The notes under the pieces were generated by a model. It did not search any database and was not told the origin of the DNA. It worked only from the letters and a program-made list of their open reading frames with translations. Shown here one piece after another: positions 1-64,000 of a stretch of DNA of 64,000 nucleotides. This DNA is from an uncultured Gaiellales bacterium (GTDB taxonomy: Bacteria; Actinomycetota; Thermoleophilia; Gaiellales; Gaiellaceae). How positions within the stretch are numbered: position 1 is the first letter of the stretch; each line of letters begins with the position of its first letter. The stretch lies in assembly GCA_964602945.1 (NCBI GenBank), contig CAZRTE010000001.1:7594-71593 (forward strand). Reading direction: 5' to 3'. The translations under genes were made by a program, and so were the position numbers.

Positions 1-656
1 GCCCGTGCCGACTCCCCGGCCGCCCCCTGCAGGACGAGGAGCTGCCAGAGCGAGTCCGCCTTCGCGGCCTCTACGAGCCCGGCGAGCGGCAGGAAGTCGA
101 GCCGCTCCGAAACGAGGATCTCCTGCAGCCGCGCGTCGTACGCGGCTGCGGCCGGGTCGAAGCCGTAGGGGCCGCCGGCATCGTGCGCGTGCCCGTGGTC
201 GGCGCTCGCGATCAGCGCCACACGCCTCGCTTGTAACAGTCCCTTACTTGCGATCGCCCGGCCGAGGACGAGGTGCTCCTCGAGCGGCCGGTCGCGCGCC
301 GGCGAGACGACGACGGTGCGCGGCGCACGGAGGAAGCTCAGCGGCACCTCGGTGCCCCAGTCGAGCGGGAACTCCGCGGTGCGCGGATCGTTGCCGCCGT
401 ACGAGACGCCGAGGATCGGGAGCTCGATGCCGAGGAGCGCGCGGGCGATCTCGCCGTCCGTCTCCCACTCCCCCACCTTGCCCGCCGTGACGACGGCGAA
501 GTGGCCGTCGACGTGGACCGAGTGCGGCGTGACGACGATCGCGACCTCCGGCTCGGCGGCGGCGAAGCGGCGCCCGAGCTCCTCGAGCGCCGTCCGCAGC
601 GCGGGGTCGAGATCGACGTCGCCGTGGGGAGCGATGCACGCGAAGCAGAGGCTCAC
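1..656 (-). CDS. Class III extradiol ring-cleavage dioxygenase (LigB/DODA-like) family protein, C-terminus cut by window edge
   Basis: Absent from ORF track because it runs off the edge. Manual reverse translation from GTG at 656 gives VSLCFACIAPHGDVDL...VALIASADHGHAHDAGGPYGFDP...ADSLWQLLVLQG with G/C-rich third positions. The D/E/R-rich + ORF 273..731 is its antisense shadow. Family call from motif memory only. Confidence 0.5.
   Translation of the reverse strand, partial: MSLCFACIAPHGDVDLDPALRTALEELGRRFAAAEPEVAIVVTPHSVHVDGHFAVVTAGKVGEWETDGEIARALLGIELPILGVSYGGNDPRTAEFPLDWGTEVPLSFLRAPRTVVVSPARDRPLEEHLVLGRAIASKGLLQARRVALIASADHGHAHDAGGPYGFDPAAAAYDARLQEILVSERLDFLPLAGLVEAAKADSLWQLLVLQGAAGESAR
229..251. 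repeat. AT-rich 23-mer GCTTGTAACAGTCCCTTACTTGC inside the LigB-like CDS; 19/23 identical to 20997..21019
   Basis: Read directly. Encoded with a run of codons that are rare for this genome (GCA AGT AAG GGA CTG TTA CAA on the coding strand). Confidence 0.4.
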
Positions 657-756
657 CGGAGCGAGGGTATCCGGCTCCTCGCGGTCCGGCGCTCACTGCG
701 GAGACGCCTGCCGGAGCCACGATTCCGGTAAGGAAGACGTAAAGTCGCCGCTCTCC

Positions 757-915
757 CGCGAGTGACTCGATCCGCGAGGGGGGAACCTCGGGCCAGCGGG
801 TCGCGTCCGCGTCGACTCCGTCGTCGGCGGTCGGCCTCTGCCGCACAGCGCCGCGCAGATCGACGACCGTCCGGCCGTTGGAGAGGCGGGAGCGGTCGGC
901 ATGCGCAGGGAAACC
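757..915 (-). pseudogene. Relic of the 3' end of a nucleoside hydrolase gene (paralogous to 5059..5979)
   Basis: Within junk ORF 244..1167 the segment PAHADRSRLSNGRTVVDLRGAV..DDGVDADATRWPEVPPSRIESLA parallels the C-terminus of the intact gene, PAHIAVETRSELCDGRTVVDLRGVN..GDVGVDVDGERFLELLVSRVAALP. A 22-nt identical run cgccgcgcagatcgacgaccgt occurs at 849..870 and 5154..5175. Confidence 0.55.
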
Positions 916-3892
916 GAATTTGCGCCATATGACCGTGTCGATCCCAGTCCGCCCCTCACGCCGCAGCAGCGGCGTCAGCCGCCGTGCGAACGCGCCTGCA
1001 CCCGGCGCCGCCGACGCGTCCGGCTTCCGCCTCGACATCGAGGGATTGCGCGGACTGGCCCTCATCCTCGTTCTCGCCACCCACGCCGACGTCTGGTTCC
1101 TGCCCGGCGGATTCGTCGGCCTCGACATCTTCTTCGTCCTCTCCGGATTCCTGATCACCGGCCTCATGCTCGCCGAGGCACGGAAGACCGGGCACGTCTC
1201 GCTCCTCCGCTTCTACGCCAGGCGCGCGCGACGCATCCTCCCGCTCGCCGCGACCGTGCTCGGCACGGTCCTGTTCGCTGCCGTGTTCGTGCTGAACCCG
1301 GTCCGCGCGTCTCACGTGGCGGGCGATGCCGTCGCCGCCGCGGCCTACGTCGTCAACTGGCACTTCATCGCGCAGTCGGTCGACTACTTCGCCTTCAACG
1401 ACCCGTCGGTGAGCCCCGTCCAGCACTACTGGTCGCTCTCGGTCGAGGAGCAGTTCTACATCGCGTGGCCCCTGCTCGTCGTCGCGGCCCTGGCGCTCTC
1501 GCGGCGGTTCGGGCTGCGGCTGCGCCCGCTCCTCTGGACCATCGTCCTCTCGCTCGGAGGTGCCTCGCTCGGCTACAGCATCTGGTACAGCCCGCTCCAT
1601 CCCAACGCTGCCTACCTGTCCACGCTCACCCGCGTCTGGGAGATCGGCATCGGCTGCGCCCTCGCGCTCCTGCTGCCGGCGGTCATCCGGCTGCCCAGGC
1701 TCGTCGCCGCGACCCTCACGGCAGCCGGCCTGGCCGCCATCCTCTGGACCGCAGCGGTGTACCCGCAGTCGACGCCCTACCCCGGCTGGCGCGCGCTCGC
1801 CCCGACGCTCGGCACGGCGGTGATCATCGCAGCGGGAACCGCCACGGTCCGCTCACTGCCGACGCGCCTGCTCATGACCTCGCCGCTGCGGTACCTCGGC
1901 CGCCTGTCGTACGCGTGGTACCTCTGGCACTGGCCGTTTCTCGTCTTTGCGGCCAACCTCTTCGGCACGCTCACGCCGAACCAGAAGCTCGTCGTGATCG
2001 CGCTCTCGGGCATTCCGACGGTGGTCAGTCACTACCTCGTCGAGGAGCGCTTCCGCCGCTCCCGGAAGCTCGGACGGCGCCCCCGTCTCGCGATCGCCGT
2101 CGGCGCTGCGTGCACGGCGTCGGCCCTCGGGGCCGGGCTCGCGGTGGCCGCGACGCGCCCGTCGCTCCCGGCCGCCGCCCCCGGGGAGGTGCTCGGCGCC
2201 CGCGTCGTCCTCGCAGGCGACCGCACGCTCGAGGGCAGCGTCGACCGCATCCTGCCCGCGCCGAAGGACGCCTGGAAGGACCGGGGCATCGCCTTCGGGC
2301 ACTGCCAGGTGCACCCGTGGTCCCCGCCGATCTCGCCGGGCGGCAACACCTGCGTGTTCGGCGACCGGTCGGCCAAGACGACGGTCGTGAACATCGGCGA
2401 CTCGCACGGGCTGATGTACGCGCCGGGGCTGATCGCGCTCGCGCGCACGCGGCACTGGCGACTCGTCAACCTGACCCACTCGGGCTGCACCATCGCCGAC
2501 GTCCAGTACGAGCCGAACTGCGACACCTGGCGCGAGAACACGCTGCAACGGGTGGCACGCGAGCACCCGAGCCTCATCGTCGTCTCCGCCGCCACACAGA
2601 ACATCGCCAAGAGTGACCGGTACGGCGTGCTGCACGACGGGAAGCGGCTCACGCGGAAGCAGAGCGAGCCGTACCTCGTGGCCGGCCTCGAGCGCACGCT
2701 CCGCCGGCTCCGGCAGACGGGCGCCAAGGTCGTCGTGATCCGCGACGTCAGCGGCACGCCCGACGGGATCGACGGCTGCGTCGCCGCCCATCCCCACGAT
2801 CTCCGCCAGTGCGCATTCGTGCCGCAGCGGCCGCAGGCACTCGCCTACGACGCCGCGGCGGCGCGTCAGGTGCCGGGAGTGAAGCTCATCGACCCGCTGC
2901 CCATTCTCTGCCCGAACGACCTCTGCCCCGCCGTGATCGGCCACGCGCTCGTGTACCGCAACTCGTACCACCTGACGGCGACGTTCGCCCAGACGCTCGC
3001 CGGCTGGTTCGCCCAGGAGCTGCCGGCTCTCGGCACCCGCAGCACCCGCAGCGCCGCGAGTCACCGCACGCTCCAGAGCAGCAGCCGTCCTATCCACCCC
3101 ACGCCGCGAGACGCCTGGAAGGACCGGGGCATCGCCTTCGCGCACTGTCAGGTGCACAACTCGTCCCCGCCGAGGTCGCCGGGCGGCGACGTCTGCGTGT
3201 TCGGTGACCGGTCGTCCAAGACGACGGTCGTCAACTTCGGCGACTCGCACGGACTCATGTACTCGCCGGGGCTGATCGCACTCGCCCACAAGCGGCACTG
3301 GCGGCTCGTCAACCTCACCCACTCGGGCTGCACCGTCGCCGAGGTGCACTACGACGCGAACTGCGACGCCTGGCGCAAGAACACGCTGCAGCGCGTGGCG
3401 CGGGAGCACCCGAGCCTCATCGTCGTGTCGACGGCGACGCAGACCGCCGACGACCCGACGCGATACGCAGTGCTGCACGACGGGAAGCGGCTCACGCGGG
3501 CGCAGAGCGAGCCGTACCTCGTGGCCGGCCTCGTGCGAACACTCCGCCGGCTCCGGCAGACGGGCGCCAAGGTCGTCGTGATCCGCGACCTCGCCGCCGC
3601 GCCCGACGGAATCGACCACTGCGTCGCCGCCCACCCCCACGATCTCCGCCGGTGCGCGTTCGTGCCGCACCGCTCAGGCGCACAGGCCTTCGACGTGCGG
3701 GCGGCGCATCGCGTGCAGGGAGTGAAGCTCATCGATCCGCTCCCGGTCCTCTGCCGCAACGGCCGCTGCCCCGCCGTGATCAGGCGCGTCCTCGTCTACC
3801 GCAACCCCTACCACCTGACGGCGACGTTCTCCCGCACGCTCGTGGGCTGGTTCGCCCGCGAGCTGCCGGCTCTCGCACCCGCTAGCACCTGA
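878..3892 (+). CDS. Acyltransferase-3 (OafA/YrhL-like) membrane O-acyltransferase fused to two tandem SGNH/GDSL hydrolase domains
   Basis: ORF 878..3892 (1004 aa; ATG at 929 is an alternative start). N-terminal half is multi-TM with AT3-like motifs (FRLDIEGLRGLA, FFVLSGFLIT, HYWSLSVEEQFY, SYAWYLWHWP). It is followed by two ~281-aa repeats each containing VVNxGDSHGLMY. Confidence 0.85.
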   Translation: MERRERSACAGKPNLRHMTVSIPVRPSRRSSGVSRRANAPAPGAADASGFRLDIEGLRGLALILVLATHADVWFLPGGFVGLDIFFVLSGFLITGLMLAEARKTGHVSLLRFYARRARRILPLAATVLGTVLFAAVFVLNPVRASHVAGDAVAAAAYVVNWHFIAQSVDYFAFNDPSVSPVQHYWSLSVEEQFYIAWPLLVVAALALSRRFGLRLRPLLWTIVLSLGGASLGYSIWYSPLHPNAAYLSTLTRVWEIGIGCALALLLPAVIRLPRLVAATLTAAGLAAILWTAAVYPQSTPYPGWRALAPTLGTAVIIAAGTATVRSLPTRLLMTSPLRYLGRLSYAWYLWHWPFLVFAANLFGTLTPNQKLVVIALSGIPTVVSHYLVEERFRRSRKLGRRPRLAIAVGAACTASALGAGLAVAATRPSLPAAAPGEVLGARVVLAGDRTLEGSVDRILPAPKDAWKDRGIAFGHCQVHPWSPPISPGGNTCVFGDRSAKTTVVNIGDSHGLMYAPGLIALARTRHWRLVNLTHSGCTIADVQYEPNCDTWRENTLQRVAREHPSLIVVSAATQNIAKSDRYGVLHDGKRLTRKQSEPYLVAGLERTLRRLRQTGAKVVVIRDVSGTPDGIDGCVAAHPHDLRQCAFVPQRPQALAYDAAAARQVPGVKLIDPLPILCPNDLCPAVIGHALVYRNSYHLTATFAQTLAGWFAQELPALGTRSTRSAASHRTLQSSSRPIHPTPRDAWKDRGIAFAHCQVHNSSPPRSPGGDVCVFGDRSSKTTVVNFGDSHGLMYSPGLIALAHKRHWRLVNLTHSGCTVAEVHYDANCDAWRKNTLQRVAREHPSLIVVSTATQTADDPTRYAVLHDGKRLTRAQSEPYLVAGLVRTLRRLRQTGAKVVVIRDLAAAPDGIDHCVAAHPHDLRRCAFVPHRSGAQAFDVRAAHRVQGVKLIDPLPVLCRNGRCPAVIRRVLVYRNPYHLTATFSRTLVGWFARELPALAPAST
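2249..3091 (+). repeat. SGNH-domain repeat R1 (843-nt in-frame tandem unit)
   Basis: ILPAPKDAWKDRGIAFGHCQVH... at 2249 recurs as IHPTPRDAWKDRGIAFAHCQVH... at 3092. A 31-nt identical run gacgcctggaaggaccggggcatcgccttcg occurs at 2267 and 3110 (period 843 nt). Confidence 0.8.
3092..3892 (+). repeat. SGNH-domain repeat R2
   Basis: Second in-frame copy of R1, ending at the stop of ORF 878..3892. Confidence 0.8.
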
Positions 3893-3951
3893 GCGGAAGC
3901 GAGCGCCGGGGCCTCACGGGACGCCCGCGACCGCCTCTGGAGCGTGCTACC

Positions 3952-5037
3952 TTGCTGCCGCGTTCCTCGGCGCGCTCACGCCGAACCAGGAGCTCGCCGT
4001 TGCGCACACCTTCAGGAACTCCGACCGCCGTCAGCCACCCTCTCGCCGCGGAGCGCGTCCGCCGCTCCCGGAGACTCGGGCGCCGCCCGCGCCTCGTACT
4101 CGCCGGCGGCGTCGCCTGTCTGGTGTGGGCGCTCGGCGCCGGCCTCGCGGTGGCCGCGACGCACCCGCGCGACCAGGTCCCCGGCGCGCGCGTCGTCCTC
4201 GCGGGCGACGTCACGCTCGAGCGCAGCGCCACCCACATCCTGCCTGCACCGCGGAACGCGCTGAAGGACCGGGGGGTCGCGTTCGCGCACTGTGAGGTCC
4301 ACCCGTGGTCCCCGCCGAGGTCGCCGGGCGGCGACGCCTGCGTGTTCGGCGACCGGTCGTCGAAGACGACGGTCGTGAACATCGGCGACTCGCACGGACT
4401 CATGTACTCGCAGGGGCTGATCGCGCTCGCGCTCAAGCGGCACTGGCGGCTCGTCAACCTGACCCACTCGCAGTGCACGGTCGCCGAGGTGCAGTACGAG
4501 CCGAACTGCGACGCCTGGCGCGCGAACACGCTGCAGCGGGTGGCGCGGGAGCACCCGAGCCTCGTCATCGTGAGCACCGCGACCCAGACCGTCGCGAACG
4601 CCCACCGGTACGCAGTGGTGCACGACGGGGTCCGCCTCACGCGCGAGGAGAGCCAGCCGTATCTCGTGGCCGGCCTCGAGCGCACGCTCCGCCGGCTCCA
4701 GCAGACCGGCGCGAAGGTCGTCGTCGTCCGTGACATCGCCGCCGCGCCCGACGGAATCAACGGCTGCGTCGCCGCCCACCCCCACGATCTCGCACAGTGC
4801 GCCTTCGTGCCGGAGCGCCCGGAGGCGCTCGCCTTCGACGCCCAGGCGGCGCACGAGGTGCCGGGAGTGAAGCTCATCGACCCGCTCCCCATCCTCTGCC
4901 CGAACGACCTCTGCCCCGCCGTGATCGGCCACGCGCTCGTCTACCGCAACGCCAACCACCTGACGGCGACGTTCACGGCGACCATGGCGGGTTGGTTCGG
5001 CCGCGAGCTGCCGGTTCTCGGACGCGCCCGCCGCTGA
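3952..5037 (+). CDS. Stand-alone single-TM SGNH/GDSL hydrolase (third copy of the acyltransferase C-terminal module); start uncertain, possibly decaying
   Basis: ORF 3952..5037 (TTG start). The nucleotide sequence from ~3960 is homologous to 1950..3050, the last AT3 helix plus SGNH. It has one extra nucleotide, so the LTPNQ segment is out of frame with the downstream RRSRRLGRRPRL...GDSHGLMY part. Confidence 0.55.
   Translation: MLPRSSARSRRTRSSPLRTPSGTPTAVSHPLAAERVRRSRRLGRRPRLVLAGGVACLVWALGAGLAVAATHPRDQVPGARVVLAGDVTLERSATHILPAPRNALKDRGVAFAHCEVHPWSPPRSPGGDACVFGDRSSKTTVVNIGDSHGLMYSQGLIALALKRHWRLVNLTHSQCTVAEVQYEPNCDAWRANTLQRVAREHPSLVIVSTATQTVANAHRYAVVHDGVRLTREESQPYLVAGLERTLRRLQQTGAKVVVVRDIAAAPDGINGCVAAHPHDLAQCAFVPERPEALAFDAQAAHEVPGVKLIDPLPILCPNDLCPAVIGHALVYRNANHLTATFTATMAGWFGRELPVLGRARR
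4237..5037 (+). repeat. SGNH-domain repeat R3
   Basis: ILPAPRNALKDRGVAFAHCEVHPWSPPRSPGGDACVFGDRSSKTTVVNIGDSHGLMY... is collinear with R1 and R2. Confidence 0.8.
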
Positions 5038-5058
5038 GCGCAAGCGGGCGCTCGGCCC

Positions 5059-5979
5059 TCACGGCAGGGCCGCGACCCGCGAGACGAGGAGCTCGAGGAA
5101 CCGCTCTCCGTCGACGTCCACGCCGACGTCCCCGTTCGGCTCGCGACCGTTGACGCCGCGCAGATCGACGACCGTGCGGCCGTCGCAGAGCTCCGAGCGG
5201 GTCTCGACCGCGATGTGCGCAGGCCGCGTCGTCAGGAGCGTCGGGTCGATCACGTGCGCGACGGCCATCGCGTCGTGGATCGGCGAGCCGGCGAAGCCGT
5301 ACGAGCGCTCGTGGAATCCCTGCAAGAAGTCGGACAGCTCGGCGACGAAGCGTCCCGCCCGGCCGGCGGCTCGCACCCGTTCCGCGTGCGCACGGGTGAA
5401 CAGGGCCTGGTGCGTGACGTCGAGCCCGACGAGCGTCACCGGGATGCCGCTCGCGAACACGCTCGCGGCCGCCTCCGGGTCGACGAACGCGTTGAACTCG
5501 GCCGCGGGCGTGCTGTTGCCCAGGCCCATCGCGCCCCCCATCCAGACGATTCGCTCGAGGCGCTCGCGCACGTCGGGGTGCCGCTCGAGCATGAGCGCGA
5601 CGTTCGTCAGCGGCGCCGTCGGGACGAGGACGACGCCCGGCTCGATCAGCTCCGCGAGGAAGTCGGCGGCGTGTGCGGCGACCGGGCGCGCCGACGGCTC
5701 GGGCAGCACCGGCCCGTCGAGTCCCGTCTCGCCGTGCACGTGCGGCGCGGTGCGCAGCGCGCGCCGGAGAGGCTCGGCCGCGCCCGCCGCCACCGGGATG
5801 TCGGGCCGGCCGCCGATCTCGAGCGTGACGAGCGCGTTGCGGGTCGTCTTGTCCAGCGTCTGGTTCCCGGCCACGGTCGTGACGGCGAGCAGCTCGACCT
5901 CGGGCGAGGCGAGCGCGAGGAGGATCGCCATCGCGTCGTCGTGTCCCGGATCGCAGTCGATGACGATGGGAGTCGTCAC
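5059..5979 (-). CDS. Inosine/uridine-preferring nucleoside hydrolase family protein
   Basis: ORF 5059..6117 trimmed to the GTG at 5979, which overlaps the rbsK stop (GTGA). VTTPIVIDCDPGHDDAMAILLA is the N-terminal Asp-cluster signature. Confidence 0.85.
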   Translation of the reverse strand: MTTPIVIDCDPGHDDAMAILLALASPEVELLAVTTVAGNQTLDKTTRNALVTLEIGGRPDIPVAAGAAEPLRRALRTAPHVHGETGLDGPVLPEPSARPVAAHAADFLAELIEPGVVLVPTAPLTNVALMLERHPDVRERLERIVWMGGAMGLGNSTPAAEFNAFVDPEAAASVFASGIPVTLVGLDVTHQALFTRAHAERVRAAGRAGRFVAELSDFLQGFHERSYGFAGSPIHDAMAVAHVIDPTLLTTRPAHIAVETRSELCDGRTVVDLRGVNGREPNGDVGVDVDGERFLELLVSRVAALP

Positions 5980-6791
5980 AGCAGGGCGTCGACCTCCTCG
6001 GCGGTGGGCAGCGAGCTCTGCGCGCCGAAACGGGAGGCCGCCAGCGCGCCGGCGGCGCAGGCCCGGCGCAGCGCCTCCTCCCGCGTCCTCTCCTCGAGCA
6101 GCGAGACGACGAGGCAAGCCGTGAAGGCGTCTCCGGCGGCAGTCCCGTCGACCGCCTCGACCCGCGGCGGCTTCGCCCGGGCGACCTCCTCGCCGTCCTC
6201 GAGCAGAACGGCGCCCTCGGCGCCGAGCGTGACGCAGACGAGACCCGGCCTGTCGCCGAGGACCTCGCGCTCCAGCCGGTTCACGATCGTCAGCTCCGCG
6301 GCCGGCGGATCGGGACGCGCCGGAGCCGCGTTGAGGAAGAAGCGCCCGGCGAGCTCTGCGGCACGGGCGACGGTGGCGGCAGGGATCTCCTGCTGGCAGA
6401 GCACGGCTCCGGCGTCCGCGAGCGAGAGATCGCCCGGGCGCAGCTCGTCGTTCGCGCCCGGGGCGACGACGATGGTCGTCTCGCCCGCGCCGTCCACGGT
6501 GATCAGGGCGATGCCGGTCGGCCCCTCGGCCGTCCGCCAGGCCTCCTCCACTCCCGCCTCTCGGAGCCCGGCGAGCGCTTCAGCAGCGAACGCGTCGGTG
6601 CCGACGCAGCCGACGAGCCGCACCTCCGCGCCGAGCCGGGCCGCCGCGACGGCCTGGTTCGCGCCCTTGCCGCCGGGAACGCGCGCGAAGGTCGCTCCGC
6701 TCAGGGTCTCGCCCGGACGCGGCAGCCTGCCGGCGCGGACGACGAGGTCGAGGTTGATCGAGCCGACAACCGTGAGACGAGGCGGGCGCAC
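5976..6791 (-). CDS. rbsK: Ribokinase
   Basis: ORF 5976..6791: VVGSINLDLV, VPGGKGANQAVAAARLG, GTAAGDAF (PfkB-family motifs); coupled to the nucleoside hydrolase. Confidence 0.85.
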   Translation of the reverse strand: MRPPRLTVVGSINLDLVVRAGRLPRPGETLSGATFARVPGGKGANQAVAAARLGAEVRLVGCVGTDAFAAEALAGLREAGVEEAWRTAEGPTGIALITVDGAGETTIVVAPGANDELRPGDLSLADAGAVLCQQEIPAATVARAAELAGRFFLNAAPARPDPPAAELTIVNRLEREVLGDRPGLVCVTLGAEGAVLLEDGEEVARAKPPRVEAVDGTAAGDAFTACLVVSLLEERTREEALRRACAAGALAASRFGAQSSLPTAEEVDALL

Positions 6792-6814
6792 GGCCCGAGC
6801 CTAGACTGCCCTCG

Positions 6815-7750
6815 GTGACCGTCGCGCACTGGGACGAAGTCGAGGGCAGCCGCCGCTCCAGGGGCGAGATGGACGCGACCTGGCAGCGCCTCGGCGATGC
6901 GGCCGGCACGCGCGGCGTGGGTGTCAACCGCGTCCGCGTCGAGCCCGGGAGGCTGCCGACTCCTCCCCACTCCCACGGCGCGTCGGAGGAGCTCTACTTC
7001 GTCCTCGCCGGCTCCGGGCTCGCGTGGCAGGACGGCGAGGTGCACGAGGTGCGGCCGCTCGACTGCGTGATCCACCGCCCGGACGAGATGGAGCACACCT
7101 TCGTCGCCGGCCCCGACGGGCTCGAGTTCCTCGTCTTCGGCACGCGCCACCCCACGGAGCTCGGCTGGCTGCCACGCTCGCGCGCGATCCGGCTCGGCTG
7201 GCCCTGGGTCGAGGGGCGCGACGACGACCCCTGGGACGTCGAGGCCACAGCCGAGCCGCTCGCGTACGGCGAGCCGGCGCCGCGCCCGCCGAACATCGTC
7301 AACGTCGACGAGGTCGAGCTCGAGACCGTCCGGCACCAGACCTGTGCCTACCTGACGCCGGACAAGGCGACGAGGCTCGCCGGGCTCGGGTGGGAGAAGC
7401 TCGCGGCCGGTCACCGCGGCTCCGTCCCTCACTGCCACTCCGCGGAGGAGGAGGTCTTCGTCATCCTCGAGGGGACCGCGACGCTCGAGCTCTGGCCGCC
7501 CCCGGAAGGCGGCGTCGAGGAGACGCCCCTCCGCCCGGGTCACGTCGTCGCGCGTCCGCCCGGCACCCGGGTCTCCCACTCCTTCAGAGCGGGGCCCGAG
7601 GGCGTGACGATGCTCGTCTACGGCACGCGCGACCCGAACGACATGTGCTGGTACCCGCGTTCTCGCAAGATCTTCTGGCGAGGCCTCGGCGTGCTCGGCC
7701 GGATCGAGACGCTCGACTACTTCGACGGCGAGCCCGTCGAGGACGACTAG
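6815..7750 (+). CDS. Bicupin (two cupin_2 domains) protein, function unknown
   Basis: ORF 6815..7750 has two internally similar halves, each with cupin-like motifs (PHSHGASEELYFVLAG / PHCHSAEEEVFVILEG). Confidence 0.7.
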   Translation: MTVAHWDEVEGSRRSRGEMDATWQRLGDAAGTRGVGVNRVRVEPGRLPTPPHSHGASEELYFVLAGSGLAWQDGEVHEVRPLDCVIHRPDEMEHTFVAGPDGLEFLVFGTRHPTELGWLPRSRAIRLGWPWVEGRDDDPWDVEATAEPLAYGEPAPRPPNIVNVDEVELETVRHQTCAYLTPDKATRLAGLGWEKLAAGHRGSVPHCHSAEEEVFVILEGTATLELWPPPEGGVEETPLRPGHVVARPPGTRVSHSFRAGPEGVTMLVYGTRDPNDMCWYPRSRKIFWRGLGVLGRIETLDYFDGEPVEDD

Positions 7751-9408
7751 ACCTCGACGATCACGGGGAGCACCATCGGCCGTCGCCTCGTCCGATCGTA
7801 GACGACGCCGCCCAGCGCCTCGTGCAGGTGCTCCTGCAGGAGCTTGATCTCCGTCACGTCGCCGCGCAGGAGCTCGCGCAGAACCCGGTCCGCCTCCTCC
7901 CGTAGCTCGTCCAGCAGCGGCTCGGCCCCGTCGCCGAACCCACGCGCGATCAGCTCGGGCGGAGCGGTGAGCCCGCCGCCGTTCTGCGAGGCGAGCGTCG
8001 CGACGACGATCAGCACGCCGTCCTCGGCGAGCCTGCGCCGGTCGCGGAGCGCGACGTCGTGCACGTCGCCGACGCCGAGCCCGTCGACGAACGTGATCCC
8101 GGCGTCGACGTGGTCGACGACACGCGGCCCGGTCTCGGAGTCGAGCTCGACGACCGTCCCGTTGTCCGCGAGGACGATCCGGTCCTCGGGCACGCCGCCC
8201 TCGCGGGCGAGCTGCGCGTGCGCGGCCAGCATCCGGAACTCGCCGTGCACGGGCATGACTGCCTTCGGCCGAACGAGACCGATGATCGTCCGCAGCTCCT
8301 CGGCCTTCCCGTGACCGGAGACGTGCACGGGCGCGTTGTCCTCGTGCAGAACCTCCGCGCCCATCCGCGCGAGCCGGTTGATCGCGTCGTGCACGCGCAG
8401 CTCGTTGCCCGGGATCGGCTTGGCCGAGATGATCACCGTGTCGCCGCGCTCGACCCGGACCGAGGGATGGTCGTTGTAGGCGATGCGGGTCATCGCCGAC
8501 ATCGGCTCGCCCTGGCTGCCGGTGCAGACGATCAGCTGCTGGTCGCGCGGCAGCTCCGCGAGCTGGTTCGGGCGCACCAGCAGGTCCTCGGGAACGTCCA
8601 TGTAGCCGAGGCTGCGCGCGATGTTCGCGTTCTTGCGCATCGAGCGGCCGACGACGGCGACCTTGCGCCCGCAGTCGAGCGCGACGTCCGCCGCCTGCTG
8701 CACCCGGTGCACGTTCGAGGCGAACGAGGAGACGAGGATGCGACCGGTGCGGCGCGGGAAGATCTGGCGGAACGCCTCGCCGACGACCCGCTCCGACTCC
8801 GTGAAGCCCGGGCGCTCGGCGTTCGTCGAGTCGCCGAGCAGGAGATCGACGCCGCGGCCGCCGATCTCCGCGAGCCGGCCGACGTCGGTGCGCTGGCCGT
8901 CCACGGGCGTGTGGTCGAGCTTGTAGTCGCCGGTGTGGACGCAGAGGCCACCCGGCGTCTCGAGCACCACGGCGGCGGCGTCGGGGATCGAGTGCGCCAT
9001 CCGCACGAGCTCCACCCGGAACGGCCCGAGCTGCACGGGATCGTCGCCGGGCATCAGCTCCCGGAGCTCGGTGGAGCGCAGGAGCCCGTGCTCGTCGAGC
9101 TTCGACTTCACGAGCGCGAGCGTCAGCCGCGTACCGAGCACGAGCGGCACCTTCACCTCGCGCATGAAGTACGGGAGGCCGCCGACGTGGTCCTCGTGGC
9201 CGTGCGTGAGGACGACCGCGCGCACCATCTCCTCCCGCTCGCGCAGGTACGAGTAGTCGGGCAGGACGAGGTCGACGCCGAGGTGCTCGTCGCGCGGGAA
9301 GGCGAGACCGGAGTCGACCACGACGATGGAGCCCTCGGCCTCGTAGACGGTCATGTTCTTCCCGACCTCGCCGAGGCCGCCGAGCGGGACGATGCGGCAG
9401 ACGCCCAT
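7747..9408 (-). CDS. rnj: Ribonuclease J
   Basis: ORF 7747..9408: metallo-beta-lactamase/beta-CASP motifs (VVLTHGHEDHVGG, GDYKLD, HVSGHG). Located downstream of dapA, as in other Actinobacteria. Confidence 0.9.
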   Translation of the reverse strand: MGVCRIVPLGGLGEVGKNMTVYEAEGSIVVVDSGLAFPRDEHLGVDLVLPDYSYLREREEMVRAVVLTHGHEDHVGGLPYFMREVKVPLVLGTRLTLALVKSKLDEHGLLRSTELRELMPGDDPVQLGPFRVELVRMAHSIPDAAAVVLETPGGLCVHTGDYKLDHTPVDGQRTDVGRLAEIGGRGVDLLLGDSTNAERPGFTESERVVGEAFRQIFPRRTGRILVSSFASNVHRVQQAADVALDCGRKVAVVGRSMRKNANIARSLGYMDVPEDLLVRPNQLAELPRDQQLIVCTGSQGEPMSAMTRIAYNDHPSVRVERGDTVIISAKPIPGNELRVHDAINRLARMGAEVLHEDNAPVHVSGHGKAEELRTIIGLVRPKAVMPVHGEFRMLAAHAQLAREGGVPEDRIVLADNGTVVELDSETGPRVVDHVDAGITFVDGLGVGDVHDVALRDRRRLAEDGVLIVVATLASQNGGGLTAPPELIARGFGDGAEPLLDELREEADRVLRELLRGDVTEIKLLQEHLHEALGGVVYDRTRRRPMVLPVIVEV

Positions 9409-9416
9409 CCTGCTCC

Positions 9417-10301
9417 TCAGGCGGACGCGGTGGCGAGGAGGCCGGCCCGCTCGAGACAGGAGCGGACCTGCGCGAGCTCCTCCTCGTCGGCCTCGACGAG
9501 CGGCAGCCGGTGGCCGCCGACCTCGTGGCCGGTGAGGTTGAGCGCCGCCTTGATCGGGATCGGGTTCGTCTGGATCTTCAGCAGGTCGTACGACGGCTGC
9601 ATCGCCTCGTGGAGCGCGCGCGCGCCGTCGACGTCGCCGGCGCCGTGGAGGCGGATCATCTCGGCGATCTGCGCGCCCCAGAGGTGTGCCGTGACCGAGA
9701 CGACCCCGACGCCGCCGACGCCGAGGAAGCCGAATGTGTTCGGGTCGTCGCCGCAGTAGAGGTCGAGGCGCGTCTCGGAGGCGATGAAGCGGGCCTCGTC
9801 GAGGTCGTCGTGCGCCTGCTTGACCGCGACGACGTTCTCGATCTCCGCCAGGCGCGCGATCGTGGCGGTCTCGATCTTGGTCACGACGCGCGAGGGGACG
9901 TTGTACGCCACGACCGGCAGCTCGGTCGCGCCCGCGATCTCCTCGAAGTGGCGCACGAGCGCCCGCTGCGGCGGCTTGTTGTAGTACGGCGTCACCACGA
10001 GGAGCGCGTCGATGCCGAGCTTCGCCGCCTCCTGTGTCAGGCGGACGGAGTGCGCGGTGTCGTAGGTGCCCGTGCCGGCGATCACCGTCGCGCGGTCGCC
10101 GACGGTCTCGACGGCGGCCGCGAACAGGGCGAGCTTCTCCTCGTCGGTCAGCGTCGGCGACTCGCCGGTCGTGCCGCAGACGACGAGGCCGTCCGAGCCG
10201 TTGTCGACGAGGAACGCCGCGAGCTCGCGGAAACGCTCCAGGTCGACGGCGCCGTCGTCGCCGAACGGCGTGACCATCGCGGTGATGACGTGACCCAGCA
10301 T
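9417..10301 (-). CDS. dapA: 4-hydroxy-tetrahydrodipicolinate synthase
   Basis: ORF 9417..10349 trimmed to the ATG at 10301 (MLGHVITAMVTPF...). Contains GTTGESPTLT and the KQA active-site Lys context. Confidence 0.9.
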   Translation of the reverse strand: MLGHVITAMVTPFGDDGAVDLERFRELAAFLVDNGSDGLVVCGTTGESPTLTDEEKLALFAAAVETVGDRATVIAGTGTYDTAHSVRLTQEAAKLGIDALLVVTPYYNKPPQRALVRHFEEIAGATELPVVAYNVPSRVVTKIETATIARLAEIENVVAVKQAHDDLDEARFIASETRLDLYCGDDPNTFGFLGVGGVGVVSVTAHLWGAQIAEMIRLHGAGDVDGARALHEAMQPSYDLLKIQTNPIPIKAALNLTGHEVGGHRLPLVEADEEELAQVRSCLERAGLLATASA

Positions 10302-10410
10302 GCCAAGGAGTCTAGGTGACCGTTCTCGTCCCGGCCGAAGTTGGCGCACGATGCGCTCGAGGCCTACACGATCGACCCGGCGACCGGGGTCACCGTCGGC
10401 GACGACGCGG

Positions 10411-10764
10411 TCAACCCGAAACCGGCCGGGCTCCTCTGACCTCGAGCAGCTCGAGCCCGATGTCCTCGCCGATCGGGGCCGGCGTGCCGCAGGACGGGCA
10501 GACGACGAGATGGCCGGCGACGTCGTCCCGCGACAGCCGCCAGGCGGCCCCGCACGCCTCGCAGACGCGCTCGTCCTCGGCCTCCTCGACCAGGAGCCGC
10601 GACCCCTCGAGCGGCGTGTCGAGCGTCTGCATCTCGTATGCCTGCTGGAGCGACTCGGGCGAGAAGACCGGACTCGCCCGGACCCGAACCTCCTCGACGG
10701 CTCCCGCGTCCGGCTCGCCGGCCAGGCGGCGGATCAGGGCGCTCACGGCGTGGTAGTCGTGCAT
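10411..10764 (-). CDS. hypA: Hydrogenase nickel-insertion protein HypA
   Basis: C-terminal 117 aa of artefactual ORF 10411..11880, starting at the ATG at 10764. MHD N-terminus plus a CEAC...CPSC zinc motif. Confidence 0.8.
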   Translation of the reverse strand: MHDYHAVSALIRRLAGEPDAGAVEEVRVRASPVFSPESLQQAYEMQTLDTPLEGSRLLVEEAEDERVCEACGAAWRLSRDDVAGHLVVCPSCGTPAPIGEDIGLELLEVRGARPVSG

Positions 10765-11237
10765 GGCTCTCCCTTCGCTGTGTCCCAGGCCTCGATCTGC
10801 TCCAGCACGCGCCGGCCGAGCTCGTCGAGCGCGGCGGCCACGGACTCGCTGAGCGGCGCACCGAACGTCGGCGGCTCCGCCACCTCGACGGCGAGCACCC
10901 GCGTGCGGCCCGGGAAGCCGAGCCCGAGCCGCTCGGCGACGGCCGCGAGCTCGGGGATTCCCGCGTGGTGGATGCTCGGCGCGACGACCGGCCCCACCTC
11001 GGTCAGCCCGAGCTCGACGATCGTGCCGGGCGGGTTGCGGCCGGTGCGGATCGAGTCCACGACGACGGCACGGTCGTAGCCGTCGAACACGTCGAGCAAG
11101 GTGAGGCCGGACGCCGCGCTCTCGACGACATCGGCCCGGCCGGCGAGCTCGTCCCGGAGCGCGCGCACGGCGAGGATGCCCGCACCGTCGTCGCCCGCGT
11201 ATTCGTTGCCGAGCCCGAGGACGAGCGTGCGCATCAC
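10743..11237 (-). CDS. Hydrogenase maturation endopeptidase (HycI/FrhD/HoxW family) for the Mvh-type enzyme
   Basis: ORF 10743..11237: MRTLVLGLGNEYAGDDGAG. Lies immediately downstream of the large subunit and overlaps the hypA start by 22 nt. Confidence 0.8.
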   Translation of the reverse strand: MMRTLVLGLGNEYAGDDGAGILAVRALRDELAGRADVVESAASGLTLLDVFDGYDRAVVVDSIRTGRNPPGTIVELGLTEVGPVVAPSIHHAGIPELAAVAERLGLGFPGRTRVLAVEVAEPPTFGAPLSESVAAALDELGRRVLEQIEAWDTAKGEPCTTTTP

Positions 11238-12698
11238 TCAATCCCGGCGGAGCTCGCGCACGACCTCGCCGGCCGGGTCGTGGATCTCGACGAGCAGCGG
11301 CAGGTGGCCGGGCAGGGTGTGCGTCGCGCAGCCGAAGCACGGGTCGTAGGCGCGGAACGCCATCTCCACCTTGTTCAGGACCGCCTCGTCGACCTCGGCG
11401 CCGTGGATCAGGTCCCGGGCGGCCTTGTCGATCGACATCCCGATCCGGGCGGCGTTGTTCTGGGTGGCGACGATGAGGTTGGCCGAGGTGATCAGGCCGC
11501 GCTCGTCGCTCCGGTAGTGGTGGAAGAGCGTCCCGCGCGGCGCCTCGACGACGCCGATGCCCTCCTCCGGTGTCGCCGTCGGCAGCGTGCGCACGTCCGG
11601 ATCGAGGATCTCCGGGTCGGCCGCGAGCTCGGCCATCCGCTCCGCCGCGTACTGGAGCTCGACGAGCCGGGCCCAGTGCGTGGCGAGCGTGTGGTGCACC
11701 GGCTTGCCGCCGAGCGTCGCGAAGAGCTCGTCGTACGCCTCCTGCGCCCGCGGCGTGGGCATCCCCTCGGTCACGTTCAGGCGGGCGAGGGGCGCGACGG
11801 CGAAGACGCCGCTGTCCGCCCCGTCGACGAAGCCGTGCCAGCCCACGTCCTTGAGGAAGCAGAACTTCACGTACGTCCACGGCTCGACGTGCTCCGCGAC
11901 GTGGTCGAGGTAGTCGGAGCCGGCGAAGGAGAGGAACTCGCGGCCCTCGGGGTCGACCACCCGGAGCGTGCCGTCGTAGAAGTTGACCTGCTTGTCGGCG
12001 TCGACGAGCCCCATCGAGTACGTGCGGTGCGTGTACGTCTCCGAGGTGACGAGCTCGACGTAGTCCGGGTTGCCGAGCACGACGTCGCGGAACGCCTGCA
12101 GCGCGAAGCCGCCGAAGTCGACGGCGCGCGCGGCGGCCGCCTGCGCCTGCTCCTGGAGCTCGGCCGTGAGCGGGCGCGAGATCCCGCCCGGGAGGCCGAA
12201 GACGGGGTGCACGGCCTTGCCCGCGACCGCGGCCATCAGGTCGCGGAGCTGCTTGCGGACGCCGATCACCTCCTTGCCGGCCTCGAGCCCGACCTTGTTC
12301 ACGACGCCGAGGATGTTCCGCTCGCCCTTCGGCGCGTCCGGGCCGACGATGAAGTCCGGCCCGCCGAGGAAGAAGAAGTGCAGCGCGTGGTCCTCGACCA
12401 TGAAGGCGCTGTAGAGAAGCTCACGGATCTTCTTCGCCGCCGGCGGGGGCTCGACCCCGAAGAGGTCGTCGAGCGCCTTCGTCGCCGCCATGTGGTGGGC
12501 CATCGGACAGACGCCGCAGATGCGCGAGGTGATCTGCGGCATGTCCTCGGCCCGCCGTCCCTGGGCGAACTTCTCGAAGCCGCGCAGCTCGGGGATCTGG
12601 AGGTAGGCGCGGTCGACCTCCCCTGCGTCGTCGAGGAAGACGTGGACGCGCCCGTGTCCCTCGAGGCGCGTGATCGGATCGATCAGGATCTCGCTCAT
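11238..12698 (-). CDS. mvhA: [NiFe]-hydrogenase large subunit, MvhA-like (group 3c by gene context)
   Basis: Real frame inside ORF 11238..13640, starting at the ATG at 12698. MSEILIDPITRLEGHGRV..., N-terminal RICGVCPMAHH, C-terminal DPCFGCATH followed by a 26-aa cleavable extension. Confidence 0.85.
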   Translation of the reverse strand: MSEILIDPITRLEGHGRVHVFLDDAGEVDRAYLQIPELRGFEKFAQGRRAEDMPQITSRICGVCPMAHHMAATKALDDLFGVEPPPAAKKIRELLYSAFMVEDHALHFFFLGGPDFIVGPDAPKGERNILGVVNKVGLEAGKEVIGVRKQLRDLMAAVAGKAVHPVFGLPGGISRPLTAELQEQAQAAAARAVDFGGFALQAFRDVVLGNPDYVELVTSETYTHRTYSMGLVDADKQVNFYDGTLRVVDPEGREFLSFAGSDYLDHVAEHVEPWTYVKFCFLKDVGWHGFVDGADSGVFAVAPLARLNVTEGMPTPRAQEAYDELFATLGGKPVHHTLATHWARLVELQYAAERMAELAADPEILDPDVRTLPTATPEEGIGVVEAPRGTLFHHYRSDERGLITSANLIVATQNNAARIGMSIDKAARDLIHGAEVDEAVLNKVEMAFRAYDPCFGCATHTLPGHLPLLVEIHDPAGEVVRELRRD

Positions 12699-13666
12699 GG
12701 CACGGGCTCCTTCTCGACGCGGTGGTGGAGGGGCGACGCCGGGAGGCTGTAGCGGTAGAACGTGCCGACCGGGTCGGCGATCTCCGCGATCCGGGCGACG
12801 ATCTCGTCCTCCTCGGTCGCGCCGAGCAGGGAGGCGATCGCCGACAGCGCCTTCGCGCCCTGGTCGAGCACGCGGCTCGTCGGGCCCATGCAGCCGGTGC
12901 AGGGCATGTTGCCGCCGATGCACGCGGCGTTGCAGCCCGCGCGCGTGGCGGGGCCGAGGCAGACGAGCCCCTGGGCGAGGAGGCAGATCTCCGGGTCGGC
13001 GACGACCTCGTGCGGCCGCTTGAAGGCCTCGAGCGTGAGCTGCTCGGGCTTCGTCGCGGCCCGCGGGCACTCGGAGCAGAGGGCGACGTCGGGCGCGAGC
13101 ACCGCTCCCTTCTCGGGCGCCGTGCCCTCGACGAGGGCGGTCACTGCGGCGAGGATCAGGTGCGCCGGCGGCGGGCAGCCGGGGAGGTAGTAGTCGACGT
13201 CGATCACCTGGTCGAGCGTGCGCACCGAGGCGTCGAAGCTCGGCAGCGTGAGCGTCCCCTCGTCGACAGCCGACTCCTCCACGGGTCTCGTGGCGCCGTT
13301 CTCCACGCTCGGCGCCTCCTCGTAGACGAAGTCGAGGATCTCGTCGCGCTCGTACTGGTTGGCGAGGCCCGGGATGCCGCCGAGGATGGCGCAGCTGCCG
13401 AAGGCGACGACGGCTCCGGCCTTGCGCCGCAGGAGCTCGACCATCTCCACCTGCTCGGAGGTGCGCACGGCACCGTTGATGAACGCAGCCGCGAGCTCGC
13501 CGTCGCCGAGCGCCTCGACGTCGGTGCGCTTGAAGTCGAGCGCGACCGGCCAGAAGGCGATGTCGACGAGCTCGACGACCGTGAGGATGTCCTCCCCGAG
13601 GTCGACGACCGCCTCCTCGCAGCCGCCGCAGGAGGCACACCAGTAGAAGGCGACTTTCGGCTTCAT
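12695..13666 (-). CDS. mvhG: [NiFe]-hydrogenase small subunit, MvhG-like
   Basis: Inside ORF 12695..14059, starting at the ATG at 13666. MKPKVAFYWCASCGGCEEAV, GSCAILGGIPG, PGCPP, CTGCMGP cluster ligand motifs. 4-nt overlap with mvhA. Confidence 0.85.
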   Translation of the reverse strand: MKPKVAFYWCASCGGCEEAVVDLGEDILTVVELVDIAFWPVALDFKRTDVEALGDGELAAAFINGAVRTSEQVEMVELLRRKAGAVVAFGSCAILGGIPGLANQYERDEILDFVYEEAPSVENGATRPVEESAVDEGTLTLPSFDASVRTLDQVIDVDYYLPGCPPPAHLILAAVTALVEGTAPEKGAVLAPDVALCSECPRAATKPEQLTLEAFKRPHEVVADPEICLLAQGLVCLGPATRAGCNAACIGGNMPCTGCMGPTSRVLDQGAKALSAIASLLGATEEDEIVARIAEIADPVGTFYRYSLPASPLHHRVEKEPVP

Positions 13667-14109
13667 GCCCTCACCCCCGCTTCCACCCGCTCGGCGTGCC
13701 GCAGCCGCAGCGGGCCGAGCGCGCGCAGCTCCTCGGTCATCTCGTTGCAGACGCGCTGCACGGCCTCTCCCTCCGAGGCGGAGATCCACTCCAGCCGCAG
13801 CCGCTCCTTCTCGATCCCCAGGTCGGCGAGGAGGGCGTGGAGGAGCTCGACCCGGCGCCGGGTCTTGTAGTTCCCCTCCGAGTAGTGGCAGTCGCCCGGG
13901 TGGCAGCCGCCGATGAGGACGCCGTCGGCGCCGCCGTGGAAGGCGGCGAGGACGAACTGCGGGTCGACCCTCCCCGAGCACATGAGCCGGATCGCGCGGA
14001 CGTTCGGCGCGTACTGGAGCCGCGAGATGCCCGCAAGGTCGGCGGCGGTGTACGTGCACCAGGTGCAGAAGAAGGCGACGATCTTCGGCTCGAAGTCGGC
14101 CTCAGGCAA
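13663..14109 (-). CDS. mvhD: Methyl-viologen-reducing hydrogenase delta subunit (MvhD)
   Basis: Inside ORF 13663..14193. Proposed TTG start at 14109 overlaps the hdrA stop. PKIVAFFCTWCTY...RLMCSGRVDP...GGCHPGDCHY is the MvhD signature. Confidence 0.75.
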   Translation of the reverse strand: MPEADFEPKIVAFFCTWCTYTAADLAGISRLQYAPNVRAIRLMCSGRVDPQFVLAAFHGGADGVLIGGCHPGDCHYSEGNYKTRRRVELLHALLADLGIEKERLRLEWISASEGEAVQRVCNEMTEELRALGPLRLRHAERVEAGVRA

Positions 14110-17100
14110 GGGCGAGCACCCCCTCCAGCTCGGCGAGCACCTGCTCGTCGGTGAACAGGTGCTGCTGCAGCGCCCCCGACGGGCAGGCGGCAACGCAGAC
14201 GCCGCAGCCCTTGCACAGCACCTCGTTGACCGAGGCGAGATTCGTCGCCGCGTCGAAGGAGATCGCGGCGAACGGGCACAGGCCGACGCACGTCCGGCAG
14301 CCCGAGCACGCCGCCGGCTCGACGAAGGCGGTGCTCGGCTCGAGCTCGACGTGGCCGCGGTCGATCATCGCCAGCACCTCGGCCGCGGCCGCGCCCGCCT
14401 GCGCGACCGTGTCCGGGATGTCCTTGGGGCCCTGGCAGGCGCCGGCGAGGAAGACGCCGTCGGTGAAGGTCGAGACCGGCGCGAGCTTCGGGTGGCGCTC
14501 GGTGAAGAAGCCCTCGGTGCCGCAGCCGATGTTGAACAGGCGGCGCACGTCCTCCGCGTCCGGCTGCGGCTCGATCCCGACGGCGAGCACGACCATGTCC
14601 ACGGCCTCGTGCCTGACCTCGCCGAGCAGCGTGTCCTCGGCGTGGACGACGAGCCTCCCGCGCTCCTCGGTGACCTCGCCGACGCGCCCGCGGACGAACT
14701 GCGTCCCCTCCTGCAGCACGCGGTCGTAGAACTCCTCGTAGCCCTTCCCGGGCGTGCGCATGTCGATGTAGAACTCGACGATCTCGGTGTCCTCGCCCGC
14801 GCGCTCGCGGATCAGGTGGGCGAGCTTGAGCGAGTACATGCAGCAGACGCGCGAGCAGTACGCGTTCGTGTTCGCGTCGCGGGAGCCGACGCAGTGGACG
14901 ATGCCCACCTTCGAGGGCCGGCTGCCGTCGCGCAGCACAAGCTCGCCCTGGGTCGGGCCGGAGGCGTTCAGCAGCCGCTCGACCTCGAGGCTCGTGTACA
15001 CGTTCGGGAGGCGGCCGTAGCCGTAGGCGGGCGCGCGGTGCGCGTCGAAGGCCTGGAAGCCCGTGGCGAGGACGATCGCGCCGACGTCGAGCTCCGTCTC
15101 ACGGTCCGGCATGAGCAGGTCGATCGCGTCGGCCTCGCAGACGGCGATGCACTCCCCGCACTCCGAGCAGACGCCGCAGTCGAGACAGCGCTCGGCGGCG
15201 TAGCGCGCCTCCTCCTCGCTCAGCGGCGGCTCGAGCTCGGCGAAGTCGGCCGGCTCCGGCTCGTGGCGCGTGTGCGGCTCGCGCGGCTCGAGCGGCCGGT
15301 GGGCCGGGTGCGAGCGTGCGAGCACGTCCGCCTTCTCCGCCACCGGCAGCTTCTCGTCGAACTCGATCTCCTCGAGCGTCTCGCCGCGGAGGAAGCGGTC
15401 GACCATGAACGCGGCGCGGCGCCCCTGCCCGACGGCGTGCGCGATGTCGAGAGCGCCGAGGACGGCGTCGCCGGCGGCGAAGACCCACGGCACGGCGGTC
15501 TGGAGCGTCCGCGGCTCCGTTGCGGAGAGGTCGCCCGCGAGCGCGCCGTCCGCGCTGAGCCCGATCGCGGCGATCACCGTGTCGCAGGGGATCACGTGCT
15601 CGCTGCCCGGCACCGGCTCGGGCCGCCGGCGGCCGGACGCGTCGGGCTCGCCGAGCTCGGTGCGCACGCAGCGCAGCCCCGTCACGCGGCCGTCGCCCTC
15701 CACCGAGACGGGGGCGACCTGGAAGGCGAGCGCCGTCCCCTCCTGCTCGGCGGCCTCGATCTCCTCCGGATAGGCGGGCATCTCGGTGCGGCTGCGGCGG
15801 TACGCGATCGTCACCTCGCGCGCCCCGAGGCGGCGCGCGCTGCGAGCGGCGTCCATGGCGACGTTCCCGCCGCCGACCACCACGACGCGCTCACCCTCGA
15901 GGCGCGGCGCCCGGCCGTCCTTGACGGCCTCGAGGAAGTCGAGTCCCGAGCGGACGCCGTCGAGCTCCTCGCCCGGCACGCCGAGCCGGGTCGAGACGGG
16001 CGCGCCGGTGGCGACGAGCACCGCGTCGAAGCCCCGGCCGTGCAGCTCCTCGAGGTCGCCGACGCGCGTGCCGGTCTCGATCCGGACGCCGATCGCGGTC
16101 ACGTTCTCGATGTCCCGCTCGACGACGGCGGCGGGCAGCCGGTAGTCGGGGATCGCGAGGCGGAGCATCCCGCCGGGCTCCGCCTCGGACTCGAAGATCG
16201 TCACGCCGTGGCCGCGGCGGCGCAGCTGCCAGGCCGCGGTGAGGCCGGCGGGGCCGGAGCCGACGACGGCGACGCGCGTGCCGTTCGTGGGCGGCGCCTC
16301 GAGCTCGCTCGCGGCGTGCGTCGCGTAGTGCCGGTCGGCGATGAAGCGCTTGAGCCGCCGGATCGGCACCGGGGTCTCGAGGTCGTCGCGGGTGCACTCG
16401 TCCTCGCACTGCGCGTAGCAGGCGCGGCCGAGCGTGCCGACGAGCGGGGTCGCGTCGAGCACGAGCTGGAACGCCTTCTCGTACTCGCCGGCGCGGACGA
16501 GCGACACGTAGCCGTGCGCCTTGATCCCCGCCGGGCAGTTGAACGTGCAGCGGGAGGTGCCCGCGCGGTCGATCACCGGGATCGCCGGAATGGCCTGCGG
16601 GAACGGCTTGTACGCGACGGGGCGCGTGCCGAGGCCCTCGTCGAACTCGGAGGAGATCCCGCGCCACGTGCAGTGCTCGACGCACAGGTCGCAGCCGGTG
16701 CACGCCTCCTCGTCGATGAAGCGCGACTTCCGCCGCACCTTGACCTTGAAGTTGCCGACGTAGCCCGAGACCTCCTCGACCTCGCTGAAGCTCAGGAGCT
16801 CGATGTTCGGGTGCTGGCCCGCCTGCACCATCTTCGGGGTGAGGATGCAGGCGGCGCAGTCGAGGGTCGGGAACGTCTTGTCGAACTTCGCCATGTGGCC
16901 GCCGATCGTCCCCTCGCGCTCGACGAGGTAGACGTGCTTGCCCGACTCGGCGAGCGTGAGCGCGGCGTGGATGCCCGCGATGCCGCCGCCGACGACGAGC
17001 GCGTCCGGGTGCACGGGCACCTGGCGGCGCTCGAGGGACTCCTGCGCGGCGACCCGCCGCACCGCCCCCGCGACGAGCGCCTTCGCCTTCTCGGTGGCCG

Positions 17101-17452
17101 CGTCGCCGTCCGCGGTCACCCAGCTGACGTGCTCGCGGATCGAGGCCATCTGGAAGAGGAAGGGGCTGACGCCGCCCGCCTCCGTGGCGCGCCGGAAGGT
17201 CGCCTCGTGCATCAGCGGCGAGCAGGAGGCGACGACGACCCGGTCGACGAGCCCCTCGCGGACGTCCTGGACGATCAGCTCCTGGCCCGGGTCGGAGCAC
17301 ATGAACTTGTACTCGCGCGCGACCGCGACGTACGGCAGCGTCGCGGCGAAGTCGACGACCTCGCCGACGTCGACCTTCTGGGCGATGTTCAGGCCGCAGT
17401 GGCAGACGTAGACGCCGATCTTCGGCGAGCCGTTCTGCTCAAACGCCGGCAC
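14102..17452 (-). CDS. hdrA: HdrA-like heterodisulfide reductase subunit A with an inserted NfnB/GltD-like FAD/NAD(P)H module (1116 aa)
   Basis: ORF 14102..17452. HdrA motifs: IGVYVCHCGLNIA, VVGGGIAGIHAAL, TLDCAACILTPK, CTGCDLCVEHC, YCSRVCCMYS, C-terminal 2x4Fe-4S. Residues ~296-690 look GltD-like: CTFNCPAGI...GRACYAQCEDEC, VAVVGSGPAGL, VVVVGGGNVAMD. Confidence 0.85.
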   Translation of the reverse strand: MPAFEQNGSPKIGVYVCHCGLNIAQKVDVGEVVDFAATLPYVAVAREYKFMCSDPGQELIVQDVREGLVDRVVVASCSPLMHEATFRRATEAGGVSPFLFQMASIREHVSWVTADGDAATEKAKALVAGAVRRVAAQESLERRQVPVHPDALVVGGGIAGIHAALTLAESGKHVYLVEREGTIGGHMAKFDKTFPTLDCAACILTPKMVQAGQHPNIELLSFSEVEEVSGYVGNFKVKVRRKSRFIDEEACTGCDLCVEHCTWRGISSEFDEGLGTRPVAYKPFPQAIPAIPVIDRAGTSRCTFNCPAGIKAHGYVSLVRAGEYEKAFQLVLDATPLVGTLGRACYAQCEDECTRDDLETPVPIRRLKRFIADRHYATHAASELEAPPTNGTRVAVVGSGPAGLTAAWQLRRRGHGVTIFESEAEPGGMLRLAIPDYRLPAAVVERDIENVTAIGVRIETGTRVGDLEELHGRGFDAVLVATGAPVSTRLGVPGEELDGVRSGLDFLEAVKDGRAPRLEGERVVVVGGGNVAMDAARSARRLGAREVTIAYRRSRTEMPAYPEEIEAAEQEGTALAFQVAPVSVEGDGRVTGLRCVRTELGEPDASGRRRPEPVPGSEHVIPCDTVIAAIGLSADGALAGDLSATEPRTLQTAVPWVFAAGDAVLGALDIAHAVGQGRRAAFMVDRFLRGETLEEIEFDEKLPVAEKADVLARSHPAHRPLEPREPHTRHEPEPADFAELEPPLSEEEARYAAERCLDCGVCSECGECIAVCEADAIDLLMPDRETELDVGAIVLATGFQAFDAHRAPAYGYGRLPNVYTSLEVERLLNASGPTQGELVLRDGSRPSKVGIVHCVGSRDANTNAYCSRVCCMYSLKLAHLIRERAGEDTEIVEFYIDMRTPGKGYEEFYDRVLQEGTQFVRGRVGEVTEERGRLVVHAEDTLLGEVRHEAVDMVVLAVGIEPQPDAEDVRRLFNIGCGTEGFFTERHPKLAPVSTFTDGVFLAGACQGPKDIPDTVAQAGAAAAEVLAMIDRGHVELEPSTAFVEPAACSGCRTCVGLCPFAAISFDAATNLASVNEVLCKGCGVCVAACPSGALQQHLFTDEQVLAELEGVLALA

Positions 17453-18356
17453 CGACCGCTCCTTCCGCCCCAGCGAGCTCCGGCAGCCGCCAGCCGATCA
17501 TCCGCGGGATCCCGAGCGTCCGCTCGTCGAGCCCGAGCGCGAGCCCGACGAGCTGCGTGAAGTACGCGACCGTGAGCTCGATCGGCTCGAACGTGCGCGA
17601 CATCTGCCCCTGGAACGCCTCGAGGTTGAACTGGCAGAGCGGGCACACGCTCGCGACGACGTTGGCCCCGCGCTCGCGCGCGTCCTGCAGCAGCTCGAAG
17701 CTGCGCTTGAGCGTCGCCTCGGGCAGCGCGCCGACGATCGGGCCGCCGCAGTAGCAGGAGCCGCCGCAGCAGCGGGTGCGGCGCGGCCACTCGATCGTCT
17801 CCGCCCCGAGCGCCTGCATCAGCCGCTCCATCGAGGTCGGCTCGCGCCGGTCGTCGAAGGTCGCGTACGGGCGAACGAGGAGGCAGCCGTAGTAGCAGGC
17901 GACGCGCAGGCCCTCGAGCGGGCGGACGACCGCCTCGGCGATCCGGTCGAGTCCGACGTCGTTGACGAGCACGTCCAGGGGGTGCCGGGTGCGCGCCCGG
18001 CCGGCGTAGTCGAGCCCGACCGCCTGGAGAGCCCCGCCGACGCGCTCCGCCTCGGCCCCGCCGCCCTCGAGCAGGCGCTCGGTCTTCAGCAGCGCGCGGT
18101 AGCAGCCCGCGCAGGGAGCGACGAGGTCGACGTTCTCCGCATCCGGCCACGCATCCTCTGCGAGCGCGAGATTGCGCGCGGAGAGCGCGAACCCCTTCGC
18201 CGCATCCGTGGACGGGTAGGCCGTCGCACCGCAGCAGTTCCAGTCGTCGAGGGCGTCGAGGCCGCTGCCGAGCGTCTCGAACACCGCGAGCAGCGACTCC
18301 TCGTAGGGGCGCCCCGTGCCTCCTGCAGAGCAGCCCGGATAGTACGAGTAGCTCAT
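17439..18356 (-). CDS. hdrB: Heterodisulfide reductase subunit B (two CCG domains)
   Basis: Inside ORF 17439..18845, starting at the ATG at 18356. MSYSYYPGCS..., WNCCGA and TRCCGGS CCG motifs. Overlaps the hdrA start by 14 nt. Confidence 0.85.
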   Translation of the reverse strand: MSYSYYPGCSAGGTGRPYEESLLAVFETLGSGLDALDDWNCCGATAYPSTDAAKGFALSARNLALAEDAWPDAENVDLVAPCAGCYRALLKTERLLEGGGAEAERVGGALQAVGLDYAGRARTRHPLDVLVNDVGLDRIAEAVVRPLEGLRVACYYGCLLVRPYATFDDRREPTSMERLMQALGAETIEWPRRTRCCGGSCYCGGPIVGALPEATLKRSFELLQDARERGANVVASVCPLCQFNLEAFQGQMSRTFEPIELTVAYFTQLVGLALGLDERTLGIPRMIGWRLPELAGAEGAVGAGV

Positions 18357-18853
18357 CCCGCCGCCTCCGTCGGCGGCTCGAGCGCGGCGAGCAGCTGCCG
18401 GACCTGCGCCCGCCCGCGGTTCCGCTCCCGCCGGAAGCTCATCCGCCCCGAGCGGAGCAGGCGGAGCGCGAGCGGTGCGTTGCGCACGAGCTGCAGCGGC
18501 CGCGTCCGCAGGTAGAGCGAGATCGAGATCCACGACTCGGTGCTCCGCCCCCACCGGTCGACCGACCCGACGAAGGCGCGCACCATGACCGGGGACGGGA
18601 ACCGCCGCGGGTAGAGGTCGCGCTGCATCGACTCGCGCTTGAGCGCGTAGATGGCGTCGGTGATCGGAATCTGCTTCGGGCACTCGACGGTGCACGCGTA
18701 GCAGGAGGTGCACACCCAGATCGTGCGGCCGCGCATGAGCTCGTCCGCGTGCTCTCCGCGCACCAGCGCCACGACCTGGCGCGGCAGCAGCTCCATGTAG
18801 TCGCTCATCGGGCAGACGGCGCTGCACGTCCCGCACTGGAGGCACGGATCCAC
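18353..18853 (-). CDS. hdrC: Heterodisulfide reductase subunit C (2x[4Fe-4S])
   Basis: ORF 18353..18853 (GTG start): CLQCGTCSAVCP and CTSCYACTVECP. 4-nt overlap with hdrB. Confidence 0.85.
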   Translation of the reverse strand: MDPCLQCGTCSAVCPMSDYMELLPRQVVALVRGEHADELMRGRTIWVCTSCYACTVECPKQIPITDAIYALKRESMQRDLYPRRFPSPVMVRAFVGSVDRWGRSTESWISISLYLRTRPLQLVRNAPLALRLLRSGRMSFRRERNRGRAQVRQLLAALEPPTEAAG

Positions 18854-19027
18854 GACATCCGTCTGCTCCGCGGAGAGAGCAGATTCGACCGGCCGCGTAT
18901 CGAGAGCGGTGCCCGTGTCAGCCCTGCCTTTCTCGACATCTCAGGCCTAACACGGCGACGATGACCGGCCTTCGGTACTTCCTACTCACAGACCTGCGGA
19001 CACCCCCGCCAACCGCTACAACCACGT

Positions 19028-19043
19028 GGTTGTCCTCGCCGAG
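19028..19043. promoter_or_regulatory. Perfect 16-bp palindrome ACAACCACGTGGTTGT in the hdrC/hypF divergent intergenic region (candidate operator)
   Basis: Read directly. Located 95 nt upstream of the hypF ATG and 175 nt from the hdrC start, within the lowest-GC stretch of the 284-bp spacer. Confidence 0.4.
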
Positions 19044-19137
19044 GTGGCGCGTCTCCACCGCGAGGTCGGTACCGGGACCGGTCGCCGTGCGGCTTTCCCG
19101 CGATGCCGCGGCATGTGCGCGGCGGCACGCTCTCCCT

Positions 19138-21291
19138 ATGGCCGCGGTGAGCCTACAGCGCCGCCGCTTCCGGGCGCGAGGAGTCGTCCAGGGCGTGGGG
19201 TTCCGTCCCTTCGTCCACCGGCTCGCGCGCGCGCACGGCCTCGCCGGGTTCGTCCTCAACGACGGCGCCGGCGTGGTGATCGAGGCCGAGGGGCCGGCCT
19301 GGGAGCTCGACGCGTTCGCCGCCGAGATCGTGCGGGAGGCACCGGCCCTCGCCCGTGTGGAGTCGCTCGCCGCGGTCCCGGTCGGCCTCCGCCACGACGA
19401 CGCCTTCGCCATCCGCACGAGCGCCGCCGGCGGCGGGGCGGCGGCCGTCGTCCCGCCCGACGTCGCCACCTGCGACGACTGCCTGCGCGAGCTGTTCGAT
19501 CCGGGCGACCGGCGCTACCGCTACCCGTTCCTCAACTGCACCCAGTGCGGCCCGCGTCTCACGATCGTCCGCTCGGTGCCGTACGACCGTCCGCGGACGA
19601 CGATGGCGGGCTTCGAGCTCTGCCCCGACTGCCGCCGCGAGTACGAGGACCCGGCGGATCGCCGCTTCCACGCCGAGCCGATCGCATGCCCGGCCTGCGG
19701 GCCGCAGCTGTCGCTGCCGCTCGAGGAGGCGGTCGCGATCCTGCGCACGGGCGGGATCGTCGCGATCAAGGGGATCGGCGGCTACCACCTCGCGTGCCTC
19801 GCCGGCGACGAGGACGCGGTCGCACGTCTGCGCGCACGCAAGCACCGCGAGGAGAAGCCGCTCGCGCTGATGACCGGCGATCCGGACGCGCTCTGTGTCC
19901 TCGACTCCGAGGAGCGGGCCCTGCTCTCGTCACCGGCGCGGCCGATCGTGCTCGCGCACCGCCGTGTGGACGCAGCCGTCGCCGAGTCCGTCTCCCCCGG
20001 CTCGCCCTGGCTCGGCGTGATGCTGCCGTACTCGCCGCTGCACCATCTCCTCTGGCACGACCTCGGCCTGCCGATCGTGCTCACGAGCGGCAACAGGAGC
20101 GACGAGCCGATCGCCTTCGACGACGAGGAGGCACGCACCCGGCTGGCCGGCATCGCCGACGCGTTCCTCGGTCATGACCGCCCGATCCACCGGCGCTGCG
20201 AGGACTCCGTCGTCCGCCGGGGCGCCGTTCTGCGCCGCTCGCGGGGCTACGCGCCGCAGCCGCTGCCGCTGCCGGTCCCCGCTCCCAGGCCGCTCGTCGC
20301 CGCCGGCGGCGAGCTCAAGAGCACCTTCTGCGCCGTGCGCGGCGCGGAGGCGTTCCTGTCCGCGCATCTCGGCGATCTCGACTCCGCGCAGGCCTACCGG
20401 GCGTTCCGCGAGGACCTGCGCCTGTACCTCGAGATGCTCCGCATCGCGCCGGAGGCCGTGGCCTGCGATCTCCATCCCGAGTACCTCTCCACGAAGTGGG
20501 CGCACGACCTCGGCCTCGACGTCGTCGGCGTCCAGCACCACCACGCCCACGCGGCCGCGTGCCTCGCCGAGCACGGCGAGACGGGGCCGGCTCTCGCGCT
20601 CGTGTTCGACGGCACGGGCTACGGCCCGGACGGAACGCTCTGGGGCGGCGAGCTCCTGCGCGCCGACCTCGGCGGCTACGAGCGGCTCGCCTGGCTCGAC
20701 CCGGTGCCGCTGCCGGGCGGCGAGGCGGCGATCCGCGAGCCGTGGCGGATCGCGGCTGCTCAGCTCGAGCGGGCCGGCCTCCCGGTGCCGTGGCCGGCGT
20801 GGGAGCAGGTGCGCGCCAGCCTCGCCGTCAACGCGCCGCTCGCGTCCGGCATGGGCCGGCTCTTCGATGCCGTCGCCGCGATCCTCGGCGTCCGCGAGCA
20901 CATCTCGTACGAAGGGCAGGCGGCGATCGAGCTCGAGCTCCTCGCGGGCGACACCCCGGCCGAGCCGCTCCCGTGGGCGTTCGGAGCCACGAGCGAGCTG
21001 GTAACAGACTGTTACTTGCTCCTGCGGGAGGGCCGCCCGCGGGAGGAGATCGCGGCCGTGTTCCACGAGACGGTCGCCGCCTCGGCGGCCGCCGCCTGCT
21101 GCGCGTTCGACGGGGACACCGTCGTCCTGTCCGGCGGCAGCTTCCAGAACCGGCGGCTGGCGGCGGCGACCCGCGCGCGGCTCGAGGAGTCGGGCCGCCG
21201 CGTGCTCGAGCACAGGCTCGTGCCGGCGAACGACGGCGGGATCAGCTTCGGCCAGGCCGCCGTGGCCGCCTGGAGGCTCGCATGTGCCTAG
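19138..21291 (+). CDS. hypF: Carbamoyltransferase HypF
   Basis: ORF 18961..21291 trimmed to the ATG at 19138, just before the acylphosphatase motif (VQGVGFRPFV). CxxC zinc fingers (CDDC, CTQC, CPDC, CPAC), a YrdC-like region and a Kae1-like region. Confidence 0.9.
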   Translation: MAAVSLQRRRFRARGVVQGVGFRPFVHRLARAHGLAGFVLNDGAGVVIEAEGPAWELDAFAAEIVREAPALARVESLAAVPVGLRHDDAFAIRTSAAGGGAAAVVPPDVATCDDCLRELFDPGDRRYRYPFLNCTQCGPRLTIVRSVPYDRPRTTMAGFELCPDCRREYEDPADRRFHAEPIACPACGPQLSLPLEEAVAILRTGGIVAIKGIGGYHLACLAGDEDAVARLRARKHREEKPLALMTGDPDALCVLDSEERALLSSPARPIVLAHRRVDAAVAESVSPGSPWLGVMLPYSPLHHLLWHDLGLPIVLTSGNRSDEPIAFDDEEARTRLAGIADAFLGHDRPIHRRCEDSVVRRGAVLRRSRGYAPQPLPLPVPAPRPLVAAGGELKSTFCAVRGAEAFLSAHLGDLDSAQAYRAFREDLRLYLEMLRIAPEAVACDLHPEYLSTKWAHDLGLDVVGVQHHHAHAAACLAEHGETGPALALVFDGTGYGPDGTLWGGELLRADLGGYERLAWLDPVPLPGGEAAIREPWRIAAAQLERAGLPVPWPAWEQVRASLAVNAPLASGMGRLFDAVAAILGVREHISYEGQAAIELELLAGDTPAEPLPWAFGATSELVTDCYLLLREGRPREEIAAVFHETVAASAAAACCAFDGDTVVLSGGSFQNRRLAAATRARLEESGRRVLEHRLVPANDGGISFGQAAVAAWRLACA
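20997..21019. repeat. AT-rich 23-mer GCTGGTAACAGACTGTTACTTGC inside hypF, containing the perfect palindrome GTAACAG-A-CTGTTAC
   Basis: Read directly. Encoded by rare codons GTA ACA GAC TGT TAC TTG (LVTDCYL). 19/23 identical to 229..251 in the same orientation. Confidence 0.4.
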
Positions 21292-21512
21292 GCATCCCCG
21301 GCCAGGTGCTCGAGCGGCTGCCGGACGGCCTCGCGCAGGTCGACTTCGGCGGCGTGCGCCGCTCGGTGAGCGTCGCGTTCACGCCCGAGGCCGAGCCGGG
21401 CGACTGGGTGCTCGTCCATGTCGGCTTCGCGCTCGCGACGCTCGACGAGGAGGAGGCGCAGGCCACCCTCGACCTGCTCGGCGAGGCGCTCGAGGCGGAG
21501 CTCTCGCCGTGA
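21282..21512 (+). CDS. hypC: Hydrogenase assembly chaperone HypC
   Basis: Last 76 aa of artefactual ORF 20496..21512. MCLGIPGQV N-terminus; overlaps the hypF stop. Confidence 0.85.
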   Translation: MCLGIPGQVLERLPDGLAQVDFGGVRRSVSVAFTPEAEPGDWVLVHVGFALATLDEEEAQATLDLLGEALEAELSP

Positions 21513-22624
21513 GGTACGTCGACGAGTACCGGGACAGCCGCGCGGCGAAGGCGATCGCCGCCGAGCTGCGTACGCTCGTCGAGCCGGGAGCGCACGTGAA
21601 GCTCATGGAGGTGTGCGGCGGGCACACGCACGCGATCTACCGGCACGGCATCGACACGCTGCTCCCCGACGAGGTCGAGCTCGTCCACGGGCCGGGTTGC
21701 CCGGTCTGCGTCATCCCGATGGGACGGGTCGACGACGCGATCACGATCGCCGAGCGGCCCGAGGTGACGTTCACGAGCTTCGGCGACATGTTGCGCGTGC
21801 CGGGCGGCCGGCGGCGGTCGCTCCTCGAGGCGAAGGCGCGCGGCGCGGACGTGCGCATCGTCTACTCGCCGCTCGACGCGCTCGCGATCGCGCGCGCGGA
21901 GCCGCAGCGCGAGGTCGTCTTCTTCGGGGTCGGCTTCGAGACGACGGCGCCGGCGGTCGCGCTGACGCTGATCCGGGCGCGCGAGCTCGGGGTGCGCAAC
22001 TTCTCCGTCTTCTGCAACCACGTGCTCGTCTCCCCCGCGCTGCGCGCGATCCTCGACGCTCCCGAGACGGAGATCGACGGCTTCATCGGCCCCGGGCACG
22101 TGTCCACGGTGATCGGCACGCGGCCGTACGAGTTCATCAGCCGCGAGTACGGCCGCCCCGTCGTCGTCGCCGGGTTCGAGCCGACCGACATCCTCCAGGC
22201 GGTCGCCCGGCTGCTCGGCCAGCTCCGCGCAGGCCGCGCGGAGGTCGAGAACCAGTACGGCCGCGTCGTGCGTGACGAGGGCAACCCCGCCGCCCTCGCG
22301 GCGCTCGAGCGCGTCTTCACCGTCCGCGACGACTTCGAGTGGCGCGGGCTCGGCGCCATCCCGCGCAGCGGCTTCCGCATCGCCGACGCGTTCGCCGAGT
22401 GGGACGCCGAGAACCGCTTCGAGGTACCGGGCGCGCGGATCGAGGATCCGAAGGCCTGCCGCTGCGGCGACGTGCTCCGCGGCCTGGCCAAACCCTACGA
22501 GTGCGGCGTGTTCGGCACGGCCTGCACGCCGGAGAAGCCGCTCGGCACGTGCATGGTCTCGAGCGAGGGCGCGTGCGCCGCGTACTACGCCTACGGGCGG
22601 CACCGGCCGAAGGTGCCTGCATGA
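21509..22624 (+). CDS. hypD: Hydrogenase formation protein HypD
   Basis: Inside ORF 21284..22624. The GTG at 21509 overlaps the hypC stop. Motifs: CGGHTHAI, GPGCPVCV, FETTAP. Confidence 0.9.
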   Translation: MRYVDEYRDSRAAKAIAAELRTLVEPGAHVKLMEVCGGHTHAIYRHGIDTLLPDEVELVHGPGCPVCVIPMGRVDDAITIAERPEVTFTSFGDMLRVPGGRRRSLLEAKARGADVRIVYSPLDALAIARAEPQREVVFFGVGFETTAPAVALTLIRARELGVRNFSVFCNHVLVSPALRAILDAPETEIDGFIGPGHVSTVIGTRPYEFISREYGRPVVVAGFEPTDILQAVARLLGQLRAGRAEVENQYGRVVRDEGNPAALAALERVFTVRDDFEWRGLGAIPRSGFRIADAFAEWDAENRFEVPGARIEDPKACRCGDVLRGLAKPYECGVFGTACTPEKPLGTCMVSSEGACAAYYAYGRHRPKVPA

Positions 22625-23631
22625 CCGACGAGGTCGTGACCCTCGCCCACGGAGCCGGGGGCAAGGCGTCGCGGCGGCTCGTGGAGGAGCTCTTCCTGCC
22701 CGAGCTGCGCAACCCGCTGCTCGAGCCGCTCGGCGACGCGGCGCTCGTGTCCGCCAACGGGACGCGGCTCGCTCTCACGACCGACTCCTATGTCGTGCGG
22801 CCGCTCGTCTTCCCCGGCGGCGACATCGGGGAGTTGGCCGTCAACGGCACGGTCAACGACCTCGCCGTCTCCGGCGCGACGCCGCTCGCGCTCACCGCCG
22901 CCTTCGTCATCGAGGAAGGGTTTCCGGTCGACGACCTGCGCGCTCTCGCGCATTCGGCCGCGCAGGCGGCGCAGGCTGCGGGCGTCTCCATCGCCGCCGG
23001 GGACACGAAGGTCGTCGAGCGCGGCGCAGCCGACGGCCTCTTCGTCACGACGTCCGGCGTCGGCCTGCTCGACCCGCGCGTGCGGCTCGAGCCGTCGCGT
23101 GTCCGGCCCGGCGACCGCGTGCTCGTGTCCGGCGGGATCGCCGAGCACGGCATCGCCGTGATGCTGGCGCGGGGCAACCTCGCTCTCGAGCTCGACCTCG
23201 AGAGCGACACGGCCCCGCTGCACGAGCTCGCGGCAGCCCTCTGCGAGCTCGGCGGCGACCTGCGCTGGATGCGCGACCCCACCCGCGGCGGCCTCGCGAC
23301 GACGCTGAACGAGCTCGCGTCCGGCGCCGGAGCGACGATCGTGCTCGAGGAGACCGCGATCCCGGTGCGCGACGACGTCCGATCCGCTTGCGAGCTGCTG
23401 GGGATCGACCCGTTCTACGTGGCGAACGAGGGCAAGCTCGTCGCCGTCGTGGCGCCGGCGGTGGCCGAGGCGGCGGTCGCGGCGCTCCGCCGGCACCCGC
23501 TCGGCGCCTTCGCGGCGGACATCGGCGAGGTGCGGGAGGACGATGTGCCGCTCGTGCTCGCCGAGACGCCGTTCGGCGGCAGCCGCATCGTCGACATGCT
23601 CGTCGGCGACCCGCTGCCGCGCATCTGCTGA
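22621..23631 (+). CDS. hypE: Hydrogenase expression/formation protein HypE
   Basis: Inside ORF 22339..23631. The ATG at 22621 overlaps the hypD stop (ATGA). AIR-synthase-like fold motifs and the C-terminal PRIC. Confidence 0.9.
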   Translation: MTDEVVTLAHGAGGKASRRLVEELFLPELRNPLLEPLGDAALVSANGTRLALTTDSYVVRPLVFPGGDIGELAVNGTVNDLAVSGATPLALTAAFVIEEGFPVDDLRALAHSAAQAAQAAGVSIAAGDTKVVERGAADGLFVTTSGVGLLDPRVRLEPSRVRPGDRVLVSGGIAEHGIAVMLARGNLALELDLESDTAPLHELAAALCELGGDLRWMRDPTRGGLATTLNELASGAGATIVLEETAIPVRDDVRSACELLGIDPFYVANEGKLVAVVAPAVAEAAVAALRRHPLGAFAADIGEVREDDVPLVLAETPFGGSRIVDMLVGDPLPRIC

Positions 23632-23640
23632 CCGCGCGCG

Positions 23641-23913
23641 TCAGCCTTCCGGCAGCTCGACCTCGACGGTCTCGAGGACGACCCCGGTCGCCTGCGGATC
23701 GTCGAGATCCTGCTCGAGCACGGCGTCGACGCGGGCGCCCTCCGCGACGGTGCCGCGCGAGGCGTCGTCGAAGTGCTCCCGGAAGTGCTCCGGCGTGAAG
23801 TGCGACAAGGCGCCGAGCCGCACGCCCACGCGCGTCACCCGGACCGCGTCCTCGGCGCGCGCGACGGTCTCGATCTCCCGGACGAGATCGCTCATGAGGG
23901 CGCGCTCGTGCAT
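23641..23913 (-). CDS. HypA-like protein lacking the zinc-finger module (90 aa, no Cys)
   Basis: C-terminal 90 aa of artefactual ORF 23641..24501, starting at the ATG at 23913. MHERALMSDLVREIE... is collinear with HypA up to AEGARVDAV, then DLDDPQAT replaces the CxxC...CxxC region. Confidence 0.65.
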   Translation of the reverse strand: MHERALMSDLVREIETVARAEDAVRVTRVGVRLGALSHFTPEHFREHFDDASRGTVAEGARVDAVLEQDLDDPQATGVVLETVEVELPEG

Positions 23914-24371
23914 GCCTCCCTCTTCAGATCGCTCAGCACCGCGGCGGCCGCCCCGGCGACCGCGGTCTCGACGGACGGCGTCAGGGGCGCACCGGTCTCG
24001 AAGCTCCGCCCCTCGATCCCGTAGACGAGGACACGCCGCGGCAGCCGCCCGAGCGCGCGCGCGAGCTCGATCGTCTCCGCGAGTCCGATCGCATGAGTCG
24101 AGGAGCGGAACTCCTGCGCAGGAACCGGCCTGCGCCCGGCCTCGAAGCGATGGAGCGTGCCCGCCGGCGAGCCGGATGTGACCGCGTCGACGAGGACGGC
24201 GGTGTCGGCCCCTTGCCAGGCGTCCATGAGACGGGTCGGCTCCTCGTCGCACGCGACGACGTCCACCCAGCGCGGCACGCGCTCGCGCAGCCGCTCGGCG
24301 ACCGCGACTCCCGCGCCGTCGTCGCCGCGCAGCCGGTTGCCGATCCCGATCACGACGACGCGCGGATTCAC
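23892..24371 (-). CDS. Hydrogenase maturation endopeptidase for the Hyh-type enzyme
   Basis: ORF 23892..24419 trimmed to the GTG at 24371, which overlaps the large-subunit stop (GTGA). VVVIGIGNRLRGDDGAG. Confidence 0.75.
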   Translation of the reverse strand: MNPRVVVIGIGNRLRGDDGAGVAVAERLRERVPRWVDVVACDEEPTRLMDAWQGADTAVLVDAVTSGSPAGTLHRFEAGRRPVPAQEFRSSTHAIGLAETIELARALGRLPRRVLVYGIEGRSFETGAPLTPSVETAVAGAAAAVLSDLKREACTSAPS

Positions 24372-25663
24372 TTCCGCTCGATGTCGAGCGTGAGGAAGTG
24401 CGTGGCGCACGAGATGCACGGGTCGTAGTTGCGGATCGTCTGCTCGCAGAGCCCCCGCAGCGCATCGTCGGGGAGCTCGACGTTGCGCGCGACCACGTCA
24501 CGGAGGTCGTCCTCGATCGCGAGCTGGTTCTGGGACGTCGGAGGCACGATCTTGGCCTCGAGGATCGTCCCCTCGTCGTCGATCCGGTAGCGGTGGTAGA
24601 GCAGCCCGCGCGGCGCCTCGCTCACGCCGTAGCCGACCCCGGGCACGGGCTCTACCGGCTCGGCCGGGCGGTCGGGCTCCTCGTACGCCTCGATCGCCCG
24701 CAGGGCCTCCTCGCACGCCTGCACGAGCTCGACGCTGCGCACGACGATGCTGCGGAACGGATCCCGGCACTCGGCCCCGAGGCCCGCCTCCGCGGCCGCC
24801 TCGCGCGCGAGCGGCGACAGCTGCGCGGAGTTGAGGCTGTAGCGGGCCAGCGGGCCGCACAGATACGTGCCCCCGCTGCTGCGCAGACGCGACTGGAGCG
24901 CGTTCGAGCGCTCGACGTGCAGCTCCTCGAAGTGCTCCTCGTACTCGGCCGGTACGAGGTCGAGGCCGCCGGAGGAGCGGATCCGGCCCCGCTCGATCGC
25001 GTAGTCCTCCTCGTGGGTGAGCGCGACGAGATCGCCCTCGACCGTCCGCTCCGGGAACTCGAAGCCGGCCGTCCAGCGCACGGTCTCGAGCGACGCCTCG
25101 AGCGCCCGCTCGAGCGGTCCGGCGAGCGCGCGCAGCTCGTCCCGGGTCGGGACGCGGTAGAAGCCACCGACGCGGAAGTTGACCGGGTGGATCTCGCGGC
25201 CTCCGACGACCCGCATCACGTCGTTGCCGGTCCGCTTGAGCGCAAGCCCGCGCTCGACGGCCGCGGGCGCGTCGCGGGCGAGGTCGATCGCGCTCTCGTA
25301 GCCGAGGAAGTCCGGTGCGTGGAGCATGTAGACGTGCAGCGCGTGGCTCTCGATCCACTCGCCGCAGTAGAGGAGGCGGCGGAGCAGGCGGATGGGCTCC
25401 GGCACCTCGACGCGGCAGAGGCTCTCGAGCGCGTTCACGGCGCTCGTCTGGTACGCGACCGGGCAGATTCCGCAGATCCGGGCCGTGATGTCGGGAGCCT
25501 CGAGGAACGAGCGGCCGCGGAGGAAGGCCTCGAAGAAGCGCGGCGGCTCGAAGATGCGCAGCTCGACGTCCTCGACCTGCTTCCCCGCGATGCTGACGCT
25601 CAGGGCTCCCTCGCCCTCGACCCGCGCGAGGTACTCGGTCACGATCGTGCGCCGCTCAGCCAT
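24368..25663 (-). CDS. hyhL: [NiFe]-hydrogenase large subunit, group 3b-like (sulfhydrogenase alpha / HyhL)
   Basis: ORF 24368..25663: [19 protein letters not shown]-terminal DPCISCATH plus a 9-aa extension. Gene order B-G-S-L. Confidence 0.85.
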
Positions 25664-26429
25664 GCTCGACCGCCTTGCCGAACTGGTCGGCGCCGGCGTT
25701 GAAGGTGCGGAAGAGACGCTCGACGTCGCGCTGGCTCCGTCCGAGCCTGCGCAGGAGCGGCACGAGGGCGGCGGTGTTCGGCGACTCCATCGGGCCGAAG
25801 CAGCCGAAGCAGCCGCGGTCGTAGGCCGGACACAGCGCGCCGCAGCCCGCCTGGGTGACCGGGCCGAGGCAGGCGACGCCTCGCGCGACCGGGAGGCAGA
25901 CGACGCCGCGCTGCTTGCACTCGGTGCAGACGCTCGTCGTCGGGATCCTGGGCCGGCGCCCGACGAGCAGGGCGGTCACGACCTCGAGCAGCTGGTACTT
26001 GTCCACCGGGCAGCCGCGCAGCTCGAAGTCGACGTCGACGTGAGCCGAGACGGGAGTCGAGGTCGCGAGCGTCGAGATGTACTGCGGCGTCGCGTAGACG
26101 GCGCGCGTGAACTCGGCGACGTCCGCGAAGTTCCGCAGCGCCTGGATGCCGCCGGACGTGGCGCAGGCGCCGATGGTGACGAGCACCGTCGACGAGCGGC
26201 GCACGGCCTCGATCCGTTCCGCGTCGTGCGGCGTGGTGATCGATCCCTCGACGAGCGAGAGGTCGTACGGGCCCTCCGCGACCGCGCTCGTCGCCTCGCG
26301 GAAGTCGGCGATCTCGACCGCGCCGGCGAGCGCGAGCAGCTCGTCCTCGAGGTCGAGCAGGGAGAGCTGGCAGCCGTCGCAGGAGGCGAACTTCCAGACG
26401 GCGAGCTTCGGCTTCGCGTCGGCGCTCAT
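25656..26429 (-). CDS. hyhS: [NiFe]-hydrogenase small subunit, group 3b-like (delta / HyhS)
   Basis: Inside ORF 25656..26948, starting at the ATG at 26429. [30 protein letters not shown], multiple C-terminal Cys. Confidence 0.85.
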
Positions 26430-27274
26430 AGCTCGCGCACCTCCAGCAGCCGGCCCACGTCCGCCTGGGAGTAGACGGGGCCGTCGCGGCAGACGAGGGT
26501 CGGGCCGAGCTGGCAGTGGCCGCAGAGGCCGACGCCGCAGCGCATGTCGCGCTCGAGCGAGAGGATGATCCGCTCGTCCGGGACGCCGCGCTCCCGCAGC
26601 GCCTCGACGGTGAAGTGCATCATCACCTCCGGGCCGCAGACGAAGGCCGTGACGGCCCCGGGACGGAACGACGCCCGCGCGAGGAGCTGCGGCACCACGC
26701 CGACCCTTCCCAGCCACTCCGTCCCCGCGGCATCGACCGTGACCTCGACCGTCGCCTGCGCCCCCCACCCCACGAGCTCGTCGGTGTAGAGCAGGTCCTG
26801 CGGCGTGCGAGCGCCGTAGAGGATGGACACGTCCCGGTAGCGGATGCGCTGGGCGAGGACGCGGCGAACGACCGGACGCAGCGGCGCGAGGCCGATGCCG
26901 CCCGCGACGACGACGATGTCCCCGCCGGACGCCTCGGCGACCGGCCACCCGTTCCCGAACGGACCGCGCAGGCCCAGGACGGCGCCCGGCTCGGCGGCGC
27001 AGATCGCGCGGCTCACCGCGCCGACCGCGCGCACCGTGAGCACGAGCGGGTCGCCCTCCCGCTCGGGGAGGCCGCTGACCGAGATCGGCACCTCGCCGAT
27101 CCCGAAGGCGTGCACCATCACGAACTGCCCGGGCGAGACCTCGAGACCGGCGCCGACGGGCTCGAGCGAGATCGTGGACGTGTCCACCGTGTCCTGCCGC
27201 CGCCCGGCGACGCGGAACGGGAGCGGCACGAACGCACCCGCTGGGTGTTGCTCAGTGAGCGCGGCCGTTGCCAT
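26426..27274 (-). CDS. hyhG: Sulfhydrogenase gamma-like FAD/NAD(P)H-binding subunit with C-terminal 2Fe-2S (HyhG; PyrK-like fold)
   Basis: ORF 26426..27274: ferredoxin-reductase-type layout and C-terminal [14 protein letters not shown]. Confidence 0.8.
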
Positions 27275-27722
27275 AGATGTCCAGGAGGCGGAGGTGCGTC
27301 CACTGCAGGCGCTCGATCAGGAGCTGCGCGAAGCGGTTCAGGAGGTCGAAGCCGAACGCCGGATCGGCCGCGCACTTGTCCCGCAGGCAGGCGCCGTCGA
27401 AGGACGTCGCCCGTACCTGCGTGAGAGCGCGGGCGTCGAAGTGCGAGCGGTAGGGCGGGAAGAGCCACGACCAGCCCAGCAGGTCACCCGCCTCGACGGT
27501 CGCGATCACGAGGTCGCCGCGCGCCGGCACGAAGTTGCCGATGGCGACGGAGCCGTGGCGGACGAGGTAGAAGTGGTCGGCCGGATCGCCCTGCCTGAAC
27601 ACCGTCTCTCCCGCCTCGAAGCGGATGTTCCGGCCGCAGCCCGCGATGAGCTCCAGCTCCTCCGCGGGCATCCCCTCGAAGAACGGAACGTCCGTGAGCA
27701 GCGTCTCAAGCGACTTCGGCAT
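27252..27722 (-). CDS. Stand-alone cyclic-nucleotide-binding-like domain protein (156 aa, no DNA-binding domain)
   Basis: C-terminal part of artefactual ORF 27252..28613, starting at the ATG at 27722. [15 protein letters not shown]...[27 protein letters not shown]...GDLLGWSWL. Overlaps the hyhB stop by 17 nt and the hyhG start by 23 nt. Confidence 0.75.
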
Positions 27723-28875
27723 GGCTCTCCTCCTTTCGCAGCGCAGCGACCTCCTCGGTGATGTCGATCCCGACCGGGCACCAGGTGATGCAGCGGCCAC
27801 ACCCGACGCAACCCGAGGTGCCGAACTGGTCGACCCAGGTGCCGAGCTTGTGCGTGAGCCACTGCCGGTAGCGGGAGCGGGCGGAGGTGCGGATGCTGCC
27901 GCCGTGGATGTACGAGTAGTCGAGCGAGAAGCACGAGTCCCAGACGCGCGTGCGCGCCGTCTCCTCCCCGGCGAGGTCGCTCGTGTCCTCGACCGAGGAG
28001 CAGAAGCACGTCGGGCAGACGAGCGTGCAGTTGCCGCACGTGAGGCAGCGTTCCGCGACCTCGTCCCAGCGCGGGTGCTCGAGCCGGGCGGCGAGGAGGT
28101 CGCGCAGATCCGCGCTCTCCATCGTCCGCCCCATCCGTCCCGCGGCAGCGTCGAGCGCGGCCGCCGCCGCGGCGGCGTCGGCCTCGACGGCCGGACGCGA
28201 CGGAAGCTCGGCGAGCACCTCGGCCCCGCGCTCGCTGCCCGCCTCGGCGAGGAAGCGGTGCTCGCCGTCGAGGAGCTCCGTGAGTGCGAGGTCGTAGCCG
28301 TCCCCGGCGCGCGGCCCCGCGTCCATCGAGGCGCAGAAGCAGGTCCCGCCCGGCTCGACGCAGTTGACGGCGACGAGGAAGGCGCCGTCGCGCCGGGCGG
28401 CGTAGTCGCGGTCGACGAACGTCCCCTCGAGGAAGACGCGATCCTGGATGGCGATCGCCTGCAGCTCGCACGCGCGCACGCCGAGCAGGGCGAGCGGCGT
28501 CTCGTCCGGCGGCTCCTCCTCGACCACCGGAACGCCGCCGTTCGCGCGGGCCCGCCAGAGCTCGACCCGCGGCGGAAAGAGGAAGCGCTTCCACGAGTGC
28601 GGGCCGACGACATAGCCGAAGCGCGCCTCGTCCTCGCGCCGCTCGAGCCGGTAGGAGCCCGGCTCCTGGCGGTCGGTCCAGCCGACGGGGAGCTCCTCGG
28701 CGCCCTCGAGCTCGTCGTAGACGATCGCGCCGTCGCGGATCGTCGGGCCGAGCACGCGGAAGCCGCGGCGCCGCAAAGCTTCGATCAGATCGTCGAGCGC
28801 TTGCGGGAGGAGAACTGCTGAGACATTCGTGAGCTCCACCGCATGCAGCGTCCGCCTCCGCCGCCCCACCTGCAT
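27706..28875 (-). CDS. hyhB: Sulfhydrogenase beta-like Fe-S subunit (HyhB)
   Basis: ORF 27706..28875 (alternative GTG start at 28839): [37 protein letters not shown]. Confidence 0.8.
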
Positions 28876-28924
28876 CCGGGGCTTCGCGGATCGCCCGGGG
28901 CCGGACTCCGCAGCCGGGTTGCGG

Positions 28925-30250
28925 TCAGCTCTCGAGCTCGTCCCGCAGCGCCTGCAGCGAGTAGAAGACGCCCTCCGAGAAGGTCGGGTAGGGCTGGATC
29001 GTGTCGAGCAGCGTCGCGAGCGGAACCTCGGCCCGGACGGCGAGCGTGAGCTGCCCGAGCCACTCCGCGGCCTGCGGGCCGACGCCGACCGCTCCGGTGA
29101 GAGTCCGGGGGCTCCGGGTCGCGAACAGGCGGAGGAAGCCCGGACGCTGCGGGCGCTCGTACGTCGAGAGCCGCGGCAGTGACCCCAGCTCGATGCGGGC
29201 CGTGACGAGATCGTCCCCCTCCGTGCGGCCCACGGTCGCCACCTCCGGGTCGGTGAAGATCCCGGCGGGAACGGCGCGATAGTCGGCCTTCGCCCACTCG
29301 CCGGCGATGTCGGCGGCCGCGACGCGCGCCTGGTACTTGCCGACGTGGGTGAACTGCGCGATCCCCGTCACGTCCCCGATCGCCCACACGTCACTCGCCG
29401 CCCGCAGCCGCTCGTCCACCTCGATCCCCCGCCGCGAGATCCCGACGCCCAGCTGCTCGAGCCCGAGCCGCTCGACGTTCGGGCGGCGCCCGGTCGCCAC
29501 GAGGAGACGCTCCGCCTCGACCGTGGACCCGTCGGACAGCTCGGCTCGGGGCCCCGGCTCCACGCGCTCGACCGAGACGGCGAGGCGAAGCTCGATCCCC
29601 TCCTCCCTGAACGCGGCCTCGAGCAGCTCGCCGGCGTCGGGGTGGACGCGCCCCAGCAGCCGCTCACTCCCCTCTACGAGCGTGACGCGCGAGCCGAGCC
29701 GGGAGTAGAACTGGGCCAGCTCGCACCCGACCGGCCCGCCGCCGAGGACGAGGAGGCTCTCCGGCGCCTTGTGTGCCCGCGTCGCCTCGCGGTTCGTCCA
29801 GTACTCGACCGACTCGAGCCCCTCCACGGGCGGGATGGCGGGCCGCGAGCCGGTGGCGACGACGAGCCGGTCGTACGGGATCTCCTTGCCGTCCACCTCG
29901 ACGACCCCGGGCCGCAGCACGCTGCCCTCGCCGCGAACGAGCCGGCAGTCCCAGTCCTGGAGGACTTGCAGCTGGCCGGAGTCGTCCCAGTCGGACGTCA
30001 TCCAGTCGCGCCACACCCAGATCTCGTCCGCTGCCGGCTCCTCCGGCCGCAGGCCCGGCGTCCGCCCGAGCGACGCGGCGACCTCGGTCGCGCGCAGCAT
30101 CGTCTTCGTCGGCATGCACGCGAAGTACGAGCACTCGCCGCCGACGAGCCGCTCTTCGACGAGCGTGATCTCCGCCTCGGAATCGAGACGGCGGAGCGCG
30201 CCGACGAAATGCTCGCCGGTCGACCCCCCGCCGAGAACGACCACCCGCAC
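28925..30250 (-). CDS. Class I pyridine-nucleotide-disulfide oxidoreductase (FAD/NAD(P)H; CxxxxC redox centre)
   Basis: ORF 28925..30250: [41 protein letters not shown]-terminal dimerisation domain with PYPTFSEG. Confidence 0.8.
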
Positions 30251-30350
30251 GGCTACCCGGCCCCGTCCGCGCCCCGGCGCAGCTTCCCCGACACGGCCGG
30301 CGCGACGTTCTGGAAGTCGAAGCTGTGCGGGGCCGCCATGGGGGAATCCT

Positions 30351-30983
30351 CTACGAGAGAAGCGTCTCGAGTCCGACGGTCAGGCCCGGTGGCAGCTCGC
30401 CGAGCTTGGCGAGGGCGAGGAGGACGCCGTCGGCGAAGGACTCCCGACCGGTCGTGTCGTGGCGGATTGTGAGCAGCTGCCCGTCCGCGCCGAAGATCAC
30501 CTCCTGGTGCGCCACGAGACCGGGCAGGCGCACCGAGTGGATCGCCGGGTCGCCGCCGATCAGGTCGGCGGTCATCCTGGCGGTGCCCGACGGCCTGTCC
30601 TTCTTCGCCTCGTTGTGCAGCTCGACGATCTCGGCGCGCGGGAAGTGCACAGCCGCCTCCCGGGCGAAGCGCATCATCAGCACCGCGCCGAGGGAGAAGT
30701 TCGGCGCGACGAAGAGCCGCAGCCCCTTCTCGGCGGCGAGCGCGCCGAGCTCCTCGGGCTGCCAGCCCGTCGTGCCGACGACGCACGACACGCCCTGCTC
30801 GAGCACCGCACGCACGTTCGGGGGCGCCGCTTCGGGCGTCGTGAAGTCGACGGCGGCGTCGCAGCCCTCGACGTTCGGCTCGTCGCCGAGCTCGATCTCG
30901 CGCACCTCGTGGCCGGCGGCGACCAGGCGCGGCACGATTGCGCCACCGGCCTTCCCCTCCGCCCCGAAGAACGCAAGCCTCAC
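30351..30983 (-). CDS. dapB: 4-hydroxy-tetrahydrodipicolinate reductase (short form)
   Basis: Last 210 aa of artefactual ORF 30351..32567. The GTG at 30983 overlaps the pepR stop (GTGA). VVGTTGW, APNFSLGA, ELHNEAKKDRPSGTA. Confidence 0.8.
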   Translation of the reverse strand: MRLAFFGAEGKAGGAIVPRLVAAGHEVREIELGDEPNVEGCDAAVDFTTPEAAPPNVRAVLEQGVSCVVGTTGWQPEELGALAAEKGLRLFVAPNFSLGAVLMMRFAREAAVHFPRAEIVELHNEAKKDRPSGTARMTADLIGGDPAIHSVRLPGLVAHQEVIFGADGQLLTIRHDTTGRESFADGVLLALAKLGELPPGLTVGLETLLS

Positions 30984-32275
30984 GCAGCCTCCTCCGCGAC
31001 GAGCGTCGTGCTCGCGCGTCCGACGGCCTCCCGGAAGCGGGCCTCGTCGGGTCCGACACCCGCGGCCGCGAGCCGCTCCGGCGGCAGGAGCACGGAGGCG
31101 AGCTCCGCCAGCTCTCCGGCGTCGACGGCGTCGATCTCCGCCATCACCCGCTCGAGGGTGAGCAACTCCGTGTCGCTGACGAGGGACTTGCCGAGGCGGC
31201 TCATCCGGTTCGAGGTCGACTCGAGCGAGAGCACGATCCGCCCCTTGAGGTTCTCCTTCGCCCGCTCGAGCTCGCCCTTGCGCAGGCGCCCGGCCGCGAT
31301 CTCGCCGATCTGCTCGACGCAGATCTCGACACAGGCGCCGAGATTCTCCTCCCGTGTGCCGACGTAGATGCCGACGATGCCGGTGTCGCTGTACTGCGCC
31401 GCAAAGCTGTAGACCGCGTAGGCCATGCCGCGCTTCTCGCGGATCTCCTGGAAGAGCCGTGACGAGGCGGAGCCGCCGAGAATCGAGTCGAGCAGCGACG
31501 CGGCGAAGCGGCGGCGGTCCGAGCGGGAGATGCCGGTCGCGCCGATGCAGAGGTGGTACTGCTCCGTCTCCTTGGGCTGGAACTCGAGCCCCGGGCCGGG
31601 AGGCTTCGCGAGCGGACGCCGGACCCGGGTGCCGCCGCGCGAGGGGGCGCCTGCCCGGCGCTCGCTCCGCTGCAGGAGCGCGACCAGCCGGTCGTGCTCG
31701 ACGTTGCCGGCCGCGGCGAGGACGATGTTCCCGGGGGTGTACGCGGTGCGGTGGTAGCCGGCGAGAGCCCGTCTGCTCACCGACGAGATCACCTCCGCCG
31801 TGCCGATCACCGGCCGGCCGAGCGGGTGGTCGCCGAAGACGGCCCTCGAGAACAGGTCGTGGACGAGCTCCTGCGGCGCGTCCTCGTACATCGCGATCTC
31901 CTCGAGCACGACCTCCCGCTCCTGGTCGACCTCCGCGAACGAGGGCGCGTAGACCATGTCGGTCACGACCTCGAGCGCCTGCTCGAGACGGTGGTCGGGC
32001 ACACGTGCGTAGACCACGGTGTTCTCGCGGGAGGTCGCGGCGTTGAGCTCGGCCCCCATCGCGTCGAACGTCTCGGCGATCTCCCGCGCGTCGAAGCGCC
32101 GCGATCCCTTGAACAGGAGGTGCTCGATGAAATGGGAGACGCCCGCCCGCTCGGCCCGCTCGTCGCGGGAGCCGACGTCGATCCAGAAGCCGAGCGCGAC
32201 CGACCGGACGCTCGGCACCCGCTCCGAGACGACCCGCTCGCCCGTGTCGAGCTCGCTCAGCACGACCTTCTGCAC
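30980..32275 (-). CDS. pepR: M16 (pitrilysin/insulinase) family zinc peptidase
   Basis: ORF 30980..32275: HFIEHLLFKG (HxxEH) motif. Position between pnp and dapB as in other Actinobacteria. Confidence 0.85.
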   Translation of the reverse strand: MQKVVLSELDTGERVVSERVPSVRSVALGFWIDVGSRDERAERAGVSHFIEHLLFKGSRRFDAREIAETFDAMGAELNAATSRENTVVYARVPDHRLEQALEVVTDMVYAPSFAEVDQEREVVLEEIAMYEDAPQELVHDLFSRAVFGDHPLGRPVIGTAEVISSVSRRALAGYHRTAYTPGNIVLAAAGNVEHDRLVALLQRSERRAGAPSRGGTRVRRPLAKPPGPGLEFQPKETEQYHLCIGATGISRSDRRRFAASLLDSILGGSASSRLFQEIREKRGMAYAVYSFAAQYSDTGIVGIYVGTREENLGACVEICVEQIGEIAAGRLRKGELERAKENLKGRIVLSLESTSNRMSRLGKSLVSDTELLTLERVMAEIDAVDAGELAELASVLLPPERLAAAGVGPDEARFREAVGRASTTLVAEEAA

Positions 32276-32332
32276 GGCCCGATCGTAGGCGAATCCCCGG
32301 GCCGGCCGATCCGACCGCGCCCTGTCCGGGTG

Positions 32333-32367
32333 GGCCGTGTCCGGGTAACAGATACCCGGACACGGCC
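32333..32367. repeat. Palindrome A: GGCCGTGTCCGGGTA-ACAGA-TACCCGGACACGGCC (15-bp arms)
   Basis: Read directly. Its 25-bp core TGTCCGGGTAACAGATACCCGGACA is 22/25 identical to the core of palindrome B, 91 bp away. Confidence 0.6.
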
Positions 32368-32422
32368 CGAAAGGACATCGCGCCGCACGCCAAGCCAGAT
32401 TCCCGCGGGATCAGGGCGGATC

Positions 32423-32459
32423 GGGACCTGTCCCGGTAACAGTTACCGGGACAGGTCCC
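32423..32459. repeat. Palindrome B: GGGACCTGTCCCGGTAAC-A-GTTACCGGGACAGGTCCC (perfect 18-1-18)
   Basis: Read directly. Starts 10 nt after the stop of the GGDEF gene. No U-tract follows on the transcribed strand. Confidence 0.6.
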
Positions 32460-32469
32460 TACGAGACAG

Positions 32470-34074
32470 TCAGACGCGCGCGACGCAGCGGAGGCCAATG
32501 CCGGCACGCTTGGCCTCGTAGAGCGCGGCGTCGGCGAGCCGGAAGAGCGTCTGGGCGTCCGTCGCATCCTCGGGATACGAGGCGAAGCCGAAGCTCGACT
32601 GTAGGCCGCCGAGCCACGGCTCCCCGCCCGCGGCCAACTCCTCGAGCAGCGATCGCATGCGGTCGACCACGCGCCTCACGGCGTCTTCGGTCGCCTCGAC
32701 GAGCAATACGGCGAACTCGTCGCCGCCGATCCGGAAGGCAGCGTCAGGCTTGCGCAACCCGCGCGCCAGAACGTCCGCGAACCTTGCGAGCGCGGCGTCT
32801 CCCGCGGCGTGGCCGTAGCGGTCGTTCAGATCCTTGAAGCGGTCGAGGTCGGCGATTACGAGGCCGAAGGAACGGCCGTAGCGCTCCGCCCTCGCCACCT
32901 CTCCTTCGAGGCGTTCGATGAACACGCGGCGGTTCAGCAGCTGCGTGAGAGCATCGTGGTCGGCGAGGAAGCGCAGCTGTCCGACCTGTCGCCCCGAGAC
33001 GAGCGCCGCAGCTGCGTCGTTCGCGAAGATGCGGAGCGCCTGAAGGCGGTCGGCCGACGGGACGAGTCGGTCGCTCGGGTTGTCCACCCAGATCATTCCC
33101 AGCAGTTCGCCCTCGCCGTCGTGGAGCGGGACGATCAGGGAGTGTGTGTTCCATGCCCGCGGGCCGCGTCCGTTGAGGCGCGACGGGTAGACCTCGACGT
33201 CCGGCGCCAGCCGTGTCCGCAGCTGTTCCTGCGTGAGGAGGTAGCAGCCCTCGCGCAGGAACTCGTCATCGAGCAGCGGCGCGACTTGTGCGAGGTTGAT
33301 GGACGGGCGTTTCCGAAGCGCCTCGAGCCCCCACCCGGCTGCAGCATGCGGCACGATCGCGCCCGTCTCGGGCTCGATGAGGGCTGCGCACACGTTGCGG
33401 AACTCGAGTGCGTCGTGGATGCCGGTGCAGACGCGGCGCAGGATCTCGTCGCTCGCCGTCTCGCTCGTGATCCGCGACGAAACGGCCAGCAGTTCTTGGA
33501 GCGCCCGCTGGTGGCGGGCCGCTTCGGCTGACTCGCGGGCCTCCTGGAGAGCGAGCGCCGCGTAAGCGGCGAGGGTCACGAGAACGTCGAGCTCCGCGTC
33601 GGTCGGTCTGCGGACGCTGAAGGGTTCGTCGACGGAGATGATCCCGAGCAGGTTCCCATCCTGGTCGCGCATCGGGACGAAGAGCGCATCCTCCGGGTCC
33701 CAGGCCTCCGGATCCGCGGGACGCTCTCCCTGCGGCGTGTAGCTCAGTCCGAGCGACTCCCAGTCGACGTCACCCCGCAGGACGAGGTAGGCCCCGCGCC
33801 GCTCGAATCGGTCTGTGAGGAGGACGGTCCAGTCCGCCCCCTCCCGCACGGTCCCGAGGAGCAGCGAGCGAGCCTCCTCGTTCCCGTACACGGCCGTGAC
33901 CTCGAAGTCGTCCCAGGCCGGCCGGTAGAGGTTGACGGCCACCGTGCGATAGCCGAGCGACTGGCCGATCGTGCGCGCGACAGCGTCGAGCAGTGTCGGG
34001 AGATCCTCCCGCGCCCGCAGAAGACGGGTCACCTCGACGAGGCCCCGCAGCGGTGAGGTCGTTGGAAGTTTCAC
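32470..34074 (-). CDS. GAF-GAF-GGDEF diguanylate cyclase with intact active site and I-site
   Basis: ORF 32470..34074: two GAF-like regions, then RYGHAAGD, RKPD (RxxD) five residues before GGDEF. Confidence 0.85.
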   Translation of the reverse strand: MKLPTTSPLRGLVEVTRLLRAREDLPTLLDAVARTIGQSLGYRTVAVNLYRPAWDDFEVTAVYGNEEARSLLLGTVREGADWTVLLTDRFERRGAYLVLRGDVDWESLGLSYTPQGERPADPEAWDPEDALFVPMRDQDGNLLGIISVDEPFSVRRPTDAELDVLVTLAAYAALALQEARESAEAARHQRALQELLAVSSRITSETASDEILRRVCTGIHDALEFRNVCAALIEPETGAIVPHAAAGWGLEALRKRPSINLAQVAPLLDDEFLREGCYLLTQEQLRTRLAPDVEVYPSRLNGRGPRAWNTHSLIVPLHDGEGELLGMIWVDNPSDRLVPSADRLQALRIFANDAAAALVSGRQVGQLRFLADHDALTQLLNRRVFIERLEGEVARAERYGRSFGLVIADLDRFKDLNDRYGHAAGDAALARFADVLARGLRKPDAAFRIGGDEFAVLLVEATEDAVRRVVDRMRSLLEELAAGGEPWLGGLQSSFGFASYPEDATDAQTLFRLADAALYEAKRAGIGLRCVARV

Positions 34075-34197
34075 GATGCTGGTCCGCGTCCTGCCATCGG
34101 CAGCAATCGCCGCGTCGGCGAGCCGCTTTCAGGGCAAGCCCTCGTCCCCCGAAAGGGGGATATGAGCCGAGGCTCTCGGAGCCAGGTGGGACGAGGC

Positions 34198-34225
34198 GGG
34201 GCCGGCAGCGTCTGCCGCCGGCCCC
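34198..34225 (-). terminator. GC-rich hairpin 8 nt after the pnp stop (stem GGGGCCGGC/GCCGGCCCC), no U-tract
   Basis: Read directly. Candidate U-less terminator or 3' stabiliser. Confidence 0.35.
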
Positions 34226-34233
34226 TGCCGCTG

Positions 34234-36738
34234 CTAGGCGCTCTCGCGGCGCGGCCCGCGGCTGCGGCCGCCACCACCACGGCCACCCCGGCGGTCGCCG
34301 CGCGGCCGCTCCTCCTCCGGAGGCCGCGGCGGAGCGTTCTTCGCCCGCTCGATGAGCTCCTCCGGCTGGACGAGGCCGCCGTTCTCGTGCTTCGCGACGA
34401 GCTTCAGCCCGATCCGCCCGCGCGCCTTGTCGACCTCCTGGACGACGACGTCCACGACGTCGCCGCGTCCCATGACGTCTTCGATGTGCGCGACCCGGCC
34501 GGGTCCGACGTTCGAGACGTGCAGGAGGCCGTCCGTGCCCTTCTTCAGCTCGACGAAGGCGCCGAACTGCGTCGTCTTCACGACCTTGCCGGTGTACGTG
34601 TCGCCGACCTCCGGCTCCTTCGTGAGCGCCTCGATCGCGGCGATCGCCGCGTCGGCCTTCGTCCCCTCGGTGGCGTAGATGAGGATCGTGCCGTCTTCCT
34701 CGATGTCGATCTGCACCTCGTAGTCCGACTCGAGGCCGCGGATCGTCTCGCCGCCCTTGCCGATGACCATGCCGATCTTCTCCGGGTCGATCTTGATCGA
34801 GGTGATTCGCGGTGCGTTCTCCGCGAGCTCCGAGCGCGACTCCGGGATCACCTCGAGCATCTTCCCGAGGATGAACTCGCGTGCCCGCTTCGCCTGCTCG
34901 AGCGCGTCTCGCATGATCTGTTGCGTGACACCGGTGATCTTGATGTCCATCTGGAGCGCGGTGATCCCGTTGCGCGAGCCCGCGACCTTGAAGTCCATGT
35001 CGCCGAGGTGGTCCTCCGCTCCCTGAATGTCCGTGAGGATGACGTAGTCGTCGCCCTCCTTCACGAGCCCCATGGCGATGCCGGAGACCGGTGCGGAGAT
35101 CGGTACACCCGCGTCCATGAGCGAGAGCGTCGAGCCGCAGACGGAACCCATCGACGAGGAGCCGTTCGACTCGAGCGTCTCCGAGACGATCCGGATCGTG
35201 TACGGGAACTCGTCCGGCCCCGGAATGACCGGCTCGAGGGCGCGCTGCGCGAGGGCCCCGTGGCCGATGTCACGCCGCTTCGGGCCGCGCATGAAGCCGG
35301 TCTCCCCGACCGAGTAGGGCGGGAAGTTGTAGTGGTGCAGGTAGCGGCGCTCCTCCTCGAGGGAGAGGTCGTCGATCCGCTGTCCCTCCTTCGCCGTGCC
35401 GAGCGTGAGCGAGGAGAGGATCTGGGTCTGGCCCCGCGTGAACAGGCCGGAGCCGTGGGCGCGCGGATTGACGCCGACCTCGATCGAGATGGGCCGGATC
35501 TCCTCGGCCCCGCGACCGTCCGGGCGGCGCTTCTCGACGGCGATCTTCTGCCGCACGAGATCCTTGTAGACGGAGTCGCACACCTTCTTCACGTACGTCT
35601 TCGTCTGCGAGTCCTTGACCGCCGGCAGCGGCGCACCCGTCTCCGGGTCGTTCCCCGTCGTGCCGGCCGGGAACGGCAGCTCGACGTCCTCGACGATCCG
35701 GTCGAAGAGCAGCTGCCGCTTCGCGGACTTGAGCGCCTTCGAGTCCTGCTCCGCGTCGGTCAGCGCCTTCAGCTCGGTGCCGAACTGCTCCCGCACCGGC
35801 CCCTCGACGGCCGCCGCCCGTTGCTTCTCGAGCAGGAGCCCGAGAGCCGAGCGGACCTGTGTCTGCCGGACCATGTCCTCGTCGGTCGACTCCATCGTGA
35901 TCGCCGGAGCAAGCTCGGCGACGAGGTCGTCGACGAGGGCGCTCGCCTCGCGGATGCCGACCTGCTGGATCCGCTCGTAGATCGCCTGCCCGTGCTCGCG
36001 CTCGAGCTCCTCGACGAGGTCGAGGTCGATCCACTTCGGCTTGCCCGCCTGGCGGCGCAGCTCTTCCTGCGCCTCGCACAGCTTCACGATCTCTGCGTGC
36101 GCGAGCTCGAACGCCTCGAGAATCTGCTCCTCCGGCACCTCGTTCGCGCCGGCCTCGACCATCGTCAGCGCTTCCTTCGTGCCGACGACGATCAGGTCGA
36201 GCTCCGAGGCGTCCTCGCACTCGCGCAGGGTCGGGTTCACCTCGAGCCGCCCGTCGATCAGGCCGATCCGGACTGCCCCGACCGGCCCGAGGAACGGGAG
36301 CGGCGAGAGCATGAGCGCGGCGGACGCGCCGTTGATGCACAGGATGTCGTGAGCCGTGACGAGGTCGGCGCTGAGCACCGTGCAGATCACCTGCACCTCG
36401 TTGCGGAAGCCCTTCGGCCAGAGCGGCCGGATGGGCCGGTCGATCATCCGCGCGGTGAGGATGGCGCGCTCGGTCGGGCGCCCCTCCCGCTTGAAGAAGC
36501 CGCCCGGAATCTTGCCGGCGGCGTACATCCGCTCCTCGACGTCCACGGTGAGCGGGAAGAAGTCCGCCCCCTCCCGCGCCTCGGCGCGGCCCTGGGCGGT
36601 GGCGAGCACCATCGTGTCGCCCGCGCGGACGACGACGGCGCCGTCCGCCTGCTTCGCGAGGTTGCCGGTTTCGAGAGTGATCTCCTGTGTCCCGATCTGG
36701 ACGGAGACCTGCGCCCGGCGCTCGGTCGCGATACTCAT
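34234..36738 (-). CDS. pnp: Polyribonucleotide nucleotidyltransferase (PNPase) with Arg/Gly-rich C-terminal tail
   Basis: ORF 34234..36753 trimmed to the ATG at 36738, which has GGAGGA 7 nt upstream. Two RNase PH domains, KH, S1, then ...RPRGDRRGGRGGGGRSRGPRR. Confidence 0.9.
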   Translation of the reverse strand: MSIATERRAQVSVQIGTQEITLETGNLAKQADGAVVVRAGDTMVLATAQGRAEAREGADFFPLTVDVEERMYAAGKIPGGFFKREGRPTERAILTARMIDRPIRPLWPKGFRNEVQVICTVLSADLVTAHDILCINGASAALMLSPLPFLGPVGAVRIGLIDGRLEVNPTLRECEDASELDLIVVGTKEALTMVEAGANEVPEEQILEAFELAHAEIVKLCEAQEELRRQAGKPKWIDLDLVEELEREHGQAIYERIQQVGIREASALVDDLVAELAPAITMESTDEDMVRQTQVRSALGLLLEKQRAAAVEGPVREQFGTELKALTDAEQDSKALKSAKRQLLFDRIVEDVELPFPAGTTGNDPETGAPLPAVKDSQTKTYVKKVCDSVYKDLVRQKIAVEKRRPDGRGAEEIRPISIEVGVNPRAHGSGLFTRGQTQILSSLTLGTAKEGQRIDDLSLEEERRYLHHYNFPPYSVGETGFMRGPKRRDIGHGALAQRALEPVIPGPDEFPYTIRIVSETLESNGSSSMGSVCGSTLSLMDAGVPISAPVSGIAMGLVKEGDDYVILTDIQGAEDHLGDMDFKVAGSRNGITALQMDIKITGVTQQIMRDALEQAKRAREFILGKMLEVIPESRSELAENAPRITSIKIDPEKIGMVIGKGGETIRGLESDYEVQIDIEEDGTILIYATEGTKADAAIAAIEALTKEPEVGDTYTGKVVKTTQFGAFVELKKGTDGLLHVSNVGPGRVAHIEDVMGRGDVVDVVVQEVDKARGRIGLKLVAKHENGGLVQPEELIERAKNAPPRPPEEERPRGDRRGGRGGGGRSRGPRRESA

Positions 36739-36746
36739 TCGATTGT

Positions 36747-36767
36747 CCTCCACTCTGCTTGTGGAGG
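36747..36767 (-). promoter_or_regulatory. SD-sequestering hairpin in the pnp leader (CCUCCAC-AAGCAGA-GUGGAGG)
   Basis: Read directly on the minus strand. The 3' arm GUGGAGG contains the pnp Shine-Dalgarno sequence. Confidence 0.45.
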
Positions 36768-36841
36768 GCGGGAGCTCGAGCCAGCCCGGCGGCCGGGGCG
36801 CGGTGGGCTCGCTCGAACTTCCACCCTCCGTGTGTTCGGAG

Positions 36842-37111
36842 CTAGCGGCGCAGGCCGAGCTCCTTGATGAGGGCGCGGTAGCCCTCGAGGTCGTGCTTCT
36901 GCAGGTAGTTCAGGAAGCGGCGGCGGCGCCCGACGAGCTTGAGCAGGCCACGCCGCGAGTAGTGGTCGTGCCTGTGCGTGCGCAGATGCTCCGTCAGCTC
37001 GTTGATCCGCTGCGTGAGCATCGCGATCTGGACCTGCGGCGAGCCGGTGTCGGCGGCGCTGCGGCCGTGCTTCGTGATGATCTCCTGCTTCGCTTCCTTG
37101 GTCAGGGCCAA
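36842..37111 (-). CDS. rpsO: 30S ribosomal protein S15
   Basis: ORF 36842..37171 trimmed to the TTG at 37111, preceded by [26 protein letters not shown]...[11 protein letters not shown]...[15 protein letters not shown]. Confidence 0.9.
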
Positions 37112-37212
37112 CGCCCTCTCCTTCCTTTCGCCTCCCTGGGCTCCGCCTGCGACGCCAAGGAACAGTCGCACGAGCCGGGCCGGGGTCGCGGGCTAGGGTA
37201 GCGGAAAGCGGC

Positions 37213-38367
37213 ATGGCCAGAGCGATTCCGCAGGGAAGGTTGGCACAGATCGTGCGCGCCGCCCACGCCCGGACACGGATTCCGGCGGCGGCGGCAGGCC
37301 TGCTCGTGCGTGGTGAGGTGGAGCTCGCCGCAGCCGGCGCGGCAGGTGTGGATACGCCCTTCCGGATCGCCTCGATCACGAAGTGGTTCACGGCGTCGCT
37401 CGCGGCGCTCCTGCTCGATCTCGACGAGCCGCTCCCGGGTGGTGCGAGCGCCCGCCGCCTGCTCTCCCACACCGCCGAGCTGCGGCCCGAGGCGGCGGAG
37501 CCGCTCCCCGAGCCGTGCCGGGGACTCTGGTCGTACTCGAACGCCGGCTACTGGCTCGCCGGCGAAGCGTGCGGCGCGGCCGCGGGCACCTCGTTCACCG
37601 GGGCGCTCCGAGAGCGCCTGCTCGAACCGCTCGGTCTCGTGGCAACAGGCTTCGACGAGCCGCCGGGAGCGGCACCGGGGCACGTGCAGGCCGGGAGGAC
37701 GGGCCAGCGGTTTGCGGGGTCACCCCACTACCCGGTCTCGCGCCGTCCGTCGGGCGGGCTCTGGTCGACGGTCGGGGATCTCCTGCGCTTCGCCGAGCAC
37801 CAGCTCGGCGGGCCTGGGCCGCTGTCGGAGGCCCGGCTCGCCGCGTTGCGCGAGCCGCAGGCAGAGGCGCTCGGCGGCCGCTACTGCCTCGGCTGTTGGC
37901 AGCGCGACCTCGTCGGGGGTCGGCTCGCCGTCGACCACGAGGGGTCCGTCGGCGGCTACCAGTCCCTGCTCCTTCTCCTGCCGGAGGACGGGACGGCGCT
38001 CACCGTGCTCACGAACAGCTGGCGCGGCAGCGCTCTCATCCGGCACGTGGTCGACGGGCTCGGACTCGTCCCCGCGCCCGCGCAGGGTTCGGAGGGCACG
38101 GCCGGCGGCAGGCCGGAAGCGGGCCGCTACGTTCTCGGTGACGTGGCGGCGGTCGTCGATCGGCGAGGCCGCCGCTGGCGAGTAGCCGCAGCGGAGACCG
38201 ACCCGCTCACCGGGAGTCGGATCGAGCGCCCACCCTACGCCCTCGACGCTGTCAGCGACGGCGTCTACGGCTTTGCGGGCGGACTCCTCATGACGCACCG
38301 GGCAGACTTTCCGCGCCCGGGCGTCGCCCGGATCGGCTGGGTCGCCCTCCCCCGCGCCGGCTCCTGA
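37213..38367 (+). CDS. Serine hydrolase, beta-lactamase/PBP4-like (class C family) protein
   Basis: ORF 37213..38367: FRIASITKWFTA (SxxK) and YSNAGY (YxN). Confidence 0.75.
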   Translation: MARAIPQGRLAQIVRAAHARTRIPAAAAGLLVRGEVELAAAGAAGVDTPFRIASITKWFTASLAALLLDLDEPLPGGASARRLLSHTAELRPEAAEPLPEPCRGLWSYSNAGYWLAGEACGAAAGTSFTGALRERLLEPLGLVATGFDEPPGAAPGHVQAGRTGQRFAGSPHYPVSRRPSGGLWSTVGDLLRFAEHQLGGPGPLSEARLAALREPQAEALGGRYCLGCWQRDLVGGRLAVDHEGSVGGYQSLLLLLPEDGTALTVLTNSWRGSALIRHVVDGLGLVPAPAQGSEGTAGGRPEAGRYVLGDVAAVVDRRGRRWRVAAAETDPLTGSRIERPPYALDAVSDGVYGFAGGLLMTHRADFPRPGVARIGWVALPRAGS

Positions 38368-38377
38368 TCGCTCCTCC

Positions 38378-39244
38378 TCAGTCCGGCCGGGCGGCACCGC
38401 GCGTCCGCTCGACGTCCGCGGCGATGGCCGTGACGAGTTCCTCGAGGGAGTCGAAGCGCCGCTGCTCGCGGAGGAGCCTCCACACCTCCACGACGAGCCG
38501 CTGCCCGTACAGGTCGCCGTCGAAGTCGAGGAGATGCGCCTCGACGCGGCGCTCGTGGCCGTCGAAGTGCGGGTTGCTGCCGATCGAGATCGCCGCCCGC
38601 CGCCCGCGTGTCCAGCCCGCATAGACGCCGTCCGGCGGTACGAGCAGGGCCGGTGGGACGTCGAGGTTCGCGGTCGGGAAGCCGAGCGCGTGCCCGCGGC
38701 CGTCGCCGCGCACGACGGTGCCCTCGACCTCCGGCGGCCGCCCGAGCAGCGCTGCGGCGTGCTCCGTGTCCCCGGCGTGCACGAGTTGCCGGACGCGACT
38801 CGAGGAGACGTTCTCGAGCAGTGGCACCGGCCGGACGTCGAATCCCAGCCGGCGCAGGAGCTCGAGGTCGCCGCCACGGCCGTGGCCGAAGTGGAAGGTC
38901 TCCCCCGCAGCGACGACCTCCGCCCCGATCCCTCGCAGCATCCGCTCCGCGAACTCCGCCGCCGGGAGCGCCGCAAGGTTCTCGTCGAACGGGAGCACGA
39001 GCACGTCCTCCACGCCGGCCGCTGCGAAGAGCTCGAGCCGCCTCTCGAGCGTCGCGAGCAGCTCGACTCCCCCTCCGAGGACGATTCGCGGGTGGGGATC
39101 GAAGGTCACGACCGTCGTGCGGAGCCCGGCCGTCCGTGCCGCCTGCACGACATGCACATGGCCGCGGTGGACGCCGTCGAACGTGCCGACGGCCACGGCG
39201 CGACGTGCGGCCGGCAGCCCGGCGGGGTCGTGGGCGACGTTCAT
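38378..39244 (-). CDS. ribF: Bifunctional riboflavin kinase / FMN adenylyltransferase
   Basis: ORF 38378..39382 trimmed to the ATG at 39244, which overlaps the truB stop (ATGA). VGTFDGVHRGH, GFPTAN. Confidence 0.85.
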   Translation of the reverse strand: MNVAHDPAGLPAARRAVAVGTFDGVHRGHVHVVQAARTAGLRTTVVTFDPHPRIVLGGGVELLATLERRLELFAAAGVEDVLVLPFDENLAALPAAEFAERMLRGIGAEVVAAGETFHFGHGRGGDLELLRRLGFDVRPVPLLENVSSSRVRQLVHAGDTEHAAALLGRPPEVEGTVVRGDGRGHALGFPTANLDVPPALLVPPDGVYAGWTRGRRAAISIGSNPHFDGHERRVEAHLLDFDGDLYGQRLVVEVWRLLREQRRFDSLEELVTAIAADVERTRGAARPD

Positions 39245-39936
39245 CCTGGCTTGCCGCCCGTCACGCCGATGCGCTCCAGTACCTCGGCCTCGGGCAGGAG
39301 CCGTTCCGCGACGAACGCTTCCGGGGCGACGGCGTCCTCCACCCTGAACGGCCCGACCTCCGTGCGTCGCAGCGTGACGCAATGTCCGCCGAGCGCGTCC
39401 GCAAGCGAGCGCACATACGTCCCCGAACTCACGTGCAGGTCGAGCTTCACCCGCTCACCCGTATACGCGATGACGTCGAGCGCGTGCACCGTCGAGCGCC
39501 GCAGCGGCATCTCCACCTCGACTCCCCGCCGCGCGAGCCTGTACGCACGCTCGCCGCCGATCTTCACCGCGGACGCCGCGGGGATCGGCAGCTCGATCTC
39601 CCCCCGGAGGCGCTCGAGCCGCTCGGCCAGCTCGTCCTCCGCCGGCGGATCCTGTCGGCCGACGACCTCGCCTTCCGGGTCTCCGGTCGAGGTCCGGGAG
39701 GTGAGGTCGATCTCGGTGGCGTAACGCTTGTCCAGGCCGACGAGCCATGGCGCCAGCTTAGTTGCCCTACCGGACAACAGCAGGAGCAGCCCGCTCGCGA
39801 ATGGGTCGAGCGTGCCGGCATGCCCGGTCCGCGCTCCGGTCGAGCGGCGAATCTGGGCGACAACGGCGAAGGACGAAGGGCCGCTCGGCTTGTCGACGAG
39901 CGCGACGCCCGCCGGCTCAAGAGCGCGAGGCGGCAC
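39241..39936 (-). CDS. truB: tRNA pseudouridine(55) synthase
   Basis: ORF 39241..39936: VDKPSGPSSF, GHAGTLDPFASGLL. Confidence 0.85.
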   Translation of the reverse strand: MPPRALEPAGVALVDKPSGPSSFAVVAQIRRSTGARTGHAGTLDPFASGLLLLLSGRATKLAPWLVGLDKRYATEIDLTSRTSTGDPEGEVVGRQDPPAEDELAERLERLRGEIELPIPAASAVKIGGERAYRLARRGVEVEMPLRRSTVHALDVIAYTGERVKLDLHVSSGTYVRSLADALGGHCVTLRRTEVGPFRVEDAVAPEAFVAERLLPEAEVLERIGVTGGKPG

Positions 39937-40915
39937 GCTGTTCGAGGAAGCCTTGCCGGATGACCTCGACGATCTCCTCGAGCGGCGCGTCGCTCTCGAA
40001 GCCGGCTGCTTGCCGGTGGCCGCCGCCGCCGAACCGGCGAGCGATCACCGAGACGTCGAGCTCGTCGATCGAGGAGCGGAGCGATCCCTTGTGCCCCTGG
40101 GCGCCTCTGCTGAGCTGCTCCCGGATCAGCACCGCCAGCTCGGCACCCTCGACGGCGCGCAGGTAGTCGATGAGCCCCTCCGAGTAGGGCTCGGATGCGC
40201 CGACCTCGGTGAAGTCGGTGCGCACGAGATGCGACACGACGATCCGTCCGCCCTCCAGCACCTCGGCCCGGGAGAGGGCGCGGGCGAGGAGCTTGAGCTT
40301 GGCGAACTCGACGGACTCGTACACCTGCTGGAAGACGGCGTGGATGTCTGCGCCGGCGTCGACGAGCTCGGCAGCCAGGCGCAGCGCCTTCGGCGTCGTA
40401 TTCGCGTACTGGAAGCGGCCAGTGTCGGTGACGAGCGCGATGTAGAGGGGCTCCGCGAGGTCGGGGGTGAGCTCGAGGCCGAGCTCAGCGATCACGTCGC
40501 GTAGCACCTCGCCGGTCGAGGAGGCATCGGCGACGATGAGGTTGACGTCTCCGAAACGGGTGTTGTCGTGGTGGTGGTCGACGTCCAGTACGAGGGGCGC
40601 GCGGGTGAGCGCCTCCGCGTCGCCGATCCGTTCCTTCTTCGCGCAGTCCACGGCGAGCAGAACCCGGTCGCCGCTGTCATCCGGTAGGTCACGGAGGAGC
40701 TCGCCGAGCGGCATGAAGGCGTATTCGTGTGGCAGCGGCGTGTCGCCGGCGAGGTACATCAGCGCGTCCTTGCCGAGCTGTCGGAGCGCGAGCGTCGCCG
40801 CGAGGAGCGAACCGAGAGCGTCCCCGTCCGGGTTCTCGTGGGTGACCACGAGGAAGCGGTCGTGCTCCCGTAGCGCGGCCGCGATCGCCTTCAGATCATC
40901 CTTCATCGGTGTCAT
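39917..40915 (-). CDS. nrnA: DHH/DHHA1 phosphoesterase (NrnA-like nanoRNase/pAp phosphatase)
   Basis: ORF 39917..40915: VVTHENPDGDALGS, DVDHHHDN, GGGHRQAAG. Confidence 0.8.
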   Translation of the reverse strand: MTPMKDDLKAIAAALREHDRFLVVTHENPDGDALGSLLAATLALRQLGKDALMYLAGDTPLPHEYAFMPLGELLRDLPDDSGDRVLLAVDCAKKERIGDAEALTRAPLVLDVDHHHDNTRFGDVNLIVADASSTGEVLRDVIAELGLELTPDLAEPLYIALVTDTGRFQYANTTPKALRLAAELVDAGADIHAVFQQVYESVEFAKLKLLARALSRAEVLEGGRIVVSHLVRTDFTEVGASEPYSEGLIDYLRAVEGAELAVLIREQLSRGAQGHKGSLRSSIDELDVSVIARRFGGGGHRQAAGFESDAPLEEIVEVIRQGFLEQRAASRS

Positions 40916-41255
40916 CGTCGTCCGGCGCGAGCTCGTCGATCAGGCGGGTCATGCGCACACCGCGCTCGGGCGAGGGATCGTACTCGAACCTAAGCTGCGG
41001 AGTCCGCTTGAGCCTGACCTCACGGCCCAGCCGCGCCTGAAGATAGCCGTGGGCGGTCTCGAGCGCGAGCAGGCTCGCCCGCCGCTTCCGGCTCGAGCCC
41101 AGGACGCTCACGTAGACGGTTGCGTAGCGGAGGTCCGGAGTCGTGTCGACGGCAGTCACGGTGACGAGGCCGATCCGTGGATCCTTCAGCTCGGGTAACG
41201 CCTCGGCGAGCACTTGCCGCACCAGCTCGTTGACGCGGCGCATGCGCTCGGTCAT
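40896..41255 (-). CDS. rbfA: Ribosome-binding factor A
   Basis: ORF 40896..41318 trimmed to the ATG at 41255: RMRRVNELVRQVLAE...LVTVTAVDTTPDLRYATVYVS. Confidence 0.85.
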   Translation of the reverse strand: MTERMRRVNELVRQVLAEALPELKDPRIGLVTVTAVDTTPDLRYATVYVSVLGSSRKRRASLLALETAHGYLQARLGREVRLKRTPQLRFEYDPSPERGVRMTRLIDELAPDDDDTDEG

Positions 41256-41509
41256 GCCTGTATTCAAGCGCGCCCGGCCCGAGACTGCTTCCCTGCAGCA
41301 AGCTCCCTCCGGTCCCACCGAAGGCGCGCACGTACCGGCGCCTCCCGGCGCGCACCCCCGCCCTGGGTGGGGAGCCGGTTCCCGCCGCCCTCGGCCTGGA
41401 CGCTACCGGTGCAAGCGTCACCGAACCGTGCCGGCTTTGCCACAACAGGGTCGCAATGTGCGTCCCACCGGCGTCTCGGGGCCGGCATCGCCCCGGAGCC
41501 CGGGCAGCC

Positions 41510-42805
<1,296 letters not shown>

Positions 42806-42815
42806 CGGCGCGAGC

Positions 42816-43115
42816 CTAGTCCTCGGGATCGGCGACCAGGCGCTCTGCAAGCGCGACCTCCCACTCCTGGCCGCGCAGCCACCGCTCGGCCTCGTCGAGC
42901 AGGCGTTCGGCCTCGCGATGCTCCCGCGCGACGCACGCGACGGTGAGCCGTGTCCGCTGCCAGACGTCGTGATGGTCGACCTCCGCCACCGAGGCGCCCA
43001 CGCGCTTCTGCAGCTGCGCCTTCGCCGAGCGCACGTGCCGCCGCTTCTCCTTGAGCGAGTGCGCCTCGGGAAAGTGGAGCTCGCACGTCAGGATTCCCAC
43101 CCAGCCGCTCGGCAC
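42816..43115 (-). CDS. DUF503 (YlxP-like) protein
   Basis: ORF 42816..43115: ...LHFPEAHSLKEKR... Typical position just downstream of infB. Confidence 0.75.
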   Translation of the reverse strand: MPSGWVGILTCELHFPEAHSLKEKRRHVRSAKAQLQKRVGASVAEVDHHDVWQRTRLTVACVAREHREAERLLDEAERWLRGQEWEVALAERLVADPED

Positions 43116-43130
43116 GCTCGGCCGGCGCGC

Positions 43131-45092
43131 CTAGGAGGCGGGCGCCTCGGCGAGCGACGTCCGCTCGACCTCGCGCGTCTCGAACACTTCCAGCACGTCG
43201 CCTTCCTTGACGTCGTTGAAGCCCTCGAGAAGGATGCCGCACTCGAAGCCTTCGGCCACCTCGCGCACGTCGTCCTTGAAGCGCTTGAGCTGGGCGAGCG
43301 ACGTCGTGTGGACGACCGCCCCGTCGCGGATCACCCGCACGCTCGCACCCCGCCGTACGACCCCGTCGGTGACCATGCAGCCGGCGATCGTGCCGAGCCG
43401 CGAGACGCGGAAGAGCGCCCGCACCTCGGCCTCGCCGATCGTCTCCTCGGTCGTGACCGCCGCGAGCTTGCCGACGAGTGCCTGCTCGATCTCCTCGGTG
43501 AGCTTGTAGATGACGTCGTAGGTGCGGATCTCGACGCCTTCGCGCACGGCGAGCTCGCGCGTCTCCGCGTTCGGCCGCACGTTGAAGCCGACGATGAGCG
43601 CGTCGGACGCCGAGGCGAGCATCACGTCGTTCTGCGTGATCGCGCCCACACCCTGGGCGATCACGTTCAGCCGCACCTCCGGGTGCTCGAACTTCGACAG
43701 CTCCGACACGACGGCCTCGACCGAGCCGGCGACGTCGCCGCGCACGACGAGGTTCAGGTCGGAGACCTCGCCTGCCTGGAGCTGCTCGAACAGGGTCTCG
43801 AGCGTCGGCCCGGGCGGCCGCGCGGAGGCGAGTTGCTCTCGCCGGAGGCGCTCGGCGCGCCGGTTCGCGAGATCACGTGCCTCGCGATCGTTCCCGACGA
43901 CCCGCGCGAGCTCGCCGGCGGCAGGTGGCTTGTCGAAGCCGAGGATCTCGACCGGATCTCCCGGCTCCGCGCTCTCCCGCCGCTCGCCCTTGTGGTCGAA
44001 CAGCGCCTTCACGCGGCCGTGGGAGTCCCCGGCGACGAGCGCGTCGCCGACCTTGAGCGTGCCGCGATGGATGAGCATCGTCGCGACGGGGCCGCGGCCG
44101 ACGTCGAGGCGCGACTCGATGATGGGGCCGGAAGCCGGGGCATCGGGGTTCGCCTTGAGACCTTCGAGCTCGAGGTCGGCGACGAGGAGCACCTTCTCGA
44201 GCAGATCGTCGAGGTTCTGCTTGTTCTTCGCCGAGACGTCGGCGAACTGCGTCGAGCCTCCCCACTCCTCCGGCTGGAGGTCCTCCTGGGCGAGCTCCCC
44301 CTTGACGCGGTCGGGATTCGCGTCCGCGAGGTCGATCTTGTTCACCGCGACGACGATCGGCACCTCCGCCGCACGAGCGTGCGCGATGGACTCCTTCGTC
44401 TGCGGCATCACCCCGTCGTCCGCCGCGACCACCAGCACCGCGATGTCCGTCACCTTCGCGCCACGGGCCCGCATGGCGGTGAAGGCTTCGTGGCCCGGCG
44501 TGTCGAGGAAGGTGATCTTGCGCCCGTCGACGTCGACCTGGTACGCGCCGATGTGCTGGGTGATCCCGCCGGCCTCCGTCTCGACGACCCGGGCCTGGCG
44601 GATCGCGTCGAGCAGCGTCGTCTTGCCGTGGTCGACGTGGCCCATGATCGTCACGACCGGCGGGCGCGGCTGGAGCGACTCCTCCGGGTCGTCGTACGTC
44701 TCCGGCTCCTCCTCCTCGTCCGCGGCGTGCTTGATCGTCACCTCGCGCCCGACCTCGGACGCGATCAGCTCGACCTCCTCGTCGCTGAGGGACTGGGTGG
44801 CCGTCCGCATCTGCCCGAGGCCCATCAGGATCTTGATGATGTGCGGCATCGGGACGCCGAGCGCCTGCGAGAGGTCGCGGACGCTCACGCCCGACTCGAC
44901 CGAGACGGGACCCGTCGGCTGCGCCGGCGGCTGCTGCCGCTGTTCCTTCCGCGGGGCGTCCTGGCGTGCCTGCCGCTGCTCGCGCGTCGGCCGCGCAGCG
45001 CCCTGGTCGATCACGACGCGGCGGCGGCCTCTGCCGGCGCCCCCGCCGCGAGGCCGCAACGGCCGGTTCGGCCTATTTCCCGAGTTCGCCAT
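43131..45092 (-). CDS. infB: Translation initiation factor IF-2
   Basis: ORF 43131..45221 trimmed to the ATG at 45092 (MANSGNRPN...). G-domain motifs [24 protein letters not shown]. Confidence 0.9.
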
Positions 45093-45324
45093 CTGCCCCC
45101 TCAGTGTAAAGGCGCCGGAGCGCAGGATCGACCCGCACGGACCGGCGCAGAACTCGCGCGAACCTGCCGCTCGCCGCCGCGCGCTCGAAGCATGCCAGGC
45201 TGCGGCACGTGTAGGCGCCACGGCCCGGCTCCGACCTCCCGTACACGAGCTCGCCCTCGCGCATCACGAAGCGCAGCAGCTGCCGCTGCGGAGCCTGCCG
45301 GCCGCAGCCGGCGCACGTCCGCAC
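45073..45324 (-). CDS. ylxR: YlxR/DUF448 family RNA-binding protein
   Basis: C-terminal 83 aa of artefactual ORF 45073..45606, starting at the GTG at 45324: [19 protein letters not shown]...GRGAYTC. Lies between nusA and infB. Confidence 0.7.
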
Positions 45325-45335
45325 CGGCTCCGCCG

Positions 45336-46769
45336 CTACGAATCCTCCTCCGTCTGCTCGGCCGGGATCCCGGCCGGAACCTCCTCCGGCTCCGCGACCT
45401 CCGCGCCGGCACCCTCCGGCCCGGCAGCGGCCGGCTCGTCCTGCGTCTCCGCGACCTCCGCGGCCTCCTCGGCCGCCTGAGGCGGACCGGCGACGTAGTC
45501 GGTGCCGGTGCCCTCGAGCGCCTGGTGCGCCGGCACGCCGCAGAAGCGGGAGCCGGGCAGCGCCGCGTTCGGGCAGCGCTTGCCGTTCGCGAGGATGGCC
45601 CCGCACCGGCCCGAGAAGTCCTCGGCGCCGTCTTCGCCGCCGCCGAAGGCCGCCTCGGCCTCCGCCTGCGCGAACTCGGTGTCGCTCTGGATGTCGACCT
45701 TCCAGCCGGTCAGGCGGGCGGCGAGGCGGGCGTTCATCCCCTCCTTGCCGATCGCGAGCGCGAGCTGGTCGTCCGGCACGACGACGGTCGCCTCACGCGC
45801 CTCGTCGTCGAGATACACCTCGCGCACCCGCGCCGGGGACAGCGCCTTGGCCACGAAGCGGGCCGGCTCCGGGTTCCACGGGATGATGTCGATCTTCTCG
45901 CCGCGCAGCTCCGAGACGACCATGCGCACGCGGGAGCCGCGCGGGCCGACGCACGCGCCGACGGGATCGACGCCCTGGGCGTGCGACTCGACCGCGATCT
46001 TCGAGCGGTAGCCGGGCTCGCGGGCGACGCCACGGATCTCGACGAGGCCGTCGGCGATCTCCGGCACCTCGAGCTCGAACAGCGTCTTGATCAGCTCCGG
46101 GTCGCGGCGGGAGAGGATGACCTGCGGCCCCTTCGTCCCGGAGCGGACCTCGGTGATCACGGCCTTGATGCGCGAGCCCTGCTCGTAGCGCTCGCCGTCG
46201 ACCTGCTCGGAGCGCGGCAGCAGCGCCTCGACCTTGCCGAGGTCGACGAGGACGTTGTTCCGGTCGCCGGCCTGCTGGACGATGCCCGTCACGACCTCGG
46301 TCACCCGGTCGATGTACTCGTCGTACATCATCCGCCGCTCCTCCTCGCGGATCCGCTGCAGGATCACCTGCTTCGCCGTCTGCGCGGCGATGCGGCCGAA
46401 GCCCTCGGGCGTGACGTCCTCCCGGACGACCTGGTCCTCGGGCACGTCCGACCAGTCGATGTCGAGGTCGTCGTCGGAGATCAGGGTGTGCTGGCGCTCG
46501 CCCGTCTCCTCCTCGAGCCGCTCGAGCTCCTCGAGCTTCCGCTCGCGCGCCTCGTCGAGCAGCTCCGTCTCGATGTCGGGAGGCAGCTCGACGGAGAAGA
46601 CGCGGAACTCTCCGTCGTCGTGCAGCTCGACCGTCGCATGACGCGACGCGCCGGGCGTCTTCTTGTAGGCGGCGAGGAGCGCGTCCTCGAGCGCCGTGAC
46701 GAGCGCGCCCTCCTCGATTCCCTTGTCCCGCTCGATTTCGCGGACCGCGTCGATGATCTCCTGGCTCAT
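45336..46769 (-). CDS. nusA: Transcription termination/antitermination factor NusA, with an extra Cys/His knuckle and an acidic C-terminal tail
   Basis: ORF 45336..46769: [21 protein letters not shown]1 and two KH regions ([22 protein letters not shown]), then [30 protein letters not shown]. Confidence 0.9.
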
Positions 46770-47212
46770 GTCACGCTCCCCTTCACGTCGGAATCCCCGA
46801 TCAGGTTGGCCCGCACGATGAGTGCGTACGGGATCTGGCGCTCTCCACGATCCGTGTGGAGCGTCAGGAAATCGGCGTCGGTGGACGCCAGCAGGCCCTT
46901 CAGCTTCTCGTCGGCCGTCCGGATGCGCACGCGCCGGCCCACGACCTGTGCGAAGTGCTCCCGTCGGCGCAGCGGCCGGTCGAGCCCCGGCGAGGAGACC
47001 TCGACGGTGTACGTGCGCAGGTAGTCGCGGAGGACGTCCGTGACGCGCTCGCAGAGGGCGTGGTCGACCCCCGCGGGATGGTCGACGTAGACGCAGAAGC
47101 GGGACGGCGTCGCCAGCTCCACGGCGAGGACGTCGACGTCTGGCAGGTCGCGCTCGACCCGCGGGACGATCTCCTGCTCCAGCTCGCGCTCCTTCTCGAA
47201 TGTCGTCGGCAT
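46766..47212 (-). CDS. rimP: Ribosome maturation factor RimP
   Basis: C-terminal 148 aa of artefactual ORF 46766..47725, starting at the ATG at 47212. ...EVSSPGLDRPL...; 4-nt overlap with nusA. Confidence 0.85.
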   Translation of the reverse strand: MPTTFEKERELEQEIVPRVERDLPDVDVLAVELATPSRFCVYVDHPAGVDHALCERVTDVLRDYLRTYTVEVSSPGLDRPLRRREHFAQVVGRRVRIRTADEKLKGLLASTDADFLTLHTDRGERQIPYALIVRANLIGDSDVKGSVT

Positions 47213-47224
47213 CTCCGTCTCTCT

Positions 47225-47252
47225 CACAAAAAATGGGCCCGCAGGCCCATTT
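47225..47252 (-). terminator. Canonical intrinsic terminator (AAAUGGGCC-UGCG-GGCCCAUUU followed by UUUGUG) between dtd and rimP
   Basis: Read directly. 9-bp stem, 4-nt loop, a run of six U on the minus-strand transcript. It ends 13 nt upstream of the rimP ATG. Confidence 0.65.
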
Positions 47253-47342
47253 CTCCGAACCGGTGAAATGTGGTGCGCGGAGTGTAGCAGCGGCCGAATC
47301 CCACCCGGTCGCCGCGAGCCGCCCGCCGGACGTGGGATTCGG

Positions 47343-47780
47343 TCAGGCCTCGAGGACGATCGTGACCGGACCGTCGTTGACGAGCTCGAGCTGCATGAAG
47401 GCGCCGAAGACGCCCGTCTCGACCGGGACGCCGAGCGCCCGGAGCTCGGCGCAGAAGCGCTCGTAGAGCGGCTCGGCCTGGCCGGGCGGCGCCGCGTCGG
47501 AGAAGCTCGGCCGGTTCCCCCTGGCCGTGTCCGCGATGAGCGTGAACTGGGAGACGACGAGCGCCGCGCCGCCGACGTCGCCGAGCGAGCGGTCGAACCG
47601 GCCGTCCTCGTCGGGAAAGACGCGCAGCGCGGCCGTCCTGCGTGCCAGCCTGTCCGCCGCCTCCACTCCGTCCGTCCGCGCGACGCCGAGGAGGACGCAG
47701 AGGCCGGCCCCGATCTCGCCGACAACCGTTCCGGCGACGCGGACCCGCGCTTTCGTAACTCGCTGGCACATGGCCCTCAT
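47343..47780 (-). CDS. dtd: D-aminoacyl-tRNA deacylase
   Basis: C-terminal 145 aa of ORF 47343..48092, starting at the ATG at 47780: MRAMCQRV...LCVLLGV...VSQFTL...GNRPSF. Confidence 0.85.
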
Positions 47781-47811
47781 GTCGGCGCGAACATACTCCG
47801 ATAGAGAGACG

Positions 47812-49548
47812 ATGGAGCCCGCCGCCAGCCTTCTCCACCCCTTACGACCGCCCGCTCCGGATGCTCGCACGACGACGGGACGCCGACCTCTCGGCGCGCT
47901 CCTGCTCGCGGAGGGGCTCGTCACGGCCGAGCAGCTCGAGCAGGCGCTCGACGAGAAGGACGCAACCGGCCACCGGGTCGGCGAGATCCTCGTCGCCCGC
48001 GGCTGGCTCGAGCCGTCGACGCTCGCGCGCGTCCTCGCCGAGCAGCACGGGCTCGAGTTCGTAGACCTGAACCAGGCGCACGTCGACCGCACGGCCGCCG
48101 CGCTCCTGCCGGAGAAGTACGCGCGCCGCTACCAGGCGCTGCCGATGAAGCTCCTCTCCGAGGGGCTCATGCTCGTCGCGGTCGCCGACCCGACCAATGT
48201 CGTCACCTCGGACGACCTACGGCTCGCGCTCGGACTCAACGTTCGCCTCGCCGTCGCCTCTGCGCCCGCGCTCACGAGCGCCATCGCAAGCGTGTACCGG
48301 AGCGAGATCCAGATGGAGTCGTTCGGCGACGCGACTGGCGAAGACCCGGCCGCCGGCGGCGTCGACATCGCGGACGCGGGCACGAGCGCTCCTGCCATCG
48401 AGCTCGTCAACAAGCTCGTGACGCACGCCATCGACGATGGGGCCTCGGACCTCCACGTCGAGCCGCAGGCGAACGAACTCGTCGTCAGAGCTCGGATCGA
48501 CGGCGTCACGCGGCGAGTGACGACGATTCCACGGAATCTCCAGCCGGCGGTCACGAGCCGTCTCAAGATCATGGGCGGGCTCGACATCGCCGAGCGGCGA
48601 GCGCCGCAAGACGGCCGCGTCTCGATCCGTCACCGCGGCAAGCCCGTGGATCTCCGCATGGCCGTCCTGCCCACGACGCACGGCGAGCAGATCGTGCTGC
48701 GGATCATGAACCGCTCCGAGAGCCGACTCGAGCTGGGTGAGCTCGGCATGGCCCCGAAGGCGCAGGAAGCGTTCGCCCGCGCGATTCGGCAGCCGTATGG
48801 AGCCGTGCTCACGGTCGGCCCGTCCGGCTCCGGGAAGACGACGACGCTCTATGCGGCGCTTGCGATCCTCAACGAGGACGTGCGCGTCTTGATGACGATC
48901 GAGGACCCCGTCGAATACCAGATGTCCGGAGTCAACCAGATAGAAGTGCATCCCCGCAGCGGCCTCACCTTCGCGCGGGGCCTGCGGACGATCCTGCGCT
49001 CGGACCCCGATGTGCTGCTCGTCGGCGAGATCCGCGACGAGGAGACCGCGCAGATCGCGATCCAGGCCGCGATGACCGGCCATCTCGTCCTCACGACCCT
49101 TCACGCGCAAAACGCTGCGTCGTCGATCGCGCGGCTCCAGGACATGGGCATCGAGCCGAGCCTCCTCGCGACCTCGGTGAACTGCATCGTCGCGCAAAGA
49201 CTGGCTCGCCGGCTCTGCGCCTACTGCCGCGAGGAGTACGAGCCGACCGGGGCCGAGCTCGCCGAGCTCGGGACCGACGGACCGCCCGACGACCTCCGCA
49301 TGTACCGCGCGAAGGGGTGCCCCCAGTGCTCGCACACCGGCTATGCGGGGCGCGTCGCGCTCTACGAGGTGATCTCCGTGACGGGGCGGCTGAGGCAGCT
49401 CATCAGCTCGGGCTCAACCGAGGAGATTCTCGCGGCCGCCGTCGAGGAGGGGACGACGACGCTCCGCCGCGACGGCATGCGGCTGGTGCGCACCGGTATC
49501 TCCTCGCTCGAAGAGGTGCGCCGCGTGACCGGCGACTGGCTCGACTAG
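47812..49548 (+). CDS. GspE/PilB-family secretion ATPase with N-terminal MshEN-type (T2SSE_N) domain; orphan
   Basis: ORF 47527..49548 trimmed to the ATG at 47812. Walker [36 protein letters not shown]...CPQC tetracysteine. N-terminus carries two tandem (R)xGxxLLxxGxLxxxxLxxxLxxQ-like segments. Confidence 0.85.
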
Positions 49549-49556
49549 CGGAGCCC

Positions 49557-49910
49557 CTACTCCAGATCGCGGATGCGCGAGCGGTACTGGTCGGAGGAGG
49601 GCTGGAGCGAGCTCGCGAGCTTGTAGTGCCCGTTCGCCTCGACGGCGCGGCCCTGCTGCTCGAGGCAGCGGCCGAGCGCGTAGTGCGCGTAGTCGTTGAC
49701 GGGCGACAGCTCGAGCACCTTCCGGAACTCCGCCTCCGCCTCGGTCCAGCGCCGGACGCGGAAGTAGGCGATGCCGAGCGCCTCCCGGATCGACGCCTTC
49801 TCCGGCTCCCGCCGCTTCGCCTTCTCGAGCGAGACGGTCGCCTGGGCGGGGAGGCCCGCCCGCAGATGCTCCCGGCCCCGCTGGAAGAGGTCGTACGCCG
49901 AGTCGCTCAC
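49557..49910 (-). CDS. TPR-repeat protein (117 aa)
   Basis: ORF 49557..49910: AxxxxEKA...P...AxxxLGxAYxxxxxWxEA repeats. 4-nt overlap with the upstream transglutaminase gene. Confidence 0.7.
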   Translation of the reverse strand: MSDSAYDLFQRGREHLRAGLPAQATVSLEKAKRREPEKASIREALGIAYFRVRRWTEAEAEFRKVLELSPVNDYAHYALGRCLEQQGRAVEANGHYKLASSLQPSSDQYRSRIRDLE

Positions 49911-52168
49911 GACCCCGTGTTACCCAGGGAGGCCAAGGCGTCAACCGGCCGGGCCCGGCCGACGAGCGAGCGGATGGACAGGAGCCCGGCCAGCCGCTCC
50001 TGGCGGCTCAGGCCACGGCGGATGGAGTCGAGCACCTCCTGCAGCTCTCGCCGGGCCTCGACCGCGGCTGCCGCGGCACGCTCCGAGCGGCCGAACCGTG
50101 CCGCGGCCGCGGCCTGCACGAACCGGTGCGCGTCGACGCCGAACTGGCTCCGGACGAGCTCACCGAGCTCCTGCACCGTCGCGCCGGCCCTCGTCTCGAC
50201 GCGCTGATCGACGAGAAACTCCGTGAGCTCCAGGCGGCAGCACGCGCCGATCCGGCGGGGATCGCCATCGAGCCTCCGCACCGACCGGATCGCGCGCTTC
50301 GTCAACACGATGCCGGCGACAGCGGCCGCGAGCACGAGCACGACGATCAGGAGCACCGTCCCCGTCTCCCCGTGCGAGGTCGAGACGCTCGGCTCGAGCC
50401 GCCCCCGCACCGGTCTGCCTCCCGAGGCTCCCTGGCCGATCGTCCCCGAGGCCGCCGATCCCGCACCGCCGGTCGGACCCACGCCCCCGGGACGGCCCGA
50501 GGTCGCCGGCCCTCCCCCCGTGCTCGCGGCGCGCGCAGAGCTGGGGGCGGCCGGCGTCGGGTCGAACGGGAGCCAGCCGTAGCCGCGAAACCAGACCTCC
50601 ACCCAGGCGTGGGCGTCCGTGTCGGTCACGACCCACGTGTCGCTGTTCCCGTCTCGCGTCCCGCCCCAGAAGCCCACGGCGACGCGCGCGGGGATGCCGA
50701 CATAGCGGAGCATGAGGGCCATCGCACCGGCGAAGAACTGGCAGTAGCCGGCATGCGTGGTCGTGACGAAGCCGACGAGCGGCGGCCCGACCACGCGCGG
50801 GTGGTCGGCGTAGCGGAAGCGGCCGCCGAGGAACCAGTCCTGGAGCCGCGCCACCGCCGCATACGGCGTCGTCGCCTCGCCCGCGACCTTCTCCGCCTGC
50901 TTGAAGAGCGGCAGATACGGCTCGAGCGGCGGCGTGCTCCGGATCTTCTCGCTGACGAGCCGCTCGCGGTTCGGCGTCCCGAACGGCGGGACGCCGGCTC
51001 CGTCGCCGACCCCGAGCATCCCCTGCTCGAGCAGCGCGGCCGGGTACTGCGGAGGGGAGCGCGCGAGGTCGGCCGCCGTGGGCTGCGGGATGTAGCTCCA
51101 GGCCGTGTACTGGAAGCCGCGGAAGAGACCGTCGGGCAGGACCGCGAAACCGGGCTCGAGCTCGACGAGAGGAGTGCTGCCCGCGCTGTAGCGGATCGGG
51201 ATGCTGCCGCCGACGAGCTGGGGCTCGGCGAGCGCCGCCACGGTGACGAGCTCCGGCGTCTGGTTCGCCGGGCGCAGCGCGGCAGCCGGCTCGAGCGAGT
51301 CGGCGGACCGTGGCGGGCCGAAGCTCCAGGCGTCGCGCGTGAAGTCGTCCAGCACGCCCGCGCGGAGGTAGCGCGGCTCCTTCGCCGACCGGACGCGCAG
51401 GACGACCGTCGGGTTCGCGGGCCAGCGGATCCCGCCGTACTGCGACCTCCACACGAAGGCCGCCCCCACCTCGACCTCCGAGCCGTGGATCGGGTCCCAC
51501 GCCTGCCAGCGCACGAGGCCGTGCCGCGCAGCGGTGGCCGAGCCGACCGCAACCGCCGCCAGGAGGACGACGCCTGCAGCCGGCAGCGCGAGCGCGAGGC
51601 GCCGCGAGCCGGGACGTGCGAGCAGCAGCAGCCCCGCTGCGAGGATCGCGGCGCCGACCTCGATTCCCCCCGCGGCCCCCAGCAGGGTCGCGGGCCAGCC
51701 GGCGCCGGCCACGAGGGCGAGCACCGCTGCGACCCGCTGCCTCGCCGCCGCGAGCAGCGCCACCAGGAGCGTGAAGCAGAAGACCCCGGCGAGCGCGATC
51801 TCGCCCATCTCCACGTGGAGGTGCGGATCGAACGGGAGGTGCGTGCCGTAGTAGTCGGCGAGCCCGGCGCCGAACCGGTGCGCGAACGTCCCGAACGCCC
51901 CGTCGAGGCCGAAGCCCGTCCCGGGGTCGAGGGGATGCAGGGGCAGGAGCACGACGCCGAGCGCGAGCCGGGCAGCGGCGAGCGACGCCACGACGGCCGC
52001 GAGGACGCGCAGCCGTCGCCGCGGTACCGCCGCCGCCGCGAGCGCGAGCGCCACGAGCACCGCCGGGCGCCAGAGGGGCCCGAGCGGATGCTCGAGCCGG
52101 AGCCAGGCCGCCGCGACGACGACGCCGGCGGGCGCTGCGAGCAGGACGCCGCGTGGCGCGCTACGCAT
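49907..52168 (-). CDS. Membrane transglutaminase-like protein (multi-TM N-terminus, TGase core, DUF4129-like C-terminus)
   Basis: ORF 49907..52771 trimmed to the ATG at 52168, which overlaps the DUF58 stop by 8 nt. GYCQFFAGAMALMLRYVGIPARV...DAHAWVEVWF...WLPFDPTP (Cys-His-Asp core). Confidence 0.8.
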   Translation of the reverse strand: MRSAPRGVLLAAPAGVVVAAAWLRLEHPLGPLWRPAVLVALALAAAAVPRRRLRVLAAVVASLAAARLALGVVLLPLHPLDPGTGFGLDGAFGTFAHRFGAGLADYYGTHLPFDPHLHVEMGEIALAGVFCFTLLVALLAAARQRVAAVLALVAGAGWPATLLGAAGGIEVGAAILAAGLLLLARPGSRRLALALPAAGVVLLAAVAVGSATAARHGLVRWQAWDPIHGSEVEVGAAFVWRSQYGGIRWPANPTVVLRVRSAKEPRYLRAGVLDDFTRDAWSFGPPRSADSLEPAAALRPANQTPELVTVAALAEPQLVGGSIPIRYSAGSTPLVELEPGFAVLPDGLFRGFQYTAWSYIPQPTAADLARSPPQYPAALLEQGMLGVGDGAGVPPFGTPNRERLVSEKIRSTPPLEPYLPLFKQAEKVAGEATTPYAAVARLQDWFLGGRFRYADHPRVVGPPLVGFVTTTHAGYCQFFAGAMALMLRYVGIPARVAVGFWGGTRDGNSDTWVVTDTDAHAWVEVWFRGYGWLPFDPTPAAPSSARAASTGGGPATSGRPGGVGPTGGAGSAASGTIGQGASGGRPVRGRLEPSVSTSHGETGTVLLIVVLVLAAAVAGIVLTKRAIRSVRRLDGDPRRIGACCRLELTEFLVDQRVETRAGATVQELGELVRSQFGVDAHRFVQAAAAARFGRSERAAAAAVEARRELQEVLDSIRRGLSRQERLAGLLSIRSLVGRARPVDALASLGNTGS

Positions 52169-53375
52169 GCGCACCCAACGCCGGCGAAGTCGCGCCGAGC
52201 ACGGTGGCGAGGTCGTCGCCCTGCCGGACGACGGCGACCGGAACGCCTGCCGCCTGCAGGCGGAGCAGACCGGCCTCGGCCCGGTGCGGACGTCCCTCGA
52301 AGCTGCTCGCCTCGACGTGTACGAGCGCCACCGAGCGGTGCGACAGGGCCCGCTCGAGGAGGCGGCTGACGAGGGTCTGCTCCAGGCGCGCCGTGACGAC
52401 CACGAGCTCGAGTGCGCTCCCGGCCGGCCCGGGGCCGGCCTCGAGCAGCGCTGCCACCGGTGTCGTCGCATCCGCCTCCGCGACGGCGAGCAGCTCGAGC
52501 GCGAGCGCCAGCTCGGTGCCACGGGACGAGACGGCCTGCGTCTCCCGTCCGCGCGTGTTGAGCGCGAGAAGGCAGCGGCGCCCGCGGCGCACCTGGGCGA
52601 GCAGGATCGAGCCCGCGGCGCGGACAGCCGCGTCGAAGGACGAGTCGGGCGGCTCGCCGACGGCCCCGACCGCGTCCCCGTCGAGCACGACGGCGATCTC
52701 GTGCCGCGGCGCATCCTCGAGCTCCTTGACCATGAGCCTCCCGCGCCGCGCCGTCGTCGGCCAGTGGACACGCCGCAGCGATTCCCCCTGCTCGTGCTCG
52801 CGCACGCTGTGCAGCTCGAAGCCCGCCGGGCGCCGCAGGAGCATCCGCCGGCCGTCTCCCGTGCCCGCGCCGCCGTCGAAGAAGAGCCGCTCGAGCTCGA
52901 CGAGGCGCGGCTGGACGACGACCGCCTCGCGGCCGGCCGTGGCCAGGTGCCGCGCGGCGAGACCGAAGGGGTCGCCGACGGTCAGGCGAGCCGGTCCGAG
53001 CTCGTGCCGCCCGCGCGGCACGCCGCTCAGCACGTACGAGCCGGCGTAGCGGCCGGGCCGGAGGCGCCGGAAGGTCACCTCCCGCTGCCCGAGCCGGCCC
53101 ACCGGCTCCACGACCACCGCGTCCGGCAGCGGCAGGCTCGAGAGCGGGTCGAGCACGAGCTCGACGCGCAGGTCGTCCCCCTCGACGGGCTCGCGCTCGA
53201 GGCGGCGACGGGCCAGGCGCGGCCGGCGCACCGAGAGCCACACCCAGGCGAGAGCGAGCGGAACCGCGAGCACGAGCCCCGCGGCGACCGGATAGAGGGC
53301 GCGCGAGCCGAAGACGATCGCGACGACCCAGCACAGGACGCCGAGCACGAGTACTGCGCGCCCCCGGGACGTCAT
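52161..53375 (-). CDS. DUF58 family protein
   Basis: ORF 52161..53465 trimmed to the ATG at 53375. N-terminal TM pair, ...LREHEQGESLRRVHWPTTARRGRLMVKELE... Confidence 0.75.
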   Translation of the reverse strand: MTSRGRAVLVLGVLCWVVAIVFGSRALYPVAAGLVLAVPLALAWVWLSVRRPRLARRRLEREPVEGDDLRVELVLDPLSSLPLPDAVVVEPVGRLGQREVTFRRLRPGRYAGSYVLSGVPRGRHELGPARLTVGDPFGLAARHLATAGREAVVVQPRLVELERLFFDGGAGTGDGRRMLLRRPAGFELHSVREHEQGESLRRVHWPTTARRGRLMVKELEDAPRHEIAVVLDGDAVGAVGEPPDSSFDAAVRAAGSILLAQVRRGRRCLLALNTRGRETQAVSSRGTELALALELLAVAEADATTPVAALLEAGPGPAGSALELVVVTARLEQTLVSRLLERALSHRSVALVHVEASSFEGRPHRAEAGLLRLQAAGVPVAVVRQGDDLATVLGATSPALGAHA

Positions 53376-53382
53376 CGCGGTC

Positions 53383-54336
53383 CTAGAGCGGCACCGGCGT
53401 GTGGGCGAGCGCCTCGGCGACGAGCTCCTCGGCCGCGAGGCCGGCCGTGCGTGCCTCCGGCGCAAGGATGAGCCGGTGCGCGAGCACGGGTGCCGCGACC
53501 GCCTTCACGTCGTCGGGAACGAGGAAGTCGCGCCCCTCTGCGAGCGCCCACGCCTTCGCGACGCGGAGCAGCGCGATGCCGGCGCGCGGGCTCGCCCCGA
53601 GATAGAGGCGGGTATCCGCCCGCGTGTGGCGCAGGAGGGCGACGACGTACCGCCCGAGGCTCTCCTCGACGTAGACGGCGCGCGCAGCCTCCACGAGCCC
53701 CAGGACGTCCGCGGCGTCGGCGACCGCGGGCAGCGACTCGAGCGGCGGTGCGCTCGTCTGCTCGCCGAGCATCCGCGCCTCCTCCGCGAGCGGCGGATAG
53801 CCGAGCGAGAGCCGCATGGTGAACCGGTCGAGCTGCGCTTCCGGCAGCGGATACGTCCCCTCGTACTCGATCGGGTTCTGGGTCGCCATCACCATGAACG
53901 GCCGCTCGAGCGGGTACGTGACCCCGTCGACCGTGACCTGCCGCTCCTCCATGCACTCGAGCAGCGCCGCCTGGGTCTTCGGCGGGGTGCGGTTGATCTC
54001 GTCGACGAGCAGGAGGTTCGCGAACACCGGACCCGGCCGGAACTCGAACTCGTTCCGGCGCTGATCGAAGACGTTGACGCCGGTGACGTCGGACGGCAGC
54101 AGGTCGGGCGTGAACTGGAGGCGCGCGAAGCGGCAGTGGAGCGAGCGGGCGAGCGCCTTCGTGAGCATCGTCTTCCCGACGCCCGGGAAGTCCTCCACGA
54201 TCGCGTGCCCCTCGGCGACGAGGCAGAGGACGATGAGGCGCAGCGTCGCGTCGGGGGCGTGCACGACCCTGGCCAGGTTGCCGACGACCGTCGAGATGAG
54301 GTCGGTGGAGGCCGGCAGCGTCGCACGCTCAGCCAA
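53383..54336 (-). CDS. MoxR-family AAA+ ATPase
   Basis: ORF 53383..54336 (TTG start): EDFPGVGKT Walker A, LLVDEINR Walker B, VMATQNP. Confidence 0.85.
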   Translation of the reverse strand: MAERATLPASTDLISTVVGNLARVVHAPDATLRLIVLCLVAEGHAIVEDFPGVGKTMLTKALARSLHCRFARLQFTPDLLPSDVTGVNVFDQRRNEFEFRPGPVFANLLLVDEINRTPPKTQAALLECMEERQVTVDGVTYPLERPFMVMATQNPIEYEGTYPLPEAQLDRFTMRLSLGYPPLAEEARMLGEQTSAPPLESLPAVADAADVLGLVEAARAVYVEESLGRYVVALLRHTRADTRLYLGASPRAGIALLRVAKAWALAEGRDFLVPDDVKAVAAPVLAHRLILAPEARTAGLAAEELVAEALAHTPVPL

Positions 54337-55492
54337 GAAGCTGTTCCACCTCGTCGAGGATCGCGGCGGCGATCTCGTCCTTCGACGCCTTGGGCAGCGC
54401 GCGCTCGCCGGCGGCGGAGAGGAGCGTCACCTCGTTGTCGGGCGAGTCGAACCCGATGTCCTCTCGCGCGACGTCGTTGAGCACGAGCAGGTCGGCTCGC
54501 TTGCGCGCGAGCTTCTCCCGGGCCCGCTCGAGCCCGCCCTCCCCGGTCTCGGCCGCGAAGCCCACGAGCAGCCGGCCCTCGTGCGGGGAGGCGCCGAGAG
54601 CGGCGAGGACGTCGGCCGTCGGCTCGAGCTCGAGCGTCCAGGCCTCCGTGTCCTTCGGCCGCTTCGCCGCGAGCGCGGCGGCGGGACGATAGTCGGCCAC
54701 GGCGGCGGCCATGATCACGAGGTCCGCGGCGGCGGCCCGGGCGAGCGCTTCGCGCTCGAGGTCGGCGGCCGTCGGCGTCTCGACGAGCTCGACGCCCGCC
54801 GGTGCGGGCACGGCGAGGTTCGCTCCGAGCAGGGTCACCTCGGCGCCGCGCCGGCGTGCCTCGGCGGCGAGCGCGACGCCCATCCGGCCCGACGAGCGGT
54901 TGCCGACGTACCGGACGGCGTCGACGGGCTCGCGCGTGCCTCCCGCGGAGACGAGCACGCGCTTCCCCCGCAACGGGCCCGTGCCGGCGAGGACCTCGCG
55001 GACGGCGCGGAGGATCTCCTCCGGCTCGGCCATCCTGCCCACGCCGAGCTCACCCTCGGCCGTCTCGCCCTCGTCCGGTCCGACGAGGACGATGCCGCGC
55101 GACCGCAGCGTCTCGGCGTTCGCGCGTGTCGCCGGGTGCGCCCACATGCGCGGGTTCATCGCCGGGGCGACGAGAACCGGGCCGCGATGGGCGAGCGCGG
55201 CCTCGGTGAGCACGTTGTCCGCGAGCCCGTGGGCGAGCTTCGCGAGCGTGTTCGCGGTGCAGGGCGCCACGACGAGCAGGTCGGCGCGCGTCAGGTGGAG
55301 ATAGACGTCGTCTCCCGGCGGCCGGCGGGCGAGGGCCCGGAAGGTCTCGGCCGTGACGAAGCGCTCGGCGGCCGGCGTGACGAGCGGGACGACGTCGTGG
55401 CCGTCCTTGACCAGCAGCCGGCAGACCTCACACGCCTTGTAGGCGGCGATACCTCCCGTCACTCCGAGGAGGACGCGGGACATGCCTCGCAT
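54329..55492 (-). CDS. coaBC: Bifunctional phosphopantothenoylcysteine decarboxylase / phosphopantothenate-cysteine ligase
   Basis: ORF 54329..55492: GVTGGIAAYKA, PAMNPRMW, ISNRSSG-like NRSSGRMG. Confidence 0.9.
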   Translation of the reverse strand: MRGMSRVLLGVTGGIAAYKACEVCRLLVKDGHDVVPLVTPAAERFVTAETFRALARRPPGDDVYLHLTRADLLVVAPCTANTLAKLAHGLADNVLTEAALAHRGPVLVAPAMNPRMWAHPATRANAETLRSRGIVLVGPDEGETAEGELGVGRMAEPEEILRAVREVLAGTGPLRGKRVLVSAGGTREPVDAVRYVGNRSSGRMGVALAAEARRRGAEVTLLGANLAVPAPAGVELVETPTAADLEREALARAAAADLVIMAAAVADYRPAAALAAKRPKDTEAWTLELEPTADVLAALGASPHEGRLLVGFAAETGEGGLERAREKLARKRADLLVLNDVAREDIGFDSPDNEVTLLSAAGERALPKASKDEIAAAILDEVEQLLG

Positions 55493-55534
55493 GATGCCTG
55501 TGGAGCGAGCGCTCCGCAGAGCGGGGATCCAGGC

Positions 55535-55765
55535 TCAGCCCGAGTACTTGTAGTCGAGCATGCCCTGCGAGACCTCTTCGAGAGCCATGGTCAGGTAGTT
55601 CTTCGAGCGGCTCTCGACGAGCGGCGGCAGGTTGTCGCCGAAGGTGCCCTCGCCGAGCTGGTGGTGGTAGTTGTTGATCTGCCGGGCGCGCTTCGCTGCC
55701 ACGATCACGAGGGCGTAGCGCGAATCCACGTTCTCGAGCAGCTCGTCTACACGGGGTTCGATCAT
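55535..55765 (-). CDS. rpoZ: DNA-directed RNA polymerase subunit omega
   Basis: ORF 55535..55765: SRYALVIVAAKRARQIN. Confidence 0.85.
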   Translation of the reverse strand: MIEPRVDELLENVDSRYALVIVAAKRARQINNYHHQLGEGTFGDNLPPLVESRSKNYLTMALEEVSQGMLDYKYSG

Positions 55766-56370
55766 CGTCCCGGCATGGTAGCGGCGGAACGCAACAGGCC
55801 GCGAACGAGGCCGGTCAGCTCGCCGACCGCACGCTCGAGGTCGTCGTTCTCGATCACGTGATCGAACTCCCCCGCCTGCTCCAGCTGCTTGCGGGCGAGC
55901 GCGATTCGCTCGTCGATCTCGCCGGCGCTCTCCGTCGCCCGCTCCCGCAGGCGGCGCTCGAGCTCGTCCACACTCGCCGAGATGAAGATCGTCACGGCGT
56001 CGGGCATCTCGTGCTTGACGCGCAGCGCCCCCTCGGTCTCGAGCTCCAGCAGCGGCACCTTCCCCGCGCGCCGGATCCGGTCGAGCTCCGAGCGGAGCGT
56101 CCCGTAGCGATGGCCGGAGACGTACTCGACCTGCTCGAGGAACTCACCGCGCTCGACGGCGGCGAGGAAGTCCGCGGCGGAGAGGAAGCGGTACTCGCGC
56201 CCGTCCTGCTCCCCGCGCCGCCGCAAGCGGGTCGTGGCGGAGACGGTGACCTCGACGCCGTCGACCTGCTCGACGAGCTCGTGGATGAGCGTCCCCTTGC
56301 CCGCGCCCGACGGGCCCGTCACCACGAGCGCCGCAGGCAGCCTGGCTCCGCTAGCGGTTGAAGAGGCCAA
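55762..56370 (-). CDS. gmk: Guanylate kinase
   Basis: ORF 55762..56370: GPSGAGKGT P-loop, SATTRLRRRGEQDGREYRF. Confidence 0.85.
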   Translation of the reverse strand: MASSTASGARLPAALVVTGPSGAGKGTLIHELVEQVDGVEVTVSATTRLRRRGEQDGREYRFLSAADFLAAVERGEFLEQVEYVSGHRYGTLRSELDRIRRAGKVPLLELETEGALRVKHEMPDAVTIFISASVDELERRLRERATESAGEIDERIALARKQLEQAGEFDHVIENDDLERAVGELTGLVRGLLRSAATMPGR

Positions 56371-56680
56371 TCAGCTCGGCGCGCTGGCGGTCGGAGAGGC
56401 CGCCGACCGTCTTCGACTGGCTGATCCGGCACGTGTTGAGAAATCGTGCCGCCTTCACGCGTCCGAACTTCGGCACCGCCATGAGGATGTCGATCACCTT
56501 CGCCGTCGAGACGTATTCGGGCGGGTTGCCGAGGATCTGCTCGATCTGGACCTTCCCCTCCTTGAGGTCCTTCTTGAGCTTGGCGCGCTTGACGCGGACG
56601 TCGTTCGCTCGCTTGAGGGCATCCATTCGCTGGTCGAGAGAGCGGAGCGGAGCGTGCGCCTGCGTCTTCGTCGGGGTCAC
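56351..56680 (-). CDS. mihF: Actinobacterial integration host factor (mIHF)
   Basis: ORF 56351..56680. ...KVIDILMAVPKFGRVKAARFL...GGLSDRQRAELIGLF is collinear with mycobacterial mIHF as I recall it. Classic mihF-gmk-rpoZ-coaBC order. Confidence 0.8.
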   Translation of the reverse strand: MTPTKTQAHAPLRSLDQRMDALKRANDVRVKRAKLKKDLKEGKVQIEQILGNPPEYVSTAKVIDILMAVPKFGRVKAARFLNTCRISQSKTVGGLSDRQRAELIGLFNR

Positions 56681-56682
56681 GG

Positions 56683-56750
56683 CCGGCCGATCTTACCAAC
56701 GACCCCGCGAGCATCAAGCCGGGACTTTTCTCGATTTTTCCGGGCTTTTC
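56683..56750 (-). promoter_or_regulatory. Putative sigma-70-type promoter of mihF: TTGATG-17 nt-(TGG)TAAGAT with three ~10-bp-phased upstream A-tracts; implies a near-leaderless mRNA
   Basis: Minus strand: GAAAAGCCCGGAAAAATCGAGAAAAGTCCCGGC-TTGATG(56718..56713)-17 nt-TAAGAT(56695..56690). The GTG start is at 56680. Confidence 0.45.
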
Positions 56751-56981
56751 GGCGAGCCGGCAGCGTCGTCAGACTCGGCAACACCGGGCTCGCCGGCCGC
56801 CCCGGCGGGCTCCGCGGGGGTGCAGTCGAGCCCCGTCTGCGTGTGCCAGAGTCGCTACGTTGGCGGCATTCGGGAGGATCGGTCCGCCCCACTCTGTCCG
56901 CTCGGATCTCCACGATGATGGTCGCAGTGCAGCCTCGTCTCGCGCCCTCCCGGCGTCACCTGTGAGTCCACGGTCCTGCCG

Positions 56982-58096
56982 GTGATCTACCGCCTGCTCT
57001 TCCGCACGCTCCTCGTGCGCCTCGATCCCGAGACGGCCCACCGGCTTGCCCTCCGGGCCCTCAGGATCGCCACGGGCGTCCCCCTGGCGCGGCGACTGCT
57101 CGCGTTCGCGCTGGCCCGCGGCGACGAAGCCCTGCGCACCCGCGCGCTCGGGCTCGACCTCCCGACGCCGCTCGGGCTCGCCGCCGGCTTCGACAAGGAC
57201 GCCACGTCGTTCGCCGGCCTCGGCGCCCTCGGCTTCGGCTTCGTCGAGGTCGGGACGGTCACCGCCGTTCCGCAGCCCGGCCGGCCGCGGCCCCGGATCG
57301 CCCGCGTCCCGGAGTCCCGGGCTCTCGTCAACCGGATGGGGTTCCCGAACTCCGGCTGTGACGCCGTCGCGAAGCGCCTGCAGCGGAGCCGGCCGAGCGT
57401 GGTCGTCGGCGTGAACGTCGGCAAGAGCGCGGTCGTGCCGGCGGAGCTCGACCGGATCGTGGCCGACTACGCCGCCTCGATCAGGGCGTGCGCGCCGGGC
57501 GCCGGCTACGTCGTGCTCAACGTCAGCTCGCCGAACACGGAAGGCCTGCGCGACCTCCAGGCACCGCAGCTCCTGCGGGCACTCGTCCAGGCGGCGCGCG
57601 ACGAGCTCCACGCGCTCGGTGCCGACATCCCGCTGCTCGTCAAGATCAGTCCCGACCTCGCGGACGACGAGATCGACGCGATCGCGGACCTCGCCCTGGA
57701 GACGCAGCTCGACGGCATCGTCGCGGTGAACACGACGACCCGGCGTGCCTTCCCGGACGGAACGGAGATCGACGAGCAGGTCCTGCCGGGCGGGGGAGTC
57801 TCCGGCACGCCGCTCGAGGCACGGGCGCTCGAGGTTCTGCGCCGCTTGCGCGCCCGCGTCGGCTCGAGGGTTCTGCTCGTCTCGGTGGGAGGCATCGCCG
57901 GCGCCGAGGCCGTGTTCGAGCGCCTCCGCAGCGGTGCGACGCTCGTCCAGGCGTACACCGGCTTCGTCTACGGCGGTCCGCTCTGGCCCCGGCGCGTCAA
58001 CCGGGAGCTCGCGCGCCTCGTTCGCGAGAGCGGCGCCTCCTCCGTCTCGGACGTGATCGGCTCAGCCGTCGACGAGCGCTCGGAGGCGGTCGGAGC

Positions 58097-58100
<4 letters not shown>
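56982..58100 (+). CDS. pyrD: Dihydroorotate dehydrogenase (quinone), class 2
   Basis: ORF 56982..58100: N-terminal membrane-association helix, [20 protein letters not shown]... Confidence 0.9.
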
Positions 58101-61270
<3,170 letters not shown>

Positions 61271-61272
61271 GG

Positions 61273-62310
61273 CTACGCCACCGCCTCCGCGACGTCCTCG
61301 ACCCAGCGCTCGAGCAGCGGCCAGGCGTCGTGCGGACCCGGTCCCGCCTCGGGATGGAACTGGAGCGAGCGCGCCCGCAGCTCGGGCAGCTCGAGGCCCT
61401 CCACCGTGCCGTCGTAGAGCGAGACGTGCGACGCCTCGGTCGCCTCGCTCGGGCGGACCGCGAAGCCATGGTTCTGGCTCGTGACGAGGACGCGTCCCGT
61501 CCGCCGCTCGAGCACCGGATGGTTCGCGCCGCGATGCCCGAACGGAAGCTTGTACGTCTCGTGGCCCGTCGCCATGGCGATCAGCTGGTGCCCGAGGCAG
61601 ATGCCGAGCACGTGTGTGCGGCCGAGCACCTCACGCACCGTCTCCGCTTCGGCGGCGAGCGGCTCGGGGTCGCCCGGCCCCGGCGAGAGCAGGACGCCGT
61701 CGTGTCCCGCGAGCTCGTCCGCGTCGGCCCCGTACGGATAGACGGTGACCGCCGCTCCGGCCGCGGCGAGCCGCCGCAGCACCGACCGCTTGACCCCGTA
61801 GTCGACGACGCCGATCCGGACACGTCCCTCCGGCGTGTACACGTACGGCTCGTCCGTGGAGACACCGGCGACGAGCGCGCGTCCCTCCATCGGCGGCTGC
61901 CGCCGTGCGAGCTCGACGGCCTCGGTGACCGGGAGGTCGCCGGCGACGGCGATGCCCGGAGCGGAGCCTGCGTCGCGCAGGTGGAGGACGAGGCTCCGCG
62001 TGTCGATCCCGGTCAGCGCGACGACGCCGCGCTCGCGCAGCCAGTCCGTCCACTCGGGCCCACGGGCCTCGCGCATCAGGACGGCCCGCGCGTGCGTCCG
62101 CTCCGACTCGCTGCGCTCGTCGGCGACGCCGTAGTTGCCGATCATCGGCGCGGTGAAGCAGACGAGCTGGTCCTCGAAGCTCGGATCGGTGACGGCCTCC
62201 TGGTACCCGGACATGCCGGTCGTGAACACGGCCTCGCCGACCGCGTGGCCCTCCGAGCCGACGGACTCTCCGTGCCAGACGGTGCCGTCGGCCAGTGCGA
62301 GATAGCTCAC
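61273..62310 (-). CDS. carA: Carbamoyl-phosphate synthase small (glutaminase) subunit
   Basis: ORF 61273..62448 trimmed to the GTG at 62310 ([14 protein letters not shown]...). GICLGHQL catalytic Cys context, NHGF. Confidence 0.9.
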
Positions 62311-62342
62311 AGGGCCGTCTGCCCCGCGAGCGCGGAGGCGGT

Positions 62343-62368
62343 GTGGGGGAACCGGATGGTTCCCCCAC
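62343..62368 (-). promoter_or_regulatory. Perfect 11-bp-stem hairpin (GTGGGGGAACC-GGAT-GGTTCCCCCAC) in the 97-nt pyrC-carA spacer
   Basis: Read directly. No U-tract; function unknown. Confidence 0.35.
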
Positions 62369-62407
62369 GGACGACCAAGCGGGAGCCGAGCCGGAGGCGA
62401 GCGACGC

Positions 62408-63733
62408 TCACGCAGGCACCGCAGTCGCCTCGAACACCGTCGCTCCACCGGCGAGCGTCAGCCGGACGGCGCCCGTCAGCTTCTCTCCCAGCAGCCACGA
62501 GTTCGAGGAGCGAGAGCGGAACGGCTCCTCTCCGACGCGCCACTCTGCCTCGAGATCGAGCAGGACGAGGTTCGCCGGGGCGCCGGCCGCGATCCGCGGC
62601 CGCTCGAGGCCGTAGATCCGGGCCGGGCCGGCCGACATCCGCTCGAGCAGCGTCTCGAGCGGCAGCACGCCGGCACGCACGAGGTGGGTGTGCAGCACGG
62701 CGAAGGCGGTCTCGAGACCCGTGACGCCGAACGGCGCCGCCTCGAACGGCACCTCCTTCTCGTGGGTGGCGTGCGGCGCATGGTCGCTCGCGACCGCCTC
62801 GATCGTCCCGTCCCGCAGCGCGTCGAGCAGGGCGAGCCGGTCCTGCTCCGCCCGCAGCGGCGGGTTCATCTTCACGTTCGGGTCGAGCGACCGCACCGCC
62901 TCGTCCGTCAGGACGAGATGGTGCGGCGTCGCCTCGCCGCTCGCGGCGATTCCGGCCGCCTTCGCCCGTCGCAGGGCGTCGACGGACTCCGTCGCAGAGA
63001 GGTGGAGGACGTGGATGCGGCCCTTCTCGTAGCCGGCCAGCGCGAGGTCGCGCTCGACCATGACCGACTCGGCGACCGACGGGTAGCCGGCGAAGCCGAG
63101 CTCGGCGGCGACCCGGCCCTCGTGCACGTGCCCGCCGTGCGACAGGCTCGGCTCCTCGCAGTGGAGGGCGAGCAGGCGCCCGGTGATCGTGGCGTACTGG
63201 AGGGCGCGGCGCATCATCGCCGCCGAGGCGACGGGCCTGCCGTCGTCGGAGAAGGCGATCGCGCCGCTCTCGGCGAGCTCCGCCATCTCCGTCAGCTCCT
63301 CGCCGCGCTGGCCGCGCGTGATCGCGGCGAGGAAGCCGACCGGGATCTCCGCCTCGTGCCGCGCCGTCTCGACGAGGGCGCCGAGCGTCGCCGCGGAGTC
63401 GACGACGGGGTCCGTGTTCGGCATGGCGAGGATGGCGCAGTAGCCGCCGGCCGCGGCGGCCGCGGTTCCGCTCGCCACCGTCTCCTCGTCCTCGCGGCCT
63501 GGCGTGCGCAGGTGGACGTGCGGGTCGACGAAGGCGGGAGCGAGGACGAGCCCCTCGGCGTGGACGACCCGGTGCTCGTTCGCGTCCACCTCCTCGGCCA
63601 CCTCGACGATCGTGCCGCCGTCGATCCGCACCTCGAGCTCGGCGTCGATCTGCTCGACGGGATCGAGCACGCGCGCCCCGCGGATCACGAGATCGGCGCC
63701 GGGAAGCTCCCGCTGCCAGAGTACGTCGCTCAT
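62408..63733 (-). CDS. pyrC: Dihydroorotase
   Basis: ORF 62408..63733: FVDPHVHLRTPG, ASDHAPH. Confidence 0.9.
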   Translation of the reverse strand: MSDVLWQRELPGADLVIRGARVLDPVEQIDAELEVRIDGGTIVEVAEEVDANEHRVVHAEGLVLAPAFVDPHVHLRTPGREDEETVASGTAAAAAGGYCAILAMPNTDPVVDSAATLGALVETARHEAEIPVGFLAAITRGQRGEELTEMAELAESGAIAFSDDGRPVASAAMMRRALQYATITGRLLALHCEEPSLSHGGHVHEGRVAAELGFAGYPSVAESVMVERDLALAGYEKGRIHVLHLSATESVDALRRAKAAGIAASGEATPHHLVLTDEAVRSLDPNVKMNPPLRAEQDRLALLDALRDGTIEAVASDHAPHATHEKEVPFEAAPFGVTGLETAFAVLHTHLVRAGVLPLETLLERMSAGPARIYGLERPRIAAGAPANLVLLDLEAEWRVGEEPFRSRSSNSWLLGEKLTGAVRLTLAGGATVFEATAVPA

Positions 63734-64000
63734 CAGGCCACCTCCGCCGTCGTGAGGGCCTCGACCCCGACGGGGCCCCCGGTGAGAACGTCGTAGAGCA
63801 CCGCCATCCGCACGACGAGCCCGGAGCGCACCTCGGTCGTGACGAGGGACTCTGGCGCGTCGGCGACCCGCGGGTCGATCTCGACACCCCGGTTCATCGG
63901 CCCCGGGTGCATGACCTTCTGGCCCTGCCGCAGCCGCTCGGGCGTGACGCCCCAGCGGGCGGTGTACTCGCGCAGGCTGGGGATGAAGTTCGCGCCCGGC
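63733..64000 (-). CDS. pyrB: Aspartate carbamoyltransferase catalytic subunit, C-terminal part (5' end beyond the window)
   Basis: Manual reverse translation: ...[20 protein letters not shown]...RMAVLYDVL...EVA*. The stop overlaps the pyrC ATG by 1 nt. Confidence 0.8.

Follow-up and report, generated by a model that had tools for sequence, protein, structure and literature searches.

How a soil-dwelling member of the Gaiellaceae (Thermoleophilia, Actinomycetota), whose lineage is known in culture from an aerobic organism, came to carry an 18.5-kb hydrogen-metabolism block among its housekeeping genes, and what the block encodes, was examined in a window of 64 kb. Gene boundaries, determined with a GC3 frame plot and start-codon mapping, and product identities, taken from Pfam and NCBIfam profile matches, gave 19 genes, which encode two cytoplasmic nickel-iron hydrogenases and the proteins that mature them. 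The genes fall into three modules: a minus-strand operon of group 3c type, hdrC-hdrB-hdrA-mvhD-mvhG-mvhA-protease-hypA (module A, 10411–18853), hypFCDE on the plus strand (module B, 19138–23631) and a second minus-strand operon of group 3b type, hyhB-cNMP-hyhG-hyhS-hyhL-protease-short hypA (module C, 23641–28875). This reproduces the gene positions and layout of the initial annotation, including the plus-strand hypFCDE between two minus-strand operons and the tight gene junctions, which overlap by 0, 4, 8, 10, 14, 17, 22 or 23 nt. Every product matched the expected Pfam or NCBIfam family; the NCBIfam matches all scored under the curated equivalog cutoffs, so none counts as an equivalog call. 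Both large subunits contain the RxCGxC and DPCxxCxxH nickel-binding motifs and, as had been noted, each has a C-terminal extension and its own protease; both proteases are of the HycI family.

The [NiFe] large subunit of module A, MvhA (11238–12698, minus strand, 486 aa), contains the motifs RICGVCPMAHH (aa 59–69) and DPCFGCATH (aa 452–460), followed by a 26-aa extension after the His. Its best NCBIfam match was VhuA (369 bits, versus 164 for group 3b and 139 for group 3a), and its PDB scores were 365, 359 and 346 bits for methanogen Mvh/Vhu, 316 for HoxH of group 3d and 92–98 for group 3b. The top PDB match, HydL of Acetomicrobium mobile (394 bits), belongs to an enzyme that is NuoEF-linked and not Hdr-linked. 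On the same strand, mvhG (12695–13666) encodes a small subunit of 323 aa (PF01058; best NCBIfam match VhuG, 200 bits) and mvhD (13663–14109) a [2Fe-2S] adaptor subunit of 148 aa that starts with TTG and matches PF02662 (FlpD) over its full length (186 bits). The MvhA protease (10743–11237, minus strand, 164 aa) matched PF01750 above the curated cutoff (E 9e-7) and is 83% identical to its counterparts at two other loci, L081 and L085. The nickel metallochaperone gene hypA1 (10411–10764, minus strand, 117 aa) matched PF01155 (HypA, E 4e-11), and its product has an N-terminal MHD and a CEAC...CPSC zinc ribbon. Gene organisation and best matches support the assignment of MvhA to group 3c, and the earlier view of one Mvh/Vhu-like large subunit linked to mvhD and hdrABC was upheld.

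The heterodisulfide reductase part of the operon had been described as the methanogen MvhADG-HdrABC type. The subunit families are the same, but hdrA (14102–17452, minus strand) encodes a 'type III' HdrA of 1116 aa with an NfnB/GltD-like FAD/NADPH insert, so the complex is not of the plain methanogen type. The HdrA core is made up of aa 1 to ~295 and ~756 to 1116, and the insert (aa ~296–755, ~460 aa) interrupts the inserted ferredoxin domain between its two cluster motifs. It contains an FAD motif (GSGPAG, aa 398–403), an NADPH-type motif (GGGNVAMD, aa 527–534), YRRSR (aa 551–555) and two [4Fe-4S] sites. In the HdrA sequence, Pfam Fer4_20 and Pyr_redox_2 are nested, NCBIfam HdrA2 matches in two stretches with PRK12771 at aa 299–793, and HdrA structures in the PDB match in two stretches with NfnB (4ylf_B) at aa 298–691. 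The structures nearest to the insert are the NADPH-binding NfnB-like modules of 9bov, 9n5u and 8oh5 and T. maritima NfnB. Equal architectures have been published under the names 'HdrA-NfnB' in ANME-1 and 'type III HdrA' (PMC12054007). Of the two remaining minus-strand genes, hdrB (17439–18356, 305 aa; PF02754 twice; TIGR03288 HdrB, 159 bits) has CCG motifs at aa 41 and 196, and its two CCG domains are the predicted disulfide-reducing site; hdrC (18353–18853, 166 aa) encodes the 2x[4Fe-4S] subunit, matching Fer4_8 and, from profile position 3, TIGR03290 (HdrC). The hdrC start is uncertain, with a GTG at 18853 that has GGAG upstream. No candidate gene for a disulfide carrier or a ferredoxin was found within the block.

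Between hdrC and the divergent hypF is a spacer (18854–19137) with two candidate elements, a perfect 16-bp palindrome, ACAACCACGTGGTTGT, at 19018–19033 and a box, TAGGAAGTACCGA, at 18972–18984 on the minus strand. The box was also found upstream of hdrC in L081, with one mismatch, and in L085. All four genes of module B are on the plus strand: hypF (19138–21291, with a start possibly as far upstream as 18961) encodes a carbamoyltransferase of 717 aa with the five HypF domains, hypC (21282–21512) a protein of 76 aa (PF01455, 96 bits), hypD (21509–22624) one of 371 aa (PF01924, 519 bits) and hypE (22621–23631) one of 336 aa with AIRS and AIRS_C domains. The hypE stop is 9 bp from that of the convergent hypA2. 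No HypB signature was found anywhere in the window. HypFCDE would assemble the Fe(CN)2CO moiety for the active sites of the two enzymes.

The second large subunit, HyhL (24368–25663, minus strand, 431 aa), has the first nickel-binding motif in an 11-residue stretch at aa 62–72 and the second as DPCISCATH (aa 414–422), with a 9-aa extension after the His. It scored 266 bits against NCBIfam ShyA and 217 against HydA versus 144 for VhuA; in the PDB, Pyrococcus furiosus SHI (214 bits) and the Thermococcus kodakarensis group 3b enzyme (210) were ahead of Mvh (195) by a small margin. These matches support its assignment to group 3b. The other genes of module C, also on the minus strand, include hyhS (25656–26429) for a small (delta) subunit of 257 aa (PF01058; NCBIfam ShyD 168 and HydD 152 bits), hyhG (26426–27274) for an AsrB-like, FAD/NAD(P)-binding [2Fe-2S] gamma subunit of 282 aa (PF00175 and PF10418; NCBIfam PRK08345, AsrB and ShyC) and hyhB (27706–28875) for an AsrA-like 4Fe-4S beta subunit of 389 aa (PF17179 Fer4_22, 114 bits; NCBIfam HydB/ShyB/AsrA), consistent with the earlier description of this enzyme as sulfhydrogenase/Hyh-like. 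The HyhL protease (23892–24371, 159 aa) matched PF01750 (E 1e-13). The product of hypA2 (23641–23913, 90 aa) matched PF01155 over profile positions 1–64 only, retaining the MHE nickel motif but not the zinc-ribbon cysteines; a short form of 94 aa is also found in L083 and L084. The remaining gene (27252–27722), whose reading frame overlaps both of its neighbours, encodes a stand-alone cyclic-nucleotide-binding domain of 156 aa (PF00027) with no HTH, in which we read the phosphate-binding motif as RSH, where R[ST]A is canonical. Among 2042 homologues, the best 120 are 149–157 aa long and 72–89% identical, and the gene is at the equivalent position in L001, L083, L084 and L087–L092. Our working hypothesis is that it encodes a HoxI-like accessory subunit. 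Module C would specify a bidirectional, NAD(P)-linked [NiFe] hydrogenase of group 3b with beta, gamma, delta and alpha subunits, accompanied by this protein, a dedicated protease and a HypA that lacks the zinc site. By analogy with the role proposed for group 3b enzymes in mycobacteria, the block may serve in redox balancing or H2 use under hypoxia.

The block had been placed between dapA and dapB in a housekeeping neighbourhood of pnp-pepR-dapB and dapA-rnj. It does lie inside a conserved rpsO-pnp-pepR-dapB ... dapA-rnj core, but hyhB adjoins pndr (28925–30250), encoding a class-I flavoprotein disulfide reductase of 441 aa, and not dapB (30351–30983), which is followed by pepR (30980–32275). 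On the high-coordinate side, pndr lies between the block and dapB. Insertion was at pndr|dapA. The RNase J is 71–90% identical to its homologues in Gaiellaceae MAGs, and the dapB-dapA interval was compared among relatives, in which the backbone is ggdef-pepR-dapB-(0 or about 3.3 kb)-pndr-(0 to 4.6 kb, variable)-dapA-rnj. In 19 of the 20 relatives, all with pndr, dapA and rnj recovered, neither a hydrogenase gene nor the remnant of one was detected at the site (E≤1e-3); most of these are MAG contigs, and the rest of the genome may differ. In several the gap between pndr and dapA is less than 60 bp. The absence of the block from the site in almost all relatives bears out the view that it was inserted. 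At the pndr|dapA junction of a sister genome (L001) only the Hyh operon is present, and seven other members of the clade (RNase J 86–89% identical) have nothing there, which makes at least Mvh-Hdr and hypFCDE specific to this lineage and does not support the proposal that the acquisition is old. Gain and loss were compared by parsimony and on a neighbour-joining tree that carries no support values.

Nor did the block prove to be a single island, as the three modules differ in their nearest relatives and their usual partners. An hdrCBA-mvhDGA-hycI(-hypA-hypC-eamA) cassette occurs in four other contexts, L081, L082, L085 and L086 (Acidobacteriota), with the main Mvh-Hdr subunits 74–91% identical in the first three. 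The Hyh cassette is found with a hypC-eamA-DUF6390 tail in L083 and L084, and the nearest hypFCDE sets (L087–L092) are transcribed divergently from a hyh operon that is more distant. Identity between each module and its closest copies is 75–91%, and the copies checked are on high-GC contigs. No flanking repeats were found at the block and, as previously noted, it has no tRNA or mobility genes and no compositional break separates it from its flanks, the tetranucleotide signature of each module falling within the flank range; composition is uninformative here because the nearest relatives of the modules are similar in G+C content. The block is of mosaic origin and its presence varies among relatives. 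Given a site that is empty in 19 of 20 relatives, a sister genome with Hyh only and cassettes found elsewhere, the three modules, a group 3b Hyh, a group 3c Mvh-type III Hdr and HypFCDE, were probably brought together stepwise at pndr|dapA.

Ancestry of the whole block at this site in Gaiellaceae, with complete or partial loss from a deletion-prone region in the relatives, would account for the Hyh operon retained by L001, for the generally variable dapB-dapA interval, which contains other cargo or nothing, and for the unmarked borders. We consider it improbable, since it would leave unexplained the lack of remnants, the short pndr-dapA gaps, the equal cassettes in unrelated contexts of other genomes and the different nearest relatives of the three modules. 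A chimeric metagenomic contig, joining cassettes to a housekeeping region, would be another source of the adjacency: MAGs make up the closest relatives, a single NCBI contig (74.7 kb) carries the exact HdrA protein, and the dapA|hypA1 and hypE|hypA2 junctions were seen only in this window. An independent genome, L001, shares the pndr|hyhB junction with recognisable spacer similarity, however, and the frames are clean across all junctions, with operon-like overlaps; together with the tetranucleotide signatures this makes an artefact extremely unlikely.

For module A we predict a bacterial group 3c MvhAGD hydrogenase coupled to HdrABC, in which the NiFe site handles H2, the CCG clusters of HdrB a disulfide and, in view of the NfnB-like module, the insert NADP(H) as third substrate; one or both flavins would bifurcate or confurcate the electrons. 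How the subunits assemble, whether NADPH is the specific dinucleotide, which disulfide is used and in which direction catalysis runs are all matters of prediction from the genes. The complex could instead act exactly as methanogen MvhADG-HdrABC (2 H2 to ferredoxin and heterodisulfide), the insert being a structural element or electron wire that takes no part in NAD(P)H chemistry. The set of six subunits is complete, the C-terminal half of the HdrA core scores 357–376 bits against methanogen HdrA, and the C-terminal ferredoxin domain and the equivalent of HdrA Lys409 are kept. Actinomycetota are not expected to synthesise CoM/CoB, however, and the disulfide of an actinobacterium is very unlikely to be CoM-S-S-CoB. 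Furthermore, the insert has complete FAD and NADPH (GxGxxA) dinucleotide motifs, YRR and the equivalent of NfnB Arg187, and the insert-bearing length is conserved in all of the best 120 HdrA cluster representatives (1103–1272 aa). The literature also reads the insert of HdrA-NfnB and type III HdrA as an NAD(P)H site (PMC12054007 for type III). Purely methanogen-like action is accordingly unlikely, and a complex that also uses NADP(H) is preferred.

Both enzymes are of known kinds, and the locus is well-formed and not surprising. The methanogen complex of Methanothermococcus thermolithotrophicus (PDB 5ODC; MvhA 359 bits, HdrA 680 bits) shares all six subunit families with module A, including MvhD (FlpD), two HdrB CCG domains, the Lys409 equivalent and a cleavable C-terminal extension. 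It differs in its HdrA, which does not contain the NfnB/GltD-like module, in its host, the block being carried by an actinobacterium with no known CoM-S-S-CoB, and in gene organisation, as a single operon of the block contains hdrCBA-mvhDGA together with a protease gene and a hypA of its own. A second flavin and an NAD(P)H site are likewise found in type III HdrA/HdrA-NfnB (ANME-1 HdrA9-11, Bathyarchaeota) and in the HdrA of Moorella thermoacetica MetFV-HdrABC-MvhD, which has two FAD and NADH listed as donor and is likened here by description and not by sequence. The partner in those systems is FdhAB or MetFV rather than an Mvh [NiFe] hydrogenase, and the dinucleotide motif of archaeal type III HdrA is GxGxxG (PMC12054007) versus the NADPH-type GxGxxA in the block, whose host is bacterial. 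In A. mobile NiFe-HydABCSL (PDB 7T2R), the large subunit resembles MvhA, C-terminal extension included, but the bifurcating partner is a NuoEF-like HydABC with no MvhD or HdrABC.

The Hyh enzyme shares the alpha/delta/gamma/beta set and the AsrA/AsrB-like diaphorase with the group 3b enzymes of P. furiosus (SHI), T. kodakarensis (cytosolic hydrogenase), Mycobacterium smegmatis (Hyh, Hyd3) and Rhodococcus equi 103S, and its best PDB and NCBIfam matches are in this group; similarity to the solved enzymes is low (about 210 bits). The R. equi cluster encodes the same six protein types, including the cNMP-domain protein, whereas the archaeal enzymes have no cNMP-domain gene; the operon of the block also encodes the zinc-less HypA. 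A small cNMP-binding-domain protein, HoxI, is likewise encoded alongside the group 3d soluble, NAD(P)-linked hydrogenase of Ralstonia eutropha and is proposed to mediate NADPH activation there; the likeness to the block protein, which accompanies a group 3b enzyme, is one of description rather than sequence.

The gene map of the block at 10411–28875, determined from a third-position GC frame plot and start-codon mapping with families assigned using Pfam, reproduced both operons and the hypFCDE cluster described in the initial annotation. The G+C content is 70–75% across the whole window. On the minus strand, the Mvh-Hdr operon includes hdrC (18353–18853, GTG start), hdrB (17439–18356, two CCG domains), hdrA (14102–17452, 1116 aa), mvhD (13663–14109; PF02662, FlpD, 186 bits), mvhG (12695–13666), mvhA (11238–12698), a gene for a HycI-type protease (10743–11237) and hypA1 (10411–10764). 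The plus-strand genes hypF (19138–21291), hypC (21282–21512), hypD (21509–22624) and hypE (22621–23631) follow, and the Hyh operon, again on the minus strand, contains hyhB (27706–28875; PF17179, Fer4_22), a gene for a cyclic-nucleotide-binding (cNMP) domain protein (27252–27722), hyhG (26426–27274; PF00175 and PF10418), hyhS (25656–26429), hyhL (24368–25663), a protease gene (23892–24371) and a short hypA2 (23641–23913). The remaining products belonged to the expected Pfam families. Overlaps of 0–23 nt were found at the junctions, as had been noted, and the C-terminal extension of each large subunit, claimed to be cleavable, was seen as 26 residues (MvhA) and 9 residues (HyhL) beyond the conserved His. 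Ahead of its GTG, hdrC has a further 30 open codons (18854–18943) that resemble the N-terminal extension of HdrC in a related locus (L085), and a 10-nt difference in length puts the conserved ATG into another frame in the window. Where hdrC truly starts is therefore uncertain.

The block sits in a core neighbourhood that consists of rimP-nusA-infB ... truB-ribF-rpsO-pnp-(GGDEF)-pepR-dapB on the right and dapA-rnj on the left. A search with the flanking RNase J recovered 80 loci, nearly all from Gaiellaceae/Thermoleophilia MAGs (71–90% identity, none identical), and the relatives compared are mostly MAG contigs. Their backbone reads GGDEF-pepR-dapB-(0 or about 3.3 kb)-pndr-(0 to 4.6 kb of varied cargo)-dapA-rnj, while more distant relatives have dapB-(short)-dapA without pndr. 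The pndr gene (28925–30250, minus strand) encodes a 441 aa class-I flavoprotein disulfide reductase resembling MerA, Lpd and mycothione reductase, with a CSYFAC redox motif at aa 40–45 and a YPTFSE motif in place of the HPTxxE of many members of this family. About 20 Gaiellaceae relatives have it immediately upstream of dapA with no hydrogenase there, and it is therefore part of the backbone and outside the block. The conserved setting described in the initial annotation was thus recovered, but the border gene is pndr rather than dapB and the insertion point is between pndr and dapA. A role for pndr as the thiol/disulfide supplier of the block was considered and rejected, since it adjoins dapA in relatives without hydrogenase genes at the site.

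Further features of the flanks were recorded. The dapB-pndr gap is a second variable interval, of about 2–3.4 kb in many relatives (among them L003, L007, L008, L034, L041, L015, L019 and L020) and shrinks to about 100 bp or less in the window and in L011, L012, L017 and L018. The dapB gene (30351–30983, minus strand) is short, encoding 210 aa, and its GTG start overlaps the pepR stop by 4 nt. A GAF-GAF-GGDEF diguanylate cyclase gene (32470–34074, minus strand) lies between pnp and pepR, a position that is kept in Gaiellaceae relatives. The dapA gene (9417–10349, minus strand) is mapped from a GTG at 10349, but comparison with the relatives suggests an ATG at 10301 (MLGHVITAM...) as the probable true start.

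All three of pndr, dapA and rnj were recovered in 20 relatives, and 19 of these contained no hydrogenase gene or remnant at the site. The exception was L001, the sister of the window in a neighbour-joining tree of RNase J, DapA and PNDR (without support values), and here only the Hyh module was found, in the order pndr-hyhB-cNMP-hyhG-hyhS-hyhL-protease-hypA followed by a hypC-like gene, an EamA transporter gene, a DUF6390-like gene and dapA. The spacer between pndr and hyhB shows recognisable similarity in the window and L001. An otherwise conserved site with variable presence bears out the original view of an inserted island, but not of a single uniform one, as the three modules differ in context and nearest relatives. 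The Mvh-Hdr operon was found elsewhere as hdrC-B-A-mvhD-G-A-hycI-hypA(-hypC-eamA) in three unrelated neighbourhoods (L081, L085 and L082), with main subunits 74–91% identical to those of the window, and the cassette spans soil Actinomycetota (the same three loci) to an Acidobacteriota genome (L086). The Hyh operon with a hypC-eamA-DUF6390 tail was found in L083 and L084 (71–86%). The nearest hypFCDE clusters, in L087–L092 (62–88%), are divergent from a hyh operon that is only 53–72% identical to the Hyh of the window; in the window, by contrast, the cluster diverges from hdrC and converges on the end of the hyh operon. Judging from these comparisons, the block is a mosaic of three modules.

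The simplest history would be one in which the Hyh cassette entered between pndr and dapA in an ancestor shared by the window and L001, with Mvh-Hdr and hypFCDE added in the window lineage and the hypC-eamA-DUF6390 tail replaced. It is possible instead that the ancestor held all of the modules and that L001, with its single module, secondarily lost Mvh-Hdr and hypFCDE. The stops of hypE and hypA2 converge 9 bp apart (23631–23641), with no terminator-like structure. Their junction resembles a recombination seam, at which this customary tail of the Hyh cassette gave way to other genes.

In agreement with the initial annotation, no tRNA was found, no integrase or transposase/IS domain was detected among the window genes that were scanned using Pfam, and no flanking direct repeats were present at the block borders; the border search returned only the paralogue similarity of mvhA to hyhL and of mvhG to hyhS. 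There was also no compositional deviation. The tetranucleotide correlation with the flanks was 0.975 for the block and 0.941–0.963 for the modules, values within the range of equal-size flank windows, and the GC fraction was 0.726–0.743. As the nearest relatives of the Mvh-Hdr and Hyh modules are also on contigs of 67–72% G+C, the missing compositional signal is uninformative on age. The earlier suggestion that any acquisition was old is therefore not supported, with one module in the sister locus and none in 19 of the 20 relatives.

Candidate regulatory elements were also examined. The window contains no copy of a DosR-type box (GGGACnnnnGTCCC, up to one mismatch), where chance alone would give about 7, and DosR-like control is thus without support. 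A sigma-70 scan found no promoters and a terminator scan found one site, not exceeding shuffled sequences, but such scans are uninformative for a high-GC host. A perfect 16 bp palindrome, ACAACCACGTGGTTGT, is present at 19018–19033 in the divergent spacer between hdrC and hypF. At up to 3 mismatches, chance would give about 0.03 matches to it in the window. It was ruled out as a conserved operator as it is absent from 86 related loci. A box, TAGGAAGTACCGA, at 18972–18984 (minus strand), about 120 bp upstream of hdrC, is kept in L085 and, with one mismatch, in L081, and could be a promoter or operator element.

The maturation genes form an incomplete HypABCDEF set, with two copies of hypA and one each of hypC, hypD, hypE and hypF. 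No HypB-type GTPase signature was detected in a motif search of all six frames of the whole 64 kb, and hypB was not found in the related cassettes L081–L086. The partner of HypA in nickel insertion must be encoded elsewhere or replaced, and a hypB gene may lie beyond the 64 kb. In the Hyh cassette, HypA is a short form of 90–94 aa that is conserved across several genomes (23641–23913, minus strand, in the window; 13789–14073 in L083; 13792–14076 in L084). It keeps the N-terminal MHE nickel motif but is without the CxxC...CxxC zinc domain that is present in HypA1.

The classes of the two hydrogenases were examined using three proxies, namely NCBIfam scores, scores against solved structures, and partner subunits. 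MvhA retains the nickel ligands RxCGxC and DPCxxCxxH (RICGVCPMAHH, aa 59–69; DPCFGCATH, aa 452–460). Its top NCBIfam family was VhuA (369 bits versus 164 for ShyA and 139 for FrhA), and MvhG scored 200 bits for VhuG versus 92 for HydD. For HyhL, which has both CxxC nickel motifs, the two Pyrococcus sulfhydrogenase alpha subunits were on top (ShyA 266 bits, HydA 217 bits; VhuA 144), and the best families for HyhS were ShyD/HydD (ShyD 168 bits versus VhuG 112), though every one of these NCBIfam scores for the four subunits is below the curated equivalog cutoff, as expected for distant bacterial members. Against PDB chains, the top match of MvhA was the NiFe-HydL of Acetomicrobium mobile (394 bits), followed by methanogen Mvh/Vhu chains (365, 359 and 346), group 3d HoxH (316) and group 3b enzymes (92–98). 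HyhL scored 214 with Pyrococcus furiosus SHI, 210 with the Thermococcus kodakarensis 3b enzyme, 195 with Mvh and 129 with HoxH, a modest margin. The partners agree: MvhD (FlpD) and HdrA, HdrB and HdrC are encoded with MvhAG in one overlapping operon, while the Hyh diaphorase has an AsrB-like gamma subunit (FAD/NAD(P) and [2Fe-2S]; NCBIfam AsrB/ShyC) and an AsrA-like beta subunit (4Fe-4S; NCBIfam HydB/ShyB/AsrA). As a comparison of scores and partners, these data support the assignment of MvhA to group 3c and HyhL to group 3b, as originally proposed, and the margin between 3b and 3c against PDB is modest.

The cNMP-domain protein of the Hyh operon is 156 aa long and has no DNA-binding domain, and its frame overlaps both neighbouring genes. 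A family search returned 2042 matches, the best 120 of which are 149–157 aa with 72–89% identity. The gene occupies the identical slot in all of the Hyh operons inspected (L001, L083, L084 and L087–L092). The same gene content, including a cNMP-domain gene, has been reported in Rhodococcus equi 103S (PMC13332983), and a comparable gene in a methanotroph 3b cluster was termed HoxI-like (PMC12319191). From the conservation of the family, its constant slot and the published clusters, the protein is therefore a known companion of actinobacterial group 3b operons. L082 encodes another, more distant protein with a cNMP domain (7728–8243; 171 aa, 45% identical to that of the window), directly upstream of the hdrCBA-mvhDGA operon, and proteins of this type therefore accompany both hydrogenase types in these bacteria. 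According to a passage in PMC13332983 that cites Greening 2016, H2 production by group 3b enzymes is held to be coupled to the oxidation of NAD(P)H. The M. smegmatis group 3b enzyme has been studied experimentally. In L083 (6436–20471), the Hyh cassette is surrounded by genes for Usp, rubrerythrin, a CBS-domain protein, a trehalose-synthase-like protein, HSP20 and pyruvate:ferredoxin oxidoreductase, a set that in our reading resembles dormancy or hypoxia regulons.

The subunits identified in the initial annotation of the Mvh-Hdr operon stand, but its account of Hdr was incomplete, as an NfnB-like insert in HdrA had been missed. HdrA is 1116 aa long, rather than about 650 aa, and methanogen HdrA matches it in two parts, interrupted at aa ~295 and ~756; the C-terminal part (756–1113) aligns with residues 287–653 of the solved chains. 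The region between (aa ~296–755) is GltD/NfnB-like, with Fer4_20 and Pyr_redox_2 in Pfam and PRK12771 at aa 299–793. When the insert was searched alone, the nearest structures were the NfnB-like NADPH modules of 9bov, 9n5u and 8oh5, together with Thermotoga maritima NfnB (250 bits). It is flanked by the two Cys motifs of the inserted ferredoxin domain, CTGCDLCVEHC (251–261) before and CLDCGVCSECGEC (756–768) after. This arrangement, an otherwise complete HdrA whose inserted ferredoxin domain encloses a GltD/NfnB-like domain, has been termed type III HdrA in methane-metabolising archaea (PMC12054007) and HdrA-NfnB in ANME-1 (PMC9012536). For the HdrA of the Moorella MetFV-HdrABC-MvhD complex, PMC5861303 lists two FAD and gives NADH as the donor.

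The FAD motif of the insert is intact (GSGPAG, aa 398–403), and its dinucleotide motif is GGGNVAMD (aa 527–534, GxGxxA) followed by YRRSR (aa 551–555). By the rule given in PMC12054007, a GxGxxA motif indicates NADP(H), which points to a putative NADP(H) site in the window HdrA. The equivalents of NfnB Arg187, within IPDYRLP of the insert, and of Lys409, in the HdrA core, are both kept; in the solved enzymes, these residues hydrogen-bond the bifurcating flavins. Far from being rare, the architecture is very common among database sequences. The best 120 cluster representatives in a protein search were all 1103–1272 aa with the identical domain set, and included Actinomycetota-labelled entries at 66–88% identity and entries from Acidobacteriota, Syntrophorhabdaceae, Hydrogenedentes, Sumerlaeia and Thermosulfidibacter at 53–62%. 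Around the Thermosulfidibacter-like hdrA, the gene order is a CCG (HdrB-like) gene, hdrA and mvhD, and there are two flanking genes without a Pfam entry. In the open literature searched, this architecture was discussed only for archaea and the Moorella MetFV complex.

The Hyh enzyme is predicted to be an NAD(P)-linked reversible hydrogenase. In the Mvh-Hdr complex, electrons would leave the NiFe site, cross MvhG and MvhD and reach the flavin of HdrA, from which one branch would lead via HdrC and the CCG clusters of HdrB to a disulfide, and the other toward the ferredoxin domains, now holding the NfnB-like flavin with its predicted NADPH site. HypFCDE would serve both enzymes, each with its own HypA and protease. 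A tentative reading, which we consider rather unlikely, is that Mvh-type III HdrABC forms a distinct enzyme class with two flavins and three substrates, in which H2 oxidation would be coupled to the reduction of NADP+ and a cellular disulfide, with NADP(H) replacing or supplementing the ferredoxin branch. If this were true, non-methanogenic, largely aerobic soil bacteria could make NADPH from low levels of H2, or vent reductant as H2 in hypoxia, and the Gaiellaceae locus would be a natural pair of two different H2/NADPH couplers.

Most relatives used here come from soil and sediment metagenomes, in which Gaiellaceae and related Thermoleophilia are common; few of these bacteria have been cultured. 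Searches of the literature on group 3b or 3c hydrogenases together with Gaiellales, Thermoleophilia or Actinobacteriota found no reports. The locus indicates that one member of the Gaiellaceae can carry two cytoplasmic H2-cycling enzymes beside core housekeeping genes and, as hydrogenase cassettes have been shuffled between close relatives, taxonomy within the family does not allow hydrogenase content to be deduced. As all of the components are of known kinds and the cassettes are common in databases, the value of the locus lies mainly in annotation and comparative genomics. It is a clean bacterial case in which an Mvh hydrogenase is connected to an HdrA with an NfnB insert, and the point of most interest is how such Mvh-type III Hdr complexes of bacteria work biochemically. 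Compared with the methanogen MvhADG-HdrABC complex, the insert in the window HdrA predicts a departure from the methanogen reaction.

Follow-up and report, generated by a model that had tools for sequence, protein, structure and literature searches.

The 64-kb window analyzed here, meaning the whole stretch of DNA, encodes a 1116-aa HdrA (14102..17452, - strand) that holds a GltD/NfnB-like module and is found in a row with hydrogenase and HdrBC genes, and the question it raises is how H2, NAD(P)H and a disulfide could be connected by a single complex. The original prediction took this protein for a candidate hub coupling all three, with a design noted before in sulfate reducers (HdrL-type) but not known from an mvhDGA-hdrABC operon of an actinobacterial-type genome.

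Domain scans, homologues and an AF2 model place the product of this gene among the long, type III HdrA or HdrL-like proteins, and it is almost certainly a complete, canonical electron-bifurcating HdrA of this class with a spliced-in GltD-like cassette. HdrA models match it in two stretches (NF040770, 802 bits, best stretch 756-1112), confirming the canonical HdrA segments predicted at both ends, and every motif quoted for them (CHCG, GGGIAG, TLDCAAC, CCMYS and the terminal 2x CxxCxxCxxxC) is found in the translation. The HdrA halves, residues 1-295 and ~762-1116, flank the GltD/NfnB-like module (296-761), and phmmer comparison with solved HdrA chains gives ~680-700 bits. In Foldseek searches, the AF2 structure (a monomer model, mean pLDDT 79) matches HdrA chains 5odc_A and 8rvu_A with a target-normalised TM of 0.82-0.83 and the insert as a gap, and it also matches GltD-like domains. 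The HdrA parts that are retained include the N-terminal [4Fe-4S] domain, a thioredoxin-reductase-like FAD domain with K876, which is the equivalent of K409, the FAD-N5 lysine of 5odc_A (PMC6405883), and the C-terminal 2x[4Fe-4S] domain. Of the 37 Cys, 35 are retained by 115 or more of the 119 homologues, whose identity to the present protein is 53-100%. The inserted ferredoxin domain has two Cys motifs whose ligands are invariant in 119/119 homologues: motif 1 (C251, C254, C257, C261; 16670..16702, -) is common to long and short-form HdrA, and motif 2 (C762, C765, C768, C772; 15137..15169, -) stands where short forms carry C-x7-C-x3-C-x3-C.

There is practically no chance that this architecture is an artefact, produced by an assembly error or frameshift that fused two genes or by a decaying pseudogene. 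The hdrA ORF is one unbroken 1116-codon frame, not two genes split by a frameshift as had been considered, with a GC3 of 0.99 and a codon phase that is even from 14102 to 17452; it begins with GTG at 17452, and AAGGAG is found 7 nt upstream. Homologue clusters of 1090-1180 aa (n=119), which come from independent assemblies, are of equal length and collinear with at least 96% of the protein, and all of its cofactor ligands are intact. On the opposite strand, ORF 13913-17560 (+, 1215 aa) was rejected as a high-GC shadow, as its Arg/Ala/Gly-rich translation is without a Pfam match.

The 657-aa short forms of HdrA in related Actinomycetota (L055, L060 and L065) do not have the cassette, and alignment with them shows its ~465 residues (~296-761; 15170..16567, -) entering the inserted ferredoxin domain exactly between Cys motifs 1 and 2. 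Residues 299-692 match Fer4_20 (PF14691) and Pyr_redox_2 (E 3e-43) as well as GltD/NfnB-type models (PRK12771, 479 bits; TIGR01316, 287 bits), and the motifs quoted for this region (CTFNCPAGI, GRACYAQCEDEC, GSGPAG and GGGNVAMD) are all present in the translation. These matches bear out a FAD/NAD(P)H module with Fe-S ligands, as opposed to a plain linker without dinucleotide folds, but its end lies at ~761 and not at the predicted 690. Within the cassette, residues 299-380 (16313..16558, -; PF14691 Fer4_20, profile 30-110) form the Fe-S part and contain C302, C306, C345, C349, C353 and K368, which are invariant in 119/119 homologues, and K368 aligns with StnC K170. Residues 392-692 (15377..16279, -; Pyr_redox_2 3e-43), modeled with pLDDT mostly 82-95 and a few lower blocks, comprise a FAD fold (GSGPAG, 398-403) and an NADPH fold (GGGNVA, 527-532; YRR, 551-553) whose motifs are conserved in 114-119 of the 119 homologues. 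Conservation extends to GxGxxG, to GxGxxA with A532 (119/119), to YRR (114/119) and to R438 (118/119), and the sequence GxGxxA followed by YRR suggests a preference for NADPH.

Beyond a low-confidence linker (residues 693-734; 15251..15376, -) with pLDDT 48-53 and weak conservation in two alignments, residues 735-760 (15173..15250, -; DFAELEPPLSEEEARYAAERCLDCG), which contain C756 and C759, align with the N-termini of NfnB/NfnL and appear to be the N-terminal portion of the GltD Fe-S domain, moved to a new position. When 735-760 were pasted before 300-385, the Fer4_20 score increased from 56.9 to 80.7 bits (+24) and the profile match lengthened from 31-110 to 4-110; to judge from its sequence, the cassette is circularly permuted. 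Its final Cys pair is contiguous with ferredoxin motif 2 (C762-C772) as C756-x2-C759-x2-C762, and since C756 and C759 run directly into this motif, the cassette and HdrA clusters must be neighbours. The cassette is predicted to contribute another FAD and an NADPH-type Rossmann fold, and its seven Cys together with K368 would ligate two further [4Fe-4S] clusters.

The top sequence and fold matches of the cassette are StnC (Sporomusa ovata StnABC, 8OH5) and Bfu-type NfnA (9BOV, 9N5U), with 306-339 bits (339 and 306 for the two types), 38-39% identity and collinearity with residues 103-575 of 9bov_A, 9n5u_A and 8oh5_C that includes the trailing RCLxCG segment. In these proteins, as in HdrA, the GltD-like module is itself inserted in a larger Fe-S protein, but their host is NuoG-like, a subunit of bifurcating enzymes of the Bfu type (FMN), and the module delivers NADPH electrons to the bifurcating center. 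The FAD of StnC-type GltD domains takes NADPH electrons and relays them singly down an Fe-S chain without bifurcating, and the proximal cluster of this type has a Lys ligand, in contrast to the Glu of bifurcating NfnB (PMC10482914); K368 places a Lys at this site in the present HdrA. NfnB/NfnL (4YLF, 5JCA) and GltD have the same fold (target-normalised TM ~0.75, rmsd 2.9-3.3) and likewise have sites for FAD, NADPH and two [4Fe-4S] clusters, but score lower (250 bits for NfnB, and 236) and carry in its normal place the N-terminal Fe-S segment that is permuted here; NfnAB also has an NfnA partner, whereas the present HdrA is without one. The GltD-like domains of StnC and Bfu-type NfnA, which do not bifurcate, are therefore nearer to the cassette than is bifurcating NfnB, so the description of the cassette as NfnB-like holds for the general GltD/NfnB type and not for its nearest relatives or its proximal ligand.

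Domain scans also confirmed the predicted gene row, a tightly packed hdrC-hdrB-hdrA-mvhD-mvhG-mvhA-protease-hypA series on the - strand in which start and stop codons of hdrC/B/A and mvhD/G/A overlap or abut. hdrC (18353..18853; 166 aa, GC3 0.96) encodes a 2x[4Fe-4S] ferredoxin-like subunit (Fer4_8/Fer4_9/Fer4_17) whose top NCBIfam match is CoB_CoM_SS_C (68 bits, cutoff 160). Its stop overlaps the hdrB ATG at 18356 (ATGA), and hdrB (17439..18356; 305 aa) encodes the disulfide-reducing subunit, with PF02754 in two stretches, two CCG domains (YYPGC..NCCG..CAGC and CYYGC..RCCGG..CPLC) and a TIGR03288 score of 159 bits (cutoff 345). mvhD (13663..14109; PF02662 FlpD 5e-55; VhuD 133 bits), for a [2Fe-2S] adaptor, probably starts at TTG 14109, an uncertain assignment; its stop overlaps the ATG at 13666 (ATGA) of mvhG (12695..13666; Oxidored_q6; VhuG 197 bits), for the [NiFe]-hydrogenase small subunit. 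mvhA (11238..12698; 486 aa; NiFeSe_Hases; top NCBIfam match VhuA, 369 bits) encodes a group 3c-type large subunit in which RICGVCPMAHH and AYDPCFGCATH correspond to the group 3c L1 and L2 motifs (PMC6085437). Downstream of mvhA, as in most related loci, is a HycI-type maturation protease gene (10743..11237; PF01750), followed by a hypA-like nickel metallochaperone gene (10411..10764, start approximate) that was placed by a PF01155 match to residues 373-467 of ORF 10411..11880 and by a codon phase change at ~10380-10740. Divergent hyp maturation genes (18961..23631, +; Pfam domains) include hypF (18961-21291; HypF domains), hypD (within 21284-22624; HypD 1e-155) and a hypE-like gene (within 22339-23631; AIRS/AIRS_C). 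The original prediction overlooked two features that lie only 6-12 kb away: another hydrogenase, NADP-type and group 3b-like, and a gene for a flavoprotein disulfide reductase. As predicted, no DsrC, TusA or lipoyl-carrier domain was found in the ~50 window ORFs scanned, and there was no sign of methane metabolism within the 64 kb.

The claim of novelty does not survive comparison with databases and the literature. A search for the same domain order and neighbours yielded at least 119 protein clusters of this length (1090-1180 aa). Of 44 related genome loci that could be assessed, 26 show full synteny (hdrCBA-mvhDGA with long HdrA), across ~11 bacterial phyla and including several other Actinomycetota MAGs. 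The architecture is that of a class known as HdrL or type III HdrA and spread over many bacterial phyla. HdrL, described in 2009 with the same design in the sulfate reducers Desulfobacterium autotrophicum and Syntrophobacter fumaroxidans, is likewise a large HdrA/glutamate-synthase fusion that contains one or more domains binding NAD(P)H; its gene is next to mvhD, and it has been suggested to connect NAD(P)H with a disulfide such as DsrC (PMC2702500, PMC5947623). HdrL loci, however, usually lack mvhA and mvhG, may have two NADH domains and selenocysteine, and are near dsr or fdh, whereas the present row has a complete Mvh hydrogenase and HdrBC in a window without DsrC. A separate class of ~1300-1530 aa, which matches only residues ~150-1030 of the long HdrA, may be the HdrL type proper. 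As outlined in a 2025 report, Bathyarchaeota have a type III HdrA that is otherwise of type I but whose inserted ferredoxin domain is likewise broken up by a GltD/NfnB-like domain, with mvhADG alongside (PMC12054007); the present, bacterial (Actinomycetota-like) protein aligns collinearly, at 45% identity, with one locus from Bathyarchaeota (L039). That archaeal survey found nine sequences only, and NADH use was deduced from a GXGXXG motif (PMC12054007), in contrast to GxGxxA then YRR in the present family; the accessible descriptions of the archaeal proteins make no mention of a circular permutation or a Lys ligand. The MvhAGD-HdrABC complex of hydrogenotrophic methanogens (5ODC, 8RVU) has an identical six-subunit gene set, and its HdrA core fold, FAD-N5 lysine, HdrB CCG motifs and group 3c MvhA motifs are all preserved here, but the ferredoxin-reducing domain of the present HdrA bears an NADPH cassette, and the present subunits are all far under the CoB-CoM heterodisulfide reductase and Vhu equivalog cutoffs. 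By any evidence here, nothing points to CoM-S-S-CoB as the substrate disulfide.

We tentatively favor, at somewhat less than even confidence, a mechanism in which bifurcation is coupled to H2 and a disulfide and NADP(H) occupies the branch otherwise used by ferredoxin, probably in place of ferredoxin and not alongside it. Long HdrA, HdrBC and MvhAGD would form an H2-oxidising complex, as supported by abutting hdr and mvh genes whose order is kept in 26 loci. Electrons from H2 would pass through MvhD to the HdrA FAD; one would take the downhill path via HdrC, reach the CCG clusters of HdrB and reduce the disulfide, and the other, low-potential electron would move through the inserted-ferredoxin clusters to the cassette instead of to free ferredoxin. 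The cassette FAD would gather two such electrons and reduce NADP+, for a net 2 H2 + R-S-S-R' + NADP+ -> 2 thiols + NADPH + H+. This mechanism is supported by the insertion point of the cassette at the low-potential exit, by its similarity to modules that merely pass electrons on, and by the strong constraint on the cofactor sites. The inserted ferredoxin domain serves ferredoxin reduction, and the Bathyarchaeota report notes that ferredoxin might be kept out by a GltD insert (PMC12054007). Coupling of H2, NAD(P)H and a disulfide, as predicted for this locus, is reasonable and matches an idea in that report, although calling the complex a three-way hub overstates it. If the mechanism is correct, its benefit would be that H2 could still drive NADPH formation when H2 pressure is low and the direct reaction, H2 -> NADP+, runs uphill. 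At 1 bar H2, NADP+ reduction requires no bifurcation, so the energetic rationale presupposes a low-H2 habitat, and with the group 3b-like hydrogenase encoded in the same window, another route from H2 to NADP+ seems in part superfluous.

The direction of electron flow, with NADP(H) as acceptor and not donor, is read from the insertion site only, and the published archaeal hypothesis has NAD(P)H as donor and H2 as product, which counts against the NADP+-acceptor mechanism (PMC12054007). In that less probable yet credible scheme, NAD(P)H would be a mid-potential donor through the cassette and inserted-ferredoxin clusters, the HdrA FAD would bifurcate downhill to the disulfide and, via MvhD and MvhAG, to protons, so that H2 is evolved, and the reverse reaction could make NAD(P)H by confurcation. 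The anatomy of the long HdrA fits it equally well, the homologous StnC module runs in the NADPH-oxidising direction, group 3c hydrogenases are considered bidirectional (PMC8092238), and the scheme is published for type III HdrA with mvhADG. It would, however, turn the MvhD route, an input in solved complexes, into a low-potential output and the inserted ferredoxin domain, the low-potential exit in all structures described, into an entry; NADPH -> H2 at low ambient H2 requires no coupling, and the reverse reaction would use up thiols with no regenerating system evident.

Two further readings differ from the NADP+-acceptor mechanism in the number of flavins that bifurcate. Bifurcation at both flavins, with the cassette FAD acting like the NfnB b-FAD and NADPH, ferredoxin, H2 and disulfide joined in a double bifurcation, is disfavored as very improbable: two such sites were speculated for ANME-1 HdrA-NfnB fusions (PMC9012536) and R438, the equivalent of NfnB R187/R201, is kept in 118/119 homologues, but this arginine is also kept in non-bifurcating StnC and no conserved NfnA-type partner was found beside hdrA. 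The StnC-like Lys, which replaces the NfnB Glu in 119/119 homologues, and scores against StnC and Bfu-type NfnA that exceed those against NfnB therefore make a second bifurcating flavin unlikely. It is rather improbable, though less so, that neither flavin bifurcates and that the complex is a disulfide reductase fed by H2 (Mvh) or NADPH (cassette) or, equivalently, an H2:NADP+ oxidoreductase with HdrBC for thiol-redox homeostasis. By established redox potentials, H2, NADPH and typical disulfides do not need bifurcation to be connected under standard conditions, Hdr and Mvh subunits so far under methanogen cutoffs may have diverged in function, and the nearby flavoprotein disulfide reductase and NADP-type hydrogenase suggest a general H2/NADPH/thiol redox island. 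Against this stands the strict conservation of the HdrA bifurcation apparatus (the K409 equivalent, the cluster ligands and both exit branches), and short and long HdrA forms interchange within an otherwise identical operon, which suggests that the low-potential partner alone has changed.

The hdrA gene, which lies on the minus strand at 14102-17452, comprises 1116 codons in one open frame, begins at a GTG codon (17452) with AAGGAG seven bases before it, and has a GC3 of 0.99 and a coding phase that is constant from end to end, in a window whose GC content is 72%. The original prediction described its product as a giant HdrA with an inserted NfnB/GltD-like module; every motif string on which that description was based is found in the translation, and a domain scan placed the HdrA models in two separate stretches, with residues 299-692 matching Fer4_20, Pyr_redox_2 and models of the glutamate synthase small subunit/NfnB type. 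The same prediction allowed that a frameshift might have joined two genes. An artefact of this or any other fusion is ruled out, with a negligible residual chance, by the uniform GC3 and phase and by 119 homologue clusters of 1090-1180 aa from independent assemblies, all collinear with the query. A plus-strand ORF at 13913-17560 (1215 aa) was also considered and rejected as a gene, given its Arg/Ala/Gly-rich product, its wrong codon-position GC and its zero Pfam matches. It is a high-GC antisense shadow longer than the real hdrA gene, a reminder that at 72% GC the length of an ORF is by itself a poor guide.

Outside the inserted module, the protein has the features of HdrA: a thioredoxin-reductase-like FAD domain with a GxGxxG fold (GGGIAG, residues 155-160), an N-terminal [4Fe-4S] domain (ligands C17, C19, C52 and C77), an inserted 2x[4Fe-4S] ferredoxin domain (C251-261 and C762-772) and a C-terminal 2x[4Fe-4S] ferredoxin domain (C1049-1059 and C1080-1090), with the ligands of all three Fe-S domains kept in at least 118 of the 119 homologues. 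In addition, C854, C866, C870, C871 and K876 align with C386, C399, C403, C404 and K409 of the HdrA structure 5odc_A, and these [4Fe-4S] and lysine positions are either conserved in all but at most one of the 119 homologues or invariant in two alignments (A1, of the query with short HdrA proteins, and A2); in 5odc_A, K409 makes a hydrogen bond to N5 of the bifurcating FAD (PMC6405883). An AlphaFold2 model (mean pLDDT 79, with the inserted cassette mostly at 82-95) aligned to HdrA 5odc_A/8rvu_A by Foldseek with target-normalised TM scores of 0.82-0.83, the cassette appearing as a gap. Genes for hdrC and for an hdrB with two CCG domains lie directly upstream, with overlapping start and stop codons.

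The domain design itself will not surprise a specialist, since it has already received two names, HdrL in 2009 and type III HdrA in 2025. HdrL was detected in the Syntrophobacter proteome (PMC2702500, PMC5947623), and a 2022 study describes ANME-1 "HdrA-NfnB" proteins in which an insertion interrupts the inserted ferredoxin domain (PMC9012536). The 2025 survey defines type III HdrA as a protein that has a GltD-like FAD/NAD(P)H domain within the inserted ferredoxin domain and is otherwise type I, models the GltD domain beside that ferredoxin domain, suggests that it could block ferredoxin, reports a Bathyarchaeota type III HdrA cluster that includes mvhADG, and proposes coupling of NADH, heterodisulfide and H2 (PMC12054007). 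In the query the insert lies between Cys motifs 1 and 2, with the Pfam and NCBIfam GltD matches at 299-692, and the protein is a bacterial member of this known class. The central idea of the original prediction, a coupling of H2, NAD(P)H and a disulfide, is thus partly supported as an inference, but it is not new, because the survey already proposes such a coupling for archaea (PMC12054007). What is added here is that the cassette is of the StnC type, is spliced in permuted form and carries NADPH-type motifs, and that the Mvh-linked form is broadly distributed in bacteria. Within the literature searched, which lay mostly outside subscription journals, we found no description of the broad bacterial Mvh-linked distribution, the permutation or the Lys ligand; earlier accounts of the bacterial Mvh-linked form may exist beyond it.

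The bounds of the insert were set by aligning the query with 657-aa HdrA proteins that lack the cassette (L055, L060 and L065), from related Actinomycetota MAGs; these proteins are 72-74% identical to the query over the common parts. In this alignment (A1) the extra segment begins past "V-I-D" after the first CxxCxxCxxxC motif (C251-C261) and ends at the second (C762-C772), so the insert spans residues ~296-761 instead of ending near residue 690. From its N-terminal end it consists of an Fe-S segment (C302, C306, C345, C349, C353 and K368), an FAD fold (GSGPAG), an NAD(P)H fold (GGGNVA, then YRR), a linker (residues 693-734) of poor conservation and low model confidence, and a final segment, DFAELEPPLSEEEARYAAERCLDCG (residues 735-760), which aligns as the counterpart of the N-terminus of NfnB and GltD. 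Residues 300-385 alone score 56.9 bits against Pfam Fer4_20 (profile positions 31-110), and pasting residues 725-760 ahead of them raises the score to 80.7 bits and extends the match to positions 4-110, a result that makes the cassette a circular permutation of the GltD and NfnB arrangement. At the splice, two cassette residues (C756 and C759) run on into four of HdrA (C762, C765, C768 and C772) as a single unbroken C-x2-C-x2-C-x2-C-x2-C-x3-C series, and the cassette and HdrA clusters bound there must therefore adjoin. The seven Cys of the cassette plus K368 provide ligands for two additional [4Fe-4S] clusters, which would bring the predicted content of this HdrA to eight [4Fe-4S] clusters and two FAD.

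The best PDB sequence matches of the cassette are NfnA proteins of the Bfu type (9bov_A, 339 bits; 9n5u_A, 336 bits) and StnC (8oh5_C, 306 bits), ahead of NfnB/NfnL (250 and 236 bits) and GltD (~175 bits). It is collinear with residues 103-575 of the NfnA/StnC chains, from the "PC..CP" start through the trailing "RCLxCG", and a Foldseek search with the AlphaFold2 model ranks these relatives as the sequence search does (E ~1e-40 for StnC/Bfu-NfnA). StnC, too, has its GltD-like module (residues 102-565) inserted in a larger Fe-S protein. This module takes electrons from NADPH, sends them singly down Fe-S clusters and can no longer bifurcate; its proximal cluster carries Lys170 where bifurcating NfnB carries Glu (PMC10482914). 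The query has a Lys (K368) at the StnC Lys170 position, as do all 119 homologues, which argues for an affinity with this non-bifurcating type. At the NfnB 'LERF' Glu position the query reads 'LKRF', and no NfnA partner gene is found alongside: a PyrK-like gene of NfnA type, with [2Fe-2S], FAD and an NAD site, was absent from the hdr-mvh row and is no conserved neighbour across the loci surveyed. The description "NfnB-like" therefore holds at the level of the fold, but scores and the Lys ligand place the specific affinity with StnC/Bfu-NfnA, whose GltD fold with FAD, an NADPH site and two [4Fe-4S] clusters, Lys cluster ligand and placement within a larger Fe-S protein the cassette shares. Unlike those modules, which reside in NuoG-like proteins, it is hosted by HdrA.

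A YRR after the second Rossmann strand and a GxGxxA fingerprint are common to the query and to the NADPH-using StnC and NfnB sequences, from which we infer that the cofactor of the cassette is NADPH rather than NADH. The archaeal survey took NADH use from a GXGXXG motif (PMC12054007), whereas in the long-form family of the query GXGXXG belongs to the FAD fold. The 119 long-form clusters have 53-100% identity to the query, and 35 of its 37 Cys are each kept in at least 115 of them; K368 is kept in all, R438 in 118, YRR in 114, and the FAD and NAD(P)H glycines together with A532 in 116-119. Such wide retention of ligands and motifs indicates that the cassette is clearly a functional module and not a decaying insertion. 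In five of the 119 homologues Leu-Glu replaces Arg-Arg at residues 552-553 (window 15794-15799); judged by sequence, these could be natural NADH-preferring variants.

The gene order on the minus strand is hdrC (18353-18853), hdrB (17439-18356, both CCG motifs intact), hdrA, mvhD (13663-14109), mvhG (12695-13666), mvhA (11238-12698), a HycI-type protease gene and hypA. ATGA stop/start overlaps join hdrC to hdrB (18353-18356), mvhD to mvhG (13663-13666) and mvhG to mvhA (12695-12698), hdrB overlaps hdrA by 14 nt (17439-17452), two junctions in the row being short overlaps, and the hdr-mvh row would form one translationally coupled unit. A promoter and terminator scan of 9300-19200 gave no signal above chance. 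Group 3c [NiFe]-hydrogenases are recognised by the MvhA motifs L1 (ICGxCxxxH) and L2 (AYDPCxxCATH) together with mvhG, mvhD and hdrABC (PMC6085437). MvhA carries RICGVCPMAHH (L1) and AYDPCFGCATH (L2) with mvhG, mvhD and hdrCBA adjacent, which identifies group 3c by motifs, and its best NCBIfam match is VhuA, at a score under the cutoff of that model; the other Mvh subunits, too, score well under their methanogen equivalog cutoffs.

Divergent hypF, hypD and hypE-like genes adjoin the hdr-mvh row, and beyond them lies a second [NiFe]-hydrogenase cluster (23892-28875, minus strand) of the NADP-coupled group 3b ('sulfhydrogenase') type. This cluster encodes a beta-like Fer4_22 protein (27706-28875), a PyrK-like gamma subunit (26426-27274), a small subunit (within 25656-26948), a large subunit (24368-25663) and its own HycI-type protease (23892-24419), all on the minus strand; its best NCBIfam matches are ShyA/HydA, HydB and HydG, each below cutoff. 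Directly upstream, at 28925-30250 on the minus strand, lies the one other gene of disulfide-reductase type that the window contains. Its 441-aa product is a class I pyridine-nucleotide-disulfide oxidoreductase, with Pyr_redox_2 and a dimerisation domain; the best matches, to models for MerA, lipoamide dehydrogenase and mycothione reductase, stay far under the cutoffs, and the gene might bear on which thiol system the H2 island serves. The whole H2 island (9417-32275), comprising the 3b-like hydrogenase, hypF/D/E and hdrCBA-mvhDGA-protease-hypA, is flanked by pnp/M16 peptidase and dapA/rnj, within a housekeeping stretch that also carries nusA, infB, truB, ribF and rpsO and whose gene order we take to be typical of actinobacteria; this order and the nearest homologues are the grounds for calling the window Actinomycetota-like. 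As predicted, no DsrC, TusA or lipoyl-carrier domain occurs among the ~50 window ORFs scanned. The 4682 ORFs of 81 loci were also compared with one another by BLAST for an extra conserved neighbour that might be a thiol carrier. Besides hdr, mvh and hycI, the recurrent neighbours are response regulators, ABC ATPases, HypB, ferritin, a ParA/NUBPL-family Fe-S-cluster P-loop NTPase and 3b beta/gamma subunits, none of them present at more than roughly one locus in four.

Bacterial Mvh-Hdr gene sets appear in many metagenome studies, where they are usually annotated by analogy with methanogens. To our knowledge, the bacteria that have these gene sets produce neither CoM nor CoB. When the subunits were compared with the equivalogs for methanogen CoB-CoM heterodisulfide reductase (NF041778, NF040770, TIGR03288 and TIGR03290) at curated NCBIfam cutoffs, all fell short (HdrA 802 vs 1100 and 561 vs 1400; HdrB 159 vs 345; HdrC 68 vs 160), so the homology does not justify classing them as a CoM-S-S-CoB reductase, and scores this far below cutoff leave that substrate without support. 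The finding matters less as a new kind of system, which the window does not reveal, than for what it says about a large and widespread subset in which the ferredoxin-reducing domain of HdrA is occupied by an NADPH module of the electron-relay-only kind. This placement narrows the possible reactions to coupling of H2, NADP(H) and a disulfide, and it pinpoints candidate functional residues (K368, C756/C759 and YRR 551-553), with cultured carriers of the long form in Acididesulfobacillus acetoxydans and Thermosulfidibacter takaii.

Solved complexes show that low-potential electrons leave the HdrA FAD by way of the inserted ferredoxin domain, and that modules of the GltD type trade electrons in pairs with NADPH and singly with Fe-S chains (PMC10482914). 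In the mechanism we favor, which is a realistic prospect short of an even chance, the low-potential electron would pass through the cassette to NADP+, rather than to ferredoxin, while the high-potential electron would reduce a disulfide at HdrB. The midpoint potentials (E0') are -414 mV for H+/H2, -320 mV for NADP+/NADPH and ~-140 mV for CoM-S-S-CoB. At 1 Pa H2 the Nernst equation places the H2 couple at ~-266 mV, so coupling would be profitable only at low H2, which would fit the peat and wet-soil sources of the relatives as judged by sample names. The opposite direction, with NAD(P)H as donor and H2 evolved, is unlikely by our estimate; it shares the NADPH oxidation known for StnC, but at low H2 it would need no coupling. 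An uncoupled reductase is more doubtful still, the lysine and ligands around the bifurcating FAD of HdrA being kept in nearly every homologue. Tandem bifurcation, which would add the cassette as a second bifurcating site, is very improbable, with Lys in place of the NfnB Glu throughout the family. More tentatively than the NADP+-reducing mechanism itself, and with the balance against it, we suggest that long-form Mvh-Hdr could be a class of bifurcating hydrogenases that turn low-pressure H2 into NADPH, not reduced ferredoxin, paid for by reducing a disulfide other than CoM-S-S-CoB or DsrC. Such a class would span some twelve bacterial phyla from peat, sediments and anoxic soils, and its cassette could be a portable redox plug, circularly permuted, that entered HdrA and the Bfu NuoG-like subunit in separate events.

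The best 120 matches in a set of 5.8 billion proteins all share the architecture of the query, and named sources among them include Streptosporangiaceae, Solirubrobacteraceae, Acidobacteriota, Sumerlaeia, Hydrogenedentes, Syntrophorhabdaceae and Thermosulfidibacter takaii; 50% clustering gives many more representatives. A survey of one-genome-per-species contigs kept 80 loci, of which ~56 have the cassette. The order hdrC-(B)-A(long)-mvhD-G-A is found in 26 of the 44 cassette loci with enough flanking DNA, in Actinomycetota, Aminicenantes, Fraserbacteria, Sumerlaeia, Myxococcales, Planctomycetia, Bipolaricaulota/Acetothermia, Bacteroidota, Melioribacteraceae, Calditrichota and Bacillota (Acididesulfobacillus acetoxydans and Peptococcaceae CEB3); the other 18 adjoin a 3b-like hydrogenase or hdrCB and mvhD only. 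An identical operon with short HdrA occurs in sister Actinomycetota (L055, L059, L060 and L062) and elsewhere. In neighbor-joining trees, the actinobacterial long clade is sister to the actinobacterial short clade by HdrA core, and the actinobacterial cassettes group with those of Aminicenantes (L005) and Desulfofundulus (L044 and L047) by insert, a pattern that hints at separate acquisition or exchange of the cassette instead of simple loss; because the trees are without support values and sampling is biased, we draw no conclusion on gain versus loss.

Several loci depart from this arrangement. At seven of them, from Eubacteriales, Clostridiales and Aminicenantes MAGs (L016, L018, L019, L021, L031, L033 and L056), hdrC-hdrB-hdrA(long) lies beside a 3b-like set (beta, gamma, delta and alpha) in place of mvhDGA, and no mvhD was detected there; the 3b link is not specific to the long form, since 3b beta/gamma genes also adjoin some short-form loci. 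Two loci of Hadesarchaea/Hadarchaeota (L037 and L049), with mvhG/mvhA upstream on the opposite strand, encode an HdrA relative of ~1460 aa in which ~650 extra residues separate the N-terminal HdrA part from the GltD cassette; this may be another variant of the architecture. Finally, a large class of ~1300-1530-aa proteins (P0123-P0144 and others) matches query residues ~150-1030 in one stretch, plus two further stretches; these proteins have the FAD domain and the cassette without the N-terminal domain, and may be HdrL proper.
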